Positions 1 through 64,000 of a stretch of 64,000 nt of DNA are shown here, piece after piece; positions within the stretch are counted from its first letter, which is position 1; the number at the start of each line of letters is the position of its first letter. The notes under the pieces were generated by a model. The model saw nothing but the letters and a program-made list of their open reading frames with translations. It ran no database searches and had not been told where the DNA came from. The position numbers and the translations under genes were made by a program. This DNA comes from an uncultured bacterium (GTDB taxonomy: Bacteria > Patescibacteriota > Minisyncoccia > Phycocordibacterales > DATDWN01), in the NCBI GenBank assembly GCA_903861205.1, contig CAIOTC010000020.1:133273-197272 (forward strand). The letters run 5' to 3'.

Positions 1-61
1 ATCAAGTTAATGTCAAACTGTCAATCAGAAAAGATTGCTCACAGGGGTTCGCTCGCCCAGT

Positions 62-197
62 GTTTTTCCTCGGCTCCGCAGGCCTGAAGCTTGGACTTGT
101 CAACGACCCGGAGCGAAGCGCAGGGCTCATTGACAAGTTCAGGCTGAGGATTAGAGACTGCCGTCCGCAGGAGACGGCTGTCGGTCGAGGAAAAATA
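62..197 (+). repeat. family-A structured intergenic element, copy 1
   Basis: Variable closing stem, CCGCAGG, arms CCTGAAGCTTGGACTTGTCAACGACC and GGCTCATTGACAAGTTCAGGC around a variable hairpin, then a 3' hairpin. Confidence 0.6.
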
Positions 198-225
198 CTG
201 GGCGAGCGGACCGTTTTTAAAAATT

Positions 226-1986
226 TTACTCCAGCACCGCTTTGATGCGGCGGACACCCGCAGATACGGCTTCTTCTTTTGTGATGCGGAAGTGGCCGAG
301 AGTGCCGATGTTGTCGACATGCGGACCTCCGCAAAATTCTTTTGAGTGGGCTGTTTCGAGCGAGTCGCCGATGTAATAAATAGAAACTTCGTCGCCATAT
401 TTGTCGCCAAAAATGTGGGCAGCGCCGGTTTTTTCGGCCTCTTCTTTGTTCATTATTATTTTGTGCACCGGAAGTTTCAGCGAAATTTTTTCGTTGACCA
501 AATCTTCCACTTTCTTTTTTTCTTCGTCTGTCATTTTTCGCCCAAAATTAAAATCAAATCGCAGTCGCTCGGCGGTGATGTTACTTCCCTTCTGGGTAAT
601 TTCCGTTTGTAAAATTTCCTCCAGCGCCCGACGCAGTAAATGGGTAGCTGTGTGCAATTTTTTGTTTTCCTCACCCGCATCGGAGAGTCCGCCCTTGAAC
701 ATTCCGGCACTAGATGTTCGAGAAAGTTCCTGGTGTTTCTCCATGTCCTCGAAAAATTTCTTTTCATCAATTTCCACACCCTTTTCTTTTGCCAATTCTT
801 TCGTCATTTCCAGTGGAAAACCGTAAGTAGTAAAAAGTACAAACGGGCTTGTTCCCTTTTCAAATTCTTTCAAACCATTTTCCAAAGTTTTTTCGAATTT
901 TTCTTCTTCTTGGGATAAATTATCAAAAACAAAATTTTTGTTCTTTGAAAGTTCCGGATAAACATCACCAAACATTTCGATGACAACTTCGGCAATATCT
1001 TTGGTAAAAGATTTCATGCCCAGTTGTTTGCCATAACGTACTGCGCGGCGAATCAAGCGGCGTAAAACGTAACCCTGGCCAGTGTTGGACGGCGCGATTC
1101 CTTTTTCGTCGCCCAAAATAAACGTGGCCGCTTTCAAATGATCGGCAATAATGCGCATCGCTTTCACCAAGGTGTCACCTCGGTAAGTTTGTCCGGACAG
1201 CTTTTCAATCTTTTCGATAATCGGCCAGAAAAGTTCTGTGCGGTAATTGTCATCCAGGCCATTGACCACGGCCAAAGTTCTTTCGAGTCCCATTCCGGTG
1301 TCGACATTTTTTTGCGACAGTTGTTCGAATTTTCCGAGAGCGGTTTTATTGTATTGCATGAAAACGTCGTTCCAGATTTCGAGCCAAAGCGAATTATCAT
1401 CGTTGAAACTTTCCGGCACTTTGTCCGGCTCGCCAACCCAATAAAACATTTCCGTGTCCGGTCCGCACGGTCCCGTTTCCCCGGCCGGTCCCCACCAATT
1501 ATTTTTCTTCGGCAGTTTAGCAATTCTTTTTTCCGGAATTCCTAAACTTTTCCATGTTTCAAAAGCTTCATCATCAAAGGGCGCGTCAGAATCGCCCTCA
1601 AAAACAGAAACGGCCAGTCGATTTTTATCCAAGCCCAGCCATTTTGGTGAAGTCAAAAATTCAAAACTGAATTCAATGGCTTCTTTTTTAAAGTATTCTC
1701 CAAGCGACCAGTTGCCGAGCATTTCAAAAAAAGTGTGATGGCAGTAATCGCCGACTTCGTCGATGTCACCTGTTCTGATGCATTTCTGCACGTCGCAAAG
1801 TCGAGCTCCGGCCGGATGTTTTTCACCCAGCAAATATGGCACTAAGGGATGCATTCCAGCAGTGGTAAAAAGAACCGACGGATCATTTTCCGGCACCAAG
1901 GAAGCCGAAGGAATGACGGCGTGACCTTTTTCCTTGAAAAATTGCAGATATTTCTGGCGGATTTCGTTTGATGTCATAACTGACAT
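226..1986 (-). CDS. alaS: alanine--tRNA ligase, short form (catalytic + editing HxxxH/CxxxH domains, lacks long C-terminal C-Ala region)
   Basis: Motifs FTTAGMHPLVPYLLG, CIRTGDIDEVG, HTATHLL and CGGPHV in the 586-aa ORF. Confidence 0.92.
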   Translation of the reverse strand: MSVMTSNEIRQKYLQFFKEKGHAVIPSASLVPENDPSVLFTTAGMHPLVPYLLGEKHPAGARLCDVQKCIRTGDIDEVGDYCHHTFFEMLGNWSLGEYFKKEAIEFSFEFLTSPKWLGLDKNRLAVSVFEGDSDAPFDDEAFETWKSLGIPEKRIAKLPKKNNWWGPAGETGPCGPDTEMFYWVGEPDKVPESFNDDNSLWLEIWNDVFMQYNKTALGKFEQLSQKNVDTGMGLERTLAVVNGLDDNYRTELFWPIIEKIEKLSGQTYRGDTLVKAMRIIADHLKAATFILGDEKGIAPSNTGQGYVLRRLIRRAVRYGKQLGMKSFTKDIAEVVIEMFGDVYPELSKNKNFVFDNLSQEEEKFEKTLENGLKEFEKGTSPFVLFTTYGFPLEMTKELAKEKGVEIDEKKFFEDMEKHQELSRTSSAGMFKGGLSDAGEENKKLHTATHLLRRALEEILQTEITQKGSNITAERLRFDFNFGRKMTDEEKKKVEDLVNEKISLKLPVHKIIMNKEEAEKTGAAHIFGDKYGDEVSIYYIGDSLETAHSKEFCGGPHVDNIGTLGHFRITKEEAVSAGVRRIKAVLE

Positions 1987-2008
1987 TATGACATATTACG
2001 AAAAAAAA

Positions 2009-2416
2009 CTAAACCCCGATTTTCTTTTCTATTTTTAATACCCGCAGATCGATCAATTTCAATTGTTCCCTATTGGCTTTATTATCCGCAATATCATCAA
2101 TCCGTCTTTCAACACCTTGTATTTTATTTGTTAATCTTTCTTCAATATCTTGCAATTCTGTATGCATGTCTTGCATTTCTTTATGCACTTCGCTAAATCC
2201 TCTCGCTGTTGCTATTGCCAAATTATCTATGTCTTTTTTCAACATAACCTCCATTCTATCTGATCTTCTCGCCATCTTCTGGAATTGTAAATCATGCTCA
2301 TTTAATTTCAAATCGATCGAAGTCAGCTTAACATTTACACTATGAAAAACATCATCAATTTTTTCCAAAATAGTTTCTAAAGTTACTTCTTTATTTTTTT
2401 CCTCTTTCTTTTTCAT
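2009..2416 (-). CDS. hypothetical coiled-coil protein
   Basis: 135-aa ORF, heptad-rich, charged, no recognisable motif. Confidence 0.45.
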   Translation of the reverse strand: MKKKEEKNKEVTLETILEKIDDVFHSVNVKLTSIDLKLNEHDLQFQKMARRSDRMEVMLKKDIDNLAIATARGFSEVHKEMQDMHTELQDIEERLTNKIQGVERRIDDIADNKANREQLKLIDLRVLKIEKKIGV

Positions 2417-2456
2417 GTCACTATTTTATCACCTCCCAAACGCGAGTCAACCAAAA

Positions 2457-3065
2457 CTAAATATATTTTTTCAGCACTTGAAAATCTTGGAGCAACGTCG
2501 TTTTGTGCGAACCGTTGTAAAGGGCGACAGCGGGATGATATAGGGGCACGATGTGAATTTCGCCGTAGCTCGTGCTAGCTACGAATTCCTTGCCGTGAAT
2601 TTCACTGATCGGACGGAGCATATCAAAAAGGCCAAATTTGTTCATAACATAACCCATGGAAAATCTGCCCAATGTGGCAATGACTTTCGGCTGGATAATT
2701 TCAATCTGCCTGTCCAGAAACGGCGCATACAAAATAATTTCTTCCGGCAAAGGATCGCGGTTTTCTTGCGGGCGGTCCTTGACCACGTTGGTGATATAAA
2801 CGTCGCTTCTGTTCAGTTTGATCGATTCGAGCATTTCGTCGAGGATTCTGCCGGATTGTCCGCAAAAAGGCCGAGCCGTTTGCGCTTCGTTTTTGCCCGG
2901 AGCTTCGCCGACAAACATGATTTTAGCCATGTGACTTCCCTCTCCGACCACCGGATAATATTTGTTTTCGACGCGATATTTGTAGAGCGGAGAATTTTCG
3001 AAATGCAAAAGTTCCTCGCGAATTTGTTTCAATTTTTCAAATCTTTCTTCAAGGCTAAGGGGCAT
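2457..3065 (-). CDS. uracil-DNA glycosylase, family 4
   Basis: Motifs MFVGEAPGKNE and PFCGQSG typical of family-4 UDG. Confidence 0.82.
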   Translation of the reverse strand: MPLSLEERFEKLKQIREELLHFENSPLYKYRVENKYYPVVGEGSHMAKIMFVGEAPGKNEAQTARPFCGQSGRILDEMLESIKLNRSDVYITNVVKDRPQENRDPLPEEIILYAPFLDRQIEIIQPKVIATLGRFSMGYVMNKFGLFDMLRPISEIHGKEFVASTSYGEIHIVPLYHPAVALYNGSHKTTLLQDFQVLKKYI

Positions 3066-3176
3066 GATGAATTTTTAATTTAAAATTTATAATTTAAAAT
3101 GAATTTAAAATTTTCCAATTTAAAATTTAATCATTGAGAATTCAATAAAAATTCTAAATTAAAAATTGAAAATTTT
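3066..3176. repeat. AT-rich intergenic repeat (aatttttaatttaaaattt...aatgaattt...aaattcatt... family), copy 1
   Basis: Fills the whole gap between consecutive same-strand genes; inverted gaattt/aaattc core. Confidence 0.55.
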
Positions 3177-4064
3177 TCATAGTGCCTTAATTTCTTCCAA
3201 AACTTTTTGTTTTTCATCTTCCGTCAAACCGACAGTATCCAGCAAACCCTGATTTTCGGCGATCGTTTTACAAAGCACAACACCCTGGGCCAAAAGTTCT
3301 TTTTTGGCAAAACCGGAAAGATTGACAAGGCACGTCAATGGGTGAAGTTTGGCCTCCAAAATCATATCGTGCAAATTGCCGTGAACCGGATAGTTCCAGC
3401 CGATCATGACCAAACGATTGCCCTGGTGCGAGCCATATTCAATAGCCGTAGTGGTGAATTTGGTGTTCGTCACCAACCAGCCCTCATCCAGTTTCCTCTC
3501 CTTCCCGCCGTAATTAAATGTCATTTCGCTCAAGTCGTCGAATCTTTCCTTGACGTAAAGTGCGATTTTCAAATCCGATTTTACGCCAAGCTGGTTGTGG
3601 AATTTGGCTTCCACCATGATGAGTTTTTGGTCGTTCCAAGCCACCACGTCGATTTCGTGCTCGACATATTTTCCGCGAACTTTCTGATCAGTTAAAGTCT
3701 CAAAACCTTTTTGCCGAAAAATTTCCGCCACGTAATCCTCGAATGCAAAACCGGACGGCCCGAGCTCCATGATGGCTCGGCGCAGAGAATATGTCACCGA
3801 CATTCTTCGATCTTCCTTGTGCAAAAGCTCGAACGCCCGAATATAAATATCGTGCGTCGTCATGTCGTCGATGATCGAATCTTTTATGTTGCTTATTATC
3901 GCTTCAACTGTGCTACTCGAAGCGCCGGCGTGTTTCAGCGACTGTTCAAGTTTTGTGCTGTCAAACGGCTCGCGCGTTCCATCCGCCTTAATGACAAAAA
4001 TTGATTCACTTTTTGGTTTTAAAATATCGCTTGGTTCAATAACATCTTTTATTTCTGTATCCAT
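3177..4064 (-). CDS. ATP-cone domain protein with C-terminal Mrr/restriction-endonuclease-like domain
   Basis: N-terminal VIKADGTREPFDSTKLEQSL ATP-cone; C-terminal HEIDVVAW...MVEAKFH nuclease-like core. Confidence 0.6.
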   Translation of the reverse strand: MDTEIKDVIEPSDILKPKSESIFVIKADGTREPFDSTKLEQSLKHAGASSSTVEAIISNIKDSIIDDMTTHDIYIRAFELLHKEDRRMSVTYSLRRAIMELGPSGFAFEDYVAEIFRQKGFETLTDQKVRGKYVEHEIDVVAWNDQKLIMVEAKFHNQLGVKSDLKIALYVKERFDDLSEMTFNYGGKERKLDEGWLVTNTKFTTTAIEYGSHQGNRLVMIGWNYPVHGNLHDMILEAKLHPLTCLVNLSGFAKKELLAQGVVLCKTIAENQGLLDTVGLTEDEKQKVLEEIKAL

Positions 4065-4072
4065 ACACTATA

Positions 4073-5233
4073 TTATTGCACAGCATCGATAACTCCGCCA
4101 CCAAGACAAACATCGTTGTCGTACAGCACAGCTGACTGGCCGGGAGCAACACCGTTTTGCGGTTCGTTAAAAAGAATATGCCAGCCATCTGATTCTTTCT
4201 CGATACTGCATTTTTGTTTTTCCTGGCGATAACGGATGCGAACGGAAAATTTCTCTGACACCCGGCGTGAAGTTTCCCAAACACCGGGTGTCGGAGAAAT
4301 TAAATGCAGATCTTTAATGACAACTTCTTTGGTCGAGAAAACCGCCTCACTTTCTGATTCTTTGTTTGCCACTGTGATAGTATTTTTTTCCAAATCTTTT
4401 GCCACCACGAAATACCGCGGATCGTTTGGTGACTTTTTAGTAATTGTAAATCCGTGACGTTCGCCGATGGTGTAAAGAATGGCGCCATCATGAAAACCAA
4501 TGACTTCCCCGTTCGTTTTCAGCACATCACCTTTTTTCGTTTTTATATAATGCGAAAGAAAATCTTTGATGTCCAAATTTTCCAAAAAACAAACGCCCTG
4601 GCTGTCTTTTTTTGTCGCAGTCGACAAACCAAATTTCTTGGCCAATTTTCTGACCTCCGGCTTGGTCAAATCTCCAATTGGAAAAAGTGTGTGAGAAAGT
4701 TGGTCCTGATCTAATGTGTACAGAAAATATGACTGATCTTTGTTTTTATCTTTTCCCTCAAGCAAATTGAAACAGGATTCATGATTCATGATGCATGAAT
4801 GGTGCTGGTTAATTATTCTTGAATCTTGACTCTTGAATCCTGAATCAACCCTTGCGTAGTGCCCCGTAGCCACGAAATCCACGCCAAGATCAAGTGCTTT
4901 TTTCAAAAACACTCCGAATTTCACATATTTGTTGCAAAAAACATCCGGATTTGGCGTTCGTCCGGCGCGATACTCGGCAATCATATAATCCACTACTTCC
5001 TTTTTGTATTCCTTTTCACAATCCAGCGTCATAAAAGGCACACCCAGCGTGGCACAAACCCGCATGGCGCTTCGTCTCTCCTCCTTCCAATCGCATGGCA
5101 ACCACTCCGGATGCCAGACCTTCAAAAACACACCAGTTACGTCATACCCCTGCTTTTTCAGCAACGCCAAAGCCACCGAGCTGTCCACTCCGCCCGAAAC
5201 TCCAACAAGGACTTTTTTGCCTTGACTTTTCAT
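4073..5233 (-). CDS. mnmA: tRNA-specific 2-thiouridylase MnmA (with an internal approx. 45-aa insertion)
   Basis: VLVGVSGGVDSSVA PP-loop, FCNKYVKFG and GHYAR motifs. Confidence 0.9.
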   Translation of the reverse strand: MKSQGKKVLVGVSGGVDSSVALALLKKQGYDVTGVFLKVWHPEWLPCDWKEERRSAMRVCATLGVPFMTLDCEKEYKKEVVDYMIAEYRAGRTPNPDVFCNKYVKFGVFLKKALDLGVDFVATGHYARVDSGFKSQDSRIINQHHSCIMNHESCFNLLEGKDKNKDQSYFLYTLDQDQLSHTLFPIGDLTKPEVRKLAKKFGLSTATKKDSQGVCFLENLDIKDFLSHYIKTKKGDVLKTNGEVIGFHDGAILYTIGERHGFTITKKSPNDPRYFVVAKDLEKNTITVANKESESEAVFSTKEVVIKDLHLISPTPGVWETSRRVSEKFSVRIRYRQEKQKCSIEKESDGWHILFNEPQNGVAPGQSAVLYDNDVCLGGGVIDAVQ

Positions 5234-5270
5234 TTTTGTATAATATACTTATTTTCGGAGGTAAAGGCAA

Positions 5271-5456
5271 ATGACAATTAGAGAATTCCTGGTTTTTATT
5301 TGGACATTGCTTTTTGGTGTTTTTGAAACACTGTATTTTAATCTGACAAAAACGAGTAATACTTCAAAAAATGTATCGCTCGTATCGGGTCTTATTCTGT
5401 ATTTTCTTGTCAGTATTTTGATACTGAAATTTTTCAAAAAAAGTCATAACAAGTGA
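5271..5456 (+). CDS. small membrane protein (hypothetical)
   Basis: 61-aa ORF with two hydrophobic segments, preceded by a GGAGG SD. Confidence 0.3.
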   Translation: MTIREFLVFIWTLLFGVFETLYFNLTKTSNTSKNVSLVSGLILYFLVSILILKFFKKSHNK

Positions 5457-5736
5457 TGGGTAACTTATTCGCGTCGGGTAACCGCCGCGATTTTCTTTTT
5501 CAAAAAATCATAAACGAGTTCGGAACCACACTCGGTGAAGTTGGATTACCAACGTACACCAAGTGAGTTTCCTCCACAACCATCATAATCAGTTCGTTGA
5601 AAAGAATTTCGTCTGGCAAAATTATTATTTCTTTAAAAACAATGGGGTTGGTTTAGTTGTCTGTTGTCATTCCCGCGTATGCGGGAATCTAGGTTTTTAA
5701 GATCTGGATCCCCGCCTGCGCGGGGATGACAAATGC

Positions 5737-6675
5737 CTACTTCAAATACCTCACTTTATTCGCCACATGTTCCGCAAAAGTCACCGCGTAGTGAATCGTG
5801 CCGTCTTTTTCCGTCAAAAAGTACAGATATTTTGTTTTAACTGGCGTAATCGCGGCCAAAATGGAATTTAGCCCAGGATTATTGATCGGCGTCGGCGGCA
5901 AACCTTTATTTATGTACGTATTGTACGGCGAGTCAATTTTTAAATCATCAGCTGTCAGATCGTACGAGTTTTTTTCATTGATATATTTGAACGTCGAATC
6001 AACCTGCAGCGGCATGCCTAGCGCCAGCCTCCTCCACAAAATCCCCGCCACTTTTGGCCTGTCGGCCGGTAATGCTTCGCCCTCCAAAATCGAAGCCATT
6101 TTTATTATATCGCTTTCCGAATGTCCGGAAGCCAAAATTTGTTTTTGCACAGCTGAAATTTTGGCGGCAAAATTATTTTTCATCAGGTCAATAATTTCCT
6201 CCGGTTTGGCGGTAGGCGAAACAAAATATGTGTCCGGAAAAAGATAGCCTTCATTTTTCTCGGCCAATGCTAGAAATTGTTTCTTATCAAATTTTAAAAG
6301 TGTTTTTCCTAAGTAATCAGTAATTTCATATGCGCACCAGCCTTCCGGTATGGTAATTTTGACTGTCTGCAAATGAAACGAACCGTTTATAAGACGATAA
6401 GCCAAAACAAGCGCGTTTTCCTTTTTATCGAGTAAATAATCGCCGGCAATAATTTTGTGTTCCCCGCCCAAAATAATAGCCGAGGTTCTAAACGCAAAAA
6501 CAGATCTGATGACATTTTCATTTTTCAAATTGTTTGAAATTTGCTGGAGCGAATCACCGGCATGAACGGTAAAAACTTCGCCCTGCGGAAAACTGCTCGG
6601 CGGACTGATCAAAAAAATCATGCAAGCAACCAGAATAATTACCGCAAAAAAAATCCAAAATCTTTTTTGGTGCAT
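5737..6675 (-). CDS. mltG: endolytic murein transglycosylase MltG (YceG-like); start is probably the internal Met after the overlap with the upstream gene
   Basis: N-terminal TM segment, YceG-like C-terminus YLYFLTEKDGTIHYAVTFAEH; the long ORF overlaps 6734..7981. Confidence 0.78.
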   Translation of the reverse strand: MHQKRFWIFFAVIILVACMIFLISPPSSFPQGEVFTVHAGDSLQQISNNLKNENVIRSVFAFRTSAIILGGEHKIIAGDYLLDKKENALVLAYRLINGSFHLQTVKITIPEGWCAYEITDYLGKTLLKFDKKQFLALAEKNEGYLFPDTYFVSPTAKPEEIIDLMKNNFAAKISAVQKQILASGHSESDIIKMASILEGEALPADRPKVAGILWRRLALGMPLQVDSTFKYINEKNSYDLTADDLKIDSPYNTYINKGLPPTPINNPGLNSILAAITPVKTKYLYFLTEKDGTIHYAVTFAEHVANKVRYLK

Positions 6676-6733
6676 CAATCCAGACGCATTTATTCGTAGC
6701 CATTCGTAGATTCGAATCATTCGTATATTCGTA

Positions 6734-7981
6734 TTATATCGGCAAGTTTGACGGCGCTTCGGATTTCTTCGAGCCAATGCGTGTGAACGACGGTGAGGTG
6801 GCCAAACCTCCGGCTGGGAAGTGGAAAATCGTCGCTAGTTCCTCAGTGTTCAAAACAAATGACGGTTTTTTGAATTCGTTGTAAAACCAGGCACGATGTT
6901 TATATGAGTTTAACAACTTTCTTTTTTCTTTATCGATTGTTTTCTTTGGCCTTTTTATAAACGGAAAATACTTGTATTCGCCCTCCGGATGCGATTGCGG
7001 TTTAAAACCATTCAAATTGTTTGAGTTGTAATTTTTGAAACCACCCATAATACCAACAGTATTGCCGGCGGAATAAAGGTCTTTGGACGCGGTATATATG
7101 GCACGAATACCGACATCAAAACCAAGTTTAGAAATGCTTCTTTCGATGGCGTGGACAACTTCCTCTTCACCTTTTGTTAAACGTCTAGCTGGCCCCGGCT
7201 TCCCATCTTCGCCCTTCTCGCCTTTTGTTTTTTCAAGAATTTTTTTAATTTCGTCTCCCGCGCCTTTTTCCCACTTTTTATCTATCGGTTTTCCGCCATC
7301 GGGGTTTTTATCTTCCGCTTTGTGTGCACGAATAATAATTTGAATCCATGCTTGGTGTTCTCTGCCGAGAGATCCCATGAATTCTATGAGCGGAGTCATC
7401 GGATCAATTCTGTATTCTTCCTTCGGATCTTTATCCATTCCATAATCAACATATGTTTTTATGGGAAACGGGTCAGGTTTAGTCAGAGCGAACTCTTTGG
7501 CCCACAAACTATTTTTTTCCGGATCATAACTGTAAAGTAAAGTGTAATCCGGCGCTTCATAAACTTCTATGCCGGGAAACTGCGAATACAAACTGGCTTC
7601 GATGACGTTCTTCAAACCTTTGCGAGTCCAAATGAAAAAATGGATCGAGCCATCTATGGAAACAATTTCCAAAGAATACCACGGCCTTGTTTGACCTTTG
7701 AAATTTCTAACCCACCAATCACCCTCCTGGCCTGTTTGGTGCAAACCGTTGAAAAAAATTTCCATGGCCAAAGGCGATTTGAAAATTTCACGCGGGAGTT
7801 TCATTTCCAGCAAAACATATTCTTGCTTGGCAAAAAATTTAGCCCGGACGTATGTAATCCACAACTCCCACAGCAAAATGAAAAGTAGGGCCGGCAACCA
7901 AACAAAAGAGGTTTGGTACAAAATTTTCATCGCCAAAGCAACATGCGGACTTGTGAAAAAGGAGATGAATGGCTGTAACAT
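6734..7981 (-). CDS. hypothetical membrane-anchored protein with Lys/Glu-rich low-complexity segment
   Basis: 415-aa ORF, N-terminal TM helix, no recognisable catalytic motif. Confidence 0.5.
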   Translation of the reverse strand: MLQPFISFFTSPHVALAMKILYQTSFVWLPALLFILLWELWITYVRAKFFAKQEYVLLEMKLPREIFKSPLAMEIFFNGLHQTGQEGDWWVRNFKGQTRPWYSLEIVSIDGSIHFFIWTRKGLKNVIEASLYSQFPGIEVYEAPDYTLLYSYDPEKNSLWAKEFALTKPDPFPIKTYVDYGMDKDPKEEYRIDPMTPLIEFMGSLGREHQAWIQIIIRAHKAEDKNPDGGKPIDKKWEKGAGDEIKKILEKTKGEKGEDGKPGPARRLTKGEEEVVHAIERSISKLGFDVGIRAIYTASKDLYSAGNTVGIMGGFKNYNSNNLNGFKPQSHPEGEYKYFPFIKRPKKTIDKEKRKLLNSYKHRAWFYNEFKKPSFVLNTEELATIFHFPAGGLATSPSFTRIGSKKSEAPSNLPI

Positions 7982-8035
7982 GGTCTAATTATAATACACA
8001 ACAAACAAAAAAGAAAACATGTAAATCTCGTCGAG

Positions 8036-8197
8036 CTCGCATCATTTTCGGAGCATCCGCAGACCTCGAGCATGGTTTTGTCAACGACCCTGTGATATGG
8101 GTGCCCTTTGGGCAATATCACAGGGCTCATTGACAAATTGAGGCCGAGGACAGAGAAAGCCCGTCGCTGGACGGGCTTTCGTCTCCGAAAATGATGT
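8036..8197 (+). repeat. family-A structured intergenic element, copy 2
   Basis: Same architecture; closing stem tcattttcggag/ctccgaaaatga; internal hairpins differ but remain paired. Confidence 0.6.
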
Positions 8198-8220
8198 GAG
8201 TTCGTAAGAGATTTACTCGC

Positions 8221-9270
8221 TTAAGCTACCGCGTATTTGCCTTCTTTTGTTTTCTTGAAATATTTTGGATTCTGGAGATTGACCATGATGGTATTTTCCT
8301 TGACGTATCTTTCTTTCATCACTTTCTCGATAATTTTATCTTTCGGAAGCGGGCCATTTTTCTCCAAAATTTCTTTGATGACATCCTTGACCACACCGCT
8401 CATGTATCCCCACTCTGTCAGCGCGTAAAGTCCTCGGCCAACCAGAACGAATCGCGGATCTTTGATGAGTTCATTGTGTGTCGTGGCCACATGCGCTTTC
8501 TTGCTGAAAAGTTCAGTGATCAGTTTGGCCACTTCGCGGAAATGGATCGGGCTGCCGTGTCGGCGGATAACCAAGTAAGCGTAATCGCGCATGCCTTTTG
8601 CGTTGATGTTCGATGAGCGAGACTTGCCCCATTCGCCGAGCGGATTTTTATCGATCAGCTTGGAAAGTGTCAACCAACGTTTGGCAATTTCCTCGGTTTT
8701 GTATTTGTCGGAAACATCTTTCAAATTTTCCAAAAACTTGGCAACCATGTCTGATTCGAGCAAAATTTCATCGTCTGAAAGGGTACTGTAAAGCTTGCGG
8801 AGCGACTCATGAATTTTCTTTGAAAGCTCTCGGTCCACGTGCCATCGGTGTTTGAATTCGTCATCCTCTTTTTCTTTGATGAATTCTTCGCCGACAACCA
8901 GCATAAAGTGAATATGGTTTTGAGTCGATTTATCTTTGGAAATATGCTTCAAAAAGCTTTCCTCGGAAACCATCGTGCCGAGTTCAACCATGATGTTTTT
9001 GATTTCGTCAAAGGCCGGCTTTTCCTTGGCATATTCTTTCGACTTGCGGATATTGATAATCGAATAGCTTTCGATTTGGCGTACTCTTTCGCGAGTTATT
9101 TTATATTTCTTGCCGATTGCTTCAAGCGTCATACGCTTGGTATCTGCGCCCAAGCCAAAACGTCCGTTAATGACGTCTTGCGCGCGCGCGGAAAGAACGG
9201 ACAGCATCCTCTTCACAACTTGCTTTGGCTTGAATGTTATTGTTGTTTTTTCGCTCATAAAATGTTGCAA
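8221..9270 (-). CDS. DNA-binding protein: sigma-70 region-4-like HTH plus C-terminal HARE-HTH (RpoE-delta-like) domain
   Basis: LSARAQDVINGRFGL...TLEAIGKKYKITRERVRQIE (sigma r4) and FVLVGRGLYALTEWGY (HARE-HTH). Confidence 0.6.
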   Translation of the reverse strand: MQHFMSEKTTITFKPKQVVKRMLSVLSARAQDVINGRFGLGADTKRMTLEAIGKKYKITRERVRQIESYSIINIRKSKEYAKEKPAFDEIKNIMVELGTMVSEESFLKHISKDKSTQNHIHFMLVVGEEFIKEKEDDEFKHRWHVDRELSKKIHESLRKLYSTLSDDEILLESDMVAKFLENLKDVSDKYKTEEIAKRWLTLSKLIDKNPLGEWGKSRSSNINAKGMRDYAYLVIRRHGSPIHFREVAKLITELFSKKAHVATTHNELIKDPRFVLVGRGLYALTEWGYMSGVVKDVIKEILEKNGPLPKDKIIEKVMKERYVKENTIMVNLQNPKYFKKTKEGKYAVA

Positions 9271-9355
9271 AATTATTACTAAGTGCTAATAGTTACAACG
9301 AATGTATGTTATTTGTATCATTATTGACAATTTAAGTCAAGGAGTCACGAAAACC

Positions 9356-9463
9356 GGCTCAAACAATGCTTTTCCGTCGCCAGAATATTTTTCTGCTGAA
9401 AAATTTCTTCCTGCTCGCCTCTTCACGGGCTCCGCAATGCGACGGAAAAGCATTGTTTGAGCC
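9356..9463 (+). repeat. family-B element, copy 1: 66-nt conserved core in the loop of a 25-bp stem
   Basis: Core CGTCGCCAGAATATTTTTCTGCTGAAAAATTTCTTCCTGCTCGCCTCTTCACGGGCTCCGCAATGCGACGG; stem ggctcaaacaatgcttttccg/cggaaaagcattgtttgagcc. Confidence 0.6.
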
Positions 9464-9471
9464 GATTTTTT

Positions 9472-12417
9472 CTAAACTATCACAAAGTTCAGCAACCTAT
9501 CCTGAATATGAATTGTTTTAACAATTTTTTTGCCGGACAGCCACTTATCCACATCCGGCATTTTCTGGGCCAAAGAAACCGCCTCGTCCTGCGTTTGGCC
9601 GGCCGGAACAGTCATTTGGGCTCGCACTTTGCCGTTTATTTGGACGACAAAAGATACTTCGCTTTCTTTCATTTTTTTCGGATCGGCCTTGGGCCATTTT
9701 TGCGCCGATAGAGATTTTTTATTACCAACAACCTGCCACAATTCCTCGGCAATATGCGGAGCAAACGGAGACAGAAGCAAAATCAATTTTTCGTATTGCT
9801 CGCGAGAAACTTTTTCCGCTTTTTCGAATTCATTAACCAAAATCATCATGGCACTAATAGCCGTGTTGAAATGCATCGTCTCGATATCGTCCGTAACTTT
9901 TTGGATTGTTTTGTGGAGTAGAGTTTCTGTCGTAGCTAACGCCTTATTTTTTTCATTGGCAAGGGTGCCCCTTGCCACTTTGAATTGCAGTCGCCACACG
10001 CGTTCCAAAAAGCGTCGCGATCCGGAAATGCTGTTCGTATCCCACGCGATGGCCTGATCAAACGGACCCATAAACATTTCGTAAACGCGCAAAGTATCGG
10101 CGCCGTACATTTTGACAATATCGTCCGGATTTATGACATTTCCGCGCGATTTTGACATTTTTTCGCCATTTTCAGCCAAAATCATGCCGTGCGAGGTGCG
10201 TTTTTGGTAAGGCTCCTTTGTCGGCACGAGTTTCTGATCATACAAAAATTTGTGCCAAAATCGCGAATAAAGCAGATGCAAAGTGGTGTGTTCCATGCCG
10301 CCGTTGTACCAATCAACAGGAGTAAAATATTTTAAATTTTTTGGATCAGCAAATTTTTTGCTATTTTTTGGATCGGCGTAGCGCAGGTAGTACCACGACG
10401 AACCGGCCCAGTTTGGCATTGTGTCCGTTTCTCGCCTGGCTTTGCCGCCACATTGCGGACATTTAGTATTAACCCACGATGAAATGTCAGCCAGCGGAGA
10501 CTCGCCAGTGTCAGTCGGTTTGTAATTTTTCACCTTTGGCAAAACAAGCGGCAAATCTTTTTCCGGAATAGCGATCCAGCCGGGGTTTGCAAGCTCACCT
10601 TCTGAAAATTCTGATTTTGAATTTTTATTGGAAATTGGAAATTGGAAATTGGAAATTCGTTTTTTGCAATTTTCGCAAAAAACGGTCGGTATCGGCTCGC
10701 CCCAATATCTCTGGCGCGAAAAAATCCAATCGCGCAGTTTGAAAGTTTCCACCCATTTTCCTCCGGCGAATTCGGTGATTTTCTTTTTTACATCTTCGCT
10801 AGACAATCCATTGAATTCTCCAGAATTTATCGAAACACCTTCATCGCAAAAAGCATGAACTGGATTATTAAATCGATCGTCCCAAATAAAAAATTCCGCG
10901 CATTTCAAATTTTTGTCTGATTTCAATTCCTGCCAGCTCATCCAAGCGACTTCGTGCTTATTTTTTTCATCTTCAGTCACAATGGCTCTTTTTTCACTAG
11001 CCAACTCGAAAACTATCGTGCTGAAATGTGCCTTTCTGTTTTCATCTTTATGCTCAGCGTAAAAATGACACTCCACCGGACCGCCGAGAGTTTTGATGTA
11101 TTTCAATTCGCTGTAACCTGTCTCCTCCAAAATTTCGCGTCGAGCAGCCTCAATTACGTCTTCACCTCCCTCAACTCCGCCGGTCACAAATGTCGTCCAT
11201 GGAAATTTTTTCCAGCGCAAAGTCAAAATCTTTTTTGTTTTTGGATCGATGATGATGGCGTGAATGGCATTTCTTTCGACGGTTTTTTTGTCCGCTCTCG
11301 GAAGTTCAGTTTGGTCAGTTACTTTTGGCACAATCACTTCGCGAATCGGCAAATTGTACTTTTGGGCAAATTCAAAATCGCGATCATCATGAGCCGGCAC
11401 GGCCATGACGGCACCCGTGCCATAGTCAGCCAAAACGTAGTCGGCAATGAAAATCGGAACCAGCTCACCATTGGCCGGATTTATTACCCTGATGCCTTTC
11501 ATTTCCACGCCGGTTTTTTCTTTCTTGTCATCCATCCTGTCAATGGCCGATTTGGTCGAAACGGATTTTATATAATTTTCGACTTCTTGTCTGTTTTTCA
11601 AAAATTCCAAAAGTTTGCCGACCATTTTGTGTTCGGGAGCCAGCACTATATATGTCACCCCAAAAAGCGTATCAGGGCGCGTGGTAAAAACTTTTATTTT
11701 ATCCTTTTGGCATTGGCAGAAAAAATCAATCTCGGCGCCTTCGCTTCGGCCGATCCAATTTCTCTGCTGCGTTTTTATTTGTGGCAAATAGTCGACGAGG
11801 TCGAGATCCTTGTCCAATCTGTCGGCGTATTTGGTGATAGCCAGCATCCACTGCTCCTTTTCGCGCTTTTCCACCGGCGTGCCGCACCTCTCGCAACAGC
11901 CACCCACCACCTCCTCGTTGGCCAAACCGATTTTATCTTTCGGACACCAATTAATCGACATTTTCTTTTTGTAAGCCAAACCATTTTTGAACATCTGCAG
12001 AAAAATCCACTGCGTCCATTTGTAATATTTTGGGTCAGTCGTGTTTATTTCCCGCGACCAGTCAAAAGACATTCCCAATCCTTTAAATTGTTTTCTGAAA
12101 TTATCGGTATTCGTTTTTGTGACAATGGCTGGTTGAATCCCAGTTTTAATCGCATAATTTTCCGTCGGCAAACCGAAAGCATCCCAACCAATTGGAAAAA
12201 GAACATTAAAATCTTCCATCCTGCGTTTACGAGAGATAACATCCATTGCGGTATAACCGCGAACATGACCGGTGTGAAGTCCGTCACCGGACGGGTACGG
12301 AAATTCCATCAAAGAATAATACTTTTTGCCTTTGCTTTTGGCCTGGAAAGTTTTTTTTCTTTCCCATTCTTTTTGCCATTTTTTTTCAATAGATAGATGG
12401 TTGTACTCTTTTGGCAT
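9472..12417 (-). CDS. leuS: leucine--tRNA ligase carrying an inserted Nudix-hydrolase domain (residues approx. 378-500)
   Basis: HTGHVRGYT (HIGH), TTRPDT editing motif, KMSKS; Nudix box GGVEGGEDVIEAARREILEETGY in the insertion. Confidence 0.93.
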   Translation of the reverse strand: MPKEYNHLSIEKKWQKEWERKKTFQAKSKGKKYYSLMEFPYPSGDGLHTGHVRGYTAMDVISRKRRMEDFNVLFPIGWDAFGLPTENYAIKTGIQPAIVTKTNTDNFRKQFKGLGMSFDWSREINTTDPKYYKWTQWIFLQMFKNGLAYKKKMSINWCPKDKIGLANEEVVGGCCERCGTPVEKREKEQWMLAITKYADRLDKDLDLVDYLPQIKTQQRNWIGRSEGAEIDFFCQCQKDKIKVFTTRPDTLFGVTYIVLAPEHKMVGKLLEFLKNRQEVENYIKSVSTKSAIDRMDDKKEKTGVEMKGIRVINPANGELVPIFIADYVLADYGTGAVMAVPAHDDRDFEFAQKYNLPIREVIVPKVTDQTELPRADKKTVERNAIHAIIIDPKTKKILTLRWKKFPWTTFVTGGVEGGEDVIEAARREILEETGYSELKYIKTLGGPVECHFYAEHKDENRKAHFSTIVFELASEKRAIVTEDEKNKHEVAWMSWQELKSDKNLKCAEFFIWDDRFNNPVHAFCDEGVSINSGEFNGLSSEDVKKKITEFAGGKWVETFKLRDWIFSRQRYWGEPIPTVFCENCKKRISNFQFPISNKNSKSEFSEGELANPGWIAIPEKDLPLVLPKVKNYKPTDTGESPLADISSWVNTKCPQCGGKARRETDTMPNWAGSSWYYLRYADPKNSKKFADPKNLKYFTPVDWYNGGMEHTTLHLLYSRFWHKFLYDQKLVPTKEPYQKRTSHGMILAENGEKMSKSRGNVINPDDIVKMYGADTLRVYEMFMGPFDQAIAWDTNSISGSRRFLERVWRLQFKVARGTLANEKNKALATTETLLHKTIQKVTDDIETMHFNTAISAMMILVNEFEKAEKVSREQYEKLILLLSPFAPHIAEELWQVVGNKKSLSAQKWPKADPKKMKESEVSFVVQINGKVRAQMTVPAGQTQDEAVSLAQKMPDVDKWLSGKKIVKTIHIQDRLLNFVIV
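9957..9979 (-). repeat. in-frame palindromic mini-insert GTGGCAAGGGGCACCCTTGCCA inside leuS (encodes KVARGTLAN)
   Basis: Identical 23-24 nt shared with cysS and recR; perfect 10-bp stem with a 3-nt loop. Confidence 0.75.
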
Positions 12418-12442
12418 TACATTATTCTACACGAAAAATCAT

Positions 12443-13375
12443 CTATTGCAATGGCACCATCGGTACATTTTTATATTGCGAAACTGGAATCGATTCGTCG
12501 AAACAATAATGTCCGGCCGGATGCGCCCACGTATCTCCATTCATGTATGGATATGTCTGAACTTGAACACCGGCGTCTTTCGAATCTTTGTTGAACGTCG
12601 CGCACAACTGATAAGCCTTAGCGCTCTGGCCGATCAAAACGTATTCGTATGGCTTTTGGGTTTGAGAATCAACCGGAATCGAAGAATAATTTACTCCCGA
12701 CAAATCGGAAATTTTATCCGGCAAAGTTCCTTTTGTTTGATAATAATTTTGCACTTGATAATTTATATTTTGCAAATCGGAAACTTTCTGGCTGTCGTAT
12801 TTTATGAGTTGTTGTGAGCGAGGAGAACCAATAATGGCAAATCCCCAAACAATAGAAGCGAGAAGCAAACAAACAGCGCCAACCAACCAAGCTTTTCGCG
12901 ACATCGATGTCAGTTTGTTGCGAATGTCAGAAATATAGAACATGAAAACCATCAAGATGACGACAAAAACAGCCAAAATTTTCATGAGAAAACCGGCGGT
13001 TAATTCCTGGCCATCAAGGAAATAATACAGAACCGTTACCAAATCGCCCGCTAACGTCAATCCGGCGATGAAAAGTGTAATGTAAGTCAGCCAGCGTCGC
13101 ACGCCGAGATTTTTCTTTTCCGGTGCGGTGACATAATCCCTTTCGAGAAGCCACATAAGTAATACGTAAATCGGGAAGAAAATAATGAGCGTAGACAGCG
13201 GAAAACTGATTGAGGCGCTACTACCGTAATAATAAGTGGTGATTTGCGGATAAGCGACATTGATGACAGTGAAAAGCAAATTGAGCAAGGCAATGACTGA
13301 CGTGAATAACGCGACAATGGCGCCAAGATTCAAAAAGAAATCTTTGGCCGATGTTTTTTGTGTTTGTGGTTCCAT
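12443..13375 (-). CDS. hypothetical polytopic membrane protein
   Basis: Multiple hydrophobic helices; probable start MEPQTQK. Confidence 0.5.
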   Translation of the reverse strand: MEPQTQKTSAKDFFLNLGAIVALFTSVIALLNLLFTVINVAYPQITTYYYGSSASISFPLSTLIIFFPIYVLLMWLLERDYVTAPEKKNLGVRRWLTYITLFIAGLTLAGDLVTVLYYFLDGQELTAGFLMKILAVFVVILMVFMFYISDIRNKLTSMSRKAWLVGAVCLLLASIVWGFAIIGSPRSQQLIKYDSQKVSDLQNINYQVQNYYQTKGTLPDKISDLSGVNYSSIPVDSQTQKPYEYVLIGQSAKAYQLCATFNKDSKDAGVQVQTYPYMNGDTWAHPAGHYCFDESIPVSQYKNVPMVPLQ

Positions 13376-13408
13376 AGAATAATAGTTAATTTGTAATAGA
13401 TGTATTAT

Positions 13409-13527
13409 AACACAAAACAAAAACAAACATAATTTTGGAGCACGGATATTTTTCTGCTGAAAAATTCCTCAAGCCTCCGCCCGCCGGCGTCCGGAGTCTC
13501 CAAAATTATGTTTGTTTTTGTTTTGTT
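13409..13527 (+). repeat. family-B element, copy 2 (divergent core, 30-bp perfect stem)
   Basis: Stem aacacaaaacaaaaacaaacataattttggag / ctccaaaattatgtttgtttttgttttgtt; loop keeps ATTTTTCTGCTGAAAAATT. Confidence 0.55.
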
Positions 13528-13528
13528 A

Positions 13529-14566
13529 TCAAATTCTAAACTCCACAACATCACCATCCTTGACCACATACTCCTTCCCTTCCGTTCTCACAAGCCCTTT
13601 TTCGCGGGCCTTCGCGTAGGAGCCGGCAGAGAGCAGTTTGTCCCATTCGATCACTTCGGCACGAATAAATTTGTCGCGGAAGTCGGTGTGAATGGCCATG
13701 CCAGCCACGGGCGCAGTGCTATCGCGAACAATCGTCCAAGCGCGCGACTCGTCCTCACCGGTCGTGAAATATGTCATCAGGTTCAAAGTCTCGTACGCTT
13801 TTTTGATAAGATCGTCAAAACCTTTTTCAAAAATCGGATCAACTTCGACGTACGGCCCGGGAATTCCCGCCTCGTCGGTGGGCAAATTTTCTTTCACTTC
13901 GGTCAAGTTTTTGGCCGCTGCTTCTGAAGCGTTGAGCACATACAAAATTGGCTTCATGCTCAAAAGTTGCAAAAGTTTTACGTATTCGATTTCCTTTTCG
14001 TCCAAACTAGCAAGAACTGTTCTTGCTAGTTTACTGTCCTCTAAAACTTTTTGGATTTTGGCCAGTGCCTCACCCTCTTCGACCGCTTCTTTTTTGTGAG
14101 ATTTGATATCCTTTTGCAGACCGGCGCGGCGTTTTTCCACCGTCTGCAAGTCCGCTAAAATAAGTTCAAGGTTTATGACCTCAATATCGGAGAGCGGATC
14201 GATTTTATTGTGCACGTGAATGATATCTTTGTCCTCGAAAATCCGCACCACCTCAGCGATGGCATCCACCTCACGAATATTCTGCAAAAATTTATTGCCG
14301 AGCCCCTCACCCATCGATGCGCCCTTGACCAGCCCCGCGATGTCGACAAACTCCACCACGGCCGGAATGGTTTTGGCCGACTTGCTGAACTCCGACAATT
14401 TCCACAGTCGATCGTCCGGCACCGGCACAATCCCGACCGACGGATCAATCGTGCAAAAAGGATAATTCTCCGCCGGCACGGCTTTTTTTGTCAGCGCATT
14501 AAAGAGCGTCGACTTGCCGACGTTCGGGAGGCCCACGATTCCTATACTTAGAGCGGAAGACGTCAT
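13529..14566 (-). CDS. ychF: ribosome-binding ATPase YchF (Obg-like)
   Basis: GIVGLPNVGKSTLFNALT G1 motif; TGS-like C-terminus DGDVVEFRI. Confidence 0.92.
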   Translation of the reverse strand: MTSSALSIGIVGLPNVGKSTLFNALTKKAVPAENYPFCTIDPSVGIVPVPDDRLWKLSEFSKSAKTIPAVVEFVDIAGLVKGASMGEGLGNKFLQNIREVDAIAEVVRIFEDKDIIHVHNKIDPLSDIEVINLELILADLQTVEKRRAGLQKDIKSHKKEAVEEGEALAKIQKVLEDSKLARTVLASLDEKEIEYVKLLQLLSMKPILYVLNASEAAAKNLTEVKENLPTDEAGIPGPYVEVDPIFEKGFDDLIKKAYETLNLMTYFTTGEDESRAWTIVRDSTAPVAGMAIHTDFRDKFIRAEVIEWDKLLSAGSYAKAREKGLVRTEGKEYVVKDGDVVEFRI

Positions 14567-16259
14567 TGTTTTTGTTTAAATTATCGTGTTGTGTAGCGTC
14601 CGAGCCATAGCTATATTCAGGACAGAAGAAGACATAAATTTCGCTTAGATTTATTAGACCGTACACTTGCAAGTCATTGGTGCCAGCCAGCACTTTGTTA
14701 ATAACTTGTCTAATAATGGCCTGTTTTGCTTTAAAATTCAAGCCCTTGAGTTTTTGTAATGCTTCCCCTGCAAACATTTTAACCTCGTCTTCGTTCGGTA
14801 ACAGCACATCATCCTTTGTTACGGCTTCCAAATGAGCTTTGTTTATTTGATCTTCAAATGAACGAATTTTTTCTCGCAAGGGTTTTACATATTCTTCAAA
14901 CTTCTCAAGTGTGATAACTTCCTGAGCATATGCTTTGGCAAAGCGGTCCTCTTGCGATCGCAATTTTACGATTTCTTTTTGCGTCAGATCGGTATCAATT
15001 GACATTTTGTTCAGCACATTATTTCCGCGAGTATTTTTCCATCGCTCGATTTGCTCAAGCAGCAAAGTCGGTGAACTCATAACCTCTTTCATTCTTTCCC
15101 ATACAGCCTCGTCGGCAATTCTGGCGTTGATTCCTGGTTGTTTGCATGTCGGAGGAAATGGAAATGTATGGACACGATTGGTGCATCTGTAATAGAGGTG
15201 TTTGCCTTTCTGCACACCTTCCCCTGCCCTTCTGCCACCACAGACACACCAAATCATGCCAGCCAAGAGATATTCGTTTACTTTGTTTCTGCCAAGAGTC
15301 TCAAAATTCTTTTTCAATCGCAATCCAGCCCGTATAAACAAATCTTTGTCTTCGATAATCGCAGGGACTGTTATCGGGTACCATTCAGTTTTTGGTCTCA
15401 TTTTCCTGCTAGTCTTTTTTATTTTCCTGTACTTTTCAAATTTTTTCGGATTTTCTGGAACTACCGCATATGATGCTCCCCAGTATGTCGTGCCGATAAA
15501 AACCTCGTGTCTTAACAATGTGCTGAGAGTGCTTGTACTCCAAACACCTTTAAGACTTTTTCTTGGTTTTATACCAGTTTTTTGCAACTCTCTGACAACA
15601 CCCCTGACAGTCAATCCATCATCAGCAACCATTTTAAATATATTCTTTATAACATTCGCTTCATATTCGTTGATTTCGTAATGACCGACAACATACTCTG
15701 GAGTTCCGCGTTTTCCTTTGTTTGGAATGTAGTTATAGCCGTATGGAGCTTCGCTGGTCAGGACATGGCCATTTTTAACTCTGCTAATTTTTCCTAATCG
15801 AAATCTTTCTTTGATCTTCATGCGTTCATACTCAGCAAAAACACCTCTCATTTTATACATGATGACATCCTCGTCATTTTTTGGTGGAGGTATAGTAACA
15901 AAAAGTACAGGAATCTCCAGCTCCGATAATTCTTCTATTATCAGTTCTTGCCAAGCACCTCGTCTTGCTAATCGATCTGGGTCATAGGTAAGCACGGCAT
16001 CCCAAATTCTCTTTTTTGCATCAATTCGTAACTGATCAAGATCTGGCCGATACAGTATGTCCCCGCTCCATCCCTCGTCTTTGTATGTTTTAACAATTTC
16101 AAAACCGTGTTCTTTGGCATAAGAATTTACTTCTGCTAGTTGGACCTCAATTGTCTGTTGGTCCTCCTGATTTGAGGTTGAGACCCTTGCATACAAGGCT
16201 ACGAATTTGATGTTTTTTTGTGTTAATTCAATCATGGTTTTGTTGTTATATTTTAGCAA
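14499..16259 (-). CDS. large serine recombinase / integrase (resolvase domain + recombinase domain + zinc ribbon); C-terminus overlaps the ychF 5' end by about 68 nt
   Basis: ALYARVSTSNQ catalytic Ser motif; CVCGGRR...YYRCTNR zinc ribbon; long coiled-coil C-terminus. Confidence 0.85.
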   Translation of the reverse strand: MLKYNNKTMIELTQKNIKFVALYARVSTSNQEDQQTIEVQLAEVNSYAKEHGFEIVKTYKDEGWSGDILYRPDLDQLRIDAKKRIWDAVLTYDPDRLARRGAWQELIIEELSELEIPVLFVTIPPPKNDEDVIMYKMRGVFAEYERMKIKERFRLGKISRVKNGHVLTSEAPYGYNYIPNKGKRGTPEYVVGHYEINEYEANVIKNIFKMVADDGLTVRGVVRELQKTGIKPRKSLKGVWSTSTLSTLLRHEVFIGTTYWGASYAVVPENPKKFEKYRKIKKTSRKMRPKTEWYPITVPAIIEDKDLFIRAGLRLKKNFETLGRNKVNEYLLAGMIWCVCGGRRAGEGVQKGKHLYYRCTNRVHTFPFPPTCKQPGINARIADEAVWERMKEVMSSPTLLLEQIERWKNTRGNNVLNKMSIDTDLTQKEIVKLRSQEDRFAKAYAQEVITLEKFEEYVKPLREKIRSFEDQINKAHLEAVTKDDVLLPNEDEVKMFAGEALQKLKGLNFKAKQAIIRQVINKVLAGTNDLQVYGLINLSEIYVFFCPEYSYGSDATQHDNLNKNNDVFRSKYRNRGPPERRQVDAL

Positions 16260-16265
16260 ATAATT

Positions 16266-16481
16266 TTAAATATTGTCTTGTCGACTTATACCCCTATCCT
16301 TCAGCACCTCCTCGAACAGAATGTCAAAAGCGTTATTAATTCGCTCTTCCACATTGTCATCCTCCATCCAATATGTCACATGCAATCCTTGGACCACGGC
16401 AGAATCAAAAGTTACTTTGTCTTTTGCATTTAGCAAATCAACACAGAACACTTCCAACACCTCATTTTCTAAATTACTCAT
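16266..16481 (-). CDS. small acidic hypothetical protein (possible recombination directionality factor)
   Basis: 71-aa ORF immediately upstream of the recombinase. Confidence 0.3.
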   Translation of the reverse strand: MSNLENEVLEVFCVDLLNAKDKVTFDSAVVQGLHVTYWMEDDNVEERINNAFDILFEEVLKDRGISRQDNI

Positions 16482-16559
16482 ATTTTTTTGGTTATTCGCA
16501 GAGTGATTCCTGCCCGCCCGTCGAAAATCAGACGGACAGAGTCACCCCGCGATGGTTTT

Positions 16560-17420
16560 TTAATTTCGGTTGGACTGCCGAGTGTTCCAACTGTCAATGA
16601 ATTCGGCGATTTCGGCGTTGTCCTTCTCCCACCTCGACATCTGGTTTAGGAACAGGTCCATGTCCAGTTTTCGACGGATGGCTTCTTCCAGCCTTTCCGA
16701 TATAATGTTTGGTGGCAGGGCGTCGAGTTCGTACGCGTTTTCAAAGCCGTACCTCTCGACATACTGGCGGGTCCTCGGATCCTTCGGTTTTACTGGATTT
16801 GGCAGCAAATCGTAGTCTGTGATGTCCTCGAAGGTCAGCAGGACTCTTTGAACCTCGACTTCCACATGGAAAACTTCTTCCATCTTGGTTTTGATGTCCC
16901 GTTCAATGTCTAGCCCAGAAGGATCAAAGTCGCCCATGTAGAGAATCACACCTGGCTTGTCCTGCTCCCGTATCCGTTCGGCGGCGTCATACAGAGCCGA
17001 ACTGCTTCGGTAGCCACCGCCAGCCAGCAATGGCACATCGTATTTGTTGATAATATGGCTAATTGCAACGGCTTTTTCGCACCACACTTCCGTATAGTTC
17101 GGTTGTCCTTGCTGTAGGCTTCGTTTGTACGACTGGCCGACAGTCACGAAAAATGACTTTGGGCTTGTCCATGATGGTGTTTTCTCGGGTTGTCGCCTGA
17201 GGTCGATTATACTTTCCCAGGAGACCATTCCTCGCTCGCGAAGCCTCGAAAGCTTGCCCGAGAGGTTAGTGTAGACATTCCTGGCGTTCTTCAGTCCGAT
17301 GGAAACCAGCCGATAGTAGACTTGTCTCAATGTCAGCGGAACGTTGTATTCCGCCAGGATTTTGTTAACTTTTTCCGCCAAATCAACGTTTTTGAACGGA
17401 AATTTATATCGAATTGTCAT
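16560..17420 (-). CDS. stand-alone topoisomerase VI subunit A / Spo11-like protein ('Mini-A'-type)
   Basis: 5Y-CAP motif TLRQVYYRL; Toprim VWCEKAV and MGDFDPSGLDI (DxD). Confidence 0.65.
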   Translation of the reverse strand: MTIRYKFPFKNVDLAEKVNKILAEYNVPLTLRQVYYRLVSIGLKNARNVYTNLSGKLSRLRERGMVSWESIIDLRRQPEKTPSWTSPKSFFVTVGQSYKRSLQQGQPNYTEVWCEKAVAISHIINKYDVPLLAGGGYRSSSALYDAAERIREQDKPGVILYMGDFDPSGLDIERDIKTKMEEVFHVEVEVQRVLLTFEDITDYDLLPNPVKPKDPRTRQYVERYGFENAYELDALPPNIISERLEEAIRRKLDMDLFLNQMSRWEKDNAEIAEFIDSWNTRQSNRN

Positions 17421-17708
17421 AATAGTTTGCAAATTAATGATAATTTTGCGGTCCGTCGCCGCCGATCCAGACTTGTCCAGTTTTTGAAAAAGCAAAAACC
17501 CCATCTATTACGCGGTAGGAATATCCACAGACCTACCACGCAAGAGATGGGGTTCATTGTGGATATTTCCAAAAAAATAGAGAACAATCGCTATTTTGGG
17601 CGTTTTTCGACTAAAATGGTGCCAAAAGTTGCTTTTCCAAAAGAGAACGGTCCGAAGCAGTTTCAGACCTGACCAACACCGAAATAGTTAATATTCATAC
17701 TTGTCATC

Positions 17709-17724
17709 GATTATACTACAGTCC
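17709..17724 (-). promoter_or_regulatory. element-specific promoter motif GGGACTgTAGTATAAT (copy 1), about 290 nt upstream of the Mini-A gene
   Basis: Conserved 16-mer containing a TATAAT -10 box. Confidence 0.45.
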
Positions 17725-17755
17725 CAAAACACTCTCCTAACCAGCTGATTAAGGA

Positions 17756-18130
17756 TTATTTTTCTGAATTTCTGGCCTGAATGTTCGCCAGTTCTTCATA
17801 ACCGAATTTTTCTCGGCATCCGTCGCAGACATTTCGAAGTTCGTCCGTCTGCTTTATTCCCTGTTTGAATAATCCTCGCCAGAAGTGATCAAAACAAAAT
17901 TTTTCTCCACATTCCCAACATTTGGCCAGCGGATTAAGGTAGCTTTGCCTGCTCTTGCATTTTGCACATCGAGAACGCGGTATAGATGCCAGTCTTTGCC
18001 TCTCGCTGACGGTCATTTTCGTTAATACATTTGTCATATGAGTAAAGTTAACTAATTGATAATCTGATTTGAAAATGTTTGTCGGCGGAACGATTTTTTT
18101 AATCAAACTGTCCGCCAACACGATTTTCAT
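17756..18130 (-). CDS. small zinc-ribbon protein (hypothetical)
   Basis: CAKCKS...CWECGEKFC and CDGC Cys pairs. Confidence 0.35.
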   Translation of the reverse strand: MKIVLADSLIKKIVPPTNIFKSDYQLVNFTHMTNVLTKMTVSERQRLASIPRSRCAKCKSRQSYLNPLAKCWECGEKFCFDHFWRGLFKQGIKQTDELRNVCDGCREKFGYEELANIQARNSEK

Positions 18131-18871
18131 AATTTCATTTCATATTTTTCATATTCATTTCCATAGGACGAGCCCCCCTTTCCAGAAAAAAGCTGGAAGT
18201 GGTTATTTTTTCCACGAGATGCCAAACTAGAAAGAAGAGACGCCAAACACGTATGTCGGCTGATTACATTCACATTTGTGCAACCAACACACCTATTGAG
18301 TTCAAAATAGAAATTCTGTGTCCAGCTGGTTGCTTTCACACAATTCCTTTGTTCTTCGTTTTCAAGCAACATCGTTTTATAAATCAAACTCCCATCAACT
18401 CAGTTTCGCATCACTGATCCTTTCCAGCTGTAGTCAAAATCTTGAAAGCGAAGGCACCATTGAAGGTGGACGAAACTTTCAGAAAACCCACTACAAATCC
18501 CGTGTGAAAGCAACGGGCACTTTAACGAAATAGTTGGTCACTTAAATCCCTCACTCTTTAGACTGCCTGGCAGCTTGGGCGACTCGTCGGGGCTCGCTGT
18601 TCCCCAGGCTTTCGCAAGAATGAACGATTCAAATGCTTATGCCATAATTGGCATTTCTTCGATGTTTCAAAGCCACGCTGTTTCTACTGACTTATCCCCA
18701 CCATTTGCAGGACTTTTGATATGGTTGTCCTGATCCATATTTTGAGTTTGAATTGTAAAAAACACATCCACTAAGTCAGCCGAGAAAGCCAACTTTTTTC
18801 TATATAATAGTTAAATATTCATATTTATGGCTTAAACATTGCCTTTTTAGCAAGTTTTACCATTTGGTTTT

Positions 18872-18887
18872 AATTATACTAAAGTCC
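18872..18887 (-). promoter_or_regulatory. promoter motif GGGACTTTAGTATAAT (copy 2), facing a 740-nt ORF-free region
   Basis: Identical 16-mer. Confidence 0.45.
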
Positions 18888-19016
18888 CAAATACTTCTCC
18901 TAATTTTCAGCCAAGCCTGTGGAATTTCAATCCGTGGGAAAGCTAACTGAGACCGATTCGGAGTTTTCCGAGTGATCAAAATAATTCAAAAAACACAAAA
19001 AATTTCAGAATTCGTC

Positions 19017-19577
19017 CTATTTTTCAGACATTCGAGTGATTATGGCCTCCAATGACCGAGCTTCTTCCACAACATCAGTCAAACCGATTTTCAAACAATT
19101 ATTCAGAAACTTTTCGTATCTTTTGGTGTAAACGCTCCGATACCAGATTCTCGAGGTCATTCTTTCTTGTTGGTAAATCAGTTTCAAAATCTTTTTGGCA
19201 CGAATTAAGACTTGTCCTTGTTTGGAATGAGGATTGAAGTTTTGATATTTAATTCCATGACAATTTTTGCAAAGAAAAATATGTCCGTCTGGTAAAAGAA
19301 AAAGCTTGTGGCATCGACAGTCACATTTGTTGCAATGAAAATATGTCCTATCTCCAAAATAGGTTTCCAAAGTTTCGGTTAGGATTTTTTGTGGTGTGTT
19401 TTCACCTACGACTACATTCAAGTAATAATCGTCACCAATCTTTTCATATTGATAATTAATGTCGTGTCGCTCGTAATCTCTGATAATGTTATCGCCAATT
19501 TTTCTTGGTCGAAACCAGCTATCATCAGTGCGTTTTGCTGTAAGGCAAAAACAATTTTCAATATATGGTCCAGTCAT
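19017..19577 (-). CDS. Cys-rich hypothetical protein (zinc-finger-like); start set at the Met 7 nt downstream of a TATAAT box
   Basis: CNKCDCRCHK...CKNCHG; upstream GGGACTTTAGTATAAT motif directly abuts the ATG. Confidence 0.45.
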   Translation of the reverse strand: MTGPYIENCFCLTAKRTDDSWFRPRKIGDNIIRDYERHDINYQYEKIGDDYYLNVVVGENTPQKILTETLETYFGDRTYFHCNKCDCRCHKLFLLPDGHIFLCKNCHGIKYQNFNPHSKQGQVLIRAKKILKLIYQQERMTSRIWYRSVYTKRYEKFLNNCLKIGLTDVVEEARSLEAIITRMSEK

Positions 19578-19584
19578 GCCTAAC

Positions 19585-19600
19585 ATTATACTAAAGTCCC
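19585..19600 (-). promoter_or_regulatory. promoter motif GGGACTTTAGTATAAT (copy 3), 7 nt upstream of the ATG of the Cys-rich gene (leaderless)
   Basis: Identical 16-mer; TATAAT-gttaggc-ATG. Confidence 0.5.
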
Positions 19601-20020
19601 AATATCCGAGAAAAATGTGGAAAATTTGCAGATTGAATTAGAAGTAGCCACCATATCTACACAGGATGATTAGTTCCACCGACGCATGGAGCTTATCCCC
19701 CAGAGCTTTATTCGTCAGTAAAAAAGCTAAAATCTGTCGGAGAATTTTTTTGCCAAAACAATTGTTTACGGCGTGAATAATCCGAGACAACCACCCATGT
19801 TACTTTTCAAATTTGGAGTCGCAGACACAAACGGTACCGCAACCATAGAGGATAACAAATCTCGTATGGTACCAAATAGACCACCCCCCCGCCAGTGCCT
19901 AAGACACTGCGTGACGAGCAAGGGAGCTAAAACTAAGCAGGTGAGAAGTAAAAAATTAAAAATAAAACCAATACTTCTCGCACGACCAGTCATCGTGTGG
20001 TTTTTTTATTATTAATAATT

Positions 20021-20368
20021 ATGATGAAAAGCATAAGCAAAATCATCGAAGATGGTCCTGTCACAGAATATAAAAATTCTCAGGAAACGCTCGCTCTCGT
20101 ATCAGAGCAAATTAAGGCTCGTTGGGGTGAGTCGGAGTTGAAAAACTACGATCCATTCCACAACGCCAGGACATTTCAGTCTTGGCTCAAGTTGGGGTTT
20201 AGGGTCCGCAAAGGTGAGAAAGCCCTTAGGTCGATTACGTATGTGCAAACCACCGATGCTGACGGCAACATAATCAAGAAGTATCGTAGGCCAGTGTACC
20301 TTTTTTATGTAAGGCAGGTCGAGAGAATCGGCGAACGAAAATCATATGAAGAAGACATTGACGATTAG
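20021..20368 (+). CDS. ArdC N-terminal-domain-like (DUF1738-like) ssDNA-binding protein
   Basis: ARTFQSWLKLGFRVRKGEKAL...VYLFYVRQV resembles the ArdC N-terminal domain. Confidence 0.5.
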   Translation: MMKSISKIIEDGPVTEYKNSQETLALVSEQIKARWGESELKNYDPFHNARTFQSWLKLGFRVRKGEKALRSITYVQTTDADGNIIKKYRRPVYLFYVRQVERIGERKSYEEDIDD

Positions 20369-20549
20369 TTACGCCAACCGCTTGTCTGGCACAGGCGGTC
20401 GCAAATACGATTTGTTGCCAGTTCCAAAGGTGCTCCTAGCCAACCACATTTTGAAAAACATAAGTAATTTTTCAATTGGTGACACAGCTACCGTGGAGTA
20501 CTTATTGGACACCATTATCATTCGAAAAATAATCAATTCAAAATTATGA
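20346..20549 (+). CDS. hypothetical small protein
   Basis: 67-aa ORF in the same-strand gene string of the mobile element. Confidence 0.25.
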   Translation: MKKTLTISYANRLSGTGGRKYDLLPVPKVLLANHILKNISNFSIGDTATVEYLLDTIIIRKIINSKL

Positions 20550-21139
20550 ACACTTCTTACAGGCGAGACATTGTCTCGCCGATTCAGTTAAAGAGCAGGC
20601 CGTACGACATCCAAACTAACCGAGCGGTCCAGGATGAAATCAGAAAAAATATTTGCACCCTTCACTTTACCGCAGAATTTGCCGAGGACACGCAGACACT
20701 TCAAGCATTCAAAAACATCCCTGGTGTAGTCGGGTTTATCTGTACTCTGAGAAAAGACGGCAAAGATGGACCGATTTTAGGTTTTGGTCGTGGCATGACA
20801 GTAATCAACAAGCTCAATCGATATCTCGAAAAAACGGTATCATTCGCCGCGAACGCCTCACTGATCGATTCGGTTGTGAGGGCCACAAAAATGTTGGATG
20901 CCCTGCATATCGATTTTACCAAACAAAACACCGCGGCCGAAACGACTGTGACACCAGTTGAGCAAGAAACATACGGTCAGAGAGAAAATGAATTTGTTCC
21001 CATCACACCCAGACAACGCGGATATTTGCTCAAACTTTTGGAAAATATCGGAGCGGATGATTCGGAAATCAACTCGGTCGATGAGATGAGCAAGAGCGAT
21101 GCCGCAGGACGGATTTCTAAACTCGCGGCAACCAGATAA
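20546..21139 (+). CDS. hypothetical protein
   Basis: 197-aa ORF, 4-nt overlap with the upstream ORF (operon-like). Confidence 0.4.
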   Translation: MNTSYRRDIVSPIQLKSRPYDIQTNRAVQDEIRKNICTLHFTAEFAEDTQTLQAFKNIPGVVGFICTLRKDGKDGPILGFGRGMTVINKLNRYLEKTVSFAANASLIDSVVRATKMLDALHIDFTKQNTAAETTVTPVEQETYGQRENEFVPITPRQRGYLLKLLENIGADDSEINSVDEMSKSDAAGRISKLAATR

Positions 21140-21175
21140 CATTACAAATTATCAAAAAATAACTCAAAAACTATC

Positions 21176-21421
21176 ATGATTACAAACACAATGACAGCTA
21201 GTTTTGAAAGCCCAAAAAGAAATTTTGTTTTTCCGCATGTTGATTATGTTGGCAATGACAAACCAATTGATGACAGACAGCGGTCCATTTTACTGGACTT
21301 AATTTTTCAGAAAGCCATTGATTCAACAGAAAGAGAAATGTGGTTAAATCAAGTTGACGGACTATCCAGCGAAGAGGCCGAGTCGTTCATTTTTGCTTTA
21401 ATCACAAATTCCTGGAAGTGA
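21176..21421 (+). CDS. hypothetical small protein
   Basis: 81-aa ORF. Confidence 0.3.
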   Translation: MITNTMTASFESPKRNFVFPHVDYVGNDKPIDDRQRSILLDLIFQKAIDSTEREMWLNQVDGLSSEEAESFIFALITNSWK

Positions 21422-21491
21422 TGGCAAAATAGTCAAACAAAAAGGCGGCACTTCACGGTGTCGTTTTTTTGTGATATTATAATATAGTTTT

Positions 21492-22697
21492 ATGGAAAAT
21501 TTAGAAATCCCCCAAGAACCAATATCGCCAGAAACAATAAAACCACCTATCGTCGAAAAGGAAGTGGCTTTACCACCCACAGAAAGTGCAGAGGAACGAA
21601 AAGAACGCGAGAGCAGAGAATATGAACAATCTTTAGTGGTGGAAAATCCAGAGCTTGTCGGAATAAATTTTGACCAAGATTTTATCGTTGATGCCAGAAA
21701 TTTTTGGCCACAGGAAAAATACCTGCAATACATTCAAGAAAGAGACGGAAATATATCGGAGGAGTTGCAAGCCATCGTCGGAACTAATAAAGCAGAAAAA
21801 ATTATTTCAGAAAACAAAGAAAAAGAAGCTCGCAAAATGACAGAATTTGACGAGTATTTATCTGGCTTTAATGGAAAATTGCAACATGTCAGAATACACC
21901 CAGCTGGTGAATGTTCTCCGCTTACGCCATCTCAAGCTGTCAAAATAAATCCAGACGGAACTTTTGATGTGGCAATATCACCAGAATTCATTGACCAAAT
22001 AAAAAAAGTTGAAGAGCAAACTGATGACATAACCTTAGTGGTCCAATTTTACGACCACCGTCGCGGTAAAGAAAGATCGTCTAATGTGCCAGAAACCCCA
22101 GAACAAACTGAACAATATGTGGCTCTCTGCCAAAAAATTATTGAAAATGCTGGCGAAGGTGTGCAACTTGAAATCGGAAACGAAACAAATATTTCCAGAA
22201 ACACAGCGATAATGTTTGCTGATAAATTACAACACGCCAGCCATGTTAACTCGGTTGAATATGGAAAATTTTTCTTTGACGTGGCCCAAAAAATAAAGGA
22301 GGAAAGTCTTACCACGAAACTTTCAGTTGCTGGCGTTGCTTGTTTTGACCCGACATATTTGAGAGAAGTTTTGGGAGAAATTAAACAATTGCAGGCGGAA
22401 AATAAAATTGAGACACCGCTTGTCGATACAATCAGTTTTCACCCGTACAGGGATAAACCAGAAGGAGGGGCGATTGAAGTAAAAGACGGAAAATTCACGA
22501 TTAGTCAACTGGATTATGACGAACAACTGGAAGAAATGCAAAAAATCGCCTCGGAGTTCGGTGTGAAGTTAAATGTTGGCGAAATAAATTTTCTGTTTTC
22601 TGACCCAGAGCAAGAAACAAAACTTGAAGAAGCGATTTCTTTGACGGCGGAGAAAAAGGTAAAATCTTTCATATATCCCGCTGTTAATGTTCATTAA
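21492..22697 (+). CDS. hypothetical protein, possible TIM-barrel glycoside-hydrolase-like (LEIGNETN motif)
   Basis: QLEIGNETNI resembles the clan GH-A acid/base NE motif; otherwise unassigned. Confidence 0.35.
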   Translation: MENLEIPQEPISPETIKPPIVEKEVALPPTESAEERKERESREYEQSLVVENPELVGINFDQDFIVDARNFWPQEKYLQYIQERDGNISEELQAIVGTNKAEKIISENKEKEARKMTEFDEYLSGFNGKLQHVRIHPAGECSPLTPSQAVKINPDGTFDVAISPEFIDQIKKVEEQTDDITLVVQFYDHRRGKERSSNVPETPEQTEQYVALCQKIIENAGEGVQLEIGNETNISRNTAIMFADKLQHASHVNSVEYGKFFFDVAQKIKEESLTTKLSVAGVACFDPTYLREVLGEIKQLQAENKIETPLVDTISFHPYRDKPEGGAIEVKDGKFTISQLDYDEQLEEMQKIASEFGVKLNVGEINFLFSDPEQETKLEEAISLTAEKKVKSFIYPAVNVH

Positions 22698-22721
22698 ATT
22701 ATTTCAAATGAGTTTTATCAA

Positions 22722-22832
22722 CTATGGGATAATGCTGGGTACCAGTTTTCTGTAAAAGTTTTCGGCGAATGTGGTTTTTCCACGACCAGCATCGCCCAAA
22801 ATCAGAATCTTTTTGTGTTTGTAATCGGACAT
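22722..22832 (-). pseudogene. 36-aa N-terminal remnant of a P-loop NTPase (Walker A GDAGRGKTTFA)
   Basis: MSDYKHKKILILGDAGRGKTTFAENFYRKL then a stop; too short for a functional NTPase. Confidence 0.4.
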
Positions 22833-22839
22833 AAATATG

Positions 22840-23364
22840 TTAGTTCGTTTTCAGTTCCATAATGGCTTTTTCAATAATCGACCTTATAAATTCCGTTTTC
22901 CCTGCATTGTAAGCATCAAAATCCGAGACAAATTTTTCAGCCAGCTGTTTTTTGAGATTTTCGTATTCATTGACTGATTCTGGGTGAGTTTTCAAATAAT
23001 TTCTAAATAAAATATGCTCTTTCCAATATTGACTTGTCGGCTCGGCAAATGATAGGTGATATTTTGGGATATCGTCAATTCTTTTCTGAAAAAATTTTCG
23101 ATCAGGGATTTGTAATTCCAATTCTGGAATGTAAACATATCCAATTTTTTTAAGCGGTTCAACAAAATTCATTACATCGTTCAAATCGTCCGCCATTGCC
23201 ATCATATCGATGACTGGTTTAGCATTTAATCCAGGAACAGAGGTGCTACCAATGTGTTCGATGTTTACATTGCCTGTAACATTTTGGATTACCACCTTTT
23301 CATCGTTGAAAATGGCTGGCCAATTTTCGGAATATTTGTCTACTTGGATTTTTCTATTTTCCAT
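22840..23364 (-). CDS. GrpB family protein (nucleotidyltransferase-fold, UPF0157)
   Basis: NWPAIFNDEK...HIGSTSVPGLNAKPVIDMM. Confidence 0.8.
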   Translation of the reverse strand: MENRKIQVDKYSENWPAIFNDEKVVIQNVTGNVNIEHIGSTSVPGLNAKPVIDMMAMADDLNDVMNFVEPLKKIGYVYIPELELQIPDRKFFQKRIDDIPKYHLSFAEPTSQYWKEHILFRNYLKTHPESVNEYENLKKQLAEKFVSDFDAYNAGKTEFIRSIIEKAIMELKTN

Positions 23365-23366
23365 TT

Positions 23367-24061
23367 TTAGATAGATATTTTCATTCCTGGTCCAATATAT
23401 TCAATTTTGTCACCAACATCCTTTATCGCTTGCCCATCCTGTAATAGATACACCTTCCATGGAAAATCCATTATCGTTTGCAAATATTTTTTTCGCTCAG
23501 TGTATTTTTTCACATTTTCAGATTCGTTACTTTCTTTTTGGTGTGGAAGCAAAATAAAGTCAGTGATTTTTAATCCGACATGGTCAGTTGGATCATTCGG
23601 CTCCCACCAACCAAATCCAATATCTGGCCCAAGTAGACAACTACCAGCACTTGTGCCAATATACACCACACCCTTATCGAGCAAATTTTTCAGATATGTG
23701 TCCAATTTTGATTTCTTCGCCCAGTCAAGCAAATAGTTCACATCGCCACCGCAAACATCGATAATATCCACACTATTCAATTTTTCTTTTATTTTTTCCG
23801 AGTCATCTTTCAAATCTGCAACCACCACATCATATCTTTTTTCTTTTAGTATAAATATTCCTTGCTCGCTTCCACTTTATTTTCGCTGATTAACTTTGCA
23901 ACAAATTTTGTGCTGTCGGTTGAATATGGGCCCCATTCAATAATATCGCCAGCTGTCGGTATTAGTGCGACTTTTAGATTTGTTTTGCCACCAGTGATCT
24001 CTAGAAAGTCTTTTTCCAGAGAGGAACCGATAAAGCCATTTGATGTTAGAAGTAAATTCAT
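23367..24061 (-). pseudogene. pepE: peptidase E / S51 dipeptidase gene split into two ORFs (23846..24061 N-terminal part, 23367..23828 C-terminal part)
   Basis: N-terminal LLLTSNG...ALIPTAG and C-terminal GTSAGS nucleophile motif lie in separate ORFs. Confidence 0.6.
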
Positions 24062-24558
24062 TTATTTAATTTTTCTTTCATCTCCAATGCTCGCTCCACA
24101 AGTCGATCTCCGATTTTTCCCCAGTCAAAATATTTTTTGAAATCTTTTGGATCAATAAGTTTAATTTCTGAAATATCTCCATCTGGATCAGATTCAAAAT
24201 CTCCGTATGGTTCGACGATGGCAAACATTCTAAACTGTCTTTGAATTCTATTTTCTCCTGGTGTCTCGATGTCTTGATAGCCAATACATTCCTGACGGAG
24301 AACTTTCATATTTGATTCTTCTTTTATTTCTCTTACTGAAGCATCCTCGTATGTTTCGCCTTTTTCAATACTTCCACCAGGAGGAGTCCATCTACCATTT
24401 TCATGTCCAACAATTACCAGTTTGTTATTATAAAAACAGAAAGCATGTACGCCATCTAGCATTTTTGGATCTGTTTCAGCGGTTGGCACACCGTCATGAT
24501 AAGTGAAATTGAATATTTTCCCATCATATTCAAATTGTGATTTTATTTCCATATTCAT
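24058..24558 (-). CDS. Nudix hydrolase
   Basis: Nudix box GGSIEKGETYEDASVREIKEESN. Confidence 0.85.
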   Translation of the reverse strand: MNMEIKSQFEYDGKIFNFTYHDGVPTAETDPKMLDGVHAFCFYNNKLVIVGHENGRWTPPGGSIEKGETYEDASVREIKEESNMKVLRQECIGYQDIETPGENRIQRQFRMFAIVEPYGDFESDPDGDISEIKLIDPKDFKKYFDWGKIGDRLVERALEMKEKLNK

Positions 24559-24607
24559 TAGTATAACTTATTATTTTTTGACTTCATAGTTAAACATAGG
24601 TGCTGGC

Positions 24608-24635
24608 TTGACAGAAAGACAAATTCGTGTATAAT
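24608..24635 (+). promoter_or_regulatory. consensus sigma-70-type promoter TTGACA-N16-TATAAT driving the GC-rich cassette
   Basis: cTTGACAgaaagacaaattcgtgTATAATagaca, followed by an SD and an ATG. Confidence 0.55.
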
Positions 24636-24673
24636 AGACATCGGAATAAAAGTTCACCGACATAGGAGATTCA

Positions 24674-24853
24674 ATGCTTAAATACAGGCTTTTCTTGTTG
24701 TTTTGGGTCCTCGTTTGGGGCTGGGTAGCATTTCGTTGCTTCCAAGTTCTGCCCTACAAGACCCCTGGAGTGCTCTGCACGATCAGCGTTTCGCTGGCGA
24801 TGGTGGCATTTGCCATCACTTTTCACAAATCGATGAAGCACCACTTCGACTAA
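24674..24853 (+). CDS. small membrane protein (59 aa, hypothetical)
   Basis: GGAG SD 7 nt upstream; two hydrophobic segments. Confidence 0.35.
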   Translation: MLKYRLFLLFWVLVWGWVAFRCFQVLPYKTPGVLCTISVSLAMVAFAITFHKSMKHHFD

Positions 24854-24866
24854 ACAAGGAGAAACA

Positions 24867-25184
24867 ATGATTCGACTCATAGCGATGCTTTCTTTCTATG
24901 CTGTGGCATTCGTGCCTGGCTGGTTTGCATTCCAGGAGCTTCGTCAGACTTTCTACGAACTCCGTGGCCTGCAAGCTCACTACAGTTTCGCACAAGAGAT
25001 GACCGTTCGTGGTCACATCTTTGCGGCACTGATTCTCATGATAGTCGCCATGGCAATTGCATGGGTCGGCGATCGTGTGAGTGAGACGAAAGAAGAACGC
25101 GAACGCATGAAAAGAATTCGTTTCGAAGAACACGAACGCGAACTTCAAAACTATATGCGTCCTCGGCCACTTCTCCGTAGGTAA
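24867..25184 (+). CDS. hypothetical membrane protein (105 aa)
   Basis: AAGGAGA SD upstream; two TM helices then a charged tail. Confidence 0.4.
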   Translation: MIRLIAMLSFYAVAFVPGWFAFQELRQTFYELRGLQAHYSFAQEMTVRGHIFAALILMIVAMAIAWVGDRVSETKEERERMKRIRFEEHERELQNYMRPRPLLRR

Positions 25185-25330
25185 TGGGTTGAGACCCCAA
25201 GCAACAGTAAAGGAATCTCCAAAACCTGCAACGCAGGTGTCCGACAATCGTCGGACTTCTACCATAGAAAATTTGAAAAAGTTTTCTGCGGTGGGAGCAA
25301 TCCCTTATCTGTTCTTTGAGGAGATAGACG

Positions 25331-25618
25331 ATGAATACGCCGAGTGTCAAAATCAACTTTCGTGGATTCGAGATTTCAATCGGCATGAGCGAATGTTGGG
25401 TCGGTTGCAACATACTGCCCATGCGTCCAGCCATCATGGTTAACAAGGACGGCAAAGAAGTTGCAATGATTTATTCCACTGGCCGTTCCAACACGGACAA
25501 CAATACCACTCTCGAGGTGGATGGCGAAGTACTGTTCGGGGTCATGCGGGAAATCATCAAAAAAGACCCAGTCGGCCCGATTCGGTTGCCTGAAGGTGAT
25601 GGAGCCATCGAGTACTAG
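25331..25618 (+). CDS. hypothetical protein (95 aa)
   Basis: GAGGAG SD upstream; followed by a GGGCGAC/GTCGCCC hairpin terminator. Confidence 0.35.
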   Translation: MNTPSVKINFRGFEISIGMSECWVGCNILPMRPAIMVNKDGKEVAMIYSTGRSNTDNNTTLEVDGEVLFGVMREIIKKDPVGPIRLPEGDGAIEY

Positions 25619-25630
25619 GTGTTCTTTATA

Positions 25631-25660
25631 GGGCGACGCAGTTTGTCGCCCCTTGTATTC
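25631..25660 (+). terminator. intrinsic terminator hairpin gggcgac-gcagttt-gtcgccc
   Basis: 7-bp GC stem immediately after the 25331..25618 stop. Confidence 0.4.
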
Positions 25661-25726
25661 AGATCATAACGAAAGTTGTGATCTGAAATTCAGGAATCAA
25701 GTGTTCTTTCACAAGGAGCTTTAACC

Positions 25727-26116
25727 GTGCGACAAATAGTGACTTTTGATATGGTTCTCATGGCTTGCCAGCTTGAGAGGTTCTACGAGCTGTATCTGCA
25801 CATTCTCGCGGCAACGTGGGCAAATCAAGAGGCCACCTGTCGCAAACTCGGCATGACCGACTATGATCCTCAGTGCATCAAGCTGAGTTACGAGATGGTG
25901 ATCTTCACAATCCGTAAACGTGCTTCTGGTACACTGATGTGGCATGCTTCGCTCGAACGGAGACCCATCCAGCAACCGAGAGGAATAATCATCCTCGGTT
26001 CATCTTCAAAAGATACAATCAGTGAGATTCTGGCGACAATCGAGCCAAGGACGACTGAGCTTGGGATGTTCCTGAAAATGGAGCACTCTGAGGAATCTTC
26101 TGGAGGAATGTACTAG
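25727..26116 (+). CDS. hypothetical protein (129 aa, GTG start)
   Basis: AAGGAG SD 6-7 nt upstream of the GTG. Confidence 0.35.
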   Translation: MRQIVTFDMVLMACQLERFYELYLHILAATWANQEATCRKLGMTDYDPQCIKLSYEMVIFTIRKRASGTLMWHASLERRPIQQPRGIIILGSSSKDTISEILATIEPRTTELGMFLKMEHSEESSGGMY

Positions 26117-26173
26117 TTCGGTTGAACTCGGCGAGCAGTTTTGATACAATTCCAATCAGAAAAAGGAGAGCAC

Positions 26174-26281
26174 ATGGGACAGTTTGGTTCCAAGGGCGGG
26201 CTGGTCAGGTTGGTTCCGCTCAAGAGCAATCGCAAAGAAAAGGATGCCGACAAAAAGGCACCCAAAAAGGCCGCTCAGTAG
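26174..26281 (+). CDS. small peptide (35 aa), paralog of the next ORF; N-terminus MGQFGSKGG
   Basis: AAAGGAGAG SD; shared N-terminal motif with 26292..26420. Confidence 0.35.
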   Translation: MGQFGSKGGLVRLVPLKSNRKEKDADKKAPKKAAQ

Positions 26282-26291
26282 GAGGACTACG

Positions 26292-26420
26292 ATGCCTGGA
26301 TTCGGCTCGAGGGGAGGATTCCGAGACCTAGGGGCTAATGTTAAGCCCACGAGGACGTTTTCTCCGCCCAAACCCGTGCAAAAAGAAACTGCACCGACTA
26401 CTACCAAACCGAAGTCGTAA
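26292..26420 (+). CDS. small peptide (42 aa), N-terminus MPGFGSRGG, Pro/Thr/Lys-rich C-terminus
   Basis: Perfect AGGAGG SD 6 nt upstream; followed by an intrinsic terminator. Confidence 0.35.
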   Translation: MPGFGSRGGFRDLGANVKPTRTFSPPKPVQKETAPTTTKPKS

Positions 26421-26449
26421 CAAATCGGTTGATTCAAAAGAAAGGAGGT

Positions 26450-26481
26450 CCGCCCGCATGTAATGTGCGGGCTTTCGTTTT
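26450..26481 (+). terminator. Rho-independent terminator gcccgca-tgtaatg-tgcgggc + TTTCGTTTT
   Basis: 7-bp GC-rich stem plus U-tract closing the GC-rich cassette. Confidence 0.55.
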
Positions 26482-27202
26482 ATATATTTCCCAAAAATAC
26501 TTTTTCTAAAATTCCAGAATCCATCAAATTTTTAGGCTTGCCTTCAGCCACAATGTTTCCTTTATCCAAAACGTAAGTCCTGTGTGCAATTTCATTTACC
26601 GATTTTAGATTATGCTCAACTATCACAATAGATATTTTACGAGCTTCATTTATGTGTTTTATTTTTTCAAAAACTTCTTTAACAATTTTTGGTGCAAGTC
26701 CGATTGAAGGTTCATCAAGCAGTAGCACTTTTGGATCTGTCATCATTCCACGAGCAATAGCCAACATTTGCTGTTGACCGCCAGAAAGATGTCCTGACAA
26801 TTCTTTCAGTTTTGGTTTGAGTGCTGGAAACAAATCCAAAACTTCCGCGATTCTCTCTTTTATTTCATTTTTTGATTCAACTGTGTAAGCACCGATTTCT
26901 AAATTTTCTTTAACCGTCAAACTGGAGAAAACTCGTCGGCCTTGTGGCACATATGAAATACCTCTGTCTATCATCTCGCGTGTCTCTGGTGAAATTTCCT
27001 TTTCATGCCACAAAACTTTCCCAGAGTGAATTGGAATAAGTCCGAATACAGCTTTCAATATCGTGGATTTACCAGCTCCGTTTGGTCCCATCAATGCCAC
27101 AATTTCACCTTCATCCACAAACATGGAAATACCATCGAGAGCTTTCAAACTTCCGTAGTTCACATGCAAATTATTCAGTTGTAATAATTTTTCTTTGTCC
27201 AT
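26480..27202 (-). CDS. livF: branched-chain amino acid ABC transporter ATP-binding protein LivF
   Basis: GPNGAGKSTILK Walker A, LSGGQQQMLAIARGM signature. Confidence 0.85.
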   Translation of the reverse strand: MDKEKLLQLNNLHVNYGSLKALDGISMFVDEGEIVALMGPNGAGKSTILKAVFGLIPIHSGKVLWHEKEISPETREMIDRGISYVPQGRRVFSSLTVKENLEIGAYTVESKNEIKERIAEVLDLFPALKPKLKELSGHLSGGQQQMLAIARGMMTDPKVLLLDEPSIGLAPKIVKEVFEKIKHINEARKISIVIVEHNLKSVNEIAHRTYVLDKGNIVAEGKPKNLMDSGILEKVFLGNI

Positions 27203-27209
27203 TTCATTT

Positions 27210-27962
27210 TTACTCGCCCAAATAGGCGTCCATGACTTCTCGCTTTGAAAGCACATCATTGGGGATGCCTTCCGCCAAAAGTTTGCCGTTATCCAAAACT
27301 ATTATGTGATCACATAACTCACGAATGATATCTATGTTGTGTTCAACCAAAATCACAGTTTTACCTTGCTCTTTTAGGTGTTGAATCACTCCGATAACAA
27401 TTTTTCTCATCTCTGGAAAAAGCCCAGCAAATGGTTCGTCCAGAAAGAAAATATCACTGTCATCACCGAAGCCGTTGGACATTGCAAGCACCCTGCCTAT
27501 TTCGAGCAGTTTTCTCTGGCCGTATGACAAATTTTTAGCTAGGTCATTTCTCTTTTCCCACAAATCAACTTTTTTCAAAACTTCCTCCGCTCTTTCAAGA
27601 TGGAATTTTTTGTGCGTTTCAAACAGTGAAGAAAAAACATTTCTTTTTGTTAGGACAACAAAAATATTGTCCAAAACGGGCATTTGCTCGAACAATCTAA
27701 CTTCCTGAAATGTTCGTGTTATGCCGTAGTCAGATACCTCGTGAGGCAAGATTTTTGAAATTTCTTCTTTGGATGAAATAACAAACGAACCGCCATCAAT
27801 TTGAATGACGCCAGTCAGCAAATTGATCAGAGTTGATTTGCCAGAGCCATTCGGCCCGATCAATCCAGTGATTTTTCCTTTTTCAAAACCAACCGAAAGC
27901 CCATCGACGGCATATACTCCATCAAAATGTTTCGTTATTTTTTTGGTTTCGAGAATGTTCAT
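27210..27962 (-). CDS. livG: branched-chain amino acid ABC transporter ATP-binding protein LivG
   Basis: GPNGSGKSTLINLLTG, LSYGQRKLLEIGRVLA. Confidence 0.85.
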   Translation of the reverse strand: MNILETKKITKHFDGVYAVDGLSVGFEKGKITGLIGPNGSGKSTLINLLTGVIQIDGGSFVISSKEEISKILPHEVSDYGITRTFQEVRLFEQMPVLDNIFVVLTKRNVFSSLFETHKKFHLERAEEVLKKVDLWEKRNDLAKNLSYGQRKLLEIGRVLAMSNGFGDDSDIFFLDEPFAGLFPEMRKIVIGVIQHLKEQGKTVILVEHNIDIIRELCDHIIVLDNGKLLAEGIPNDVLSKREVMDAYLGE

Positions 27963-28825
27963 AGTTTGTATTCACCAATTAGTCCTTGTGGTCTGTACAA
28001 CATCAATAATATCAAAATTAAGCCATATGTGACTTGTCGCATTTGGGCTGCAATATCGCTCGGAAATCCGACAAAACGTAATGCTTCTGGCAAAATAACC
28101 AGGCAAACCGCTCCTATAACAGCACCTTTATTGTTTGCCAGTCCACCGAGAATGATAATTGCCAAAATGAAAATTGATTCCGAAAGTGCAAAACTTGTTG
28201 GATCAACATATGTGATATAGGATGCAAAAAGTGCACCAGCTATAGACGCAATCATCGCTCCGATAACAAAAATTGTCAGTTTGAAAAACAGCGTGTTGTA
28301 TCCGAAAACTTCAATGGCTTTTTCATCTTCTCGTATGGCTTTGAGCACTCTGCCGAAAGACGAACGGGTGATAAATTGTGAAATAAAGTAAACAAGCAAC
28401 GCGAACACTGCAACCATAATCAGAAAATAAAAGTTATTGCTGAAATCAATATTAAACAAAACTGGCTTTGCGATTCCTGGAATGCCAAGCGGTCCTCGTG
28501 TCAAAGATTGCCAGTTCAAAAATATGCTGTAAACAATAATGTTGAAGCCAAACGAACCGAGAGCAAAATAATCGCCATCAAATTTGGAAAGAACATAGCC
28601 GATGGCCAAACTGACGACACCTGTGATTATCATTCCAATAACAATCGACAGAAAAAAGTTCATGCCGAACGAAGTCAGAAGGATGGCTGTGACATACGCC
28701 CCGATTCCATAAAATGCCGCTTGCGTGATGGAGAGTAGTCCTGTGTAGCCAACGATAAGGTTAAGCGATAATGCCAGTATCGAGTAAATTCCTATTAGGA
28801 TTGCAATGTGTACGAAGTAGTCCAT
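27959..28825 (-). CDS. livM: branched-chain amino acid ABC transporter permease LivM
   Basis: Polytopic permease adjacent to livG with a 4-nt overlap. Confidence 0.8.
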   Translation of the reverse strand: MDYFVHIAILIGIYSILALSLNLIVGYTGLLSITQAAFYGIGAYVTAILLTSFGMNFFLSIVIGMIITGVVSLAIGYVLSKFDGDYFALGSFGFNIIVYSIFLNWQSLTRGPLGIPGIAKPVLFNIDFSNNFYFLIMVAVFALLVYFISQFITRSSFGRVLKAIREDEKAIEVFGYNTLFFKLTIFVIGAMIASIAGALFASYITYVDPTSFALSESIFILAIIILGGLANNKGAVIGAVCLVILPEALRFVGFPSDIAAQMRQVTYGLILILLMLYRPQGLIGEYKL

Positions 28826-28826
28826 G

Positions 28827-29696
28827 TTATTGTTTTTTGCCTAAAATTCCGTTTGGTCTAAACAAAAGGAAAAGTATGAGCACACCGAAAGAAATTGCGT
28901 CTTTCCATTCACCAGATATTTTCCAAATGCCAAAGTTTTCGATAAAGCCGAGCAGAAACGCTCCGATAACTCCGCCATAAATATTGCCAACCCCACCAAT
29001 AATAGAAGCAATCACACCTTTCAGTAGCAGAGAGAAACCCATTGTCGGCTCTATGCCAGTGTCAAAGCCAACTAGGATGCCAGCCAGCCCAGCGATGCAT
29101 GATCCAATGAAAAATACTTTGCTGATAATTCCGTCAGTGTTAATACCAACCATTTTAGCCACTTCAGAATCGTCCGAAACCGCTTTTATTGCTTTGCCAA
29201 ATTTTGTAAATCGTAAAGTCAGGACTAGTCCAAACATGATCAAAATACTGGGTGCAAGTGCAATGAGTTGAACACCAGTAATAACACCGCCGAATATTTG
29301 AAATGTTTGTGTGCTTATGGTTGCAGGAAAAACTTGGAACTGGCTTGAAAACAAAATTGCGATTATCGCCTGTAGTGTGGTCATAACTCCGAGAGCCGCA
29401 ACCATAAAGACCATGCTCGATGCTTTTCTGGCTCGCAGTTTTTTGTAGACCGCTTTTTCAACCAAATATCCGACAAGTCCAGCAATTAAAACTCCGAGCA
29501 AAATGCTGATATAAATATCAAAGCCAAGTGTTCTGGAAAAATAAAAAACGGCATACCCACCAACAGCCGTCAGTACGCCATATCCGAGATCGAAGAATTT
29601 TGCGGTCCCGTAGATGAGGTTGAAACCCAAAGCAACCATTGAGTAAATAGCCCCTGCGATAATACTATTTACTATGAGTTGCGGAATAATGTCCAT
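28827..29696 (-). CDS. livH: branched-chain amino acid ABC transporter permease LivH
   Basis: Polytopic permease, LivH-like. Confidence 0.8.
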   Translation of the reverse strand: MDIIPQLIVNSIIAGAIYSMVALGFNLIYGTAKFFDLGYGVLTAVGGYAVFYFSRTLGFDIYISILLGVLIAGLVGYLVEKAVYKKLRARKASSMVFMVAALGVMTTLQAIIAILFSSQFQVFPATISTQTFQIFGGVITGVQLIALAPSILIMFGLVLTLRFTKFGKAIKAVSDDSEVAKMVGINTDGIISKVFFIGSCIAGLAGILVGFDTGIEPTMGFSLLLKGVIASIIGGVGNIYGGVIGAFLLGFIENFGIWKISGEWKDAISFGVLILFLLFRPNGILGKKQ

Positions 29697-29756
29697 GTGT
29701 ATTTATTATGACATTTTATACAAAATATGTGTAGTGTCATGGATTTAAAGCGACCA

Positions 29757-29785
29757 TTGACATAGCTTATGTAAAGGTGTATAAT
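29757..29785 (+). promoter_or_regulatory. consensus promoter TTGACA-N17-TATAAT, shares the GTGTATAATAGA -10 region with the promoter at 24608
   Basis: cattgacatagcttatgtaaaggtgtataatagaaa followed by an AAGGAGA SD. Confidence 0.55.
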
Positions 29786-29822
29786 AGAAAGTAGAAAAGT
29801 TCAATTTCAAGGAGAATACACA

Positions 29823-30674
29823 ATGAAGATTTTGGCTGAAGAAGGAATCGCTAATACTCTGGGAACCATGTTCTCGGATCTCAACAACAAAGACTTCTAC
29901 ATTGTCCAACTGGAACCAGCGGGTTCTGGCTACAACAGGCAGGACATCCACGGCCTCGACACAACACTCGAAATTGTCGACAAAGGTCTTCCGATCGTCA
30001 TGCTCGGCTGGCTTACACCAGCCATGTACATCGACAAGAAATCCGAGAAGTGGTTTGCGGCGACGGGTTATCCGAATGTGATATTCCTTCGATTACCCGC
30101 AACTTCGGAAGAAGTACTTGCTGCAATCGAGATGGTGAAGACCAGCAACCGCCCCTCTGATCCTCTGGCGATTGCTTTACTCGGCGTTGCTCAAACGAAC
30201 AGCGATATTGGAATTCTGCACCATGACCTCTATTCCGCTGAACGGGATGCTGATCGTATGACGCAGTGGGAAAAGAGGGCACGAAAAGTTTTCGGCGACA
30301 AGAATCAAGCCGAACTCATCTCGCTCGTCATGGAAGCTGCACCGACGCGAAACTCTTCCAGCAAGCTTGCTGGACAGAAATTCCCCGATGTCTGCATTGA
30401 TGTTGAGGGAACAATCCTGACCACTGACGGCCAGATCCGCTCCGAGGTTATCACCATGGCTGAAGAAAAAGCTGACGGCGGTCCGATCACGGTGTGGACT
30501 GGTGGCGACATCCACATACTCTCACAGCAACTTCGCAAAGCTGGCATTCTCTATAAAATCATTTCGAAAGAGATGATGCGAGGTGCCACAGTTCGAGTGG
30601 TGATCGACGACCAACCCGAAGTCGCCTTCAAAAGTGAGTATGGAATCGATTGCGAAGAGTATATTCAAGTCTAG
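29823..30674 (+). CDS. hypothetical protein (283 aa; C-terminal HAD-like DVEGT motif is weak), inserted opposite to the liv operon
   Basis: Own promoter, SD and terminator; GC about 50 % versus about 40 % in the surroundings. Confidence 0.45.
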   Translation: MKILAEEGIANTLGTMFSDLNNKDFYIVQLEPAGSGYNRQDIHGLDTTLEIVDKGLPIVMLGWLTPAMYIDKKSEKWFAATGYPNVIFLRLPATSEEVLAAIEMVKTSNRPSDPLAIALLGVAQTNSDIGILHHDLYSAERDADRMTQWEKRARKVFGDKNQAELISLVMEAAPTRNSSSKLAGQKFPDVCIDVEGTILTTDGQIRSEVITMAEEKADGGPITVWTGGDIHILSQQLRKAGILYKIISKEMMRGATVRVVIDDQPEVAFKSEYGIDCEEYIQV

Positions 30675-30697
30675 AGTTCGTTTCGACGGACTAAAGC

Positions 30698-30735
30698 AAA
30701 GCCCCCAGTTTTTTGCTGAGGGCTTTTTCTTTTAA
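30698..30735 (+). terminator. intrinsic terminator aaagcccccag-ttttttg-ctgagggcttttt
   Basis: Imperfect 10-bp stem + U-tract right after the 29823..30674 stop. Confidence 0.45.
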
Positions 30736-31817
30736 TATACTGCTTTCACGTACTGCTGATTTTTTGCCATCTGAAGTTCAAGCTGATACACGACAGTATG
30801 ATCCTGCAAAAAACTGAAATTGCCGATTGCTGGATTTGTGTATGTGTAATTGAAAACTGCTGTTGTCACATCTTTTCCAGGATTGGCTTCCATAGCTTTG
30901 ACTACATAAGTAGTCATGTCATAACCGAGAGCGGAAACATAGTCGGGAGCTTTGTTGTATTTTGCCGTATACATTGCTGTGTAATTAGCGGAGAATTGAC
31001 TTGGTGCGATGCCAGGAGCAAATGTTCCTTCCGCAAATGTGCCAAACTGCTGCAAGTTTTTGTTATCAACATCGATAAAAGTAATCGCGGTCTCTTTGTA
31101 GCCGAGCTGTCGCAACTCTTTCACTATTTCCAATGCGTCAGTTGGGTTGTCCATCGTCACAAACACCGCATCCGCTTTGCTTGCCACTATTTTCGTAGCG
31201 AAGGTCCTATAGTCACCAGCAGAACTTGGTGCAAGATCGTTATAAACAACAGTGTAGCCAGCAGTTGTTGCCTTTCTTACCATTCCATCACGAGATTGAA
31301 TGCCAAAATCGCTGTTTGCGTCAATCAGTGCCATTGTTTTGATTACTTTCTTTTGAATCATTGGCACAACAGTATCGAGCTGTTTGTCAGCATTCGGATA
31401 ACCACAGAAAACATTTGTCAACGGTTTGAACGAATCGCTACAGAACGAAAAGGAAAATACATCTTTATTTGCTTTCAAAGCCAGCGGAGCAACAGCAATT
31501 GTTTCGTCAGGAGAATATGTACCAATGATCACATCGACTTTATCAACATTCAAAAGTTTTGAAGCGGCGGACACTGCATCCGTTGGTTTTGAGTGACTAT
31601 CCTCAATAACAAACTGCACACCATCCTTTTCCAGTTGAGCTTGTGCTAACTGTTCACCTTGATACAACTTTTCTCCCGTGATGGAGAGATCACCAGTAAG
31701 TGGCAAGATGACACCAATCTTCAAACCTGATGGACTTGTTGGTTTGGAATTTTTGAAAAGAAAAAATCCACCAACAACCACTAAAACAACGACCACCGCA
31801 ATGACTATTTTTTTCAT
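30732..31817 (-). CDS. livJ: branched-chain amino acid ABC transporter substrate-binding protein (LivJ/LivK-like)
   Basis: N-terminal TM/signal, type-I periplasmic binding fold motifs, operon position. Confidence 0.78.
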   Translation of the reverse strand: MKKIVIAVVVVLVVVGGFFLFKNSKPTSPSGLKIGVILPLTGDLSITGEKLYQGEQLAQAQLEKDGVQFVIEDSHSKPTDAVSAASKLLNVDKVDVIIGTYSPDETIAVAPLALKANKDVFSFSFCSDSFKPLTNVFCGYPNADKQLDTVVPMIQKKVIKTMALIDANSDFGIQSRDGMVRKATTAGYTVVYNDLAPSSAGDYRTFATKIVASKADAVFVTMDNPTDALEIVKELRQLGYKETAITFIDVDNKNLQQFGTFAEGTFAPGIAPSQFSANYTAMYTAKYNKAPDYVSALGYDMTTYVVKAMEANPGKDVTTAVFNYTYTNPAIGNFSFLQDHTVVYQLELQMAKNQQYVKAVY

Positions 31818-32411
31818 AAAAATTGATTATTAATAATTTGTAAAATCTGCCATATATTGTAGCAAAATTGTGGTCCGAATATCAAATAGTCGTATCAGTG
31901 CCAAAATTCCAATTCTCCCCTTTTAGAAAACCATAATCCACTCCCCTTTTCATAGGATTTGGAATTTGGACAGTAAATTCAAATGGAATCTGTTTGAAAC
32001 AGTTTTTCAGGCAATCACGGCTAACTTTGGCGTGTTGTCTTGCGTTCGCCCCATTCCAAGATTTAAAGATGCCATGACATAACTATGGCTTTTTTCCACC
32101 TAAAATTCAAGTTCATGTCCTCATTTTGCATTTATTTTTTGGAGGGCTTTTTATCATATTCAGCTAAAGCTGACCATGTCTTTGAATAATAAGAGATCAG
32201 ATCAACAGTATTTTTGCCATATGATTTTATTTTTTTATTTTTCTTTTCTTTCATACTCCCAGTATAATAAATTTTTGAAAAAAAGAAAGCCTCCAGCTTG
32301 TCTTGCGAAACCTTGCGGCAAAGTTTAAAAAAATAAGCGGCTCTAGCCGTACTCTTGTTGGGCGGCTTGTTTTATGTCCTTTTTTGTTATAGCATTGCCA
32401 CCGGAGGCCAC

Positions 32412-32933
32412 ATGCCGAAAGAAGCCATAAGTATATTGGTTCATGATTACAAAGTGAGATTTGGTGGACATGGAGAAAAACCTCATGTCATTATCACTCT
32501 GAACAAAAACGAACCTCAGAATATAAAACTTCTGATCGCCGAATTTACGCTTGGAATGGCCAACGGCCAAACCACAACCAAAATCGCTTTCTCAACCGAC
32601 GGGCTTTTGACGGACAGCGTCGAAAAACTTTCCGTGGTTGTGTCTATCCAGTGTGATGCCACGGAGTATCAAAAAAGAAGTCTCAATATAACTGGCGACG
32701 CAATGGCTGTGTGTTGCATCAGTTCTCAACATCCAGCAAACCTAGTTCGTGCCTTGTACCAAAGTTGTCAGCGTATGATACAGGCAGAGAGTAAAATTCC
32801 TGTGATCATTACAAACCACAAGGAAAAAGCAATCTGTGTTCTCGCTGCCAGTAAAGTATCCGAATTTTCCTGGAAAGATCACTGGCGAGAAATGGAACTT
32901 GCTCGTCACACTGGAAACGAGACCATTAATTGA
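32412..32933 (+). CDS. hypothetical protein
   Basis: GGAGG SD 7 nt upstream of the ATG at 32412; no recognisable domain. Confidence 0.35.
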   Translation: MPKEAISILVHDYKVRFGGHGEKPHVIITLNKNEPQNIKLLIAEFTLGMANGQTTTKIAFSTDGLLTDSVEKLSVVVSIQCDATEYQKRSLNITGDAMAVCCISSQHPANLVRALYQSCQRMIQAESKIPVIITNHKEKAICVLAASKVSEFSWKDHWREMELARHTGNETIN

Positions 32934-33084
32934 AGTTTCTTCGTTAGATCAAAACGCAGTATCGCTCTAGCTTCGGTCAGAGCGATTTTTTTATATTTAT
33001 CCAATAAAATTTTCCATCCCAAACCCACTTCTTTTCAAAACCATTTCAGCATGTTCTAAAAATTTGGTAGCGCTGCCGTGACTA

Positions 33085-33780
33085 TTAATGTCCAGCTAAT
33101 AATATTTTAATGTGGTCGAGGACGTTTTGGGAAGCAGATTGGTAGTCGGAAACAGAGAGTCCCCGCAAGAATGGTTCTTGCGGAAAAAGTTCTTGTGGAA
33201 AAATTGGTTTGCCGATTGTTATGATTACTTTTCTTTGGCGGGTAAAAAATTCTCTCCAGGACATGTGGAAAAATGTATCGATAGCAATGGGCACGACCGT
33301 GGCCTGCGTGGCGTGTGCCAAAAATCCGAGGCCCCCGCGAGCCGGATTCATGTGGCCGTCGCGCGTACATTTACCCTCCGGAAAAATTTGGACAGTACTT
33401 CCTGATTTTAAAGCTACGACAAAATCTGCCAAAGAAACGGAATAATCTTTATACCCGGAATAAACAGAATATCCGCCAAGCACGCTAAAAAAAGCTCCGC
33501 CGTATATGTATCCTCTCCAGCCTATCGTTTTATATTTTTCTTTTGGTTTGGCGACATAATAAATTGGCCACATTGGTGAAAAAAAAGGCAATACCTGCGG
33601 CATCGCCGTTACATCTAGCTCACATGTATGATTTGAAGCCAAAATTATCGGTCCGGTCAAACCTAAAAGATTTTCTCGCCCGCGAATTTCAATGCGAACG
33701 AATATTTTGTACAAAATAAAAAAAACAACATAACCGATTTTCTGAAAAATTATTGGGGAATAATAATGGAAAGATCTCAT
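33085..33780 (-). CDS. plsC: 1-acyl-sn-glycerol-3-phosphate acyltransferase
   Basis: NHTCELD (HxxxxD) and IFPEGKCTRDG motifs. Confidence 0.8.
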   Translation of the reverse strand: MRSFHYYSPIIFQKIGYVVFFILYKIFVRIEIRGRENLLGLTGPIILASNHTCELDVTAMPQVLPFFSPMWPIYYVAKPKEKYKTIGWRGYIYGGAFFSVLGGYSVYSGYKDYSVSLADFVVALKSGSTVQIFPEGKCTRDGHMNPARGGLGFLAHATQATVVPIAIDTFFHMSWREFFTRQRKVIITIGKPIFPQELFPQEPFLRGLSVSDYQSASQNVLDHIKILLAGH

Positions 33781-33874
33781 TAAATTTTTAATTTTTAATT
33801 TAAAATGGATTTTTAAATTTAAAAATTAATAATTGAAAATTCATTTTAAATTTTAAATTCTAAATTTTAAATTA
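33781..33874. repeat. AT-rich intergenic repeat, copy 2
   Basis: Same motif set; sits between plsC and the MacB permease. Confidence 0.55.
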
Positions 33875-35125
33875 TTATTCGTAGCGGAGCGCTTCTATCG
33901 GATCCATCTTTGCTGCCGAGCGTGCCGGAAAAACTCCGAAAAATATTCCGATGACGGCCGAAACACCGAAGCCCAAAACGATAGCATAAAACGGCACGGA
34001 AAATGCCCAGGCCAAATGGGCCGAGGCGGCGGCAATGGAAACCACCCAGCCCAGGAACGCGCCGAAAGCGATGCCAACAATCCCGCCAAAAATTGTCACC
34101 AAAACAGCTTCAAGCAAAAATTCGTTCAAAATGTCCGCTTCTCGCGCGCCAAGCGCTTTTTTGAGTCCGATTTCGGACGTGCGCTCGGTCACCACCACGT
34201 ACATGATGTTCATAATCCCAACTCCGCCGACCAAGAGCGAGATGGCCGCGATGGCGATGAGTAGATACGTGATACCGTTAAAAATGGTGTTAAACGTGTC
34301 CATGGCTTGTGCTTGCGATTGCACGACAAAGTCGTCTTTGGCCGGATCGGTGATGTTGTGATTGTGCTCCATGAGTGAATTTATTTGGGCGATGGTCGAA
34401 TCGGCCGCGTTCAAATCGGACAGTTCCACGATGCCAACTGAAATGTAATCGATGCCGAGCATTTTTCTCTGGGCCGTAACAAGTGGCATAAAAACAATGT
34501 TGTCCGACTCGGAAAGCGCGCCCTGCGTTTCGTAAACGCCGACCACTTGAAAATTTAAATTGCCGAGACGCAAAAGTTTGCCGATCGGATCGTCCTGACC
34601 AAAAAGATCCTTAGCGATCGTAGCCCCGAGAATCACCACTTGCGCGCCACCGGTATCCTCGGCTTGCGTGTAAAAGCGACCCTCGGCTAATTTGGTTTTG
34701 TCGATGTTGAAACGCTCAGCCGACGCGCCGTAATAAATAGTGCTTTTTTTGTTATCGCGATAACTGGCAAGGGCTTGCCCGGTAACAATGCCGTAGTCGT
34801 CAACCACACCGGAAAGTTTTTTGATATCGTCGAGATCGCGCTGTTTGAAACTGCTCACAACCACGCCGGAAAAAGCCGAGGAGAGGCCGGCTTGCGAAGC
34901 CGAGGCGGCCCGATTTTTGGTCGTTGGCGGAACGCGAATTTTGATGAAAAGCGTGTTACTGCCGAAAGCTTCGACTTGCGCGTTGATGAGCGAACGGAAG
35001 CCGGCGCCGGCCGAGAGCACTAAAATAACCGTGCTGATGCCAATGATAATCCCGAGCATGGTCAAAGCCGTCCGACCGGGATTCGAACGCAAGGCTTTGA
35101 TGGATTGTTTCAAGGCGGTAAGCAT
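33875..35125 (-). CDS. ABC transporter permease, MacB/FtsX family
   Basis: N-terminal TM, large periplasmic domain, C-terminal FtsX 3-TM bundle. Confidence 0.85.
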   Translation of the reverse strand: MLTALKQSIKALRSNPGRTALTMLGIIIGISTVILVLSAGAGFRSLINAQVEAFGSNTLFIKIRVPPTTKNRAASASQAGLSSAFSGVVVSSFKQRDLDDIKKLSGVVDDYGIVTGQALASYRDNKKSTIYYGASAERFNIDKTKLAEGRFYTQAEDTGGAQVVILGATIAKDLFGQDDPIGKLLRLGNLNFQVVGVYETQGALSESDNIVFMPLVTAQRKMLGIDYISVGIVELSDLNAADSTIAQINSLMEHNHNITDPAKDDFVVQSQAQAMDTFNTIFNGITYLLIAIAAISLLVGGVGIMNIMYVVVTERTSEIGLKKALGAREADILNEFLLEAVLVTIFGGIVGIAFGAFLGWVVSIAAASAHLAWAFSVPFYAIVLGFGVSAVIGIFFGVFPARSAAKMDPIEALRYE

Positions 35126-35216
35126 GGTGGAAAATTTTTAATTTTTAATTTAAAATTTTTAATGAATTTTTAAATTAAAATTTGATCATTGCAAATTCAT
35201 TTTAAATTTTAAATTG
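35126..35216. repeat. AT-rich intergenic repeat, copy 3
   Basis: Between the two tandem permease genes. Confidence 0.55.
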
Positions 35217-36488
35217 TTATTCATATCTCAGTGCCTCAATCGGATCGAGTTTCGCCGCTTTGTACGACGGATACAAACCGAAAATAACGCCTGTCAAAAT
35301 GGAAACCCCGACAGCAGAAATAATCGACATTGGCGAAATAACAAAAGCCCAATCGTAACCGAGATATTGCATCAAAATGGCCATGAGGAAAGAAACAATC
35401 GCGCCGAGAACAATTCCGATGAATCCTCCGATCGATGTCAGTGTGCCGGCCTCGAGCAAAAATTGGTTTCGGACATTTGAATTCGTCGCGCCAACCGCTT
35501 TGCGCAAACCGATCTCGCGTGTTCTCTCGGCCACCGTCACCAGCATAATATTGAGAATGCCGATACCGCCGACGAGAAGCGCGATGGCCGCCATCGACGT
35601 CAAAAATAAACTCAAAGCCGAGGTGATGGTGGTGAGCAGCGAAACCGCCGTGGCCGTACTGCGCACAGTAAAATCGATATTGTCGATACTTTGAATGTGA
35701 TGTGTCTGCGACAAAACTCTGGTAACGTCGGCAATAGTTTGATCGATATTTTCCGAGGCATCAACTTTCAAATTGATGGCTTGCAAATAATGGATGCCGA
35801 GAAGCTGTCCTTGGCCAATGGCTATTGGCAAAAAAACTTGGTCGTCTTGGTCCTGGAAAAAAACTGTACCGCGAGGAGTGACCACGCCGACAACGCGCAG
35901 TGGAACTCCGCCGGGTTGCGACTGCGAAGCACTGCGAACTTTGACCACTTGTCCAATCGGATCAACACCGGTGCCGGCGAAAAGTTCGTTGGCCACCGTT
36001 GAACCGAGCACGACAACATTGGCTCCCCCGTCAGCGTCTTGCGGCGCCATGAATTGGCCTTCTTGCATCGTAATATTGACCACTTTGGTGTAACCGGAAT
36101 CGGTCCCGACGAAATTTGTGTCCGCGGTTTTGTTTTGCCAAGCCACGGTCACCGTTCCGCGCACCAAGGAGTTGACCGCGACTGAATGCGGAACATTTGT
36201 CGGACTACGCAGAGCGTCGGCGTCAGTGTTAACAAGCGAGGTTGTAATAATTCCGTAAACTTGCGCCGGCGGACCTTTCGGATCGCTCGCGCCCGGTTGG
36301 ATGGAAAGTAAATTCGAACCAAGCTTGTTGACCTGACCAAGCACCAGAGTCTGCGCTCCGGCGCCGAGAGAAATGATAATAATAACTCCAGCCACCCCAA
36401 TAACAATACCGAGCATGGTCAAAAACGACCGGCCCTTGCGCGCCATTAAATTGCGAATGGTCATTTTGATGGTGGAAAGAAAGTTCAT
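35217..36488 (-). CDS. ABC transporter permease, MacB/FtsX family (tandem paralog)
   Basis: Same architecture as 33875..35125; C-terminus KLDPIEALRYE shared. Confidence 0.85.
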   Translation of the reverse strand: MNFLSTIKMTIRNLMARKGRSFLTMLGIVIGVAGVIIIISLGAGAQTLVLGQVNKLGSNLLSIQPGASDPKGPPAQVYGIITTSLVNTDADALRSPTNVPHSVAVNSLVRGTVTVAWQNKTADTNFVGTDSGYTKVVNITMQEGQFMAPQDADGGANVVVLGSTVANELFAGTGVDPIGQVVKVRSASQSQPGGVPLRVVGVVTPRGTVFFQDQDDQVFLPIAIGQGQLLGIHYLQAINLKVDASENIDQTIADVTRVLSQTHHIQSIDNIDFTVRSTATAVSLLTTITSALSLFLTSMAAIALLVGGIGILNIMLVTVAERTREIGLRKAVGATNSNVRNQFLLEAGTLTSIGGFIGIVLGAIVSFLMAILMQYLGYDWAFVISPMSIISAVGVSILTGVIFGLYPSYKAAKLDPIEALRYE

Positions 36489-36605
36489 AAATACAAATTT
36501 TTAATTTAAAATTTAGAATTTAGAATGAATTTAAAATGACAAAATTTAAAAATTTAAAATTCTAAATTTATTTTAAATTATAAATTCTAAATTTTAAATT
36601 GTATT
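36489..36605. repeat. AT-rich intergenic repeat, copy 4
   Basis: Between the permease and the ABC ATPase. Confidence 0.55.
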
Positions 36606-37322
36606 TTACTTCTTCAACACTCCATCAGCCGTGGCGATTGTGCGCTTGGTCACTTTTTCATCGCCGACAATCATGCCGTCTTTGATGTGAATGATGCGTT
36701 TGGCGTGATTGGCCGTGTCCATTTCGTGAGTGACCAATATAATAGTGTGTCCTTTGTTGTTGAGCTCCTGCAAAATGGACAACACGGAATTGCCGGATTT
36801 CGAATCAAGATTTCCTGTCGGTTCGTCGGCAAAAATAACGGCCGGGTCGCACACGAGAGCGCGAGCGATGGCCACGCGCTGTTTTTCGCCGCCGGAAATT
36901 TGGTTGGTGAAAAATTCCAAACGATGCGACAGCCCGACAGCCGCCAGCGCTTTTTTGGCCAAGTCTTCCTGGTTTAATTTTTTGCTGTAAATGAGTGGCA
37001 ACCGGACGTTGTCAAGAACTGTCGTGCGTGGTAAAAGGTTGAACGATTGGAAAACGAAACCAATACGCTCGTTGCGGAGTTTGGCCAAATAATCTTTGTC
37101 GAAATTTTTGGTGTCGCGGCCTTCAAACTCAAAAAGTCCGGATGTCGGCCGATCGAGAAAACTCAAAATGTGCATCAAGGTCGATTTGCCGGATCCGGAC
37201 GGTCCCATGATGGCCACGAATTCACCGAGCTCCATGTTGAAATCGACGCCGTGCAAAACCGGAGTCAAAACTCCTTCGTTCTCGTAATCCTTTTTCAGAT
37301 TTTCTACGTGGATTAAACTCAT
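36606..37322 (-). CDS. ABC transporter ATP-binding protein (MacB/LolD-type)
   Basis: [39 protein letters not shown]. Confidence 0.9.
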
Positions 37323-37449
37323 AAGTATACTAATCTGCGAATAATTCTCCCTTTCCTAAAGGGAGTGGCCGAAGGCCGAGGGATTTTTTAATTTCAAAAT
37401 CCTCCGCCCTGCGGGCACCTCCTTTAAAAAAGGAGGAGTGATGCTGTGT

Positions 37450-39000
37450 TTATTTAATATATGTGACTATTTCCTGACCTTCCGTCAACCCAGACAAAAC
37501 TTCCGTAAATCCGCCATCCGCTTCCAGCCCGGTCGTCACTTCCACTTCGTGGTAAGTTTTCTTTTTCGGATCATCGATCACTTTGACATAACGTTTTTCA
37601 GATCGATTAACGATCGCTCCGGACGGAATAGCCAGAACACCTTTTTTCTCCGCCACCAAAATAGTCATGTTGGCGGTCATGCCCGGTTTGACTTGCGGAA
37701 TATTTTCGAGCGAGCCGGTCACTTTGTAATCAACCACGCCAGAAATAACAGTTGAGGCCGGATTGACGGTCAGAACTGTGCTTTTGAAATGCTGGTACGG
37801 ACCGAGCGCGTCGAACGTGTTGTCGATCGTCTGTCCGACGCCGACGGAGGCAATGTCCGCTTCGCTGACCAGTGCTTCGGTGTGCAACTGTCCGACATTT
37901 TGAAGCTTCATCGCTTCTTTCATGGCTTGAGCTTGTTCGCCGAGTTTGACATCCACCTGCGTAATCGTTCCGTTTGCCGGCGCGACCAAAACGGTGTTGT
38001 CCAAAATAACTTGAGCGGCTTGAACTTGCGCCGCCGCAATATCGACATCTTCCTGCCTGGCCGGCGCTTGCTTCAAAGATAACGCCGCCTGCGCCTGACT
38101 CAAGCTGGCCTGCGCGCTTTTAACCGCCTGACTGTAGGTTGTGACGGCCGTGTAAGCAGCGTCCACAGTTGATTTGCCAGAAACAACCGAGGCGGCATCG
38201 GACGAAACAGTCGCTTGACTACCACCGGAAGTGACCTGTGTGTACGATGTTAAAAGACTGATGACGTCCGTCATGTAATTACTCACAGCAAAAAGATTGG
38301 CGAGCGAATCCGTTGTCACTTTGTCAACGCTGCTTTCGGACAAAGTGGAAATTTCTGTCTGCCATAAAACCAGAGACGAATTGATCGCCGCTCTTTCACT
38401 ATTCACGCTACTTGCCAATTGCTGATTGGTTATAACCGTGCCGGGAATGCCGAACTGCGGATTGGATGATTGAGAGTTCGAAAACAAAGCGTTCGTGTTG
38501 GACAGTACGGCCGTGTTGGCGTTGTTGTATGCAGTGGAAAGCCCATTAAACAAATTTTGTTTGGCATTCGAAAGCGCGGTTGTCGCGGTGTCAACGGCAG
38601 CCTGACTAACAGCCACGTCCTGCGGAGTCGCGGCCGCTTTCACTTTTTCATAACTCGCTTTGGCCGAGGCCAGAGAGGCCAGGGCGCTGCTTTGATCGAG
38701 CACGGCCAGCGTTTCCCCCGCCCCCACTTTATCGCCTTCTTTGACGTTGATTCGTCTGACAATTCCGCCCGTCTGGAAGCCCAAATCGAGGTCGGTCGAG
38801 CTGACAACCTGTCCGGTGGTCAAAACGGTTTTCTCGATGTCCATTCGCTTGACAAAATCAGTCTGAATGTTACCGCCGGCTGATTTTCGGCCAAATAAAA
38901 ACCACCCTCCAAAAAGGACGAGAAGTATAATTACGGTCCAAATTATTTTTTTTCTGGTAAAAAAAGCCTTAACTCGTTCAATAAATGTTTGTAGTTGCAT
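37450..39000 (-). CDS. efflux periplasmic adaptor subunit (HlyD/MacA-like) with long Ser/Ala/Thr-rich coiled-coil hairpin
   Basis: N-terminal TM, lipoyl/beta-barrel motifs, very long alpha-helical insertion. Confidence 0.72.
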   Translation of the reverse strand: MQLQTFIERVKAFFTRKKIIWTVIILLVLFGGWFLFGRKSAGGNIQTDFVKRMDIEKTVLTTGQVVSSTDLDLGFQTGGIVRRINVKEGDKVGAGETLAVLDQSSALASLASAKASYEKVKAAATPQDVAVSQAAVDTATTALSNAKQNLFNGLSTAYNNANTAVLSNTNALFSNSQSSNPQFGIPGTVITNQQLASSVNSERAAINSSLVLWQTEISTLSESSVDKVTTDSLANLFAVSNYMTDVISLLTSYTQVTSGGSQATVSSDAASVVSGKSTVDAAYTAVTTYSQAVKSAQASLSQAQAALSLKQAPARQEDVDIAAAQVQAAQVILDNTVLVAPANGTITQVDVKLGEQAQAMKEAMKLQNVGQLHTEALVSEADIASVGVGQTIDNTFDALGPYQHFKSTVLTVNPASTVISGVVDYKVTGSLENIPQVKPGMTANMTILVAEKKGVLAIPSGAIVNRSEKRYVKVIDDPKKKTYHEVEVTTGLEADGGFTEVLSGLTEGQEIVTYIK

Positions 39001-39016
39001 GAAAAAAGTATAACAT

Positions 39017-39415
39017 TTATTTTAATCCTTTACAATTCGCTGCTGGGGAATAACCCTTGGCCTTAGCCGCCTCCACTGAGGCGAAGGTGACGATATTTTC
39101 CGGTTTGATATTTTTGACACCACCGCACCACGGAAAATAATATTTAGTGCCATTTTTGGAAGCGACGACTTGGCCGGATTCTCCGGCTTGTGCCGAATCA
39201 TTTCCCAAAGGGGTCCCCTTTGGGAAAACAGCGGAAACTGCACTGGCCGCCTGTCCATTTTCCGGCTGAATTATGCGAATCGGAGTATGTCTATCCTCTA
39301 TGGCAGACAGCCGGCCCAAACAGAAGAAAATACCGGCAATTACCAGGCAAAGTATGAGCGTATAAAACGGCGCCACCCGAGACTTTACATTTTCCACCAA
39401 ATCGTTTATACTCAT
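39017..39415 (-). CDS. hypothetical membrane-anchored protein with C-terminal Cys-containing small domain
   Basis: TM helix, then YYFPWCGG...FASVEAAKAKGYSPAANC. Confidence 0.4.
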   Translation of the reverse strand: MSINDLVENVKSRVAPFYTLILCLVIAGIFFCLGRLSAIEDRHTPIRIIQPENGQAASAVSAVFPKGTPLGNDSAQAGESGQVVASKNGTKYYFPWCGGVKNIKPENIVTFASVEAAKAKGYSPAANCKGLK

Positions 39416-39450
39416 GTGGTTACATTTTAACAAAAAATTTCTTACGAGCC

Positions 39451-39540
39451 AACACTTTTCCGTCGCCAGAATAATTTTCTGCTGAAAATTTTCTTCCTCC
39501 TCGCCTCTTCACGGGCTCCGGAATGCGCCGTAAAAGTGTT
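39451..39540 (+). repeat. family-B element, copy 3, between divergent genes 39017..39415 and rpmA
   Basis: Near-identical core; stem aacacttttccg/cgtaaaagtgtt. Confidence 0.55.
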
Positions 39541-39582
39541 ACCTCGACAAAATTTTTATTTTTCAAATATAACTTATTTACC

Positions 39583-39855
39583 ATGGCACATAAAAAGTCA
39601 GCTGGAACAACAAAAAACGGGCGAGATTCCGGACCAAAATATCTCGGCGTCAAAATCACTGAAGGAGACAAAGCTCTGGCAGGCTCTGTTATTATTCGCC
39701 AGCGCGGAACGGATGTTTTGGCCGGCAAAAATGTCGGCATGGGCAAGGATCACACCCTTTTCGCACTCGCCGCAGGCACCGTCAAATTCTCCACAAAACG
39801 CAAAACTCATTTCGACTCGTCAGTCAAAACCAAAAAAGTCGTCAGCGTTGTCTAA
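39583..39855 (+). CDS. rpmA: 50S ribosomal protein L27
   Basis: [24 protein letters not shown]. Confidence 0.9.
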
Positions 39856-39881
39856 AACATTCCCCGAAAGGGGTTTGTTTT

Positions 39882-41123
39882 TTACAAAAACAGCAAATTA
39901 CGATCCACTTCGTCGGCTTCGGTGCCTTTGACTTTGCGCTTCAACGCTTTGTGAGTGGAAGCGAGGTAAACAACGCGCTTGCCGAATTTGTCTTCAAGCG
40001 AGTCGATCTGTTTGTGGATTGTTTCGAACTTTCGCGCCTTGTCCGTTTCGCCAAACAAATCCGCCTGCGAGACAGACTCCGGGGCAAGCTCCTGCAAAGT
40101 GACACCAGCTGTCCGGTACAAAACGCCGGGTCGGTGCATTTTGGAAAAATATTTGCGTGCCAAAGAAATCAGAGTTTCCGGAGCATTTGTCGGCGATGAA
40201 AGAACGGCCGAAAAAGCGTCGTACCTGAAATTTTGGGTTTTGAGAAAAAAAGAAATTTTGCGCGGAACCAGTTTATAATGCCGAGCCTTGGCGCAAGCTT
40301 CCTCGATATGTTTCGAAAGTTGTGAAAGCAAAAAATTTTTGTCGTTTGTTGGCGGATGAAATGTCCGTGTTTTTTGAACCGATGAATAAACGGTTTTCGG
40401 CTCCGGATCGATTTCCAAAACGTAAACGCCGTTGAGCTCCAACCAAATGATTTCGTACGGCTTGGAAAGATTTTCTTTGACCCATGAAATATTTTTTCCA
40501 ACGAAGTCCTGGGCCGTGACAATCCCCCTACTTTTCAAAAATTTGGAAGTTTGCGGACCGATGCCCCAGATTTTTTCGATCGGCGTTTTGGACAGAAATT
40601 CCGGCGCTGTCTTTTTTTCAATGACAGAAAGTCCGTCCGGCTTTTTCCATTTCGACGCCACCTTGGCCAAAACTTTTGTCGGCGCCAATCCCACCGAAAC
40701 CGACAAACCGAGCTCGCTGACCACTTCGCGTTTAATCCGCTCGGCGATTTGCAAATATGTCATACGAAGCGTTCGATCGAGACCCGTTAGCTCGGCAAAA
40801 CATTCGTCGATGCTATATTCCTCGACATCATCCGCGTATCGGCGAACGATCTGGAACATGTCGTTCGAATATTTTGCGTACGAAGCGTAATCCCCCGGCA
40901 AAATCAATACGTTGGGAAATTCTTTTTTCAATTTAAATATTGGCATTCCGCGCACAATACCGAGTGCCTTGGCTTCGTATGAAAGCGCCGAAACGATTCC
41001 GCGTTCCTCGCCTGTCACCACCGTTCGTCCGCGCAAAGCCGGATTTTTGGCCACCTCGCAAGCCACGAAAAAAGCGTCGCCATCCATGTGGAAAATAACT
41101 TTGTCTCGCGGGATAGTTTTCAT
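39882..41123 (-). CDS. dinB: DNA polymerase IV (Y-family)
   Basis: FHMDGDAFFVACE, SIDECFAELTG catalytic motifs. Confidence 0.9.
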   Translation of the reverse strand: MKTIPRDKVIFHMDGDAFFVACEVAKNPALRGRTVVTGEERGIVSALSYEAKALGIVRGMPIFKLKKEFPNVLILPGDYASYAKYSNDMFQIVRRYADDVEEYSIDECFAELTGLDRTLRMTYLQIAERIKREVVSELGLSVSVGLAPTKVLAKVASKWKKPDGLSVIEKKTAPEFLSKTPIEKIWGIGPQTSKFLKSRGIVTAQDFVGKNISWVKENLSKPYEIIWLELNGVYVLEIDPEPKTVYSSVQKTRTFHPPTNDKNFLLSQLSKHIEEACAKARHYKLVPRKISFFLKTQNFRYDAFSAVLSSPTNAPETLISLARKYFSKMHRPGVLYRTAGVTLQELAPESVSQADLFGETDKARKFETIHKQIDSLEDKFGKRVVYLASTHKALKRKVKGTEADEVDRNLLFL

Positions 41124-41202
41124 CCCTCTATTATAGGTGAACTATCGTTCACCGTCAAAACCTCTTCACTTTGTTTTAATATCCAATTCTCCCATTTGCA
41201 AA

Positions 41203-41228
41203 ATCATTCGCCGTTGATGGCGAATGAT
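41203..41228. promoter_or_regulatory. palindrome ATCATTCGCC-N6-GGCGAATGAT followed by T5 (copy 1)
   Basis: Same palindrome flanks the ArsR-family gene at both ends. Confidence 0.4.
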
Positions 41229-41251
41229 TTTTGATTTAATTTTATTGATTT

Positions 41252-41515
41252 TTATTTTTTCCAGCGTTCGAGCATCGGAATTCGGCTAGTATAGAACCAT
41301 GCCATGAATCGGCCGTAGCCCATTTCACGCAATTTCTTTTTGCAAAATTCTTGCATTTGCGGCGCTGTGCAATCCGTCCAAGTAAACGCGCCGTTTTGAT
41401 AACAATAACTGCAATACATCGTCGATTTACTTCCGTCGGCGTTCGTTCCCCCGCCGGCCGGATCTTTTTCCAAAGGCATGTCACAGCTTTGGCAATTTTT
41501 GTATGTTTTTTCCAT
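41252..41515 (-). CDS. putative zinc-ribbon domain protein
   Basis: CQSCDMPL...YCSYCYQNGAF. Confidence 0.6.
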   Translation of the reverse strand: MEKTYKNCQSCDMPLEKDPAGGGTNADGSKSTMYCSYCYQNGAFTWTDCTAPQMQEFCKKKLREMGYGRFMAWFYTSRIPMLERWKK

Positions 41516-41552
41516 ACTATTATTTATTAGTTGCTAATTACTAACAATAATT

Positions 41553-42116
41553 TTACCTCGTCTCGTAACCCTGCACAAGCTCGCCGATTTCCATATTTTT
41601 TTCGTCCAAATGAACCCAGATGCTTTTCCCGAGCGACGGTTGAACAGCAAAACTCTCGCCTGGATTTCTGTCAGCGTAGTTAACCACCGCTACGCCTTTT
41701 TGAATTTCGATATTTTGCGGAGCGATTCTGTCGCCGACAAACATGGCGTTTGTCCCTTTGTACACACCGCCTTTATTTATTGCCTCAACCACGTAAAAAA
41801 ATGTTCCGCTGCCACCAGAGTTCTCGGTCAAATACATCACTGCGTCACTCACTCCATCGCCATTTAGGTCGCCGTAAACCGGCTGGCCGAAAACCGCCAC
41901 ATTATCTTTTTCCGCTTTGCCGTTTACCAGCCTAAAATATTTTCCGGCAACATTGTAAGTGATATTGAGCGGATCGTTTTTGACCGTTTTCGTTTTGTCA
42001 TATTTCAAAATAAAATTGACCACATTCCCAACCCACAATTTCTGCGTGGCTAAAAGTCCGAGCCCGATGATTATCAAAACCAAAAGCACGATTTGAAGCG
42101 TTTTGTTGTTTGTCAT
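41553..42116 (-). CDS. hypothetical membrane-anchored protein
   Basis: N-terminal TM, soluble beta-rich domain. Confidence 0.45.
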   Translation of the reverse strand: MTNNKTLQIVLLVLIIIGLGLLATQKLWVGNVVNFILKYDKTKTVKNDPLNITYNVAGKYFRLVNGKAEKDNVAVFGQPVYGDLNGDGVSDAVMYLTENSGGSGTFFYVVEAINKGGVYKGTNAMFVGDRIAPQNIEIQKGVAVVNYADRNPGESFAVQPSLGKSIWVHLDEKNMEIGELVQGYETR

Positions 42117-42299
42117 GCGAGTATTATATCACATCCAAACCGCAACCATCGTGAGTAAAATTTTTCAAATATTCATCGCAGAAATTTTCTCTTTCGTCGC
42201 CTTTCAAAAAGTCCGGAGCAAAAACTTTTATTTTGTAAGGCATTATGGTCAGTTTGGTTTTGCTTCCGTCAAATTCAACTCCAACGACGACTTCTCGTA

Positions 42300-43030
42300 C
42301 CCTGTCGAGGCCTGATTCTCTCGGTGCGGCCTGCATTAATCCCCACCACGACGATTCTGGCCGGCGTGCACGGCTCCTACAACGCCGTCTGGGTGAAGGG
42401 CGTTTACGGGGAAGATACGTTCTACTATGGCCGCGGCGCGGGATCGCGGCCCACCGGTGTAGCGGTGGCGAGCGACCTGATGCGGGTGGCGCGCGAGATT
42501 CGCAACGGCAGCCCGCAGCGCGTCTCGCCGTTCGCGCACGAGCGGCTGGGCGAATACAAGCCCGTCCCGGTGACGGTGCAGCGGCGCGGCCGCCGGCCCG
42601 GCAACGCGCGCGAGCTGCGCAACGCGGTGGCGCCTTCCCGGCCGCTGCACACCTGTGCCGGACAATCACACCGGCCTCGCGGCAAGCGGCCTGATTTCAG
42701 TAGTTTAGAATGTGGAATCGCGGTTGCATCACAGGCCGCAACGGCGAGCCAGCCGCGCGCGATACGCTCGTCGGTGCGGCTGGTGACCGGGTAAGACGAG
42801 GCCTCCCCGCGCGTGCCGTCGGCGCGGCTGTATCGCACGGTCGCCGTGAAGGTGCGGTGGCGGGCTTGATATCGCGGTGCACGATGCCGCGGCCAAGCCG
42901 CACCTGGCGCCGTCAGCGATCCGGCTGCCCGGCGGGCGCAGCGACGGGTTGTTGGTGAAAGCCAGGTCGGTATTCGAGCTCGCCGCCAGGCTTGGGCGAG
43001 GGTGGCGTCGTCCGCCATTACAGCCCACTC
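42300..43030. other. approx. 0.7-kb foreign DNA segment with about 70 % GC embedded in a 40 % GC genome
   Basis: Abrupt composition shift; long spurious ORFs on both strands typical of high-GC DNA. Confidence 0.7.
42324..42500 (+). pseudogene. C-terminal catalytic-domain fragment of a homoserine dehydrogenase from a high-GC donor (70 % GC)
   Basis: ILAGVHGSYNAVWVKGVYGEDTFYYGRGAGSRPTGVAVASDLMRVAREI matches the HSD FYGRGAG..PTA.AV..D region; no ACT domain follows. Confidence 0.45.
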
Positions 43031-43186
43031 ACTACCCGCCCATATTCCATTGCCAAAGTATACGCTCTTTGTTTGTAATGAAGAACATAAGTCCACCGGC
43101 TGCTGCGCAGAAGCAGAAACAACAACGCAGAAAGTAAGGCCAGCCCGCAAGAATAGTGATGTGCACATGTAATAGTTCTCCACTAG

Positions 43187-44047
43187 CTAATTGGATAGAG
43201 TATCCATATTGAACGAACACGCCGTATTTTGAATGTTGTCTGGTAGTAGGGTAAACACTTGTCCGTTGGTGCGAGCAGCTGCCGTGTCATGAGCTTTGAT
43301 TCTGTCGGTGGTATTAAGCATCTGTGCTAGCACTTGTCTCCAAATTCCCTGGTTACGTTTTCCCAGATAGTCTAAGCACTCAATTGAGTCGATCTCTGCT
43401 ACACCCGCATCAGTTGCCTGTTGATCAGTCTGCGAAAGTAACGCATGTTGGATAGCCACGGCCTGCTCTTTCAGTGCCTCTCGGTGACGAGCAGAATCCG
43501 GCGCCGAAAAGATAATCAGTCGCTGAACATCATCCCTCACGCCATCACCGTCTGAGTCTATACCGGCAATGGTCGCTTTTCCCGCCACGCCAGGATCGGG
43601 TGGAAGCACGACTGGAATGGTCGTCGGTGCCAAGGCAGCAAACTGAAGGACTGGCGACAACACTCGCTTCAATTGTCCTGGAAAGGCGGCGGACACTTGA
43701 AAGTTGAAGGAGGCCGGCTGAGCCTCGTTGAGCGTGAGGACAGCTGTGAAGACCTTATCCCCAGCCTTCACATCCCCTGCTTTCCCGTTATCCCCCATCG
43801 TGGCGACAATGGTCTGTACGCCGGCTGAGTTAAGCCGAAGCAGATTAACGCCCGTAGGGATAGCAGACGGCGTGCCGGAAAGATCCACGGTGAACGTCAC
43901 TTGAGTCGGCGTGTTAACCACGACAAGACCGGGCGTTGCGATTGGCGCAGCAATCGTGGGCGGATTTTGCCCATACAGCAGAATCCCGCCCAGCACGAGG
44001 CAAGCGACAAGACCGCACCCGAAGAATAGAACAGATTTGTATTTCAT
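43187..44047 (-). CDS. hypothetical secreted protein (signal peptide; about 55 % GC)
   Basis: MKYKSVLFFGCGLVACLVLGG signal/TM; composition differs from the host. Confidence 0.5.
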   Translation of the reverse strand: MKYKSVLFFGCGLVACLVLGGILLYGQNPPTIAAPIATPGLVVVNTPTQVTFTVDLSGTPSAIPTGVNLLRLNSAGVQTIVATMGDNGKAGDVKAGDKVFTAVLTLNEAQPASFNFQVSAAFPGQLKRVLSPVLQFAALAPTTIPVVLPPDPGVAGKATIAGIDSDGDGVRDDVQRLIIFSAPDSARHREALKEQAVAIQHALLSQTDQQATDAGVAEIDSIECLDYLGKRNQGIWRQVLAQMLNTTDRIKAHDTAAARTNGQVFTLLPDNIQNTACSFNMDTLSN

Positions 44048-44051
44048 ATTC

Positions 44052-44327
44052 TTAAGGAGTAAATGCCCGTTGCCGGGCTGCTACCGCGACCGCGGTAAGC
44101 ATGGTTAGTAATAAAACAATGGACGACGGTTCCGGCACCGTTGTTATCGTGGCGTCATCCATTACAAATGAGTTGCCTACGTCCGGAGCTCCCGTAATCA
44201 TAACACTGGAGATTCCGTTTGCGAAATCCACAGACAAAAACTCGTTCGGGGTGCCGCCAGTGTCGGATGATGTGAAGTTGCTGTCGAACGCCGAGACACA
44301 TGACACAGTCAAGCAAGCCAACGCCAC
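44052..44327 (-). CDS. PEP-CTERM sorting-signal protein (possibly 5'-truncated; GTG start, no good signal peptide)
   Basis: C-terminus TVPEPSSIVLLLTMLTAVAVAARQR = PEP motif + TM + basic tail. Confidence 0.45.
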   Translation of the reverse strand: MALACLTVSCVSAFDSNFTSSDTGGTPNEFLSVDFANGISSVMITGAPDVGNSFVMDDATITTVPEPSSIVLLLTMLTAVAVAARQRAFTP

Positions 44328-44508
44328 AATGAAAAACGCCAGGAAGGCTATGGGAAAGCTGAATAATGTTCAGCAGGTCGCCGTTCTCGCCGGCCCAGGT
44401 CTCATGGTTGCCGGCTTCGTCGCCGGTTCAATGTCAGCCAAAGTGACTAAACCGGAGGATCTGCCATAGTCCAGGCCGTCCCAACCGCCCCGCGCCCGTC
44501 ACCAGACG

Positions 44509-44575
44509 GACCCCGCGGGGCTTTTTCAATTTTAAAAAAACCCGCCCTGCGACAGGTTCTGTCAAAGCGGGCGGT
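44509..44575. terminator. convergent terminator pair: ccccgcgggg+TTTTT (plus strand) and cccgccctgcgacaggttctgtcaaagcgggcgg preceded by A7 (minus strand)
   Basis: GC-rich hairpins with a U-tract on each strand downstream of 44592..45203. Confidence 0.5.
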
Positions 44576-44591
44576 CAATTATTTATAGGTG

Positions 44592-45203
44592 TTACAACCC
44601 AAATTTTTTCAGTCGTGAACGAATAGCGCCGGGGTTGCGGCCGAACATAACAGAAAGTTCCTTTATTGTCTTACTTTTCTCAATTCCTAGTTTTTCCAAC
44701 TCAATATCCTCCTCACCCGTCCATGGTTTGTAAGCGTTTTGATACTTCGCTCGTTGCTTTTCCAAAATTTCAAAAAATTTTTTAGGTAGAAACGTATTCA
44801 TAATTTTAATATTGCCTTCCAATATTATAGGAGTCATGCCGCGAATTTCGTCGGCAAAAATACAGTCAGGAATAGGGTTGTAAAGAAAAATTTTTTTATT
44901 CAGCAAAAAAGCGTTATGGATCTCCAGAAAAGTTGCGCCTCCGATATAATTCTGAATCCCTTTCTTTTCTAAATTTAAAACCAAAATCGCATCATGTCGA
45001 GAAATTATCTCGTAATCTTTTTTGAGCATTTCCTTTTTCCAATTTTCACTTTCCTCTTTACTTTTATTTTTCATTTCCTCTTCCATTCCCGGGGAATCAT
45101 AACCGTTCGGCATAGTTAGTTTATGCCCCATGGATTCAAGCTCCGGAACAATTTCCGGTATTTTGTGGTAATGATATTTGCTGGCACAAATAAAAATTTT
45201 CAT
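44592..45203 (-). CDS. nucleoside 2-deoxyribosyltransferase-like (Rossmann) domain protein with C-terminal HTH-like tail
   Basis: IGGATFLEIHNAF resembles the NDT DSGTxFExG motif; C-terminal TIKELSVMFGRNPGAIRSRLKKFG. Confidence 0.4.
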   Translation of the reverse strand: MKIFICASKYHYHKIPEIVPELESMGHKLTMPNGYDSPGMEEEMKNKSKEESENWKKEMLKKDYEIISRHDAILVLNLEKKGIQNYIGGATFLEIHNAFLLNKKIFLYNPIPDCIFADEIRGMTPIILEGNIKIMNTFLPKKFFEILEKQRAKYQNAYKPWTGEEDIELEKLGIEKSKTIKELSVMFGRNPGAIRSRLKKFGL

Positions 45204-45267
45204 AAATATATTTTATCACACCTGGATTAAAGGTATCTGACTACGTTTTCCGAGGTGTTCATTAATT

Positions 45268-45984
45268 TTAAAACATCAGACTGGATCTGTGCAAAAAATT
45301 AATATTATAAAAGATTTCAAGAAAAGATATGAACGATGTGATATGTGATTTTATTTGTTCTCTTGAAATTTTCGGACCTACTACGGATTTTTCAAATAGT
45401 TTTGGAAAATCTTCTATAAACCCCGGGTGTAATTTATCAAATTCAAACATCCCCATTTGTCCACAAATTTCCAAAAATACTCCGGCAACCCCGACAGAAT
45501 CAAGTGTGGTTCTTTTATCTAATTTTAAATTTTTTACATATTTATCATACTTTGGCATAACTTCATCAAACGCCCATTTCATATAACCATCCAGATTTTT
45601 CTCAGCATATTCAAAATGTTGCTTGAACATTTTTTCTTGTTCTGTAAGTTTTGATTCATCCACATTTTCTTCCAATTCTCCGTCTTTTACACCTTCAAAA
45701 AATTTATCTTGAGGCGAAGCACCTTTTAAAATTTTCTGGGGAAAAGCATTCCACGCATCATTAAAAAGCATCATAGCTTTTTCAAAATCTTTTTCGTTTA
45801 TTTCCGCCGGCAACTTATTCATCATAAACTGAAAATAATCTTTTGAAATAGAGCTGGTTGGTTTATCAAAATTAAAAATAAAATCTTTCAGCCATTCTAC
45901 CGAAACACCTTTTATTTTAATTTTACTTAAAAAAACCGCCAAATCTTTCTCAACTTTTTTAGGATTTAATTTTTCAAATTTCAT
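45268..45984 (-). CDS. hypothetical protein
   Basis: About 238-aa ORF, no recognisable motif. Confidence 0.4.
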   Translation of the reverse strand: MKFEKLNPKKVEKDLAVFLSKIKIKGVSVEWLKDFIFNFDKPTSSISKDYFQFMMNKLPAEINEKDFEKAMMLFNDAWNAFPQKILKGASPQDKFFEGVKDGELEENVDESKLTEQEKMFKQHFEYAEKNLDGYMKWAFDEVMPKYDKYVKNLKLDKRTTLDSVGVAGVFLEICGQMGMFEFDKLHPGFIEDFPKLFEKSVVGPKISREQIKSHITSFISFLEIFYNINFLHRSSLMF

Positions 45985-46135
45985 ATTTAGACAATTTTTT
46001 CTATCCAATCATCCCCCGCCAAATTCTCAATCATTTCCGTCCCCAAATCATCCAGAATCCCCGCATCCGTAAATGCACCCCTCACCGCCCGCATTTTGTA
46101 TTTGGTTTCAGGCATATTGGCATAAATCATACATT

Positions 46136-46447
46136 TTAATCATCAAGCTCACTATCTGTAAACTGGCTTTTGATTACCGCTTTTCTATATTTTAAAATTT
46201 CTAACTCTTTTTTATATTCAGAATTTTTGTTTTCCTCCATTGTTATCATATTTTCCAAAGCTAAAATCGAATATTTAAAATCCTCTTTTAGATTTTCTTT
46301 TATATCATCCATACTTAAAGATCTATTTTCAACTTTTAGTTTTGCGTTTAAGATTTCAAGTTCTTCATCAGACTCCTTGATTTCCCGATCCTTGTTGATA
46401 ATTTCTTTTTCAGTGTCATCAATAAATTGTTGTTTGATATTTTTCAT
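46136..46447 (-). CDS. hypothetical coiled-coil protein
   Basis: 103-aa, Lys/Glu-rich heptads. Confidence 0.35.
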   Translation of the reverse strand: MKNIKQQFIDDTEKEIINKDREIKESDEELEILNAKLKVENRSLSMDDIKENLKEDFKYSILALENMITMEENKNSEYKKELEILKYRKAVIKSQFTDSELDD

Positions 46448-46480
46448 GTATTTAAAATTAATAATTTATCATTGATATTT

Positions 46481-47572
46481 TTATTTTCCTGATTTTCTTC
46501 GGTTGCAATCCTTGCACAACATCTGACAATTTTCGGAAATCGTTTTTCCACCCTCGTGCCATGGTGTTATGTGATCCGCTTCCATTTCTCCTATTTCAAA
46601 ATGTTCTCTGCATTTTACACAAATTCCTTTTTGTTTTTCATATGCTTCCCTCTTTTGGTTTGGAGTAAAGTCACGAATTGAAAGATATTTTTCCTGTCTC
46701 GTTAAAACATAAGGATAAATACCGGATTTTTTAGTCACATCTTCGTCCTGCATTAATTTAATAATTTCTTTTTCAAGTTTCTTTAGATCAAGTTTCTTGT
46801 CCTTGAATTGGTTGTATAGTTCACCCCAATTCACACCCGCCATTTCCCTTCGATAATTTACAAACATTTTCCGTACCCACGCAATTACATTTTGAAAGTA
46901 TTGCCATAGTTCGTCAGAGTTTTTATTGTGCTGATGTTTTGCCATGTAGTCGGCCACATTACCATTATTGATCCACAATAGTGCGGTCTCCAAATATTCT
47001 TGCCTGATTGGTGAGCCGGTCACTAATTGCCCGCCATCACTGGCCAATAGGTATGCCGCGCAGTTTGATTTACTAAATTTGAGCTTTGCGTCAGAAAGCC
47101 ACGGACCAGTATAGACTGCATTCAAAAGCTCCTGTGGTGTAAGCTTTTCACCTGCCGTATTAATCACTTCAAACCAGTCAATTCTCTCTTTATCAGTACC
47201 ATCACAAAAATAGATCATCAATTCGTAATCCAAAATCAGATTCTGTTCTTCTTTTGTGAGATTGTGAAAAAAACGATCGTGTATGGAAAAGTCGCCGTTG
47301 ACATACTGACAAATACTTAGAGTGCGTTGCTGACCATCGAGGAGCTCATAACTTCCGGAACTGTTTTCTATCCAATACATAACATTGAGTGGAAACTTAT
47401 GACTCACAGTCTTTATTACGGCATTGCGTTGCTCCGGTTTGTAGACAAATTCGCGCTGATATTTTGGTCGGATATCAAGCTTGCCTTTGTAGGCGACGAC
47501 ACCCTCCTCATCACTATCTTTGTAGCCAGCAAATACCTCACGAACAGTAATTTTGTGTAGGTTAATTTTCAT
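46481..47572 (-). CDS. DUF262 (ParB-like, DGQQR) + HNH endonuclease fusion; GmrSD-like type IV restriction-type nuclease
   Basis: SYELLDGQQRTLSI; C-terminal EADHITPWHEGGKTISENCQMLCKDCNRRK. Confidence 0.75.
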   Translation of the reverse strand: MKINLHKITVREVFAGYKDSDEEGVVAYKGKLDIRPKYQREFVYKPEQRNAVIKTVSHKFPLNVMYWIENSSGSYELLDGQQRTLSICQYVNGDFSIHDRFFHNLTKEEQNLILDYELMIYFCDGTDKERIDWFEVINTAGEKLTPQELLNAVYTGPWLSDAKLKFSKSNCAAYLLASDGGQLVTGSPIRQEYLETALLWINNGNVADYMAKHQHNKNSDELWQYFQNVIAWVRKMFVNYRREMAGVNWGELYNQFKDKKLDLKKLEKEIIKLMQDEDVTKKSGIYPYVLTRQEKYLSIRDFTPNQKREAYEKQKGICVKCREHFEIGEMEADHITPWHEGGKTISENCQMLCKDCNRRKSGK

Positions 47573-48126
47573 TAGTTTCCCTTATGCAAATCCTCTTCTT
47601 CGTAATAGTACGATTGCTCAATGCCCTTCATGTAAACTTCGCGATCGTCTATTTTGTCAGTCAAAGAGCCGCGCAGAAGTTCGCGGATTTCCAAACTGTT
47701 AATGGGACTGCGTTGCATGGCGTTCAGATAATCCTGTTTGTCAACTTTGGCCCAATCGACGCACTTCTTCAGATTCTTTTTCAAAATCAAATCCAACCAA
47801 ATCCGCATGCTTCGGCCGTTGCCCTCCATAAAAGGATGTGCGATGTTCATTTCCACGTATTTGACCACTATCTCTTCAAAGGTATGCTCGGGCATTTTCT
47901 CTACCTTAGCCAAACTTTCCACCAGATATAAATGAGAGGCAAAGCGAAAACCGCCCTTGCTCAAATCTTTATCGCGAATTTCTCCAGCAAAGCCATACAG
48001 ACCGCCAAAGAGATGGGTATGGATCTGTTGCAAGCCCCTGGTGGTGCCGACTTCAAAACTATCGATCTCCCGACTGCCAAAAAGTTTTATAGCTCGCTCT
48101 TTACTGATTGCATCAATATTTTCCAT
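47572..48126 (-). CDS. Fic/Doc family protein (AMPylation-type Fic domain)
   Basis: [12 protein letters not shown] = HPFx(D/E)GNGR Fic motif. Confidence 0.85.
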
Positions 48127-48166
48127 AGTTTAATTATACCATATTTACACCTCCTCTGCCACTTCG

Positions 48167-48198
48167 CGAACAGTAATTTTGTGTGGGTTGATTTTCAT
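48167..48198 (-). repeat. duplicate of the 5' end (first 12 codons) of the DUF262-HNH gene, giving a 17-codon dead-end ORF upstream of fic
   Basis: cgaacagtaattttgtgtGggttGattttcat vs cgaacagtaattttgtgtAggttAattttcat at 47541-47572. Confidence 0.7.
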
Positions 48199-48204
48199 GT
48201 TATT

Positions 48205-48720
48205 TTATTTCACAATCTTAACTAGGTCATTTTGATCTTTTACAGATTTCAAAATACCAAATAAAACATCTAAATATTTCTTAATTTCTTTATATTCATT
48301 ACCATAAATCATTCGCATTTTCCCAAAAATATAGTCATACCTGATATCTATAAAGTCTTCTATCCTTATTTCTGTATCTTTTGTAGTTTCCATTATATAT
48401 TGAGTATCACTTTTAGTAATTTTTTTAATTCCTATTTTCAACAATTCATTGTCACCCAATTATTTTTTAATATTTAATAAATTATGAGACAAACTTGTTA
48501 GCTTCTTTTTCAGATCGTTCTCATTTAAAAACGATCCCAACATAACAACTCTTGATTTCAAAAATAATTCAACATTGTAAGAAAGTAGGATATAGATTGA
48601 TCTTATAAAAGCGGGGTCTGTTTCCTGATTATCATATAGATAATCTTGAAGAAATGTTAAGCCTGTAGATGATCCTGTTGTTAGCCGAAAAGCTATTTTA
48701 TATTTTTCTTCATTACTCAT
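48205..48720 (-). pseudogene. about 170-codon AT-rich reading frame interrupted by one in-frame TAA (annotated ORFs 48460..48720 and 48205..48459)
   Basis: Both ORFs share a frame and abut with no gap; the second uses a TTG start right after the stop. Confidence 0.3.
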
Positions 48721-48724
48721 AAAA

Positions 48725-49792
48725 TTATTTTTTTACTTTCTTATTTCGTATTAAAATTCTTGCGAACGGATGTTTACCTAATACAGTTTCATCTTTACCA
48801 CCACCGTTCAAAAAACCCAACAATTTAAACTGCTCTGGATTATACTTATCAATAAAGGTTTTTGGAACTGCGATTGCCCCGTCATAATCTAATGGTATTT
48901 CTGCAACCTTTGAAACCTCAATAATATCTTGGTAGTCATACTTCGGATATTCTTTAGTTGTATATTTTTTATAAAGTATTAGTTTTTCATGACGCTTTGA
49001 AGTATCAAGATTTGTAAACCAAACTATGCTACCCATACTAAAAAACTTCGTGCCCTTTTCAATTTTTATTCTTGACTCTGTCTCAATATCATAATCATCA
49101 GGAACCTGAAACCACTTTGTGCCACCATTATCATAACCAAGCCACAACTTATTTTCTTGGATAAGTTTGAAAGTTTCTTTGTATGTGATAGCGTTCTGGC
49201 TACCTAAAATCAAAAACTTTTTATCATATTCCACCAACTGCGCGACATATTCCCGAAACAAAGAAAATGGTGGATTTGTCACCACAATGTCAGCCTGTTT
49301 TAGCAGTTCTATACTTTCTTTACTTCTAAAGTCCCCTTCACCCTCCAATGGAGTCCACTCATTATTTTTATTCGCCTTGAGTTGTTCGGCAATATCACGC
49401 AAGTCAAATGCGCCGTCGCCATCCATATCATCCACCTCACTCACAATGAATTTGTTCGCGGTTACTTTAGGACGACCTTTGGGCGTATCTAATACCTTGT
49501 CGTCGCCGAATAGTCCGAGTTGTGTGTTGGCAATGGGAGATGGTTTGTAGCTAGTAGCGATAAGTTTTTTTAATCCGAGAGCGTTGAATTTTGAAGCGAA
49601 GTATTTGAAAAAATTACTCTCAAATGGGTCATCACAGTTGCAATACACCACCTTGCCGCGAAATTGTTCTTTGTAATGTTTTAGCTCCTTTTCAATATCA
49701 ACAAGCTGGGTATAAAACTCATCTTTCTTTGCAACGTTTGCTTTGTGCAGGTTGTTATTTAATGATTTCTTTTCCATAAATTTCATGTCCAA
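48725..49792 (-). CDS. adenine-specific DNA methyltransferase (NPPF motif; EcoRI-methylase-like family), orphan
   Basis: DEFYTQL, VVTNPPFS (motif IV), DYDGAIAVPKTF. Confidence 0.6.
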   Translation of the reverse strand: MDMKFMEKKSLNNNLHKANVAKKDEFYTQLVDIEKELKHYKEQFRGKVVYCNCDDPFESNFFKYFASKFNALGLKKLIATSYKPSPIANTQLGLFGDDKVLDTPKGRPKVTANKFIVSEVDDMDGDGAFDLRDIAEQLKANKNNEWTPLEGEGDFRSKESIELLKQADIVVTNPPFSLFREYVAQLVEYDKKFLILGSQNAITYKETFKLIQENKLWLGYDNGGTKWFQVPDDYDIETESRIKIEKGTKFFSMGSIVWFTNLDTSKRHEKLILYKKYTTKEYPKYDYQDIIEVSKVAEIPLDYDGAIAVPKTFIDKYNPEQFKLLGFLNGGGKDETVLGKHPFARILIRNKKVKK

Positions 49793-49889
49793 ACTCTACC
49801 ACTTTTAACCTAATCATTCAATATGCAAATTAAAAGTTAGGGCCTTAACTTTTAATTTGGTGAGTGTCTATTAAAAGTTTTAGATCTTT

Positions 49890-49957
49890 CAGATTCACGC
49901 AGAAAGCCAAAAATCGCGTGAATTTGGGTCAAAAGTGACCCAAATTCACGCTTTTTT
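49890..49957. terminator. bidirectional terminator: perfect 16-bp palindrome gcgtgaatttgggtca-aaag-tgacccaaattcacgc with U-tracts on both sides
   Basis: TTTTTTC follows the plus-strand hairpin; GATTTTTGG follows on the minus strand, downstream of the 50010..50306 gene. Confidence 0.6.
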
Positions 49958-50009
49958 CAAAACAAAAAGCCCTCGTCCGTTCGGATTTGGGCCTAATAAA
50001 CATTTTGTT

Positions 50010-50306
50010 TTACGGTTCTGGAATAAGTTCGCAAACATCTCTTTTAAAAACAAGGTAGTGACCAAGAGTCAACTGTTTCCAAAATGCAGCGGCGGAAATT
50101 CTTTCTGCCGATTTGAGAGCTTCAATAGCCTTGCTAGTTAGAACCATGTAACCGCCCCTGTTAGCGGAACCAATGCCTAATTCGGATGGCGGATTTTTAG
50201 AAATATCCCTGTTTGTTGCAAGCGGAATTTCAATACCGACCCATTGTTCCCTTATACTCAGCGGAGCAAACCCCGGCGGGACGGCTACTATTCGAATTCG
50301 AGCCAT
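50010..50306 (-). CDS. hypothetical protein (98 aa)
   Basis: Preceded by the conserved leader AGTGGTAGAGTTCTGGGCGGAAAGGGG. Confidence 0.4.
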   Translation of the reverse strand: MARIRIVAVPPGFAPLSIREQWVGIEIPLATNRDISKNPPSELGIGSANRGGYMVLTSKAIEALKSAERISAAAFWKQLTLGHYLVFKRDVCELIPEP

Positions 50307-50315
50307 TTTCGTATT

Positions 50316-50342
50316 CCCCTTTCCGCCCAGAACTCTACCACT
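50316..50342 (-). promoter_or_regulatory. conserved 27-nt leader AGTGGTAGAGTTCTGGGCGGAAAGGGG upstream of the 50010..50306 gene
   Basis: Identical copy at 51412-51438 upstream of the next Cys-rich gene; GGAAAGGGG may act as an RBS. Confidence 0.45.
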
Positions 50343-50410
50343 CCGTCAGCACAAAATCAAGAAACATTTTCAAAAATAAAACCGCCCTGATTGATGTCAG
50401 AACGGCCGAT

Positions 50411-50866
50411 TCATTCTCTTATCTTCTTTGCCAGAACAGCTAGTTTATTGTCGTCTTCTTTTTTGTAGTCGTGTGAGGAAATATAACCTTCATATTTTTC
50501 GAAATATTTGTCCACATTTGATTTAACCGGTTTCCATTCACCCATATTTGCCGTGCCGTGCATCGGAAAAAGTTTGGCATGAATATGGTCAATCCCAAAT
50601 CCCTCAAAGATCATGCCCGTTCTTCCAACATCATCAAGTTTTGAATCAATCAGTTTTGCAACTTTTCTGGCCGCAATAACCAGATCTGCCAAAACTTGGT
50701 CTGGCAAATCAAACGCGTAACTCGGATAGTGTTCCTTGGTGATTACAACCGAAAATCCTTCGGTGTTTGGATTTCGAGAAAGAAAAGCCATATGCTTTTC
50801 ATCTTCCCAAACTTTATGACAAGGCAATTCACCTCTCACAATTTTACAAAATGTACAATTTTCCAT
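50411..50866 (-). CDS. HIT family (histidine triad) hydrolase
   Basis: CTFCKIVRGELP, HIHAKLFP histidine triad. Confidence 0.8.
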   Translation of the reverse strand: MENCTFCKIVRGELPCHKVWEDEKHMAFLSRNPNTEGFSVVITKEHYPSYAFDLPDQVLADLVIAARKVAKLIDSKLDDVGRTGMIFEGFGIDHIHAKLFPMHGTANMGEWKPVKSNVDKYFEKYEGYISSHDYKKEDDNKLAVLAKKIRE

Positions 50867-50963
50867 ACTTTTAATATACCACCTTTTCCTCCTTTTTTCA
50901 ACTACAAACAAAAAGGGCGCTGTGGGCGGCCCTTGGATTTCGCGGGTGGGGAAAATAGAAAAG

Positions 50964-51407
50964 TTAGACTCGACAAATCAAACACTCGCATGTTTTTTCT
51001 TTTTTCACCCAATCGATTATGTGCTCGATACTGACTTTGTCCCTTATTGCTCTGCTTGCGACAAAACGCAAAATAGCGATGTCTTCGCTGCTTCCCGTCA
51101 CTTGTGCAGAAACTTTTGCAGACCTTCTAAGGCGCTTCCGATCGTACTCATCTATGGAATTTTTTACCTTCTCCGCCACTTCATTCGCTCTCCTATGCTC
51201 AAACTTTACAAGCTCCTCTATGCAAAAAAGACAAGCTGTGGTTTGATCCTCAAAACCAACACACGGCACATTATGCCTTTCGCAGTACAAGCCGTTCTTT
51301 TTCGAGCAATCAACACAAGAAAACACGGCCAGACCACCATCCGGCGACCGAACCGGCACCAAAATTGCACGACTCATGTCTCCGTTATTGCAAAAATGGC
51401 AATTCAT
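50964..51407 (-). CDS. Cys-rich hypothetical protein
   Basis: CHFCNNG, CVDCSKK, CLFC, CECLIC pairs; same conserved leader upstream. Confidence 0.4.
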   Translation of the reverse strand: MNCHFCNNGDMSRAILVPVRSPDGGLAVFSCVDCSKKNGLYCERHNVPCVGFEDQTTACLFCIEELVKFEHRRANEVAEKVKNSIDEYDRKRLRRSAKVSAQVTGSSEDIAILRFVASRAIRDKVSIEHIIDWVKKEKTCECLICRV

Positions 51408-51411
51408 ACGT

Positions 51412-51438
51412 CCCCTTTCCGCCCAGAACTCTACCACT
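51412..51438 (-). promoter_or_regulatory. conserved 27-nt leader AGTGGTAGAGTTCTGGGCGGAAAGGGG upstream of the 50964..51407 gene
   Basis: Second copy, ending 4 nt before ATGAATTGC. Confidence 0.45.
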
Positions 51439-51515
51439 AACCCGACTTTCAGTCAAAAGTTTCAAACAGAAGTTTTTACCATAATTTATATTTATAATAC
51501 TGATATTCCCTTATT

Positions 51516-51539
51516 TCATTCGCCTTGGACGGCGAATGA
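51516..51539. promoter_or_regulatory. palindrome TCATTCGCC-N6-GGCGAATGA just downstream of the ArsR-family gene stop
   Basis: Copy 2. Confidence 0.4.
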
Positions 51540-51543
51540 AATT

Positions 51544-51822
51544 TTAGAAATTTGAGATAATTGCACGAGTAGTTACTGATAGGTCATCAGATATTTTATA
51601 TAACACGAAATGACCGTCGTATTGGCGATTCAAAATTCCCTTTTTTGCGAGAAATAGCAAATGTTTTGAAATAGCTTTGAATGATGCACCTGTGCCGTCT
51701 GCTATTTCGCCGACCGATCCGCTTTTCTTTTCCTTCAGAAATTTCAAAATTGTTAGCCGATGTTCATTGGCGAAAATTTCAAATATTTCTTTCAGTTCTT
51801 TAACTTCTTTAGAAATCATCAC
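51544..51822 (-). CDS. ArsR/SmtB family transcriptional regulator
   Basis: FANEHRLTILKFL...GSVGEIADGTGASFKAISKHLLFLAKKGIL wHTH. Confidence 0.8.
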   Translation of the reverse strand: MMISKEVKELKEIFEIFANEHRLTILKFLKEKKSGSVGEIADGTGASFKAISKHLLFLAKKGILNRQYDGHFVLYKISDDLSVTTRAIISNF

Positions 51823-51826
51823 ACAT

Positions 51827-51852
51827 TTAATATAACATCATTCGCCGTCTAC
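51827..51852. promoter_or_regulatory. palindrome ATCATTCGCC-N4-GGCGAATGAT immediately upstream of the ArsR-family gene start (candidate operator)
   Basis: Copy 3; 5 nt from the start codon. Confidence 0.45.
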
Positions 51853-51912
51853 GGCGAATGATGTTTGTGGGGGAAAATTGTCTGTCACTTGTCACCTGCC
51901 ATCTGCGATCTA

Positions 51913-52317
51913 CTATCTGTTCAGATATGTGACAGTTAGTTGCAGTACCGTGGCGAAAGAAACCCAGAGGAGATATGGGATTTGCATGTAGGCAATCCAC
52001 GGGATGATGGGAAAAATTGCGAATGTTGCCCAGATGAGAGTGGCAAGAACAAGCAAAACATCCGCGGCGGCGAGATAATAATTTTTGAGACCAAACAGAA
52101 AGTAAGTGAAGGAAAAGTTGAAAACAAGATTGAGAACGAACGGCAATGCTATGGTTGCCGGAATTTGATGTGCCAGAGTTTTGTAAAAAACCGCGCCGAA
52201 CGAAATGGCAATAAGACAATATAGAAACGTCCAAACCGGACCAAAGATCCACGCCGGCGGCGCCCACGACGGCTTTTTAAATTCTCTGTAAGATTCGTAC
52301 GTTTTCATTCCTTTCAC
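51913..52317 (-). CDS. tspO: TspO/MBR family tryptophan-rich sensory protein
   Basis: PSWAPPAWIFGPVWTFLY, 5 TM helices. Confidence 0.82.
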   Translation of the reverse strand: MKGMKTYESYREFKKPSWAPPAWIFGPVWTFLYCLIAISFGAVFYKTLAHQIPATIALPFVLNLVFNFSFTYFLFGLKNYYLAAADVLLVLATLIWATFAIFPIIPWIAYMQIPYLLWVSFATVLQLTVTYLNR

Positions 52318-52682
52318 TTATTTTTAAGATTTTTTTTGTTTTGGAATAGAAGAACGATAAAATAGATAACTGAAAATAGTGATGATAACACCAGAGCCAT
52401 GAGTGTGCGATCAAAGCAAACTATACCAGAGCATAGAGGTTCAACCTTTGATAATAAAATAAAATCTATAACACCAAAAATTATAACTGTTAAAAAAACT
52501 AACTTGGGTTTGATGTTTTTCAAAAAACCAGCCAAGAACAACAATAATGTTAGTGGTAGTAAAGTCCCAAACATCGGATGAAATAATTCTGTGTTATAGA
52601 TGCTAAAATAACTAATGTTTAAATAAATAACTAACATAACTAAAACAAACAACATTGTGGGAAAAATAAATATTTTTTTCAT
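52314..52682 (-). CDS. hypothetical small membrane protein
   Basis: Three hydrophobic helices. Confidence 0.4.
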   Translation of the reverse strand: MKKIFIFPTMLFVLVMLVIYLNISYFSIYNTELFHPMFGTLLPLTLLLFLAGFLKNIKPKLVFLTVIIFGVIDFILLSKVEPLCSGIVCFDRTLMALVLSSLFSVIYFIVLLFQNKKNLKNK

Positions 52683-52683
52683 A

Positions 52684-55314
52684 TCAACTTAAATTATCTA
52701 ATAATCCATTCAATAAATCAAGCAGAAGTTGTGCATCGGTTTTTGATAATCGTTTTGGTTTCGGTTTTTTTGGATCAGGTTTTGACAATTTATTTTCCAA
52801 AACAGTTTTGAATCTGTCAGCTTTCAGTTTAGCTTTGTCCACTTTTCCTTTTTGGATTGACTTGATTATGTTATCAACTCTTTTATCAAAAGCGTTCTTT
52901 TTGGTTTGAGTCAGATCCAGGGAATCAATTGTAGTCTGCATGATTTGCAAATATGTAATTGGATCAAAAGTGGAATTTGGAGTGAGAGTGAAATCTGTTT
53001 TACCATCTCCAGTCACATCCAGGGTCATCTGTGGCACGCCATTCTGGCTTTCAGTTATTTCCGCTTGCGTTTGTGTGGTTACTGGAATATCGATAAATGA
53101 AGATGTACTGGACTGTCCATTTGGACTTACAGTTTCTGCATCAAAAGTAAACGTCCCGACATCCGTGCCTTGAATTATTATTTTTTGCACACCATCTTGA
53201 GGAATATTGAGATACTTGCCCTCGCCAAATTCGTAATATCCGGAGTTTGGTATATTTTCTTCCGTGTAGCAAATATCCGTTGTTGGCGGACACACTTTGC
53301 CCGTGTGATTTCCACTTGCGTCGTATGCATCAAGCGTTACCGGCGAATGAACCGAGAGACGAAGGCGGTTTTTTATATCAATCGGAGAAGTGGTACTTAG
53401 ATATGTAGAAGATATTTTAGTAGATTGAATTATACTTGAAACAAAATCAAGGAGTGGCTGGACTTCTAAAATATTCTTGTGTTCATTTTTTGGATCAAGC
53501 GGAAATTTATCGTTGTTGTATTTAAACATATTCACCCACCACCTCTCCCCTTCCATTCCCAACGCACTCGGGGTCACCACAGTCTTGTCACCGTCAGATG
53601 TAAAGATTGGTTTTTCATCAAGAATAAATTTTCCGGTACATCCATTGTCGGTCGCATATGAACAAGTCGTGCTTGCGTTGTATTGAAAACCGGCAATGGT
53701 ATCCAACCCCCAACCGGCTATTTGAATAAGACGAATATTTGATGGCAAAGTCATCTTGTCAATCCGGTTATGTGTAGCATCTGCTTGTGTCAAAAAATTC
53801 GTGCCGAGTTTGATGGGCTTCAAAGTATCAAGCGTGCCTGGATTTGTTCTGCCGTCGCTACCAGCCAAAAAACTGTTTTCGGAATCATAATCTGAAATAC
53901 TCTGACCATACCACTTGATATCATTTGTCATATATGGATCAAGGGTGTTCGGCACAAAATATGTGACCGGTGTGGAAACATGATTGTAATATTCTCGACT
54001 GGGCAAGAGTGTATAACCCCCGGGCATGTTGCGACCCAGCTCGCGAGCAGTCGGAGTGTTGAGAAGCAAACCAAGTCCCAAGTCCTGATCATATCCGTGG
54101 AGAAGCGCGGGAATAGCCGTCGGTGTGCCAAACTGAGGCACTGCCACAAGCATGACGGTATCGATGTGATCTATCAAACTATTTCTCCCGGCTATTTTGT
54201 CATCCTCAAGTTTTTTCAAAAGTAATTTCGCGACAATACCGCCGTTACTGTGCGCCACGATCGTGACCTTGCCGGTATTTGACGAATTTACCAACGACTG
54301 CAACGTATCCAAAAGAGAAATCTCGCTAGCAATATCATCCGGACTTTGCCGCCAATCATAGGCAAAAGCTCGCCACTCCGCCATCTTTTTTGACGAGGTC
54401 GTCTCCACTAAACTATCCATCGTTTTGGCAAAACTTTTATAAATATTCTGACCCAAAAATCCCATCCAAAACGGCACATTTGATTCTAGTATAATATCTC
54501 GCGTGTAAATATTTGGATTTATACTTTGACCGGAAGAGTTTAGGTACAGATCAACCCCATCGCTATTCCAGTTTGGCTCCCACAGTTGGTCCTCGATAGG
54601 CACACCTAAAATGGTTTTTGTTGTATACAACCGACTGGCCTCGAGGCCAGGCAAAAAGAGCACATTGGAGTAACCTGTCACAGGCGGTGTGTACTGACCA
54701 GTCAGCGTGGCCGAGACGGTTATTTTGTTTTGCACGACAGCGTACGCAACATTTTGGTCAAATAATTTCTTAACCAAAACGGGCGGATCGACGGAATACA
54801 CAGAAATATTGCAAGTAAATGTTTGGCCCTTGAGCGATTGCGGAAGCGGATCACCGTTTATTTCCGGATTGTAGTCTGCCGGGCACTGGCCTTCGAAACA
54901 CGGTGAAGTGATGGTAATGTTCCAATTGTCGGAAGTGTCACTCGCGCCATTTATTTCACCTGTTGCGTCTGTGTTGTAAAAATCACTGGCATTTTGTTCA
55001 AAACCGATTTCGGTCGACTCTTCATTTTTCGGCGACAAAGATATGTAGGGACAAAGATCGTTATCGTAATAATTTGAACGGCTGATGCGATATTTTGCTC
55101 CGCCTATTGCATAGTTAAAATACGGAATATATTTTGGATCGAGAGAAATGGAAAACGGCGTAGTGGTGCTTTGAAGCGAGTCAAGATAGAGACCGCCAAT
55201 AGACGAAATATTAACGACATAGTTCGCAAAAAACGCAGTGGCAAACGGCGCAACAAAGAAAAATATGAGGATCGAAAAAATCACATAGGCCAACCTCAAA
55301 TACAACTTTTTCAT
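52684..55314 (-). CDS. large secreted protein with alpha/beta-hydrolase (lipase/PGAP1-like GxSxG) domain
   Basis: N-terminal TM/signal; VTIVAHSNGGIVAKLLL nucleophile elbow. Confidence 0.55.
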   Translation of the reverse strand: MKKLYLRLAYVIFSILIFFFVAPFATAFFANYVVNISSIGGLYLDSLQSTTTPFSISLDPKYIPYFNYAIGGAKYRISRSNYYDNDLCPYISLSPKNEESTEIGFEQNASDFYNTDATGEINGASDTSDNWNITITSPCFEGQCPADYNPEINGDPLPQSLKGQTFTCNISVYSVDPPVLVKKLFDQNVAYAVVQNKITVSATLTGQYTPPVTGYSNVLFLPGLEASRLYTTKTILGVPIEDQLWEPNWNSDGVDLYLNSSGQSINPNIYTRDIILESNVPFWMGFLGQNIYKSFAKTMDSLVETTSSKKMAEWRAFAYDWRQSPDDIASEISLLDTLQSLVNSSNTGKVTIVAHSNGGIVAKLLLKKLEDDKIAGRNSLIDHIDTVMLVAVPQFGTPTAIPALLHGYDQDLGLGLLLNTPTARELGRNMPGGYTLLPSREYYNHVSTPVTYFVPNTLDPYMTNDIKWYGQSISDYDSENSFLAGSDGRTNPGTLDTLKPIKLGTNFLTQADATHNRIDKMTLPSNIRLIQIAGWGLDTIAGFQYNASTTCSYATDNGCTGKFILDEKPIFTSDGDKTVVTPSALGMEGERWWVNMFKYNNDKFPLDPKNEHKNILEVQPLLDFVSSIIQSTKISSTYLSTTSPIDIKNRLRLSVHSPVTLDAYDASGNHTGKVCPPTTDICYTEENIPNSGYYEFGEGKYLNIPQDGVQKIIIQGTDVGTFTFDAETVSPNGQSSTSSFIDIPVTTQTQAEITESQNGVPQMTLDVTGDGKTDFTLTPNSTFDPITYLQIMQTTIDSLDLTQTKKNAFDKRVDNIIKSIQKGKVDKAKLKADRFKTVLENKLSKPDPKKPKPKRLSKTDAQLLLDLLNGLLDNLS

Positions 55315-55400
55315 GTTGTATTAATTTTAACAAACAAAAAACTTCATGAAAATGAAGCTTTTTGTTTGACTGTGGATAACAATATTGAAAACGCGTCAAA

Positions 55401-55844
55401 TTATTCCGCTTCAATAATTACTGTCACTTCAGCTCTTTTGCCCAGAGCTTCGACTGTCACTTTGTGTTCTCCTACAGTTTTGAGCGGCTTTTCCAAAACA
55501 ACCGTTTCCGGATCGAGGTTCAAGTGTGTTTGTTTGAAAATTTCTTCAATCAAAGTTTCCTTGCCGATGCCGGCGAACAAGTGGCCTTTTTCGTTGGCCT
55601 TGCCTTTAATGGTCACCGTCGCAGCGCGCAAAGCGTCCAAACTTTTGACCAAAAGTTCCGCCTGAATTTTTTTCTCGGCGCCTTCTTTTGATTTCATCTG
55701 TTCGATTTTTTGGATCGACTGCGGAGTAGCCGCCTCCACCAATCCGCGCGGAATGAGAAAATTGAGCGCGTGTCCGTCGGAAACGTCTTTAATATCGTAC
55801 TTGTGACCAAGTTTAGGAACTTCTTTGAGTAATATGACTTTCAT
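55401..55844 (-). CDS. rplI: 50S ribosomal protein L9
   Basis: MKVILLKEVPKLG...ALNFLIPRGLA. Confidence 0.9.
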   Translation of the reverse strand: MKVILLKEVPKLGHKYDIKDVSDGHALNFLIPRGLVEAATPQSIQKIEQMKSKEGAEKKIQAELLVKSLDALRAATVTIKGKANEKGHLFAGIGKETLIEEIFKQTHLNLDPETVVLEKPLKTVGEHKVTVEALGKRAEVTVIIEAE

Positions 55845-55957
55845 AATATTAGGAATAATTTTTAATTTTTAATTTAGAATTTTTAATGAATTTTTAATTT
55901 TTAAGTTTTGTCATTTTAAATTCATTTTAAATTAAAAATTTTAAATTTTAAATTATT
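55845..55957. repeat. AT-rich intergenic repeat, copy 5
   Basis: Between rplI and ctpA. Confidence 0.55.
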
Positions 55958-57310
55958 TTACTTATCTAATATTTCCACCGCTTTTTCCATCTGCGTATCT
56001 TCCCCTTTCAAAAACTTTGCCTCGTCCAACTTGACCACCACGTCCGGCGTCAAACCTTGGTGTGAAATCGAAATGCCGTTCGGTGTCAGCCATTTAGCGA
56101 TGGTTACTTTGAGTGATGTGTTGTCGGTGATCGACACCAATTCCTGGACCGAACCTTTGCCGAACGATTGCTCGCCGACTAAAGTGGCCACGCCATTGTC
56201 ATGCAAAGCGCCAGCCAAAATTTCCGAAGCGCTGGCCGATCCACCGTCGATGAGCACTACCAATTTGAGTTGGTCGCTGAAAATGTTGTAACCTTTGCTG
56301 CGATAAACGGTGTTGTCGGTGTTGTTGCGGAAGTCCTCGCTGACAACCGTCTTGCCCGCCGGCAAAAACCAGCTGGCCATATCGATCGCCGCTTCCAAAT
56401 ATCCGCCGGGGTTGCCACGCAAGTCGATAATCAGTTTTGATTTGCCCGACTCGACAAACGATCGCAAAGAGTTGCGAAAAAGATCAGGAGAAATAGCGTT
56501 GAAACTGTACAAATGAATAACATACACGTCGCCAGTGTTGTCCGGACTCTTTCCGGACGCGCCAGAGTTGCTTGACAGTGCGCCTTTGGTTTCGGTGTCG
56601 ATGGTTGGCAGGTCGATAACATCGCGAACGATGGAAATTTCAAACGGATCTGCCACACCGTCGCGAACGATGAGTAGTTTGACAGTCGTGCCTTTTGGAC
56701 CACGAATCAGTTTGATGGAATCTTCGGTGGAAAGTTTAGCTGTCGGCGTTTTGTCAACCTGAACCACTTTGTCGCCCGCTTTCACTCCGGCTTTTTGGGC
56801 CGGCGAACCTTTCAGCGGAGAAATGACGGTGAGGACGTTGTCGCGAATGCCGACTTCCATGCCAACACCCTCGAAGTTACCGCTGATTTCTTCATTGAAA
56901 TTTTTGTTTTCAACGGGCGGGAAAAAAGTTGTGTAAGGATCGCCCAGAGAATCCACCATGCCGGAAATCGCGCCCCAAACGCGGGCTTGATCATCCACGT
57001 TAGTTGTGGTCGTGCTGTTTGTTGGTACATATTTTTCGTTGATCGTCTGCCAAGCTTTCCAAAACGGCGCAAAGTCAACATTGGTCACGCCATTTGCGTC
57101 TTTGTCAGTTACATTCGCTACTTTCGCTTCGGCCGGTGTGTAATCGCGTCCCAGAAAAAAACCGGAGGAAAAAATGGCAAGCACCACAACCGCGCCAACA
57201 AAATATTTCGGCTGTTTCGCCAACCCCCAAACTTTCAACGCACCATTTTTAATTTTCGCTTTTATATTCTGCATTCCGTTCATTATCGCAAAGTTTAACG
57301 AAGTGGTCAA
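55958..57310 (-). CDS. ctpA: carboxyl-terminal processing protease (S41 family)
   Basis: PDZ (GVKAGDKVVQVD), DLRGNPGGYL, LIDGGSASASEI. Confidence 0.85.
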   Translation of the reverse strand: MTTSLNFAIMNGMQNIKAKIKNGALKVWGLAKQPKYFVGAVVVLAIFSSGFFLGRDYTPAEAKVANVTDKDANGVTNVDFAPFWKAWQTINEKYVPTNSTTTTNVDDQARVWGAISGMVDSLGDPYTTFFPPVENKNFNEEISGNFEGVGMEVGIRDNVLTVISPLKGSPAQKAGVKAGDKVVQVDKTPTAKLSTEDSIKLIRGPKGTTVKLLIVRDGVADPFEISIVRDVIDLPTIDTETKGALSSNSGASGKSPDNTGDVYVIHLYSFNAISPDLFRNSLRSFVESGKSKLIIDLRGNPGGYLEAAIDMASWFLPAGKTVVSEDFRNNTDNTVYRSKGYNIFSDQLKLVVLIDGGSASASEILAGALHDNGVATLVGEQSFGKGSVQELVSITDNTSLKVTIAKWLTPNGISISHQGLTPDVVVKLDEAKFLKGEDTQMEKAVEILDK

Positions 57311-57326
57311 ACTTTAACTTACAACA

Positions 57327-57444
57327 CAAAATCAGAAAGAATCACTTTTCCGTCGCCAGAATAATTTTCTGCTGAAAATTTTCTTCCTGCTCATGTCTTC
57401 ACGCATTCCGCAATGCGCCGGAAAAGTGATTCTTTCTGATTTTG
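57327..57444 (+). repeat. family-B element, copy 4
   Basis: Core about 95 % identical to copy 1; stem caaaatcagaaagaatcacttttccg/cggaaaagtgattctttctgattttg. Confidence 0.6.
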
Positions 57445-57568
57445 TTAGTGGTGATTTTGTATTCGTATTTCAAAGTTTAACCTTGAAAAAAGTTGTCACA
57501 GAAAAACCCGCTCACCGTAGTGGCAGGAATTCCTGTCGCTGGTGGGCGGGGGGTCATATAACGATGAG

Positions 57569-57796
57569 CTACTTATTACGATGTCGGCGTGGGAGGATGG
57601 TATACACAACCACGCGTACAATTTTTGGACCAGGACAACAACCCAAATCGAATTGATGACCTTCGCCATCGTTAATATACTTGTCCGCCAATGAATGAAT
57701 TGTGATGTTGCCCAATCCATTCACCTGGTCGTCCAAATATTCCAACGACTCGGTCAATCCGTTTGCTACCCCAACTTTAAAACTCTTTACTCTCAT
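57569..57796 (-). CDS. small hypothetical protein (75 aa) lying between two inverted family-B repeat copies
   Basis: GGTGGAGG SD 7 nt upstream of the ATG. Confidence 0.3.
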   Translation of the reverse strand: MRVKSFKVGVANGLTESLEYLDDQVNGLGNITIHSLADKYINDGEGHQFDLGCCPGPKIVRVVVYTILPRRHRNK

Positions 57797-57950
57797 GACT
57801 ACGCCTCCACCTATAATCATACACCATGTAGTGTAAAAAAGTCAACCCGCTTAAACAAATTCCAAAGGTCTGGCCTTTGGTGCCCAATTTCCCAAGGCCA
57901 GACCTTGGGTGCGAATCCGAAATCACCACTAAGCAAATTTTGTTGAGGAA

Positions 57951-58037
57951 ATTCATTTTGGGCGCATTGCGGAGCCCGTGAAGAGGCGAGCAGGAAGAAA
58001 TTTTTCAGCAGAAAAATATTCTGGCGACCAAAATGAG
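57951..58037 (-). repeat. family-B element, copy 5 (reverse orientation; inverted relative to copy 4, about 500 bp away)
   Basis: Reverse complement is identical to the copy-1 core over about 70 nt. Confidence 0.6.
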
Positions 58038-58107
58038 TTTCCTCGTAAGAAATTTGCGGTATCGAAGTAGTTTGCGGAAACGGTACGAGACAATATATAA
58101 TGTATTT

Positions 58108-59022
58108 ATGCTAAACACATACAAATACAACGGCGAAACGTGGGTTGATATTGACAACGGCACAGCGGAAGAAATCCGCGAAATCGTGGACCGCTACAAA
58201 ATCCACCCATTCGTGGCTCGCGAACTTTCGGCCGGCACACGCAAACCGCGCATCGAATTCCACAACAATTATATTTATTGCATTCTCCACTTCCCCGCCT
58301 GGAAACACAGCCATGGTAAGGAACAAAACCAGGAAGTCGACTTCATCATCGGCAAAAATTTACTCATCACCGCGCGATACGACACCATCGACGCCTTGCA
58401 CAAATTCAGCAAAACTTTGGAGGTCAAGGAAATTTTGGAAAAGGAAAATGCGGAGACGGGCAGTCACATTATTTTTGTGAACATGCTTCGCGAACTTTAC
58501 GCCGGACTTTTTGACGAGTTGGAATACATTGAGGATTTGACCGACGACATCACAGCGCAGATTTTTCACGGCAAGGAGCGCGATATGGTTGTTTCCATTT
58601 CCGAAGTCACTCGCACACTGCTCAACTTCAAACGCGTGACGGAACTCCACCGCGAAGTGCTCGAAGCTCTCCACCGCCACGGCGAAACGGTTTTCGGAAA
58701 TGATTTTGCGCGAGACATTGAATCAATCACCTTGGAATACATGAGGATCAATTCCGCCATCAGATCAAACTTGGAAGTTTTGCACGAACTGCGCGACACC
58801 AACGATTCGCTCCTTTCCACCAAGCAGAACGAGACGATAAAACAGCTAACCATTTTGGGCGCGGTCATTTTGCCGCTGACCATCATCAGCCAGCTTTTCG
58901 GAATGAGCATCAAAAATTTTCCGCTTCAGAACAACCCGAACGCTTTTTGGATTATTCTGGCGCTGATGTGTACGGTCGGGCTTATTACGGCGGTTTACGC
59001 GAGACATAAAAAGTGGATATGA
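58108..59022 (+). CDS. CorA-family divalent cation transporter (GMN motif variant GMS)
   Basis: C-terminal two TM helices with LFGMSIKNFP; annotated ORF start at 58033 overlaps a repeat. Confidence 0.7.
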   Translation: MLNTYKYNGETWVDIDNGTAEEIREIVDRYKIHPFVARELSAGTRKPRIEFHNNYIYCILHFPAWKHSHGKEQNQEVDFIIGKNLLITARYDTIDALHKFSKTLEVKEILEKENAETGSHIIFVNMLRELYAGLFDELEYIEDLTDDITAQIFHGKERDMVVSISEVTRTLLNFKRVTELHREVLEALHRHGETVFGNDFARDIESITLEYMRINSAIRSNLEVLHELRDTNDSLLSTKQNETIKQLTILGAVILPLTIISQLFGMSIKNFPLQNNPNAFWIILALMCTVGLITAVYARHKKWI

Positions 59023-59133
59023 TCGCTTCGCTCAAATTTTTAATTTAAAATTTAGAATTTAAATTGAATTTAAAATTTCTAAATTTTGAAATTGAAAATT
59101 AATTGCAAAATTTTAAATTCTAAATTTTAAATT
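59023..59133. repeat. AT-rich intergenic repeat, copy 6
   Basis: Between the CorA-like gene and cysS. Confidence 0.55.
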
Positions 59134-60564
59134 ATGTCTGAACTATATTTACACAACACCTTAACAGGAAAGAAAGATAAATTTACTCCCATCACCGATG
59201 GCTTCGTCGGCATTTATTCCTGCGGGCCGACGGTGTATTGGAACCAGCACATCGGGCACATGTACGCTTACGTTCAGTGGGATTGTTTGGTGCGTTCGCT
59301 GAATTACCTCGGTTACAAAACAAAATGGGTCATGAACTTGACCGATGTCGGACACCTGACCGGCGACAATCTCGGCGATGCCGACACCGGCGAAGACAAA
59401 ATGGAAAAAGGGGCCGAGCGAGAAGGCAAAACTGTTTGGGAAATTGCTGACAAATATATTGCGCAATTTAAAGAGAGTATGACGCTTCTCAACATCACCA
59501 CGCCTGATGTTTTGTGCCGTGCCACCGAACACATTCCCGAGCAGATCGAACTCATCAAAAAAATCGATAAAAACGGTTTTGCTTATCCGACCAAAACCGG
59601 ACTTGTTTTCGACACGCAAAAATTTCCCAGCTACGCTGATTTCGCTCATTTGAATCTGGAGGACCAGCACGCCGGCAGCCGCGTGGAAGTCGACGAAGAA
59701 AAGAAAAAGCCGTGGGATTTTTTGCTTTGGATTACCAACCAGCCGAATCACATTATGAAATGGGAATCGCCGTGGGGCGTCGGCTTTCCCGGCTGGCACA
59801 TCGAGTGCACGGCCATGTCGACCAAGTACCTCGGCGATACTTTTGATATTCACACCGGAGGCAAGGAACACATTCCAGTCCATCACACCAACGAAATCAC
59901 CCAAGCTTTTGGAGCGTTCGGACATGGAACGGCCAACTACTGGCTACACAACGAATGGATGAATATTGACGGACAAAAAATCAGCAAATCGCTCGGCAAT
60001 TCCATTTTGGTTTCGGATTTGATGGCGCGCGGATTCGATCCACTTTCCTTGCGATATTTAATAATGACCACGCACTACAAAACCGGCCTCAATTTCACTT
60101 GGGAAAGTTTGGAAGCGGCGCAGACAGCGTATTTCAAATTGCGCGATTTTGTTGCTGATTTGAAAGACGAAGTGGCAAGGGGCACCCTTGCCACAAATAC
60201 TGAAGTTTTTGAAAAAAATAAAAAAGATTTTTCGGAATGCCTCGCCGATGATTTAAACATCGCCAAAGGCATCGGGATTGTCTGGCAAATCGTCAAGTCA
60301 AAAGAAATCGACGACAAAACAAAACTGGATTTGATTTTAGATTTCGACAAAGTACTGGGACTTAAGCTAGACGAAGCAAGTTTACGACACTTAGTGTCGT
60401 ATAATGTAGAAATTCCAGCTGAGGTTGCCACACTCGTTTCCGCCCGCGACAACGCCCGCGCCGAAAAAGATTTTGCCAAAAGCGACGAGTTGCGCGCCAA
60501 AATCGAATCACTTGGATTTGAAGTAAAAGATACTCCGGAAGGAACAAGAGTTAAAAAAATATGA
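59134..60564 (+). CDS. cysS: cysteine--tRNA ligase
   Basis: [14 protein letters not shown] (HIGH), KISKSLGN (KMSKS), Zn-binding Cys. Confidence 0.93.
60171..60194 (+). repeat. in-frame palindromic mini-insert inside cysS (encodes EVARGTLAT)
   Basis: agtggcaaggggcacccttgccac. Confidence 0.75.
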
Positions 60565-60565
60565 C

Positions 60566-60934
60566 TCAGCGTTTGCTGAGTCTTTTTTTACCGCCGAACT
60601 TTTTATGTTCTCTGAATTCAATACAGCCCTTTGGTAGAACAGTAATCAATTCTCTTTTTACTTCACAATAAACGATCGGCAAAGGAACAACGATACCATT
60701 TCTGTTTGTATGATTAACCATAACACACGTTGGTATGCAGCCATCACGCTTGACGGCGCACATCGAGCCACAATGTTTTCTGTTTCTGGCAATAACGAAG
60801 TACCTCCCTTTTTCAATCCGACTGACTATTTTCCTGGCGTCTGATGGATCCAGAACTAGTCTGTGATGTTCCAGAGCTCTTTTGATAAAATGCTCCAAAT
60901 GCGTTTCCGGGAAATTCACTTGATTATCCGCCAT
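60566..60934 (-). CDS. hypothetical protein
   Basis: 122-aa ORF with several Cys and a basic C-terminus. Confidence 0.4.
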   Translation of the reverse strand: MADNQVNFPETHLEHFIKRALEHHRLVLDPSDARKIVSRIEKGRYFVIARNRKHCGSMCAVKRDGCIPTCVMVNHTNRNGIVVPLPIVYCEVKRELITVLPKGCIEFREHKKFGGKKRLSKR

Positions 60935-61037
60935 AAAACCTCCTTAATATAGGCTACGCTTTTCTCCCCAGCTTGTCCACCCATTTTGCACTTCTGTCTA
61001 GTGGCGCGGGAAAATCCGGGCGTGGTAGAATGCTTGC

Positions 61038-62429
61038 ATGGTTCAGACAATCAACTCGTTTCAAATGGGAAATCCACGACTGCGAATTCCGCCGCAAAAC
61101 CTCGAGGCAGAGATGGCTTTTCTCGGCTCGGTCATGTTGCGGCCCGAAGCGCTTTACGACGTGACCGATATCGTCTCGCCGGATTCTTTTTACTCCGACA
61201 AACATCGCATCATTTTCGAAACAATGATGGAACTTTTCAGCAAGCACGCACCGATCGACATGCTTTCCGTTTCAGCCAAGCTTTCCGAAAAAGGTTGGCT
61301 CGATCAAATCGGTGGCAACACTTATTTGACCGAGTTGGTTTCCGTCGTGCCATCATCCGCCAACATCGCCTATTACGCCCAGATCATTCAGAAAAAATAT
61401 ATGATGCGCCGGTTGATCGAAGCTTCCGATCATATCAACCAAATCGGCTACGATGAAAATCAGGAACTCGAGGAGTCACTGGACCAAGCCGAGAAAAAAC
61501 TTTTCGAGGTGACCAACTTTACCACCTCGCACAAATTTACTCCGCTCAAGGACGAACTTGACGAAGCCTGGGAACGCCTCGACAGATTGCACAACGACAC
61601 AGGCGGCATGCGCGGAATTTCCACCGGTTTTGCAGAACTGGACAACAAACTTTCCGGATTTCAGAAATCGGATTTGATTATTTTGGCGGCCAGACCTTCG
61701 ATGGGAAAAACTTCGTTGGCTCTCGATATCGCTCGCCAGAGCGCGGTCAACCACAACACTTCCGTCGGTATTTTTTCGCTCGAAATGAGTTCGCAGCAGC
61801 TCGTTGACCGCATGATGGCCGCACAAGCCAACGTTGACGCTTGGAAAATGCGCACAGGAAAACTTTCCATTCAAACGGACTTCGAACCGATCCGCGAAGC
61901 GATGAATAAACTCTCGGCCGCGCCGATTTATATCGACGACCAGCCGGGAAATAATATTTTGAAAATGCGCTCCATTGCCCGCCGTTTGAAAAGCGAAAAG
62001 AGTTTGGATTTGATCATTGTCGACTACCTTCAACTAATGGTTCCGCAAACCAAAAACGACAACGTCGTTCAGCAAATTACTGAGATTTCCCACTCGCTCA
62101 AAAATCTGGCGCGCGAGTTGAACATTCCGGTGCTGGCGCTTTCCCAACTTTCTCGAGCCGTCGAACAACGCGGCGGCCGTCCTCGTCTGTCCGACTTGCG
62201 CGACTCCGGATCCATCGAGCAAGATGCCGACATCGTCATGTTTATTCATCGCGAGGATAAATATAAAGAGGAAAGCGAAAAAACAAACATCGCCGAAATT
62301 TTGATCGAGAAGCACCGCAACGGCGAGACGGGTAAAGTGGATTTGTATTTCAACGACAAAAAGGCGACGTTTCAGAGTATGGATAAAAGTAAGTATGGCG
62401 GCGCGGAGAAGGAGTTTTCGGAGTTCTAG
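61038..62429 (+). CDS. dnaB: replicative DNA helicase DnaB
   Basis: LPPQNLEAEMAFLGSVM, GARPSMGKTSLALD Walker A, RecA-like motifs. Confidence 0.92.
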   Translation: MVQTINSFQMGNPRLRIPPQNLEAEMAFLGSVMLRPEALYDVTDIVSPDSFYSDKHRIIFETMMELFSKHAPIDMLSVSAKLSEKGWLDQIGGNTYLTELVSVVPSSANIAYYAQIIQKKYMMRRLIEASDHINQIGYDENQELEESLDQAEKKLFEVTNFTTSHKFTPLKDELDEAWERLDRLHNDTGGMRGISTGFAELDNKLSGFQKSDLIILAARPSMGKTSLALDIARQSAVNHNTSVGIFSLEMSSQQLVDRMMAAQANVDAWKMRTGKLSIQTDFEPIREAMNKLSAAPIYIDDQPGNNILKMRSIARRLKSEKSLDLIIVDYLQLMVPQTKNDNVVQQITEISHSLKNLARELNIPVLALSQLSRAVEQRGGRPRLSDLRDSGSIEQDADIVMFIHREDKYKEESEKTNIAEILIEKHRNGETGKVDLYFNDKKATFQSMDKSKYGGAEKEFSEF

Positions 62430-62431
62430 AC

Positions 62432-62597
62432 GGCACAAATTTTTGAAAAAGTATTTTATTTTTGTCGCCACTCGCTCTCTCCTGCGGAGAGCTCGTTCTC
62501 GTCCTCGGCCTGAACTTGTCAATGAGCCAGGCTCCAAAAGCCTGGTCGTTGACAAGTCCAAGCTTCAGGCCTGCGGATGCGCCAAAAATAAAATACT
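62432..62597 (-). repeat. family-A structured intergenic element, copy 3 (reverse orientation) between dnaB and recR
   Basis: Reverse complement matches copies 1 and 2; closing stem aagtattttatttttg/caaaaataaaatactt. Confidence 0.6.
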
Positions 62598-62642
62598 TTT
62601 TCAAAAATTTGCTTAGTGGTTAATTTTAACTATAATCATCTC

Positions 62643-63278
62643 ATGGACAGCACCGCCAAACTTATCGAACTATTCAAAGAATTTCCGGGGATTGGGCCGA
62701 GGCAGGCTAAACGGTTTGTTTATTTTTTGCTTACGAGACCGAATGGTTATGCCAGTGAGCTTTCAAAGCTGATTGGCGAGGTTAAGTCGCATGTAGTGTG
62801 TTGCGACACATGTTTTAGATTTTTTGCCAGAAATGGAAATCCGGTGACAACATGCCCTGTCTGCCGAGATGAAAAACGAGACGGAAAAACTTTGATGATT
62901 GTTTCGCACGATGTCGATTTTGAAAATATTGAAAAAACCGGAAGTTACAACGGCTACTATTTCATTCTCGGCGGAACAGTGCCGATCCTGGAAAAAAATC
63001 CGGAAAAAAGAATCCGTCAAAAAGATTTGCTGGAATTGATTGAAAAAAAAGTGGCAAGGGGCACCCTTGCCACTGAAGGACTTTCGGAAATTATTATTGC
63101 CTTGAATTACAATCCTGAAGGCGAAAATACTCTGACTTACCTTTCGCAAATTTTGCGACCACTGGCCGAAAAACACAACATCAAAATTTCCACCCTCGGC
63201 CGCGGACTTTCTACCGGCACCGAGTTGGAATACTCCGACTCCGACACCATCAAAAACGCCCTGAAAAACCGCCAATAA
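62643..63278 (+). CDS. recR: recombination protein RecR
   Basis: HhH (FPGIGPRQAKR), C4 zinc finger CDTC...CPVC, Toprim. Confidence 0.9.
   Translation: MDSTAKLIELFKEFPGIGPRQAKRFVYFLLTRPNGYASELSKLIGEVKSHVVCCDTCFRFFARNGNPVTTCPVCRDEKRDGKTLMIVSHDVDFENIEKTGSYNGYYFILGGTVPILEKNPEKRIRQKDLLELIEKKVARGTLATEGLSEIIIALNYNPEGENTLTYLSQILRPLAEKHNIKISTLGRGLSTGTELEYSDSDTIKNALKNRQ
63050..63073 (+). repeat. in-frame palindromic mini-insert inside recR (encodes KVARGTLAT)
   Basis: agtggcaaggggcacccttgccac. Confidence 0.75.
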
Positions 63279-63382
63279 AATCCGTCGCTAATAATAAGGC
63301 TCTTTTTCGTTGACACCCGGTGTCCAAAAACTGGGTTGTTTTTTGGGTGAAAATGTGTAATCTTATCTGCAGGAGGTTCTTT

Positions 63383-63598
63383 ATGGCACGACAATTGACC
63401 CCTTGGGAGATTGCGCGAAAAAAACAGCAGGACGATGAGCAGGAAAGATTACGGCAACAAAAAAGAAAGGAATTCGCCGAAAAATGGAAATCTCTTCCTC
63501 CTGAGGAACAAGCAGGAATTATATTCGATATCATGGAAGATGTTGGAAGAGCCAGAAGTAGCGCCGCACGAGCAAATCTATACCACATGAGATTTTAG
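63383..63598 (+). CDS. small hypothetical protein
   Basis: GGAGG SD upstream of MARQLTPWEI. Confidence 0.3.
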   Translation: MARQLTPWEIARKKQQDDEQERLRQQKRKEFAEKWKSLPPEEQAGIIFDIMEDVGRARSSAARANLYHMRF

Positions 63599-63646
63599 TA
63601 CCAAAATGCACTCCCCGCGGAGTGCAATTTTTTTACAAATTTGAGA

Positions 63647-63964
63647 TTATTTAATGCTCTCAATCGTTACTTTGAACCATGGTTGGCGATGACCATTCTT
63701 CTTGAAATAGCGGGATTTTTGTTTGTATTTGATGACCTCAACCGTCTTGTTTCGGCCGATTTCGGAGAGTGTTCCGGCCACTTTTGCGCCAGTGATGAAT
63801 GGAGTACCGATGGTTGTGTCTTTGCCGTCTTCCACGAGCAGAACCTGGTCGAAAGTTACCTTGTCGCCCACCTTCAAATCGCCCTTGATTTTCTCAATTT
63901 TAACCGTGTCCCCTTTTGAGACTTTGTATTGCTTGCCGCCTGTTGCTATTATTGCAAATTCCAT
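63647..63964 (-). CDS. rplU: 50S ribosomal protein L21
   Basis: MEFAIIATGGKQYKVSKGD... Confidence 0.9.
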   Translation of the reverse strand: MEFAIIATGGKQYKVSKGDTVKIEKIKGDLKVGDKVTFDQVLLVEDGKDTTIGTPFITGAKVAGTLSEIGRNKTVEVIKYKQKSRYFKKNGHRQPWFKVTIESIK

Positions 63965-64000
63965 AGTTTCTACATAGTAGCGAAAATCACAGGAAATTGC

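Follow-up and report, generated by a model that had tools for sequence, protein, structure and literature searches.

The question raised by this locus is the nature of a long palindromic element that recurs between genes in the 64,000-nucleotide stretch analysed here (the window). A novel non-coding RNA or a MITE had been proposed in a preliminary description. The window copies, their relatives in other genomes and the known classes of bacterial hairpin elements were compared.

Hairpin elements of the window

Seven elements were located in the window, i.e., three of Family A (copies A, B, and C) and four of Family B.

46-212, + strand: Family A copy A, whole element (R1 model score 123 bits); P1 5' arm 46-75, J1/2 CCGCAGG 76-82, P2 82-144, J2/3 145-159, P3 160-178, P1 3' arm 183-212
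8021-8216, + strand: Family A copy B, whole element (R1 model score 144 bits); P1 5' arm 8021-8054, CCGCAGA 8057-8063, P2 8064-8144 with a long tip, J2/3 8145-8156, P3 8157-8178, P1 3' arm 8181-8216
9350-9469, - strand: Family B copy; short P2, 31-nt arms, 58-nt core
13412-13526, - strand: Family B copy; perfect 29-nt arms
39429-39562, - strand: Family B copy; canonical outer module, weak match to the Family A model (28 bits)
57326-57445, - strand: Family B copy; 31-nt arms, 97% complementary
62430-62617, - strand: Family A copy C, whole element (R1 model score 137 bits); on the - strand, P1 5' arm 62579-62611, P1 3' arm 62436-62468, core 62469-62578

The three Family A copies lie where they had been reported and align across the whole core, but their true extents are larger than those first given. 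The count of three was correct for Family A and too low for the superfamily. Each Family A copy is a closing stem of 30-33 bp enclosing a three-way junction; the P1 arms of copy C are 33 nt each and 97% complementary, and weaker pairing around copy A reaches 31-227. The quoted stem halves, the CCGCAGG motif and the conserved P2 arms were all recovered, and the P2 tips and 3' hairpins were different yet paired in every copy, as described. Within the window, exact GGCTCATTGACAA and TTGTCAACGACC are confined to these three copies. Their outer stems are unrelated in sequence, and the canonical outer module AAATCTCGTCGAG ... GTAAGAGATTT is present in copy B. Folding energies lay between -92 and -104 kcal/mol; relative to dinucleotide-shuffled sequences z was -10.5 to -11.7, and 0 of 200 shuffles matched the stability of copy A, B or C.

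The intergenic placement was also confirmed for all three; copy C separates dnaB from recR. Copy A sits 14 nt past the stop of a short-form alaS gene (226-1986, - strand). Copy B is flanked by the stop of a sigma-like ORF (8221-9270, - strand) and the start of the ORF 6734-7981 (- strand). All three copies are antisense to both neighbouring genes.

Family A represents a single branch of a superfamily with a modular build, and the four Family B copies of the window are built on the same scaffold. Together the window hairpins occupy about 1.2 kb of 64 kb (2%). Family A elements are about 170-200 nt long, and the overall range is 120-220 nt, without ORF. P1 measures 22-48 bp across the family, and its ancestral order is outer stem, conserved purine-rich internal loop, variable helix, U4-5/A4-5 run, and GC clamp. 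The strands of the three-way junction, AUCCGCAG and CGAGGAC, are conserved and pair CC with GG. Two further helices extend from the junction: P2, conserved in sequence and free at its tip, and P3, a hairpin whose loop is C-GCNG-G. Both J2/3 (GAGGAC) and the P3 loop (CGCNGGA) contain recurrent GGA motifs, a CACTA motif recurs just 5' of P1, and a small hairpin is nested within two other copies (L001 and L010). Some P2/P3 hairpins, such as that with the GGAGGUAAUCC tip, may be complementary to the 16S rRNA 3' end, judged from a textbook primer sequence.

We propose these elements as a new family, the Patescibacteria three-way-junction hairpin elements. It is defined by a long P1, the AUCCGCAG / CGAGGAC junction, P2, P3 with the C-GCNG-G loop, and covariation support. 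All three Family A window copies display these features.

Covariation and strand polarity

The conserved core was found in about 44 loci of Patescibacteria genomes, and the copy number is patchy by lineage, with 3 copies in 64 kb of the window versus 6 in 907 kb of relatives. As suggested at the outset, a covariance model was built and related genomes were scanned; covariation in the many further copies obtained established a genuine structured, conserved, non-coding element. In an alignment of 40 sequences, P2 and P3 covaried strongly (score 0.419 vs 0.177 when shuffled; 0 of 500 shuffles), and slid registers of the same alignment scored at most 0.204. Paired cells made up 84% in the 40 sequences versus 70.5% in shuffles, and 40 of 51 base pairs were changed on both sides. 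Conserved unpaired nucleotides in the junction and loops coexist with these covarying helices.

The stem wobbles favour one strand whatever the direction of the host gene. An unbiased comparison of the two arms gave 38 G.U-type versus 7 A.C-type mismatches (p = 3e-6), and among copies running with host genes the ratio was 14:1, among opposed copies 10:1. The bias was 22:1 in the inner conserved stem, possibly by descent from a common ancestor, and 16:6 in the outer variable stem (p = 0.05). Relative to tandem neighbour genes, the orientation was about 12 sense to 11 antisense. With this ratio, and with window copies antisense to both neighbours, a riboswitch or cis-regulatory 5' leader was rejected. 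Families A and B have opposite polarity along the same window stretch, and one replication-strand rule therefore cannot hold for the whole superfamily.

These results bear on the idea of a protein-binding site in duplex or cruciform DNA (for a candidate nucleoid, segregation, or uptake-related protein, for example), with the palindrome TTGTCAAC...GTTGACAA as recognition element. Such a site would agree with the random orientation relative to genes, and with an upper P2 whose sequence, beyond its pairing, is kept across Patescibacteria classes. However, the exact-match search pattern used to collect copies accounts for some of the P2 invariance, diverged relatives show covariation even in upper P2, and the half-site spacing varies from 15 to 57 nt. 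Duplex recognition also leaves the covarying helices and the tolerated strand-specific wobbles unexplained, and we regard this reading as very improbable.

A family of independent trans-acting small RNA genes, each with its own non-consensus promoter and possibly acting as a protein sponge or scaffold through the GGA motifs, would account for more of the data. The polarity follows the element and not the host gene, the unpaired junction and loop nucleotides are conserved beside covarying helices, selection in place is purifying, and the CACTA motif stands just 5' of P1. However, -10-like hexamers were not enriched upstream on the sense strand over the mirror position (3.31 vs 3.21 matches, p = 0.44), no consensus promoter was seen near the window copies, and a T-run followed P1 within 15 nt in only 6 of 34 copies. 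The promoter test therefore leaves a discrete self-promoted transcript unsupported. The P1 duplex, at 30-48 bp, greatly exceeds those of known trans-acting sRNAs, and dozens of diverged paralogues with reassorted modules would be unusual, which makes such genes quite unlikely. The scarce T-runs after the stem also speak against an intrinsic terminator, and canonical hairpin-plus-T-run terminators occur elsewhere in the window. The internal T-run precedes the clamp, on its 5' side, whichever strand is read.

The elements also proved novel against Rfam, as had been supposed. Rfam 15, with its hammerhead, twister-sister, Y RNA and 6S families, gave 0 matches at the gathering score in the window, and no matching element was found in plasmids, phages, viral contigs, or the literature. 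The best sub-threshold match was RF01691, the Bacillus-plasmid RNA motif, which weakly resembles the P2 hairpin of copy A (UGUCAAC...GAGCGAAG...GUUGACA; 20.1 bits vs a gathering score of 31, E = 0.037). This match covers only 51 nt of P2, copies B and C have none, and blastn gave no match in the plasmid collection. A hammerhead ribozyme, which has CUGANGA and GAAA junction strands and a cleavage-site strand, was rejected: J2/3 is CUGAGGA in a minority (about 7/40, by eye) but CCGAGGA in the majority, the P3-P1 interval lacks a GAAA strand, and Rfam gave no match. A retron ncRNA (msr-msd) was also rejected; no RT gene adjoins any window copy, the neighbours being alaS, the sigma-like gene, dnaB, and recR, and the family is multi-copy. 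The family is widely distributed, well supported as structured and previously undescribed, and a ready covariance model accompanies it.

Insertion, residence and module exchange

In at least 14 of 24 relatives examined, the dnaB-recR spacer is 3-25 nt long and free of a hairpin; copy C, its stem with it, is therefore an insertion of roughly 200 nt.

62440-62642, no strand: inserted DNA in the ancestral dnaB-recR spacer, about 200 nt, from alignment with the empty sites L052 and L053
62609-62636, + strand: promoter-like TTGCTT-N16-TATAAT, read from the sequence, ending 6 nt before the recR ATG

The insert comprises copy C and 31 nt (62612-62642) between the hairpin and the recR ATG (62643). The initial bases of the promoter-like site (62609-62611) are contributed by the hairpin end, and such an outward site is not general in the family. 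Loci L054 and L056 form another empty/filled pair, and no target-site duplication was found at the two resolvable pairs (L054/L056 and window/L052). The elements enter very short intergenic spacers as whole units. They also persist long at a site and evolve slower than neighbouring genes: in three orthologue sets only, orthologous copies were 96-99% identical, outer stem included, and flanking coding DNA was 82-89% identical.

Modules are exchanged between copies, the scaffold (P1 and junction) and the core (P2/P3) being swapped. Unrelated P1 stems enclose the same core at L015, L047, L051, and L059, the same P1 holds an unrelated core at L008, and one outer module, present in many but not all copies, surrounds several core types. 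The preliminary description had read the closing stems as different in sequence, paired, and changed by compensation. The first two points held, but covariation by point mutation did not, as orthologues keep their stems and paralogues reassort modules.

The proposal of a MITE was not sustained. The elements are short and non-coding as MITEs are (120-220 nt, no ORF), but tests for shared terminal repeats, target-site duplication and near-identical copies were all negative. The outer stems are unrelated and the canonical module is not universal, which rejects a MITE with the same terminal inverted repeats in all copies. Among 51 copies, no core pair within one genome was at least 90% identical, which gives no hint of recent transposition, and no transposase- or ORF-bearing relative was found in the 1.34 Mb of DNA searched. 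An ordinary decaying MITE or terminator hairpin without special biology would equally be short, palindromic, multi-copy, and intergenic, and would adjoin gene 3' ends. It is the least probable reading, given the missing duplications, common termini and near-identical copies, the conservation exceeding that of flanking genes, the lack of a T-run after the stem beside canonical terminators elsewhere, and the conserved junction with covarying helices.

A mobile element active as single-stranded DNA is a serious rival to the RNA reading, if an unlikely one. The sense strand would fold, and a hairpin-specific enzyme would recognise the conserved junction and P2 as its binding and cleavage site. Candidate enzymes are an HUH/Y1 transposase (REPIN/RAYT, IS200/IS605 derivatives) or a tyrosine recombinase (integron attC). 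Insertion polymorphism without target-site duplication, polarity independent of host transcription, the lack of an own promoter, the patchy copy number, and the small hairpin nested inside L001 and L010 would all fit. The GCGAAGC / C-NNA-G tip loops point the same way, being very stable DNA mini-hairpins. However, the same 1.34 Mb holds no relative with a transposase or ORF, no within-genome core pair reaches the 90% identity of recent copies, and conservation in place exceeds that of the coding flanks, which is not expected of a purely selfish element. The opposite polarity of Families A and B on one stretch likewise fits no single replication-strand rule.

Known systems of this kind differ in distinct points. 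REP, REPIN and BIME are hairpin-forming intergenic repeats with long vertical inheritance, slow duplication and strand-specific ssDNA recognition, and they are reported to affect mRNA 3' ends. REPs are GC-rich palindromes of 20-40 nt with one conserved sequence per genome and a RAYT gene, whereas the present elements are 120-220 nt long, with a branched core, copy-specific stems and no associated gene in 1.34 Mb; REP/REPIN was rejected on size, core and stems. Integron attC sites, imperfect palindromes directly after stop codons, are recognised in a folded single-stranded form whose polarity is fixed; their structure is kept more than their sequence, and the terminal structure varies. The present elements share the imperfect palindrome and the fixed strand polarity. 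However, attC has conserved ends (RYYYAAC / GTTRRRY) and a variable centre, the reverse of the arrangement here, and stands in cassette arrays, whereas these elements are single, at housekeeping genes and in both orientations. As GTCAAC/GTTGAC is also one pyrimidine short of the box, attC was rejected.

ERIC (IRU) elements are imperfect palindromes of about 127 bp in Enterobacteria and Vibrio. They are well conserved between species, long-resident and not actively jumping, may carry internal insertions, and are thought to act as mRNA-fate hairpins. The likeness lies in small non-coding intergenic palindromes in either orientation. ERIC copies have common terminal repeats and a duplicated TA target, whereas here there is no sequence similarity to them, outer stems differ, no duplication is seen, and the interior is a three-way junction with exchangeable modules. 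The Correia (NEMIS) repeats of Neisseria are palindromic, MITE-like and co-transcribed, are RNase III substrates, and can create promoters. They and the Rickettsia RPE are MITE-like palindromes transcribed together with adjacent genes, as the present elements would be, and copy C also splits dnaB and recR with a promoter-like site following. However, the conserved 26-bp terminal repeats, TA duplication and hundreds of near-identical copies of Correia are all absent here.

Possible action as RNA and meaning for Patescibacteria

The reading we favour, tentatively, is a resident, selected structured RNA co-transcribed with its neighbours. We infer co-transcription because no own promoter was seen, and the action as RNA is likewise deduced from sequence. 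The near-perfect P1 duplex would form in either orientation and could mark a transcript boundary, blocking 3' exonucleases and/or giving RNase III a substrate, by which adjacent cistrons would be uncoupled. At dnaB-recR, the hairpin would split an ancestrally coupled gene pair, with the promoter-like site following. The polarity-specific junction and P2 may form a binding platform for a candidate conserved trans-acting factor; such a factor would account both for the strand-specific wobbles and for a sequence kept across Patescibacteria classes.

Several observations weigh against the co-transcribed RNA. As orientation is random, read-through alone would yield the wrong strand for half of the copies, and the host-independent polarity is left unexplained. 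The sense-strand -10 hexamers gave no enrichment, the inner-stem G.U bias is possibly inherited, and the outer-stem bias is only 16:6. Single-stranded DNA, too, can form stable G.T wobbles, tandem G.A pairs and GCGAAGC-type mini-hairpins, so an ssDNA form is conceivable. A plain hairpin would suffice for a boundary, so a role for the core is conjecture, and conservation in place covers three orthologue sets only.

A broader and unlikely reading is a new, Patescibacteria-specific class of modular structured RNA system, or a strand-specific nucleic-acid cassette system. It would have a common scaffold, recognised by a conserved factor encoded by the host or the element, and exchangeable P2/P3 payloads; recombination, perhaps following DNA uptake, would spread new payloads among resident scaffolds.

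The genomes of Patescibacteria (CPR) are among the smallest and most streamlined in bacteria. That about 2% of this window goes to hairpins, kept more faithfully than neighbouring genes, suggests a cellular benefit. To our knowledge, almost nothing has been described of the non-coding RNAs, transcript boundaries and mobile DNA of uncultured Patescibacteria, and the family is a target for metatranscriptomics and biochemistry. It is also a natural system to study module exchange between hairpin elements, and a marker for Patescibacteria contigs in bins; elements are present, for example, in contigs labelled 'Nitrospira'. Should the core bind a conserved factor, identifying it could uncover a pathway of RNA processing or recombination specific to CPR.

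Elements in the window and their structure

The three Family A copies were found where the preliminary description had placed them, and the alignment ran through the entire core, i.e., hairpins P2 and P3 of a three-way junction. The gene contexts given there (alaS, two minus-strand genes, and dnaB/recR) were also confirmed, but the true elements are longer than had been stated. Four further elements of the same design, Family B, were obtained by an inverted-repeat scan of the window.

Elements of the superfamily in the window (Family B from the inverted-repeat scan)
46-212, plus strand: Family A copy A, 14 nt beyond the stop of the short-form alaS
8021-8216, plus strand: Family A copy B, between a sigma-like ORF and a second minus-strand ORF; carries the outer module
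9350-9469, read on the minus strand: Family B
13412-13526, read on the minus strand: Family B
39429-39562, read on the minus strand: Family B; carries the outer module
57326-57445, read on the minus strand: Family B, at the gene-strand switch
62430-62617, minus strand: Family A copy C, between dnaB and recR

Copies A, B, and C fold into a closing stem, P1, of 30-33 bp and a three-way junction, with energies of -92 to -104 kcal/mol. Compared with dinucleotide shuffles, z was -10.5 to -11.7, and 0 of 200 shuffles were equally stable. Within the window, exact matches to both conserved P2 arms were confined to these copies.

In the Family B window copies, mutually unrelated stems of 29-31 bp flank a 58-nt core. 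The minus-strand plan is GGCGCAU-UGCGGA, short P2, GAGCAGGAAG, P3, and GGCGAC, and that of Family A copy C is GGCGCAU-CCGCAGG, P2, CGAGGAC, P3, and GGCGAC. The minus-strand fold was 4-10 kcal/mol better than its complement in six of six Family B copies examined. The outer module of P1 is composed of a covarying stem, AAAUCUC/GAGAUUU, and a possibly K-turn-like internal loop (5' GUY-GA-R, 3' Y-GA-G-AAA). In other genomes, it encloses Family A, Family B, and several further core types. The shared plan and this module around several cores make Family A a single branch within a modular superfamily, which has seven members in the 64-kb window.

RNAalifold predicted 28 pairs in an alignment of 40 sequences, with double-sided changes in 17. 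When P1 was added in register, 84.2% of cells were paired versus 70.5% in shuffles, and double-sided change was found in 40 of 51 pairs. The covariation score was 0.419 versus 0.177 shuffled, a value reached by 0 of 500 shuffles, and slid registers gave 0.204 at most. The covarying parts were lower P2, P3, and a 2-bp CC/GG pairing of the two junction strands. Invariance of upper P2 in this set is an artefact of the exact search pattern; in diverged copies found with the covariance model, upper P2 covaries as well (TCGTCAA/TTGACGA, GTGTCAAAAAC/GTTTTTGACGA). The Family A structure is real.

Strand polarity was assessed by mismatch counts. A fold-based G.U/A.C count (47:3) was discarded because it failed its own antisense control (30:25), and a fixed-register alignment count was contaminated by misaligned outer-stem columns. 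In the strand-symmetric count, the 5' arm was aligned to the reverse complement of the 3' arm and both transition types were scored alike. It gave 38 sense-type versus 7 antisense-type mismatches (p = 3e-6), i.e., 22:1 in the conserved inner stem, which may in part reflect common ancestry, and 16:6 in the variable outer stem (p = 0.05). The bias was present in copies co-oriented with host genes (14:1) and in opposed copies (10:1). Therefore, selection acts on the fold of the element's own strand, whether as RNA or as single-stranded DNA, and regardless of the direction of host transcription. Beside this result, a protein-binding site acting as duplex or cruciform is considered very unlikely.

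Distribution and insertion

The exact-pattern scan (TTGTCAACGAC-N10-40-GCTCATTGACAA, one genome per species) yielded 51 loci, i.e., about 44 complete elements and 7 chance matches within coding DNA. Nearly all were from Patescibacteria (Saccharibacteria, Zambryskibacteria, Paceibacterota, Minisyncoccia, and Parcubacteria). Four loci (L002, L010, L039, and L045), on contigs of 3.6-9.4 kb, were labelled as the MAG 'Nitrospira sp. SF2_9'. The Family A elements on them are typical of Patescibacteria, and one has the canonical outer module; the contigs probably belong to Patescibacteria and were mis-binned into a Nitrospira MAG. The hairpin element could serve as a binning marker. The window itself is assigned to a Parcubacteria-type genome by its synteny with two fetched loci, L026 and L036.

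No Family A match was found in viral contigs or in annotated phage or plasmid collections. In 907 kb of loci that had been picked for similar DnaB proteins and not for the motif, the covariance model of Family A, built from 40 copies, detected only 6, versus 3 in the window. Some genomes are very dense, e.g., L007 with 3 copies within 6 kb. Therefore, the distribution of Family A is patchy, with lineage-specific expansions.

The dnaB-recR junction records insertion. In at least 14 of 24 relatives examined, recR starts 3-25 nt past the dnaB stop without a hairpin, the closest being L052 (87% DnaB identity) and L053 (81%). Copy C is an insertion of about 200 nt (62440-62642), stem included, directly 5' of the recR ATG. 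For a related element at this junction, L054 (empty) and L056 (filled) form a pair, and the L056 insert is the entire hairpin including a 17-bp outer repeat. No target duplication was found at this pair. A terminator hairpin already present and later split by insertion is ruled out for copy C and L056, where the whole stem was inserted and relatives are hairpin-less. A search for 'empty carrier' hairpins bearing the outer module found none. Inverted duplication of the target flank is also ruled out at L056, as neither arm occurs in the empty site.

The dnaB-recR spacer of relatives ranges from about -40 to +850 nt, and some spacers hold other hairpin inserts. Unrelated inserts of this kind were seen in L055 and L060 (~30-95 nt past the dnaB stop) and L057 (~15-125 nt past). 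In one, a 15-bp stem, AAAATGAAAAAGAGA/TCTCTTTTTCATTTT, closes a loop in which CCACTAAG occurs; another, 110 nt long and bounded by CCCGTTAGAGAT/ATCTCTAACGGG, overlaps the recR start. For hairpin elements, this junction seems to be a hotspot. Apparent 'mini elements' of 95 nt were false positives within the dnaB coding sequence.

Origin of the copy-specific stems

The differing closing stems had been read as compensatory. The results argue against this reading, since copy C was inserted with its stem, orthologues keep their stems, and scaffold (P1 and junction) and core are reassorted. Between orthologues L022 and L033, identity was 96% in the core, 96% in the outer stem, and 83-86% in the flanks; between L014 and L040 it was 98%, 96%, and 89%, respectively. 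Orthologous elements as wholes are more conserved than the flanking coding DNA. Rapid in-place stem turnover is rejected because orthologues keep their stems.

Four elements from different genomes (L015, L047, L051, and L059) have cores 90-95% identical and unrelated outer stems. The core identity extends to the unconstrained P2 tip and the P3 stem, and the likeness ends at the T-run/A-run. The reverse combination was found in L008, where two elements 1.2 kb apart have P1 and junction in common (40/41 nt on the 5' side, 37/38 nt on the 3' side) and unrelated P2 and P3. Together with the copy C insertion and the kept orthologous stems, these cases show that scaffold and core modules were discretely reassorted between elements, which then resided for long under purifying selection. 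No within-genome core pair was 90% identical or more, and a recent burst is therefore not indicated. A guide role for the variable stems was also rejected, as convincing matches to their arms were absent from the rest of the window and of the fetched loci.

These results bear on a mobile element active as single-stranded DNA and recognised by a hairpin-specific enzyme. Polarity, patchiness, and the lack of target duplication would fit such an element, but in-place conservation, the lack of recent copies, and the failure to find a candidate enzyme argue against it, and we consider it rather unlikely.

The tip GGAGGUAAUCC marks a small hairpin module found repeatedly in the fetched loci (L001 ~4870-4915, L010 ~790-850, L035 ~7125-7145, L008:3807-3961, and L027:292-447). 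The module occurs as P2 tip (e.g., L035), as P2 of another core family, or as a nested insert, which disrupts Family A copies in L001 (compared with its intact twin L047) and L010. The sequence AAGGAGGTAATCC seems to resemble the complement of the 16S rRNA 3' end, judged by the universal 1541R primer sequence; a 16S search in the fetched loci found none.

Transcription context and possible function

The elements occupy short spacers and usually start about -15 to +25 nt from a stop codon. Relative to tandem neighbours, about 12 were in sense and 11 in antisense orientation. An own sigma-70 promoter was rejected, as -10-like hexamers upstream on the sense side were not enriched versus the mirror position (p = 0.44), and consensus promoter scans found nothing near the window copies. 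An independent sRNA family would have to use a non-consensus promoter; its polarity would agree with the own-strand selection, and we hold it to be unlikely. A T-run follows P1 in only 6 of 34 copies. Canonical bidirectional terminators are present elsewhere in the window (60563-60582 and 63607-63626), and the elements therefore cannot simply be equated with the terminators of the genome. That they are an ordinary decaying MITE or terminator is most improbable.

At copy C, TTGCTT-N16-TATAAT lies 3' of the insert, 6 nt ahead of the recR ATG. The ancestrally coupled dnaB and recR are now parted by a 33-bp hairpin and this promoter-like site. An outward promoter is not a general family trait, being not enriched beyond AT-richness, and copy C is a single case. 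At 62631-62645 and 7981-8002, TATAAT ends 6 nt before the ATG without a Shine-Dalgarno sequence (recR and the minus-strand ORF 6734-7981), which suggests leaderless mRNAs in this organism. In many copies, the motif (C)CACTA(A/G) recurs directly 5' of P1 on the sense strand, even beside unrelated stems (e.g., window 62612-62619, minus strand, and 57446-57451; L007, L017, L020, L027, L035, and L046). A hairpin, CTTGGACAC-NNN-GTGTCCAAG, lies just upstream of Family A copies in L027 (~2700-2725, followed by a T-run) and L050 (minus-strand orientation); this hairpin may be a conserved terminator or one more small repeat.

Other features of the window were recorded. Between 226 and 57310 nearly every gene is minus-strand, and from 58033 the genes are plus-strand; a replication origin may therefore be located near 57.4-58.0 kb. 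Intergenic AT-only repeat arrays (AATTTTTAATTTAAAATTTAGAATTT and variants) were found at 3070-3167, 33780-33873, 35133-35215, 36476-36608, 55831-55973, and 59034-59134. They are long imperfect palindromes upstream of genes, with arms up to 48-50 nt and 70-79% complementarity, and may serve as promoter or UP-like elements or represent a further family of repeats. A GC-rich palindrome of 21-25 bp, (A)GTGGCAAGGGTGCCCCTTGCCAC(T), surfaced as 'terminator-like'. It occurs three times, each within a long ORF, i.e., a 981-aa ORF (9957-9977, plus), a 476-aa ORF (60172-60194, minus), and recR (63050-63074, minus). At 18131-19016, in about 890 nt poor in ORFs, the arms of a 13-bp inverted repeat (18329-18514) are separated by 160 nt. 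This stretch has no relation to the hairpin superfamily and had no Rfam or tRNA match. In the whole 64-kb window, no tRNA gene and no Rfam family at gathering score was detected.

As the best explanation, we tentatively propose a resident, selected, structured RNA element. It would be transcribed together with the adjoining genes, and the near-perfect P1 duplex, formed in either orientation, would mark a transcript boundary. P1 could block exonucleases and/or, as a substrate of RNase III, uncouple cistrons, and the junction and P2, being polarity-specific, would bind a conserved factor. The main weakness of this proposal is that read-through transcription fits poorly with the host-independent polarity and the lack of an own promoter.

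Small palindromic intergenic repeats of other bacteria include ERIC, REP/REPIN, Correia, and RPE, and the new elements behave most like these. Tested against what defines a MITE, REP, intrinsic terminator, riboswitch, retron, attC, or hammerhead, they fitted none of these classes. Rfam searches at gathering and permissive thresholds found no relevant family, the best match being RF01691 in one copy only (20.1 bits versus a cut-off of 31), and nothing relevant came up in the literature, where the motif itself was also searched for. The family is real, well supported, and apparently undescribed. In kind, these are structured palindromic intergenic repeats, with three unusual traits: a conserved three-way-junction core, copy-specific long stems that come from module reassortment and not drift, and conservation stronger than that of the neighbouring genes, in a streamlined genome.

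Follow-up and report, generated by a model that had tools for sequence, protein, structure and literature searches.

AT-rich palindromic elements with heptad arms at tight same-strand gene junctions of a Patescibacteria genome

RNase III cleaves transcripts of Correia elements (CREE) where the terminal repeats pair into a hairpin, and promoter-like hexamers may be present in these elements (PMC10969869). Rickettsia palindromic elements (RPEs) are also found in frame inside protein-coding genes (PMC10969869). Heptamer repeats are over-represented in bacteria; the intergenic heptanucleotide repeats STRR of Calothrix and Nostoc, TAACTGA of Beggiatoaceae and GGGAATC of Xanthomonas often lie right upstream of start codons that lack a Shine-Dalgarno (SD) sequence, including those of ribosomal-protein operons, and sometimes form inverted pairs (their abundance has been put down to slippage, and a link with an RNA-binding protein such as S1, Csp or CsrA has also been suggested; PMC4679880, PMC4692102). 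REP/BIME sequences occur in hundreds of copies per genome, with a genome-specific flavour that is maintained by a cognate protein. The ribbon-helix-helix protein omega of pSM19035 (inc18 plasmids) binds direct and inverted 7-bp heptads, consensus WATCACW, in plasmid promoter regions.

The DNA analyzed here (the window) is a 64-kb stretch of the genome of an uncultured ultra-small bacterium of the CPR/Patescibacteria. It contains six homologous elements of 91-117 nt (c1-c6; Table 1), all of them confirmed by sequence at the positions assigned in a preliminary description of this DNA. Their GC content is 12-14%, against 42.9% for the window, and they are its sole tracts of at least 100 nt with less than 15% GC. 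Mean column identity across the alignment of the six copies is 69% and pairwise identity among trimmed copies 74-87%. As discrete units of ~83-105 nt, the elements begin and end in conserved sequence (5'-AATTTTTAATTT... and ...AAATTTTAAATT-3'). A left arm, (AATTTNN)x3-4, is followed by a core that is conserved but not symmetric, and this by a right arm, (NNAAATT)x2-4; the arms are inverted arrays of an imperfect heptanucleotide, AATTTNN. Tandem Repeats Finder independently calls period 7 in all six, and the heptad triple AATTTNNAATTTNNAATTT is matched 24 times in the window (0.00 expected from 100 dinucleotide shuffles), 22 times inside the elements and twice in a coding array of LeuRS. The preliminary description, which overlooked this heptad construction, had reported inverted tgaattt/aaattca cores capable of forming a hairpin. 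Palindromic arms are indeed present in all copies, but the inner palindrome, AATGAATTT...AAATTCATT, is exact in only two and degenerate in the rest. The small core reads AATGAATTT ... TCATTG/TGTCATTT ... AAATTCATT; its ATCATTG motif and the terminal heptads are common to the six copies, and an exact 21-mer, TTTTGTCATTTTAAATTCATT, is common to the cores of c4 and c5, on opposite strands although both elements lie between minus-strand genes (both orientations relative to transcription are thus found). The six copies descend from one common sequence.

Table 1. Positions of the six elements, their parts, and a related heptad array in the window
Feature	Position	Arms	Flanking genes	Other parts
c1	3066-3176	left 3070-3097, right 3147-3174	Mrr/ATP-cone gene (3177-4064, minus) and UDG gene (2457-3065, minus)	TATAAT 3088-3093
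c2	33781-33874	left 33783-33803, right 33846-33873	MacB-type permease 2 (33875-35125, minus) and acyltransferase (33085-33780, minus)	
c3	35126-35216	left 35133-35160, right (short) 35202-35215	MacB-type permease 1 (35217-36488, minus) and permease 2	exact inner palindrome 35161-35201
c4	36489-36605	36496-36523 and 36573-36600	ABC ATPase (36606-37322, minus) and MacB-type permease 1	core inverted relative to c5; 21-mer TTTTGTCATTTTAAATTCATT 36524-36544, minus strand
c5	55845-55957	55857-55884 and 55927-55954	S41 peptidase CtpA (55958-57310, minus) and ribosomal protein L9 (55401-55844, minus)	21-mer TTTTGTCATTTTAAATTCATT 55906-55926, plus strand
c6	59023-59133	59035-59062 and 59106-59133	CorA (58033-59022, plus) and CysS (59134-60564, plus)	perfect 23-bp inverted repeat 59041-59063 / 59112-59134, last base the A of the CysS ATG
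(AATTTCC)x4 array	10630-10657, minus			within LeuRS coding sequence; not a full palindromic element

Since independent metagenome assemblies from other samples agree with the window (99.9-100% identity in stretches that cross c4 and c5 or reach them; two of these contigs stop inside c4), the elements are real DNA and not an assembly artefact. Presence/absence polymorphism within the population was not found, all other readable assemblies being identical.

All six copies lie between same-strand genes, 0-11 nt from the upstream stop codon and 0-12 nt from the downstream start codon, so that residual spacer beside an element comes to only 3-15 nt. The filling of gaps between consecutive same-strand genes that had been described earlier is therefore upheld, with no more than 12 nt left at either side, and so is the location of three copies within one ABC-transporter operon, where c2-c4 split a series of acyltransferase, MacB, MacB and ABC ATPase genes. 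What had escaped comment is that exact gap filling is itself strongly non-random, because spacers of up to 20 nt hold only ~50 of the ~7,580 non-element intergenic nt in the window. The elements are strongly concentrated in the tightest same-strand gene junctions.

Comparison of orthologous intergenic regions, a check that the preliminary description had proposed, finds no copy at the ABC-operon junctions of five relatives, and none at the L9/CtpA junction of the closest genome (L001). The two MacB genes are separated by 8 nt in L206 (87% MacB identity); ABC-operon junctions measure 1 nt in P0003 (85%), 65 and 51 nt in L207 (84%), 3 and 39 nt in L222 (79%) and 17 and 45 nt in L208 (77%), in every case without an AATTTNN element. 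Between L9 and CtpA, L001 has only 9 nt, versus the 113 nt of c5. At most comparable junctions the elements are lineage-specific gains into spacers that are 1-65 nt long in relatives. The CorA/CysS spacer of L001 is itself a diverged 113-nt hairpin (-29 kcal/mol, z -5.0) with only ~55% identity to its positional orthologue c6; L001 has its own diverged two-copy family, to which this hairpin belongs, with a near-identical ~55-nt stretch common to both copies. A strong hairpin at this site despite divergence of sequence hints at selection for structure there.

Two MAG loci from Patescibacteria (L062 and L037) also have inverted AATTT-heptad arrays, as do unassigned metagenome contigs with a GC content of 32-54%. 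Among 24 classifiable elements elsewhere, 19 are at same-strand, three at divergent and two at convergent junctions, and most are flush with both ORFs. Related elements, which the preliminary description had not noticed in other CPR bacteria, thus occur in other CPR genomes, each with a sequence flavour of its own. Period 7 is the commonest tandem-repeat period in CPR loci, and single heptad arrays without a palindromic partner are common there; spacers of L207 carry the period-7 repeat AGTAAGG..., those of L208 carry AAGTTAT... and TAGAAAG/AACTTTAT, and heptad sites lie between ribosomal-protein genes in L088. A separate repeat family with strong covariation, met in passing, may merit more attention.

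The best explanation is that a single dispersed palindromic repeat, non-coding and akin to MITE, REP, Correia and RPE sequences, gave rise to all six copies; we place in it about as much confidence as doubt. This corresponds to one of three interpretations offered earlier, selfish AT-rich insertion, which is favored by absence at orthologous junctions, by sharp conserved ends and by the occurrence of both orientations; taken together, the three are partly supported. The promoter option is not supported, and RNase processing sites, the third option, would have helices of 23-25 bp in c4 and c6 only, with neither covariation nor a sense-strand folding bias. The repeat would spread by transposition or by some copy-and-paste mechanism, with either a preference for stop/start junctions or survival at no other sites, and its arms would grow and shrink by replication slippage, like heptamer microsatellites. 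The predominance of period 7 in CPR loci counts for slippage, as does the in-frame six-heptad array of LeuRS (a 42-nt, 14-aa insertion relative to L113 LeuRS, nested in an 84-nt, 28-aa insertion relative to L208 LeuRS). The element would be co-transcribed with its flanking genes, and we infer that its RNA folds back and brings the upstream stop codon beside the downstream start codon, the hairpin bridging the two. The minimum-free-energy fold of c1, c4, c5 and c6 is a single hairpin across nearly the whole spacer; c2 and c3 have no single bridging hairpin in the predicted fold. Termination-reinitiation across the hairpin base might then spare expression of the SD-less downstream gene from the effect of a ~100-nt insertion; such coupling requires very short distances (PMC10666635). 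The longest helices, those of c4 and c6, may be RNase III substrates like the Correia elements. No target-site duplication is visible at the ends of the six copies, and neither a transposase nor a parent element with matching ends was found within the 64-kb window, whose sole recombinase, a large serine recombinase (14499-16259), is tied to the elements by nothing. Random selfish insertion should favor long spacers and the opposite is seen, implying target specificity or function; a consensus kept across genomes with 50-70% protein identity likewise implies ongoing trans-acting recognition or function.

Function is the essence of a possible, if unlikely, alternative, namely that these are selected intercistronic RNA elements, whose transcribed hairpins would be kept for a task that they perform. 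Cleavage by RNase III could set cistrons apart and adjust the stability of each, as happens between the early genes of phage T7; alternatively, the hairpin could be a shunt-like bridge over which ribosomes pass from termination to the next start codon, SD use being low in this genome. The flush fit with stop and start codons, seen in all six copies here and in the majority of same-strand cases elsewhere, suits such a role, as do the six downstream genes, which have neither SD nor leaderless-type promoter in front. The arms pair mainly through their 5-nt AATTT/AAATT cores. Predicted stability is uneven (z -1.4 to -5.4). Only c4, whose hairpin is the strongest (-25.2 kcal/mol, z -5.4), and c6 have helices of 23-25 bp, and only these two beat all 200 shuffles; for c1 and c2, folding is no better than that of shuffled sequence. 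In L001, the orthologue of c6 retains a hairpin of equal length in different sequence, and the L037 element folds on the sense strand only, by way of U.G pairs (-28.2 versus -3.5 kcal/mol). Against these points, RNAalifold of the copies yields -3.4 kcal/mol and 0 covarying pairs; NN complementarity of opposed heptads is 55.5%, versus 49.7 +/- 4% for shuffled arm partners; and sense and antisense folds are equally stable over 22 elements (11 versus 11, Wilcoxon p = 1.0). Moreover, five relatives have functional junctions at these places with no element in them, and some elements are at divergent or convergent junctions.

That the 5-bp core and the 7-bp register are conserved and NN pairing is not would be expected if the arms were DNA-level protein-binding arrays, their AATTT cores, head-to-head at 7-bp spacing, serving as candidate iterons. 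The cognate protein, for which ribbon-helix-helix proteins such as omega are a precedent, might repress transcription, organise the nucleoid or act at centromere-like sites, and would co-evolve with its sites in each genome. An arrangement independent of orientation, a flavour that differs between genomes with copies alike within one, and the frequency of unpaired single arrays in CPR loci are all consistent with this proposal, which is nevertheless quite improbable: no candidate binding protein has been identified, repression would be odd at sites that lie within operons or separate ribosomal-protein genes, iterons would need neither the discrete ends nor the non-heptad core that the copies have in common, and orthologous junctions of close relatives are without elements.

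It is very unlikely that the elements are promoter, or promoter and terminator, cassettes that make each gene its own transcription unit. Where promoters can be recognized in this genome, an extended -10 box, TGnTAnAAT, lies 6 nt ahead of the ATG. TAnnnT is found at that spacing in 17 of 67 other ORFs and in one of the six element-adjacent genes, none of which has the TG extension. A consensus scan does find TTTAAA-17-TAAAAT on the gene strand in c2 and c4, TAAATT lies 7 nt before the ATG in c6, and promoters are carried by Correia elements and other MITEs (PMC10969869). However, TTTAAA and TAAAAT/TAAATT are set 17 bp apart automatically by the 7-nt period (3 x 7 + 2 = 23). Many genes of this genome are leaderless, so that a promoter would need to abut the ATG, but the distance from element end to ATG varies (0-12 nt), the scan matches lie in the gene-distal arm and would give ~75-nt leaders without SD, and elements occur in both orientations. 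The internal promoters with UP-like tracts suggested earlier would thus be unlike the promoter type of this genome, with no room for a core promoter between element and ATG. Canonical terminators of the genome have a GC stem and T-run (for example at 32961-32986); element stems are AU-only, with no U-tract. Independent microsatellite expansion in situ, each spacer growing its own heptads by slippage without dispersal, could draw on the varied period-7 repeats that fill spacers of related genomes (L207, L208) and on the heptad array expanded in frame inside LeuRS, but is scarcely credible and largely refuted, because the non-repetitive core common to the six copies (including the c4/c5 21-mer and ATCATTG), which they share along with terminal heptads, is not plausibly convergent.

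As copies of a dispersed repeat, the elements resemble the Correia elements of Neisseria, the first prokaryotic MITEs, which are short (100-200 bp), non-coding and dispersed in many copies, have terminal inverted repeats, lie beside or between genes, are co-transcribed (as the present elements presumably are) and form hairpins. Correia elements differ in having a TA target duplication, terminal repeats of unique sequence and an IHF site, whereas the present elements have no visible duplication, arms of tandem heptads, a nearly pure A/T composition and a flush fit between stop and start codons. RPEs are likewise palindromic dispersed repeats of ~100-150 bp in a reduced genome, and the in-frame heptad array in LeuRS is a further likeness. 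In contrast, RPEs have no sequence similarity to the present elements and are not built of tandem heptads; full elements are intergenic only here, the LeuRS insertion being a heptad array and not a whole element. REP/BIME sequences with their RAYT transposases are also extragenic palindromes between same-strand or convergent genes that form mRNA hairpins, but REPs are 20-40 nt, GC-rich, RAYT-linked and marked by a conserved GTAG motif, none of which applies here. The heptad iterons of omega are like the present arms in their contiguous 7-bp units, direct and inverted, with a conserved core; the difference is that no omega-like protein was found in the window. STRR, TAACTGA and GGGAATC share with the present elements the tandem 7-nt unit in intergenic DNA. 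In these, one exact heptamer is simply repeated in direct orientation, whereas the present elements use a degenerate heptad (AATTT and two free bases), always head-to-head around a conserved core, in a discrete dispersed unit.

The six AT-rich copies named in the preliminary description are present at their positions (see the table), as judged by a scan for low-GC tracts, by alignment and by a test for 7-nt periodicity. The elements are 91-117 nt long (n = 6 in 64 kb) and non-coding, with many stop codons, and at 12-14% GC (vs 42.9% for the window) they are its sole tracts of 100 nt or more with GC below 15%. Mean column identity is 69% in the six-copy alignment, flanks included; pairwise identity is 74-87% for copies trimmed to the element. 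Tandem Repeats Finder detects a 7-nt period in every copy: a left arm, (AATTTNN)x3-4, faces a mirror-image right arm, (NNAAATT)x2-4. (A regular-expression search for the arms recovers 3-4 units in each; the units are imperfect, in that AATTT is the core to which NN is joined.) The window has 24 matches to the triple AATTTNNAATTTNNAATTT (dinucleotide shuffles predict 0.00), 22 of them inside the elements and 2 inside an array in the LeuRS gene. The arms enclose an asymmetric core, AATGAATTT ... TCATTG or TGTCATTT ... AAATTCATT, which is conserved among the copies; only c3 and c5 have an exact inner palindrome. The arms constitute terminal inverted repeats of 22-48 nt that are 72-100% complementary and have conserved terminal heptads.

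One 21-mer of the core is shared exactly by c5, where it is on the plus strand, and c4, where it is on the minus strand; both of these copies stand between minus-strand genes. Orientation relative to transcription is thus free, and pairwise comparison together with this 21-mer rules out one shared orientation for the six copies. A link to the strand of replication is rejected, c2 (+), c3 (+) and c4 (-) all lying within 3 kb. Assembled independently from other samples, metagenome contigs match the window at 99.9-100% identity across, or up to, c4 and c5, with the ends of two of them falling inside c4; the agreement of independent assemblies implies that the elements are real, and the contig ends that they are repetitive enough to break assemblies.

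Every copy is placed at a gene junction, where 0-11 nt separate it from the stop codon upstream and 0-12 nt from the start codon downstream. The residual spacer beside the element is only 3-15 nt in all six cases, and spacers of 20 nt or less total ~50 of the ~7,580 intergenic nt outside elements in the window, a count that rests on an approximate, ORF-based gene model. Insertion in proportion to spacer length therefore cannot explain siting in the tightest junctions six times out of six; the exact gap filling noticed at the outset is real and non-random. It is explicable by targeting of stop/start junctions, by survival only there, or by usefulness there, and is the strongest point for some interaction of the elements with gene expression.

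Positions of the elements and of the other features discussed (window coordinates unless a locus is named; junction genes of c1-c6 assigned by Pfam)
Feature	Position	Strand	Context
Element c1	3066-3176		UDG / Mrr/ATP-cone protein
Element c2	33781-33874		acyltransferase / MacB / MacB / ABC ATPase
Element c3	35126-35216		same string as c2
Element c4	36489-36605		same string as c2
Element c5	55845-55957		L9 / S41 peptidase
Element c6	59023-59133		CorA / CysS
Second repeat	9350-9465	+
Second repeat	13405-13525	+
Second repeat	39445-39545	+
Second repeat	57325-57440	+
Second repeat	57945-58060	-
LeuRS gene	9472-12417	-
(AATTTCC)x4 array	10630-10657		within LeuRS, in frame
MFP/ATPase spacer	37323-37449		ABC operon
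Terminator, example	32961-32986		canonical GC stem + T-run
ORF with extended -10 box	2009-2416
ORF with extended -10 box	39882-41123
ORF with extended -10 box	41553-42116
ORF with extended -10 box	44592-45203
ORF with extended -10 box	47572-48126
ORF with extended -10 box	61038-62429
Serine recombinase	14499-16259	-	Resolvase + Recombinase + Zn_ribbon_recom
Defence/modification cluster	46481-49792
GmrSD_N + HNH endonuclease	46481-47572		defence/modification cluster
EcoRI-type adenine methyltransferase	48725-49792		PF13651; same cluster
Palindromic spacer	L001 9882-9994		CorA/CysS
Second copy of that spacer	L001 20713-20869		flush between two same-strand genes
Heptad spacer	L207 11273-11323		ABC operon
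Reverse transcriptase (RVT_1, 350 aa)	L207 6502-7554		directly upstream of ABC-operon MFP
Heptad spacer	L208 9180-9266
Heptad spacer	L208 11273-11317
Single heptad array	L088 218-243		3 nt upstream of L16 start codon

The closest relatives of the CysS and MacB proteins are found in Patescibacteria/CPR assemblies (labelled Woesebacteria, Amesbacteria, Paceibacterota and Zambryskibacteria), the best CysS match, 69% identical, being that of L001, the closest genome. In the ABC operon that holds c2-c4, the ATPase-MacB1 junction measures 1 nt in the relative P0003 (MacB 85% identical), 65 nt in L207 (84%), 3 nt in L222 (79%) and 17 nt in L208 (77%), and is the site of other inserted genes in L206 (87%); the MacB1-MacB2 junction measures 8 nt in L206, 51 nt in L207, 39 nt in L222 and 45 nt in L208. 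No AATTTNN element is found at the readable junctions of this operon in any of these five relatives, and L9 and CtpA are 9 nt apart in L001 vs 113 nt in the window. The simplest reading of these element-free junctions is that c2-c5 are lineage-specific gains into very short spacers, and the comparison of filled with empty sites favours, for these four copies, the earlier suggestion of selfish insertion. (Another spacer of this operon, that between MFP and ATPase, is no AT-rich element; it holds three short GC-rich hairpins, CTCCTTTTTTAAAGGAG, GGCCTTCGGCC and CTCCCTTTAGGAAAGGGAG, and the length of the junction in relatives is 3-87 nt. The position of the reverse transcriptase gene of L207, also called the closest genome, is empty of RVT_1 in the window.)

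Homologous copies with discrete ends in both orientations, absence from orthologous junctions, concentration at tight junctions and the existence of relatives in other CPR genomes are matters of observation. With moderate confidence, we regard the elements as a dispersed palindromic repeat comparable with MITE, REP, Correia or RPE sequences, its arms made of a heptanucleotide microsatellite. Such elements would have spread by some form of transposition or copying, and their arms would grow by slippage.

The c6 junction behaves otherwise. The CorA/CysS spacer of L001 is 113 nt long vs 111 nt here, is ~55% identical to c6 and folds strongly (-29 kcal/mol, z -5.0), and L001 contains a second copy of its sequence. 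These belong to a palindromic spacer-filling family of at least two copies, with CTAATTN/TTAGGGT-type arms and a CCAATGACCAA core, so that copies in the same genome are more alike than positional orthologues. This greater likeness within a genome may stem from turnover, from concerted evolution or from co-evolution with some factor by which the elements are read. Spacers of other relatives carry other 7-nt repeats: AGTAAGG/AGTAAGA... in the ABC operon of L207, and AAGTTAT... and inverted TAGAAAG facing AACTTTAT in that of L208. Heptad periodicity of spacers is thus general in the group, and its sequence genome-specific.

Beyond the window, inverted AATTT-heptad arrays with variable centres are present in two Patescibacteria MAG loci, several in L062 and one between CysS and DnaB in L037, and single arrays in L013, L046 and L059. 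A metagenome scan seeded with one 19-mer, and hence a biased sample of at least 120 stretches, brings up, among the matches listed, such arrays in metagenome contigs of 32-54% GC. The 24 listed elements with classifiable neighbours comprise 19 at same-strand, 3 at divergent and 2 at convergent junctions, and 14 of these 19 same-strand elements lie 14 nt or less from both ORFs. The single array of L088, (AATTTAG/AATTTAA)x4, belongs to another metagenomic organism and is in a context that reads, from the translations, as S3-L16-L29-S17 within the S10 ribosomal-protein operon. Of 135 tandem-repeat arrays in the CPR loci, 42 have a period of 7, which makes it the commonest. A phage origin is rejected, the 19-mer occurring in 13 viral contigs only as single chance matches. 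One giant-virus contig (L221, an IMGVR giant-virus MAG contig, 7.5 kb, 25% GC) carries at least 240 nt of AATTTAG/AATTTAC/AATTTAT, which is the heptad of the window's arms in a plain tandem satellite.

The reading as a dispersed repeat has to be set against the possibility that the elements are selected as intercistronic RNA, which we consider unlikely. Preference for junctions and the kept CorA/CysS hairpin are easier to explain if structure matters, and count against a mobile repeat. The folding tests are divided: c4 (z = -5.4) and c6 (z = -3.8) fold far better as RNA than their shuffles; the difference is marginal for c3 and c5, and none can be discerned for c1 and c2. RNAalifold on the six copies yields -3.4 kcal/mol with only the AATTT/AAATT cores paired and no compensatory changes. 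Selection on pairing of the NN bases is rejected: in opposed heptads of the 34 inverted-heptad elements listed from all loci they are complementary in 55.5% of cases vs 49.7 +/- 4% with arms of other elements, barely above shuffled partners. Selection on the sense-strand RNA, suggested by U.G pairs in L037, is also rejected; sense and antisense stability are equal in 22 same-strand-junction elements (11 vs 11; Wilcoxon p = 1.0), and the six window copies are mixed and likewise show no bias. Rfam has no match for the elements at gathering score or E <= 1.

On the reading as a dispersed repeat, the elements are probably co-transcribed with the flanking genes, and folding of the RNA would then bring stop and start codons together, allowing downstream genes that lack a Shine-Dalgarno (SD) sequence to be translated still. 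RNase III cuts near-continuous double-stranded RNA of ~20 bp or more; the helix is a perfect 23 bp in c6 and ~25 bp in c4, and in the other copies consists of 5-bp blocks split by 2x2 mismatches. The longest helices are likely RNase III substrates by analogy with Correia elements, for which cleavage has been demonstrated (PMC10969869). Termination-reinitiation requires very short distances (PMC10666635).

That the heptads are iterons bound by a protein is improbable; 7-nt units recur in all six copies, and a factor reading them is one of the options for likeness within a genome, while a conserved core stands between the arms. A broader proposal, which we likewise rate as a long shot, is that in many CPR/Patescibacteria genome-specific families of heptad hairpins replace intercistronic spacers, are kept alike by one trans-acting reader (a heptad-binding protein or the ribosome), and set stop against start in a shunt-like termination-reinitiation where SD sites are few and leaderless mRNAs many.

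Promoter or terminator cassettes are less probable again. In the 40 nt upstream of each ORF, an extended -10 box, TGnTAnAAT, recurs at ~6 nt from the ATG for many genes (examples in the table), which implies leaderless mRNAs; SD motifs are rare upstream of window ORFs and absent upstream of all six element-adjacent downstream genes. (A TGnTAnAAT-type pattern also precedes CysS in several related MAGs.) TAnnnT at a gap of 5-7 is found at 17 of 67 other ORFs (7 with TG; background 5.7%) and at 1 of 6 element-adjacent genes (none with TG), a mismatch with the genome's own promoter type that tells against the internal promoters initially suspected. A promoter scan does return TTTAAA-17-TAAAAT inside elements, because the 7-nt period gives that spacing arithmetically (3 x 7 + 2 = 23). 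An intrinsic (Rho-independent) terminator is a short GC-rich stem-loop followed by a U-tract; the stems here are A/U only with no T-run after them, and a terminator scan finds none in the elements, canonical examples existing elsewhere in the window.

Least probable of all are independent heptad expansions in situ, a very improbable account that slippage in LeuRS would favor and that has to accommodate homologous copies with a shared core. The LeuRS array encodes ...RISNFQFPISN... and is missing from the LeuRS genes of L113 (an array-bearing metagenome contig, 65-69% identical in LeuRS DNA) and L208: relative to L113 it is a 14-aa insertion (42 nt, six heptads), and relative to L208 it falls within a 28-aa insertion. 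Only multiples of three heptads keep the frame, so a six-heptad insertion fits slippage expansion filtered by selection. (The window LeuRS has a NUDIX domain, PF00293, at residues 382-501, as does that of L208.) Among long simple-sequence repeats of bacteria, heptamers are the most common, and polymerase slippage has been suggested to produce them; TAACTGA and GGGAATC arrays, which have no known function, closely precede start codons without an SD (PMC4679880, PMC4692102).

The window also holds a second, unrelated dispersed repeat of ~100-120 nt (n = 5; core CCAGAATAWTTTTCTGCTGAAAAWTTTCTTCCTGCTCGCCTCTTCACGGGCTCCGCAATGCG), with a 23-mer found 5 times vs 0 expected. Each of the five copies closely precedes a gene start, always in one orientation with respect to that gene; the downstream genes are a sigma70_r4/HARE-HTH gene, a DUF5671 gene, ORF 39017-39433, CtpA and CorA. 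A conserved two-hairpin core sits inside a long outer helix that differs in sequence from copy to copy with complementarity kept (RNAalifold -36.75 kcal/mol; 20 of 40 pairs with compensatory double changes), and at CorA the outer helix takes in the ATG. The evidence for structure is much stronger than for the heptad elements. Rfam has no meaningful match for this repeat, which could act as a structured leader with a cis-regulatory role or as an antisense RNA, or be a mobile element with structure, and which deserves investigation of its own.

To our knowledge, gene-expression signals in CPR/Patescibacteria are almost unknown, because very few have been cultured. The window combines start-abutting promoters of leaderless type, very few SD sites and repeats seated where operon junctions are tightest. 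Were the elements purely selfish, they would add a new case of a streamlined genome colonised by palindromic repeats; in practice they break assemblies, as at c4. Should the flush stop-hairpin-start layout prove functional, it would be an unrecognised way of coupling cistrons and would give a testable role to heptamer microsatellites, over-represented in bacteria and unexplained since 2007; if the shunt proposal holds, the elements would be a lineage-wide solution to operon translation, not junk.

The heptad cores are RAATTY sites, and 44 of the window's 299 RAATTY sites lie within elements; a link to the EcoRI-type methylase is rejected, GAATTC being not depleted (28 observed, 23.8 expected, 1 within elements). 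The ORF of the large serine recombinase shares 68 nt with the end of YchF, and the ORFs that follow it have no Pfam match; this region is a possible integrated element.

Dispersed palindromic repeats and heptamer arrays are each known kinds; a literature search found no description of the heptad-arm palindrome as a discrete element, of its flush stop/start placement or of its occurrence in Patescibacteria. The defining features of integron attC sites are absent from the elements. REP/BIME sequences are GC-rich palindromes of 20-40 nt with a GTAG-type head and an associated RAYT gene; the elements, ~100 nt long, 12-14% GC and without GTAG, do not belong here, and Pfam scans reveal no Y1 transposase. 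TIGR arrays of CPR bacteria and phages have ~36-nt units, two alternating 8-12-nt repeats with 9-nt spacers, beside a Nop-domain Tas gene (PMC12045711). They are rejected because the period is 7 and not 36, the units are dispersed singly, and no scanned ORF matches a Nop domain. MITEs are short (~50-500 bp), non-coding dispersed repeats with terminal inverted repeats and a target-site duplication. The elements resemble them in being short, non-coding, dispersed and homologous, with terminal inverted repeats, and in having empty counterparts of the c2-c5 sites in L206, L207, L208, L222, P0003 and L001. Against a mobile repeat, the six end pairs share no direct repeat (A/T-rich ends could hide 1-2 bp), other assemblies of the same population show no presence/absence polymorphism, and ~40 Pfam-scanned window ORFs include no transposase. 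In none of the loci examined does a pair of inverted arms flank an ORF belonging to it, pairs 150-4000 nt apart being merely neighbouring elements. With heptanucleotide long simple-sequence repeats (STRR, TAACTGA or GGGAATC type) the elements share head-to-tail intergenic 7-nt units, but in the window the units are imperfect and the element is more than an array.

Follow-up and report, generated by a model that had tools for sequence, protein, structure and literature searches.

A hairpin repeat family with a conserved three-way junction in Patescibacteria that resembles palindromic DNA elements

The window analyzed here, a 64,000-nucleotide stretch of a contig from Patescibacteria (candidate phyla radiation), contains five copies of a hairpin element that we call family B. 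All five are intergenic, and all five are where an earlier note on this DNA had placed them. The window also contains three hairpins of a second family, X, and a small orphan open reading frame between copies 4 and 5. The features are as follows.

9350..9469, + strand: copy 1, type II; 58-nt three-way-junction core with 31-nt arms (9350-9380, 9439-9469), bordered on one side by the leuS stop codon (9472) and on the other by the start of a sigma-like gene (9270)
13412..13526, + strand: copy 2, type I; perfect 29-nt arms, directly after the ychF stop codon
39429..39562, + strand: copy 3, type II, in an S1 shell; between an Ada-like gene (-) and rpmA (+)
57326..57445, + strand: copy 4, type II; 31-nt arms and a compensated P3 stem
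57569..57796, - strand: orphan open reading frame of 75 amino acids; Shine-Dalgarno sequence and promoter-like TTGACT-N18-TATGAT
57934..58056, - strand: copy 5, type II, inverted, in an S1 shell; inner P1 compensated (TTTTGG/CCAAAA)
31..227, + strand: X-family copy
8021..8216, - strand: X-family hairpin sharing the S1 shell of copies 3 and 5, with a 129-nt three-way-junction core
62436..62611, - strand: X-family copy; 33-nt arms, 97% complementary, inverted relative to the other two X copies

With its filters off, the covariance model R1 gave exactly five strong matches in the window (E values of 1e-11 to 4e-24), at 13433-13505 (+, 72.5 bits), 9372-9447 (+, 51.6 bits), 57957-58032 (-, 48.9 bits), 57348-57423 (+, 43.9 bits) and 39459-39532 (+, 38.7 bits). 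The remaining matches scored 19 bits or less and were mostly the reverse reading of the same five copies. A 20-nt core pattern also occurs five times, compared to 0.30 expected, and none of 100 shuffled sequences had five or more matches. Folding z-scores of the five copies range from -4.4 to -11.4. The hairpins are 90-134 nt long, and the element has the multi-copy, long stem-loop form of the class of repeats that resemble the Rickettsia palindromic elements (RPEs). The five copies belong to two subtypes, which is a correction to the earlier note: copies 1, 3, 4 and 5 are type II, and copy 2 is type I, the commonest subtype in other genomes. Other assemblies break inside copy 2.

Each copy is a three-way junction of a long outer stem that varies from copy to copy (P1), a nearly invariant hairpin with a bulged T (P2, GGATATTTTTC-TGCT-GAAAAATTCC) and a covarying hairpin with a TC/TC internal loop (P3). 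The structural description in the earlier note was accurate, and the internal hairpin that it pointed out (ATTTTTC-TGCT-GAAAAAT) is present in all five window copies. What is conserved among the unpaired bases is the TGCT loop, the bulged T and the TC/TC internal loop; the stems can be exchanged. In copy 4, for example, ATGT/GCAT replaces GCCT/GGGC in P3, a compensated change, and in divergent copies elsewhere the whole P2 stem is replaced (ATCCGCC/GGCGGAT) while the TGCT loop and the bulge are retained. P1 contains phased T- and A-rich tracts. Its outer arms are 29 nt long and 100% complementary in copy 2, a perfect inverted repeat that had been put at 30 bp, 31 nt and 97% complementary in copies 1 and 4, and 38 nt and 74% complementary in copy 3, where an internal loop is present. 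The closing stems had been called unrelated to one another. This is true of the outer arms, but the innermost 12 bp (CTTTTCCGTCGC / GCGnCGGAAAAG) are common to copies 1, 3 and 4. Similarly, two copies on one contig elsewhere (L072 and L074) have the core and 8 bp in common and unrelated outer arms. The outer arms are locus-specific.

The stems of family B are kept by strictly Watson-Crick compensation, and the pairing is DNA-like. Double changes occur in 24 of the 25 pairs (122 copies), 92.8% of cells are paired compared to 70.1% in shuffles, and the covariation score is 0.524, compared to 0.142 in shuffles and 0.06-0.11 when the partners are slid. Covariation this strong is one of the reasons to consider a structured RNA, either an sRNA family, as the earlier note had proposed, or a cis-acting 3'-UTR element, terminator or stabilizer with a protein-binding junction. 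We consider this improbable. The G-U-tolerant, A-C-intolerant pairing expected of a structured RNA was not seen: over 2,936 cells there are 43 G-U and 35 A-C pairs (G-U/A-C of 21/19 in P1, 1/5 in P2, 8/7 in P3a and 13/4 in P3b), and the full arms have 54 G-U, 66 A-C and 2022 Watson-Crick pairs. Many copies begin within about 20 nt of a stop codon, as a 3'-UTR element might, but orientation relative to the flanking genes is random, with the core sense to both neighbors in 29 cases and antisense in 35, and between convergent genes in 20 and divergent genes in 19. The window has 27 terminator-like sites compared to 22 expected, which is no enrichment. No Rfam covariance model matched the window at its gathering score, and by E-value there were only weak matches to miRNA-type hairpins.

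Some subfamilies have a conserved surround, in which asymmetric internal loops (shells S1-S3) enclose a fixed inner length of 92-96 nt. In copy 3, the S1 shell places an internal loop (TTAC / GAC) and then an A/T helix (aaaatttc / aaaatttt) outside P1 and the core; in copy 5 it reads caaatttc-TTACGAG ... CTCAAC-aaaatttg. The outer helices of S1 would be A-tract/U-tract helices in a transcript, and 10 of 16 S1-shell elements are downstream of a gene on the same strand; both points favor the RNA reading. This outer helix is confined to the S1 shell. The shell accepts different apical modules, because the X-family hairpin at 8021..8216 carries the same shell around another core. Several known sites were compared with the shell and rejected. 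The S1-shell copies have TTAC at their left and TCAA at their right, which hints at IS608-type cleavage sites, but the arms inside are variable and there is no IS200/IS605 end structure. Integron attC sites, in which RYYYAAC pairs with GTTRRRY, do not fit: the R-boxes are absent, and the shell motifs TTACTC and TTCGAC are neither complementary nor terminal. A kink-turn or loop-E motif in the shell loop appears on the reverse strand only and in some genomes only, and fails in the window. A promoter with TCGACA as its -35 box fits copy 3 only.

Family B is also found inside protein genes. Fifteen of 132 copies lie in frame within open reading frames that are open on both sides, 6 in the sense and 9 in the antisense orientation, and each of the five stop-free frames of the core occurs among them. 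Pfam supports 10 of the 11 host reading frames scanned (L108 has no Pfam match), and the hosts include tsaD, pheT, a uvrD-like gene, PGM, tldD/pmbA, recG, dus and comEC. The inserts add 25-60 residues to conserved proteins, with predicted element-encoded peptides such as GIFQQKNIR, HGYFSAEKFLVL and DIFLLKNSS in TsaD, PheT and similar proteins, and a TsaD protein without the element shows an alignment gap exactly at the insertion site. The arms of coding copies are as complementary as those of intergenic copies (21.6 and 19.7 Watson-Crick pairs out of 30, respectively).

Because these copies are in frame within genes in both orientations, they argue against a terminator, an sRNA gene and an intron alike. 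The earlier note had allowed that the copies might be ordinary conserved terminators, and the intragenic copies exclude this. An intrinsic terminator would also not be expected within tsaD, pheT, recG and other genes or between divergent genes, and an A/U outer helix is limited to one shell. For the sRNA candidate, the 15 copies inside essential coding sequence add to the Watson-Crick-only pairing and the random orientation. An intron-like element excised from the RNA, its splice sites brought together by the long P1 stem, would explain the occurrence inside conserved genes, and Patescibacteria are described as rich in introns (PMC13011429). However, the host frame is open in every intragenic copy, with only stop-free frames used, and the reading frames that abut intergenic copies are different genes rather than gene halves. 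The core, at 57 nt, is far smaller than known self-splicing introns. We find an intron hardly credible.

Beyond the window, the core recurs in more than 111 stretches of Patescibacteria genomes, and R1 gave 139 matches over the Patescibacteria loci that were fetched. The 26-nt P2 is identical across many lineages of the phylum. Carrier genomes have several copies per about 8-10 kb, including inverted doublets, and assemblies break inside copies. Viral contigs that were searched gave no match, and a literature search found no paper describing such an element in Patescibacteria.

Copies 4 and 5 had attracted attention as a possible miniature cassette with terminal inverted repeats. The arrangement itself was borne out: the two copies are inverted about 530 nt apart around the reading frame on the minus strand with its Shine-Dalgarno sequence, GGTGGAGG. 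If these copies and the intervening segment were one mobile unit carrying a small gene, the motif of about 21 nt on the inner side of both copies (TTAGTGGTGATTTyGkATTCG) might belong to it, but the same motif recurs at 62613, after an unrelated X copy. Each of copies 4 and 5 forms a complete, self-contained hairpin, with arms unrelated to those of the other, and inverted doublets with no gene between them are common at other loci. The enclosed reading frame has no Pfam family and no relative but itself among 5.8 billion proteins; the sole other contig that carries it is 99.94% identical and has the same arrangement. With no second instance or empty site in the data examined, we regard a cassette as very improbable. 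The gene orientation switches near 57.9 kb. A replication origin there, which might have accounted for the inversion of copy 5 and of the X copy X2, was rejected: there is no cluster of DnaA boxes, and GC skew was uninformative.

Of the three candidates in the earlier note (sRNA, MITE-like element, and recombination or att site), the MITE-like one comes closest, but the hallmarks of a MITE are missing. The arms differ even within one genome and the conserved part is central, so there are no conserved terminal inverted repeats, and no consistent direct repeat indicative of a target-site duplication was found in the flanks of the five window copies or of the copies listed elsewhere. No empty site or presence/absence polymorphism was seen among the nearest relatives, which are either 99.9% identical or only about 55-60% identical (LeuRS). 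Look-ups by exact protein gave only short, near-identical contigs whose ends lie in the element, and a metagenome scan with LeuRS returned relatives of at most 60% identity and no synteny. The genes near 111 loci are housekeeping genes with no enrichment of a transposase; the roughly 1.7 Mb of fetched loci contain one IS200-type tnpA (L019:3808-4239), with no family B copies flanking it. The elements may still be recombination or att sites, but no link to a recombinase was found.

The absence of an associated transposase and of viral copies also accords with a different possibility, that family B is a host-beneficial DNA site, its junction bound or processed by a conserved Patescibacteria protein and preserved by purifying selection rather than by transposition. 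The partner could act in nucleoid organization, replication restart, recombination or DNA uptake, by analogy with REP-gyrase sites, Chi and uptake sequences. The identity of P2 across many lineages and the phased tracts in P1 fit such a role, and the element has been retained at orthologous positions, in 4 genomes for tsaD and in 3-4 genomes for pheT. Between species, P2 at the tsaD position is 93% identical, compared to 59-75% for the flanking coding sequence and 35-41% for the arms, which are still paired. P2 is better conserved than the essential coding sequence around it, a pattern that host-level selection would explain no less well than selfish spread. On the other hand, occurrence is patchy (one match in about 0.8 Mb of contigs from LeuRS relatives, compared to several per 8 kb in carriers), placement relative to orthologous genes is mostly not conserved, no partner protein was found, and a site bound as double-stranded DNA would not need three compensated stems. 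We judge a host-beneficial site somewhat unlikely overall.

With moderate confidence, we conclude that family B is an RPE-like palindromic repeat element of Patescibacteria, maintained at the level of DNA, akin to REP and MITE repeats and not an RNA gene. We postulate that the active form of the element is folded single-stranded or cruciform DNA, and that a protein responsible for its copying or maintenance, for example an HUH/Y1-type enzyme acting on single-stranded DNA, could recognize it by its unpaired bases. One arm might template the repair or resynthesis of the other, by hairpin-templated correction or palindrome extension, and this templating, as proposed, is why the arms would drift fast yet always pair. 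The asymmetric loops of shells S1-S3 weigh against simple arm-to-arm copying because such copying would erase them. Copies inside genes would persist only at linkers that can accommodate the added peptide, and only in an open frame. A more specific version of this proposal, which we offer as speculation and think rather unlikely as a whole, is that a conserved Patescibacteria machine acting on single-stranded DNA recognizes the junction. The core would then be under phylum-wide purifying selection, even inside essential genes, and the arms would be rebuilt by self-templated synthesis, giving locus-specific inverted duplications with neither terminal repeats nor target-site duplications.

Patescibacteria account for much of bacterial diversity, and their tiny genomes are thought to be poor in repetitive DNA. 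An element of this kind matters in practice since it breaks metagenome assemblies, and it can mislead searches for structured RNAs because maintenance of hairpins at the DNA level yields strong covariation. Its conserved center and variable arms also raise the question of how palindromes arise and persist.

Family B shares features with several known systems. Some mitochondrial genes of Nematomorpha contain coding palindromes, long inverted repeats with both arms translated (PMC6649704); these are organellar and lineage-restricted and share no conserved core. Bacterial MITEs such as Correia, ERIC, RUP and YPAL are non-coding repeats of less than 200 bp that form long stem-loops; some have open frames fused into genes, and YPAL targets regions of dyad symmetry (PMC2229807). 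Unlike MITEs, family B has no conserved terminal inverted repeats, TA ends or target-site duplication.

REP and REPIN elements, with their RAYT (Y1 HUH) proteins, and the end hairpins of IS200/IS605 are likewise short, multi-copy, mostly extragenic palindromes that often form inverted doublets. Recognition of a hairpin and of unpaired or bulged bases in single-stranded DNA would match the invariant loop, bulged T and replaceable stem of family B. In REP elements the stem sequence is conserved, with a GTAG or CGTC tag at its foot (PMC3733652). Family B has no such tag at the foot of the palindrome, CGTC occurring only in the P3 loop and the inner P1 of type II. No element-flanked RAYT gene was detected in the fetched loci, and no strand bias was detected.

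The closest likeness is to the RPEs, hairpin repeats of about 100-150 bp that lie between genes and in frame within conserved genes of host-dependent bacteria with reduced genomes, where the added peptide is tolerated, and that have no known transposase (PMC2229807). Family B likewise occurs in host-dependent bacteria with reduced genomes, has the same combination of intergenic and in-frame copies, and is not known to have a transposase. The comparison is by description and crosses phyla; we claim neither a sequence relationship nor membership in a Rickettsia RPE family. RPE families are conserved over their full length, including terminal repeats, and are found within one genus, whereas family B conserves an apical three-way junction, varies in its arms and has its core across many lineages of Patescibacteria. 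If our reading is correct, family B would be a second, independent and much broader case, after Rickettsia, of selfish DNA in protein-coding genes, among them tsaD, pheT, recG and uvrD.

All five copies of the palindromic hairpin element (family B) described in the earlier note are present in the window:

9350..9469 (+), copy 1, type II, outer arms of 31 nt with 97% complementarity
13412..13526 (+), copy 2, type I, outer arms of 29 nt with 100% complementarity
39429..39562 (+), copy 3, type II, outer arms of 38 nt with 74% complementarity
57326..57445 (+), copy 4, type II, outer arms of 31 nt with 97% complementarity
57934..58056 (-), copy 5, type II

A 20-nt core pattern matched five times in the window, against 0.30 matches expected. 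The covariance-model search that the note had proposed, run with filters off, gave exactly these five copies (38.7-72.5 bits) and no further credible match; the model was made only from type I copies of other genomes, and its E-values (about 1e-11 to 4e-24) are rough. The observation is confirmed and is far from chance expectation. Every copy folds into a three-way junction composed of a long outer stem (P1), a nearly invariant inner hairpin (P2) and a covarying hairpin (P3). The sequence of P2, in which a T is bulged, is G(G/A)A-T-A(T/A)TTTTC / TGCT / GAAAA(A/T)T-T(C/T)C. P3 is made up of 3 outer bp, a TC/TC(C) internal loop, 4 inner bp and a loop, and the inner 12 bp of P1 are common to the four type II copies. 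The copies are adjoined by common housekeeping genes (leuS, ychF, a sigma-like gene, a ctpA-type protease gene, corA, dinB, rpmA and cysS). In the leucyl-tRNA synthetase (9472-12417, -), the editing domain (residues 219-377) is immediately followed by a NUDIX domain (residues 382-501), an unusual fusion.

Family B also occurs inside genes. When four loci with the element about 480 nt from ileS were aligned, coding sequence was conserved on both sides, and the element lies within tsaD. Altogether, 15 of 132 copies are within open reading frames (60 or more open codons on each side, mostly well over 100), six in sense and nine in antisense orientation. The hosts confirmed by Pfam are TsaD, PheT, two UvrD-like helicases, phosphoglucomutase, PmbA/TldD, RecG, Dus and ComEC. 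In several of them (TsaD, the UvrD-like protein of locus L081, Dus) the Pfam match is broken into two or three stretches, and element-free TsaD has an alignment gap exactly at the insertion point. Of the core's six frames, one has a TGA; the other five are stop-free, and copies use every one of them. Among the element-encoded peptides, ...SATARARGIFQQKNIRA..., ...HGYFSAEKFLVLAPSRSQG... and ...DIFLLKNSSCS... recur. Because copies lie within genes in both orientations, family B is neither a terminator nor an sRNA gene, and strict frame preservation argues against an intron. Nor do the "intergenic" copies split single genes: the ORFs abutting them belong to different genes (LigA and GatC, SecY and Adk, IscS and NifU).

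Different parts of the element evolve differently. At the shared tsaD site, pairwise identity is 59-75% in the flanking coding sequence, 83% in the core and 93% in P2; the arms, at 35-41%, are effectively unalignable. Arm pairing persists, with 21.6 Watson-Crick pairs per 30 positions in coding copies and 19.7 in intergenic ones. The arms of three Wildermuthbacteria copies are related, with many differences between them, and each copy is still self-complementary; two loci on one contig (L072 and L074) have the core plus 8 bp of P1 in common and unrelated outer arms. In divergent copies the whole P2 stem is swapped (ATCCGCC/GGCGGAT, AAAATCT/AGATTTT), and TGCT in the loop, the bulged T and CTC following P3a are retained. 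Thus, the stems need only pair, and the unpaired bases are the fixed part; the arms evolve fast yet stay complementary. The inner 20 bp of P1 contain purine, T-rich and A-rich tracts in phase; P1 is therefore not derived from the locus alone. Some copies (L029, L032, L069 and L079) have an extra hairpin nested within P3, making the junction four-way; P3 therefore accepts insertions. Retention at orthologous sites and conservation of the core above that of an essential gene are compatible with a repeat element, and fit equally well the main rival explanation, host-level selection on a DNA site.

The pairing statistics bear on whether the folded molecule is RNA or DNA. Among 122 distinct copies, 92.8% of cells are paired, against 70.1% in shuffles. 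Pairing in the copies is somewhat inflated because their alignment was fitted to the model; the effect is large despite the fitting and is seen in raw sequences too. Both sides have changed in 24 of 25 pairs, and the covariation score is 0.524, compared to 0.142 after shuffling and 0.06-0.11 when the partners were slid. One-sided changes (wobble intermediates) are almost absent from the stems. RNA read from a single strand tolerates G-U pairs and does not tolerate A-C. The G-U/A-C counts are 21/19 in P1, 1/5 in P2, 8/7 in P3a and 13/4 in P3b, and whole arms hold 2022 Watson-Crick, 66 A-C and 54 G-U pairs. The decisive observation is that G-U is no commoner than A-C: the asymmetry of RNA is missing. 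Orientation relative to neighboring ORFs, from crude ORF calls, is likewise unbiased (35 (-,-), 29 (+,+), 20 convergent, 19 divergent). The structure is real and its signature is that of DNA. Family B is a hairpin repeat at the level of DNA that is compatible with coding and has no preferred orientation.

Many family B copies are enclosed in a conserved outer shell. In the S1 shell, found around copies 3 and 5, the outer helix is A/T, the internal loop is TTACTC / TTCGAC (TTAC / GAC within the window), and the length of the inner part is fixed at 92-96 nt. This shell also holds other apical modules, among them a small loop in locus L085 and the three-way junction of a second hairpin family, X. 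The motif GCTCG/CTCGC (TC/TC loop; GA/GA on the opposite strand) occurs in P3 and, in another shell, at the foot of P1. Family X has long variable arms, a three-way junction of 110-130 nt and a conserved near-palindrome, TTGTCAAYGAsCC ... GGsTCrTTGACAA; one of its three copies is in the same S1 shell as copies 3 and 5, and the exact motif was found in the window and is absent from the other fetched loci. These and other features are as follows:

31-227, family X copy
8021-8216, family X copy
62436-62611, family X copy (X2)
57445-57457 (+), motif TTAGTGGTKAWTT, directly abutting the 3' side of copy 4
57920-57932 (-), motif TTAGTGGTKAWTT, directly abutting the 3' side of copy 5
62613-62625 (+), motif TTAGTGGTKAWTT, directly abutting the 3' side of X2
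57497-57545, GC-containing hairpin cccgctcacc...ggtgggcggg, flanking the orphan ORF between copies 4 and 5
57858-57917, GC-containing hairpin ccaaaggtctggcctttgg...ccaaggccagaccttggg, flanking the same ORF

AT-rich arrays resembling TAAATTT / TTTAAAT, which are imperfect palindromes, fill intergenic 33780-33873, 35133-35215, 36476-36608, 55831-55973 and 59034-59134; they probably make up a further repeat family in the genome.

The earlier note had likened copies 4 and 5 to the ends of a miniature cassette. They are separate hairpins with different arms, and there is no sign of the segment between them moving as a unit. The enclosed ORF is an orphan; it occurs in just one other contig, which has 99.94% identity and stops within copy 4. 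The motif TTAGTGGTGATTT is on the inner side of both copies and also after X2. TTAGTGGTKAWTT has three exact matches, and five at one mismatch against 0.5 expected; it could be a target preference, a shell extension or a promoter element. None of the sRNA, terminator and cassette readings holds.

Family B is widespread. A genome scan with an exact 26-nt degenerate core pattern matched at least 111 stretches, a lower bound since only exact-core copies are detected. By record title, nearly all those listed are Patescibacteria (Paceibacteria/Parcubacteria groups, Saccharibacteria, Uhrbacteria, Wildermuthbacteria and others). We suspect that the few contigs titled Nitrospira or Gammaproteobacteria are mis-binned. 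In these core-selected loci the covariance model found 139 copies, frequently two or three in 8 kb, some of them as inverted doublets spaced 50-130 nt apart. Contigs selected solely for a LeuRS relative yielded one copy in about 0.8 Mb, indicating that carriage is patchy. Three contigs from other samples (L112, L113 and L194), 99.9-100% identical to the window, come from short-read assemblies of the same organism and end inside copies 2 and 4. Assemblies thus break at family B, whose copies are probably too few in metagenome-assembled genomes. No Rfam family matches it, none of the IMG/VR viral contigs contains the exact core pattern, and a literature search found no description; as far as we found, family B is undescribed. 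Its architecture, a conserved center with variable arms, is unusual.

We postulate that family B works in the form of folded DNA, single-stranded or cruciform, in which the loop and bulge could form a protein recognition surface and intrastrand templated repair or extension could keep the arms complementary. Y1 HUH enzymes read the hairpins of IS200/IS605 and REP elements, and the putative recognition of loop and bulge would resemble this. Similarly, the proposed maintenance of the arms would resemble quasi-palindrome correction, which is intrastrand templated repair or extension. A Zambryskibacteria contig (L019) has a gene for a 143-aa IS200/IS605-type Y1 transposase (3808-4239, -), which lies between the arms of a perfect 14-nt inverted repeat (CATGAGAATTCGGA); a family B copy is 3.5 kb away, and family B does not flank the gene. 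The TnpA search queries were approximate sequences. We conclude that family B is a phylum-wide palindromic DNA repeat like the palindromic elements of Rickettsia. Those elements are long stem-loops of 105-146 bp that are found in intergenic regions and as in-frame fusions in 19 protein genes (PMC2229807), and family B, like them, lies both between genes and in frame within protein genes.
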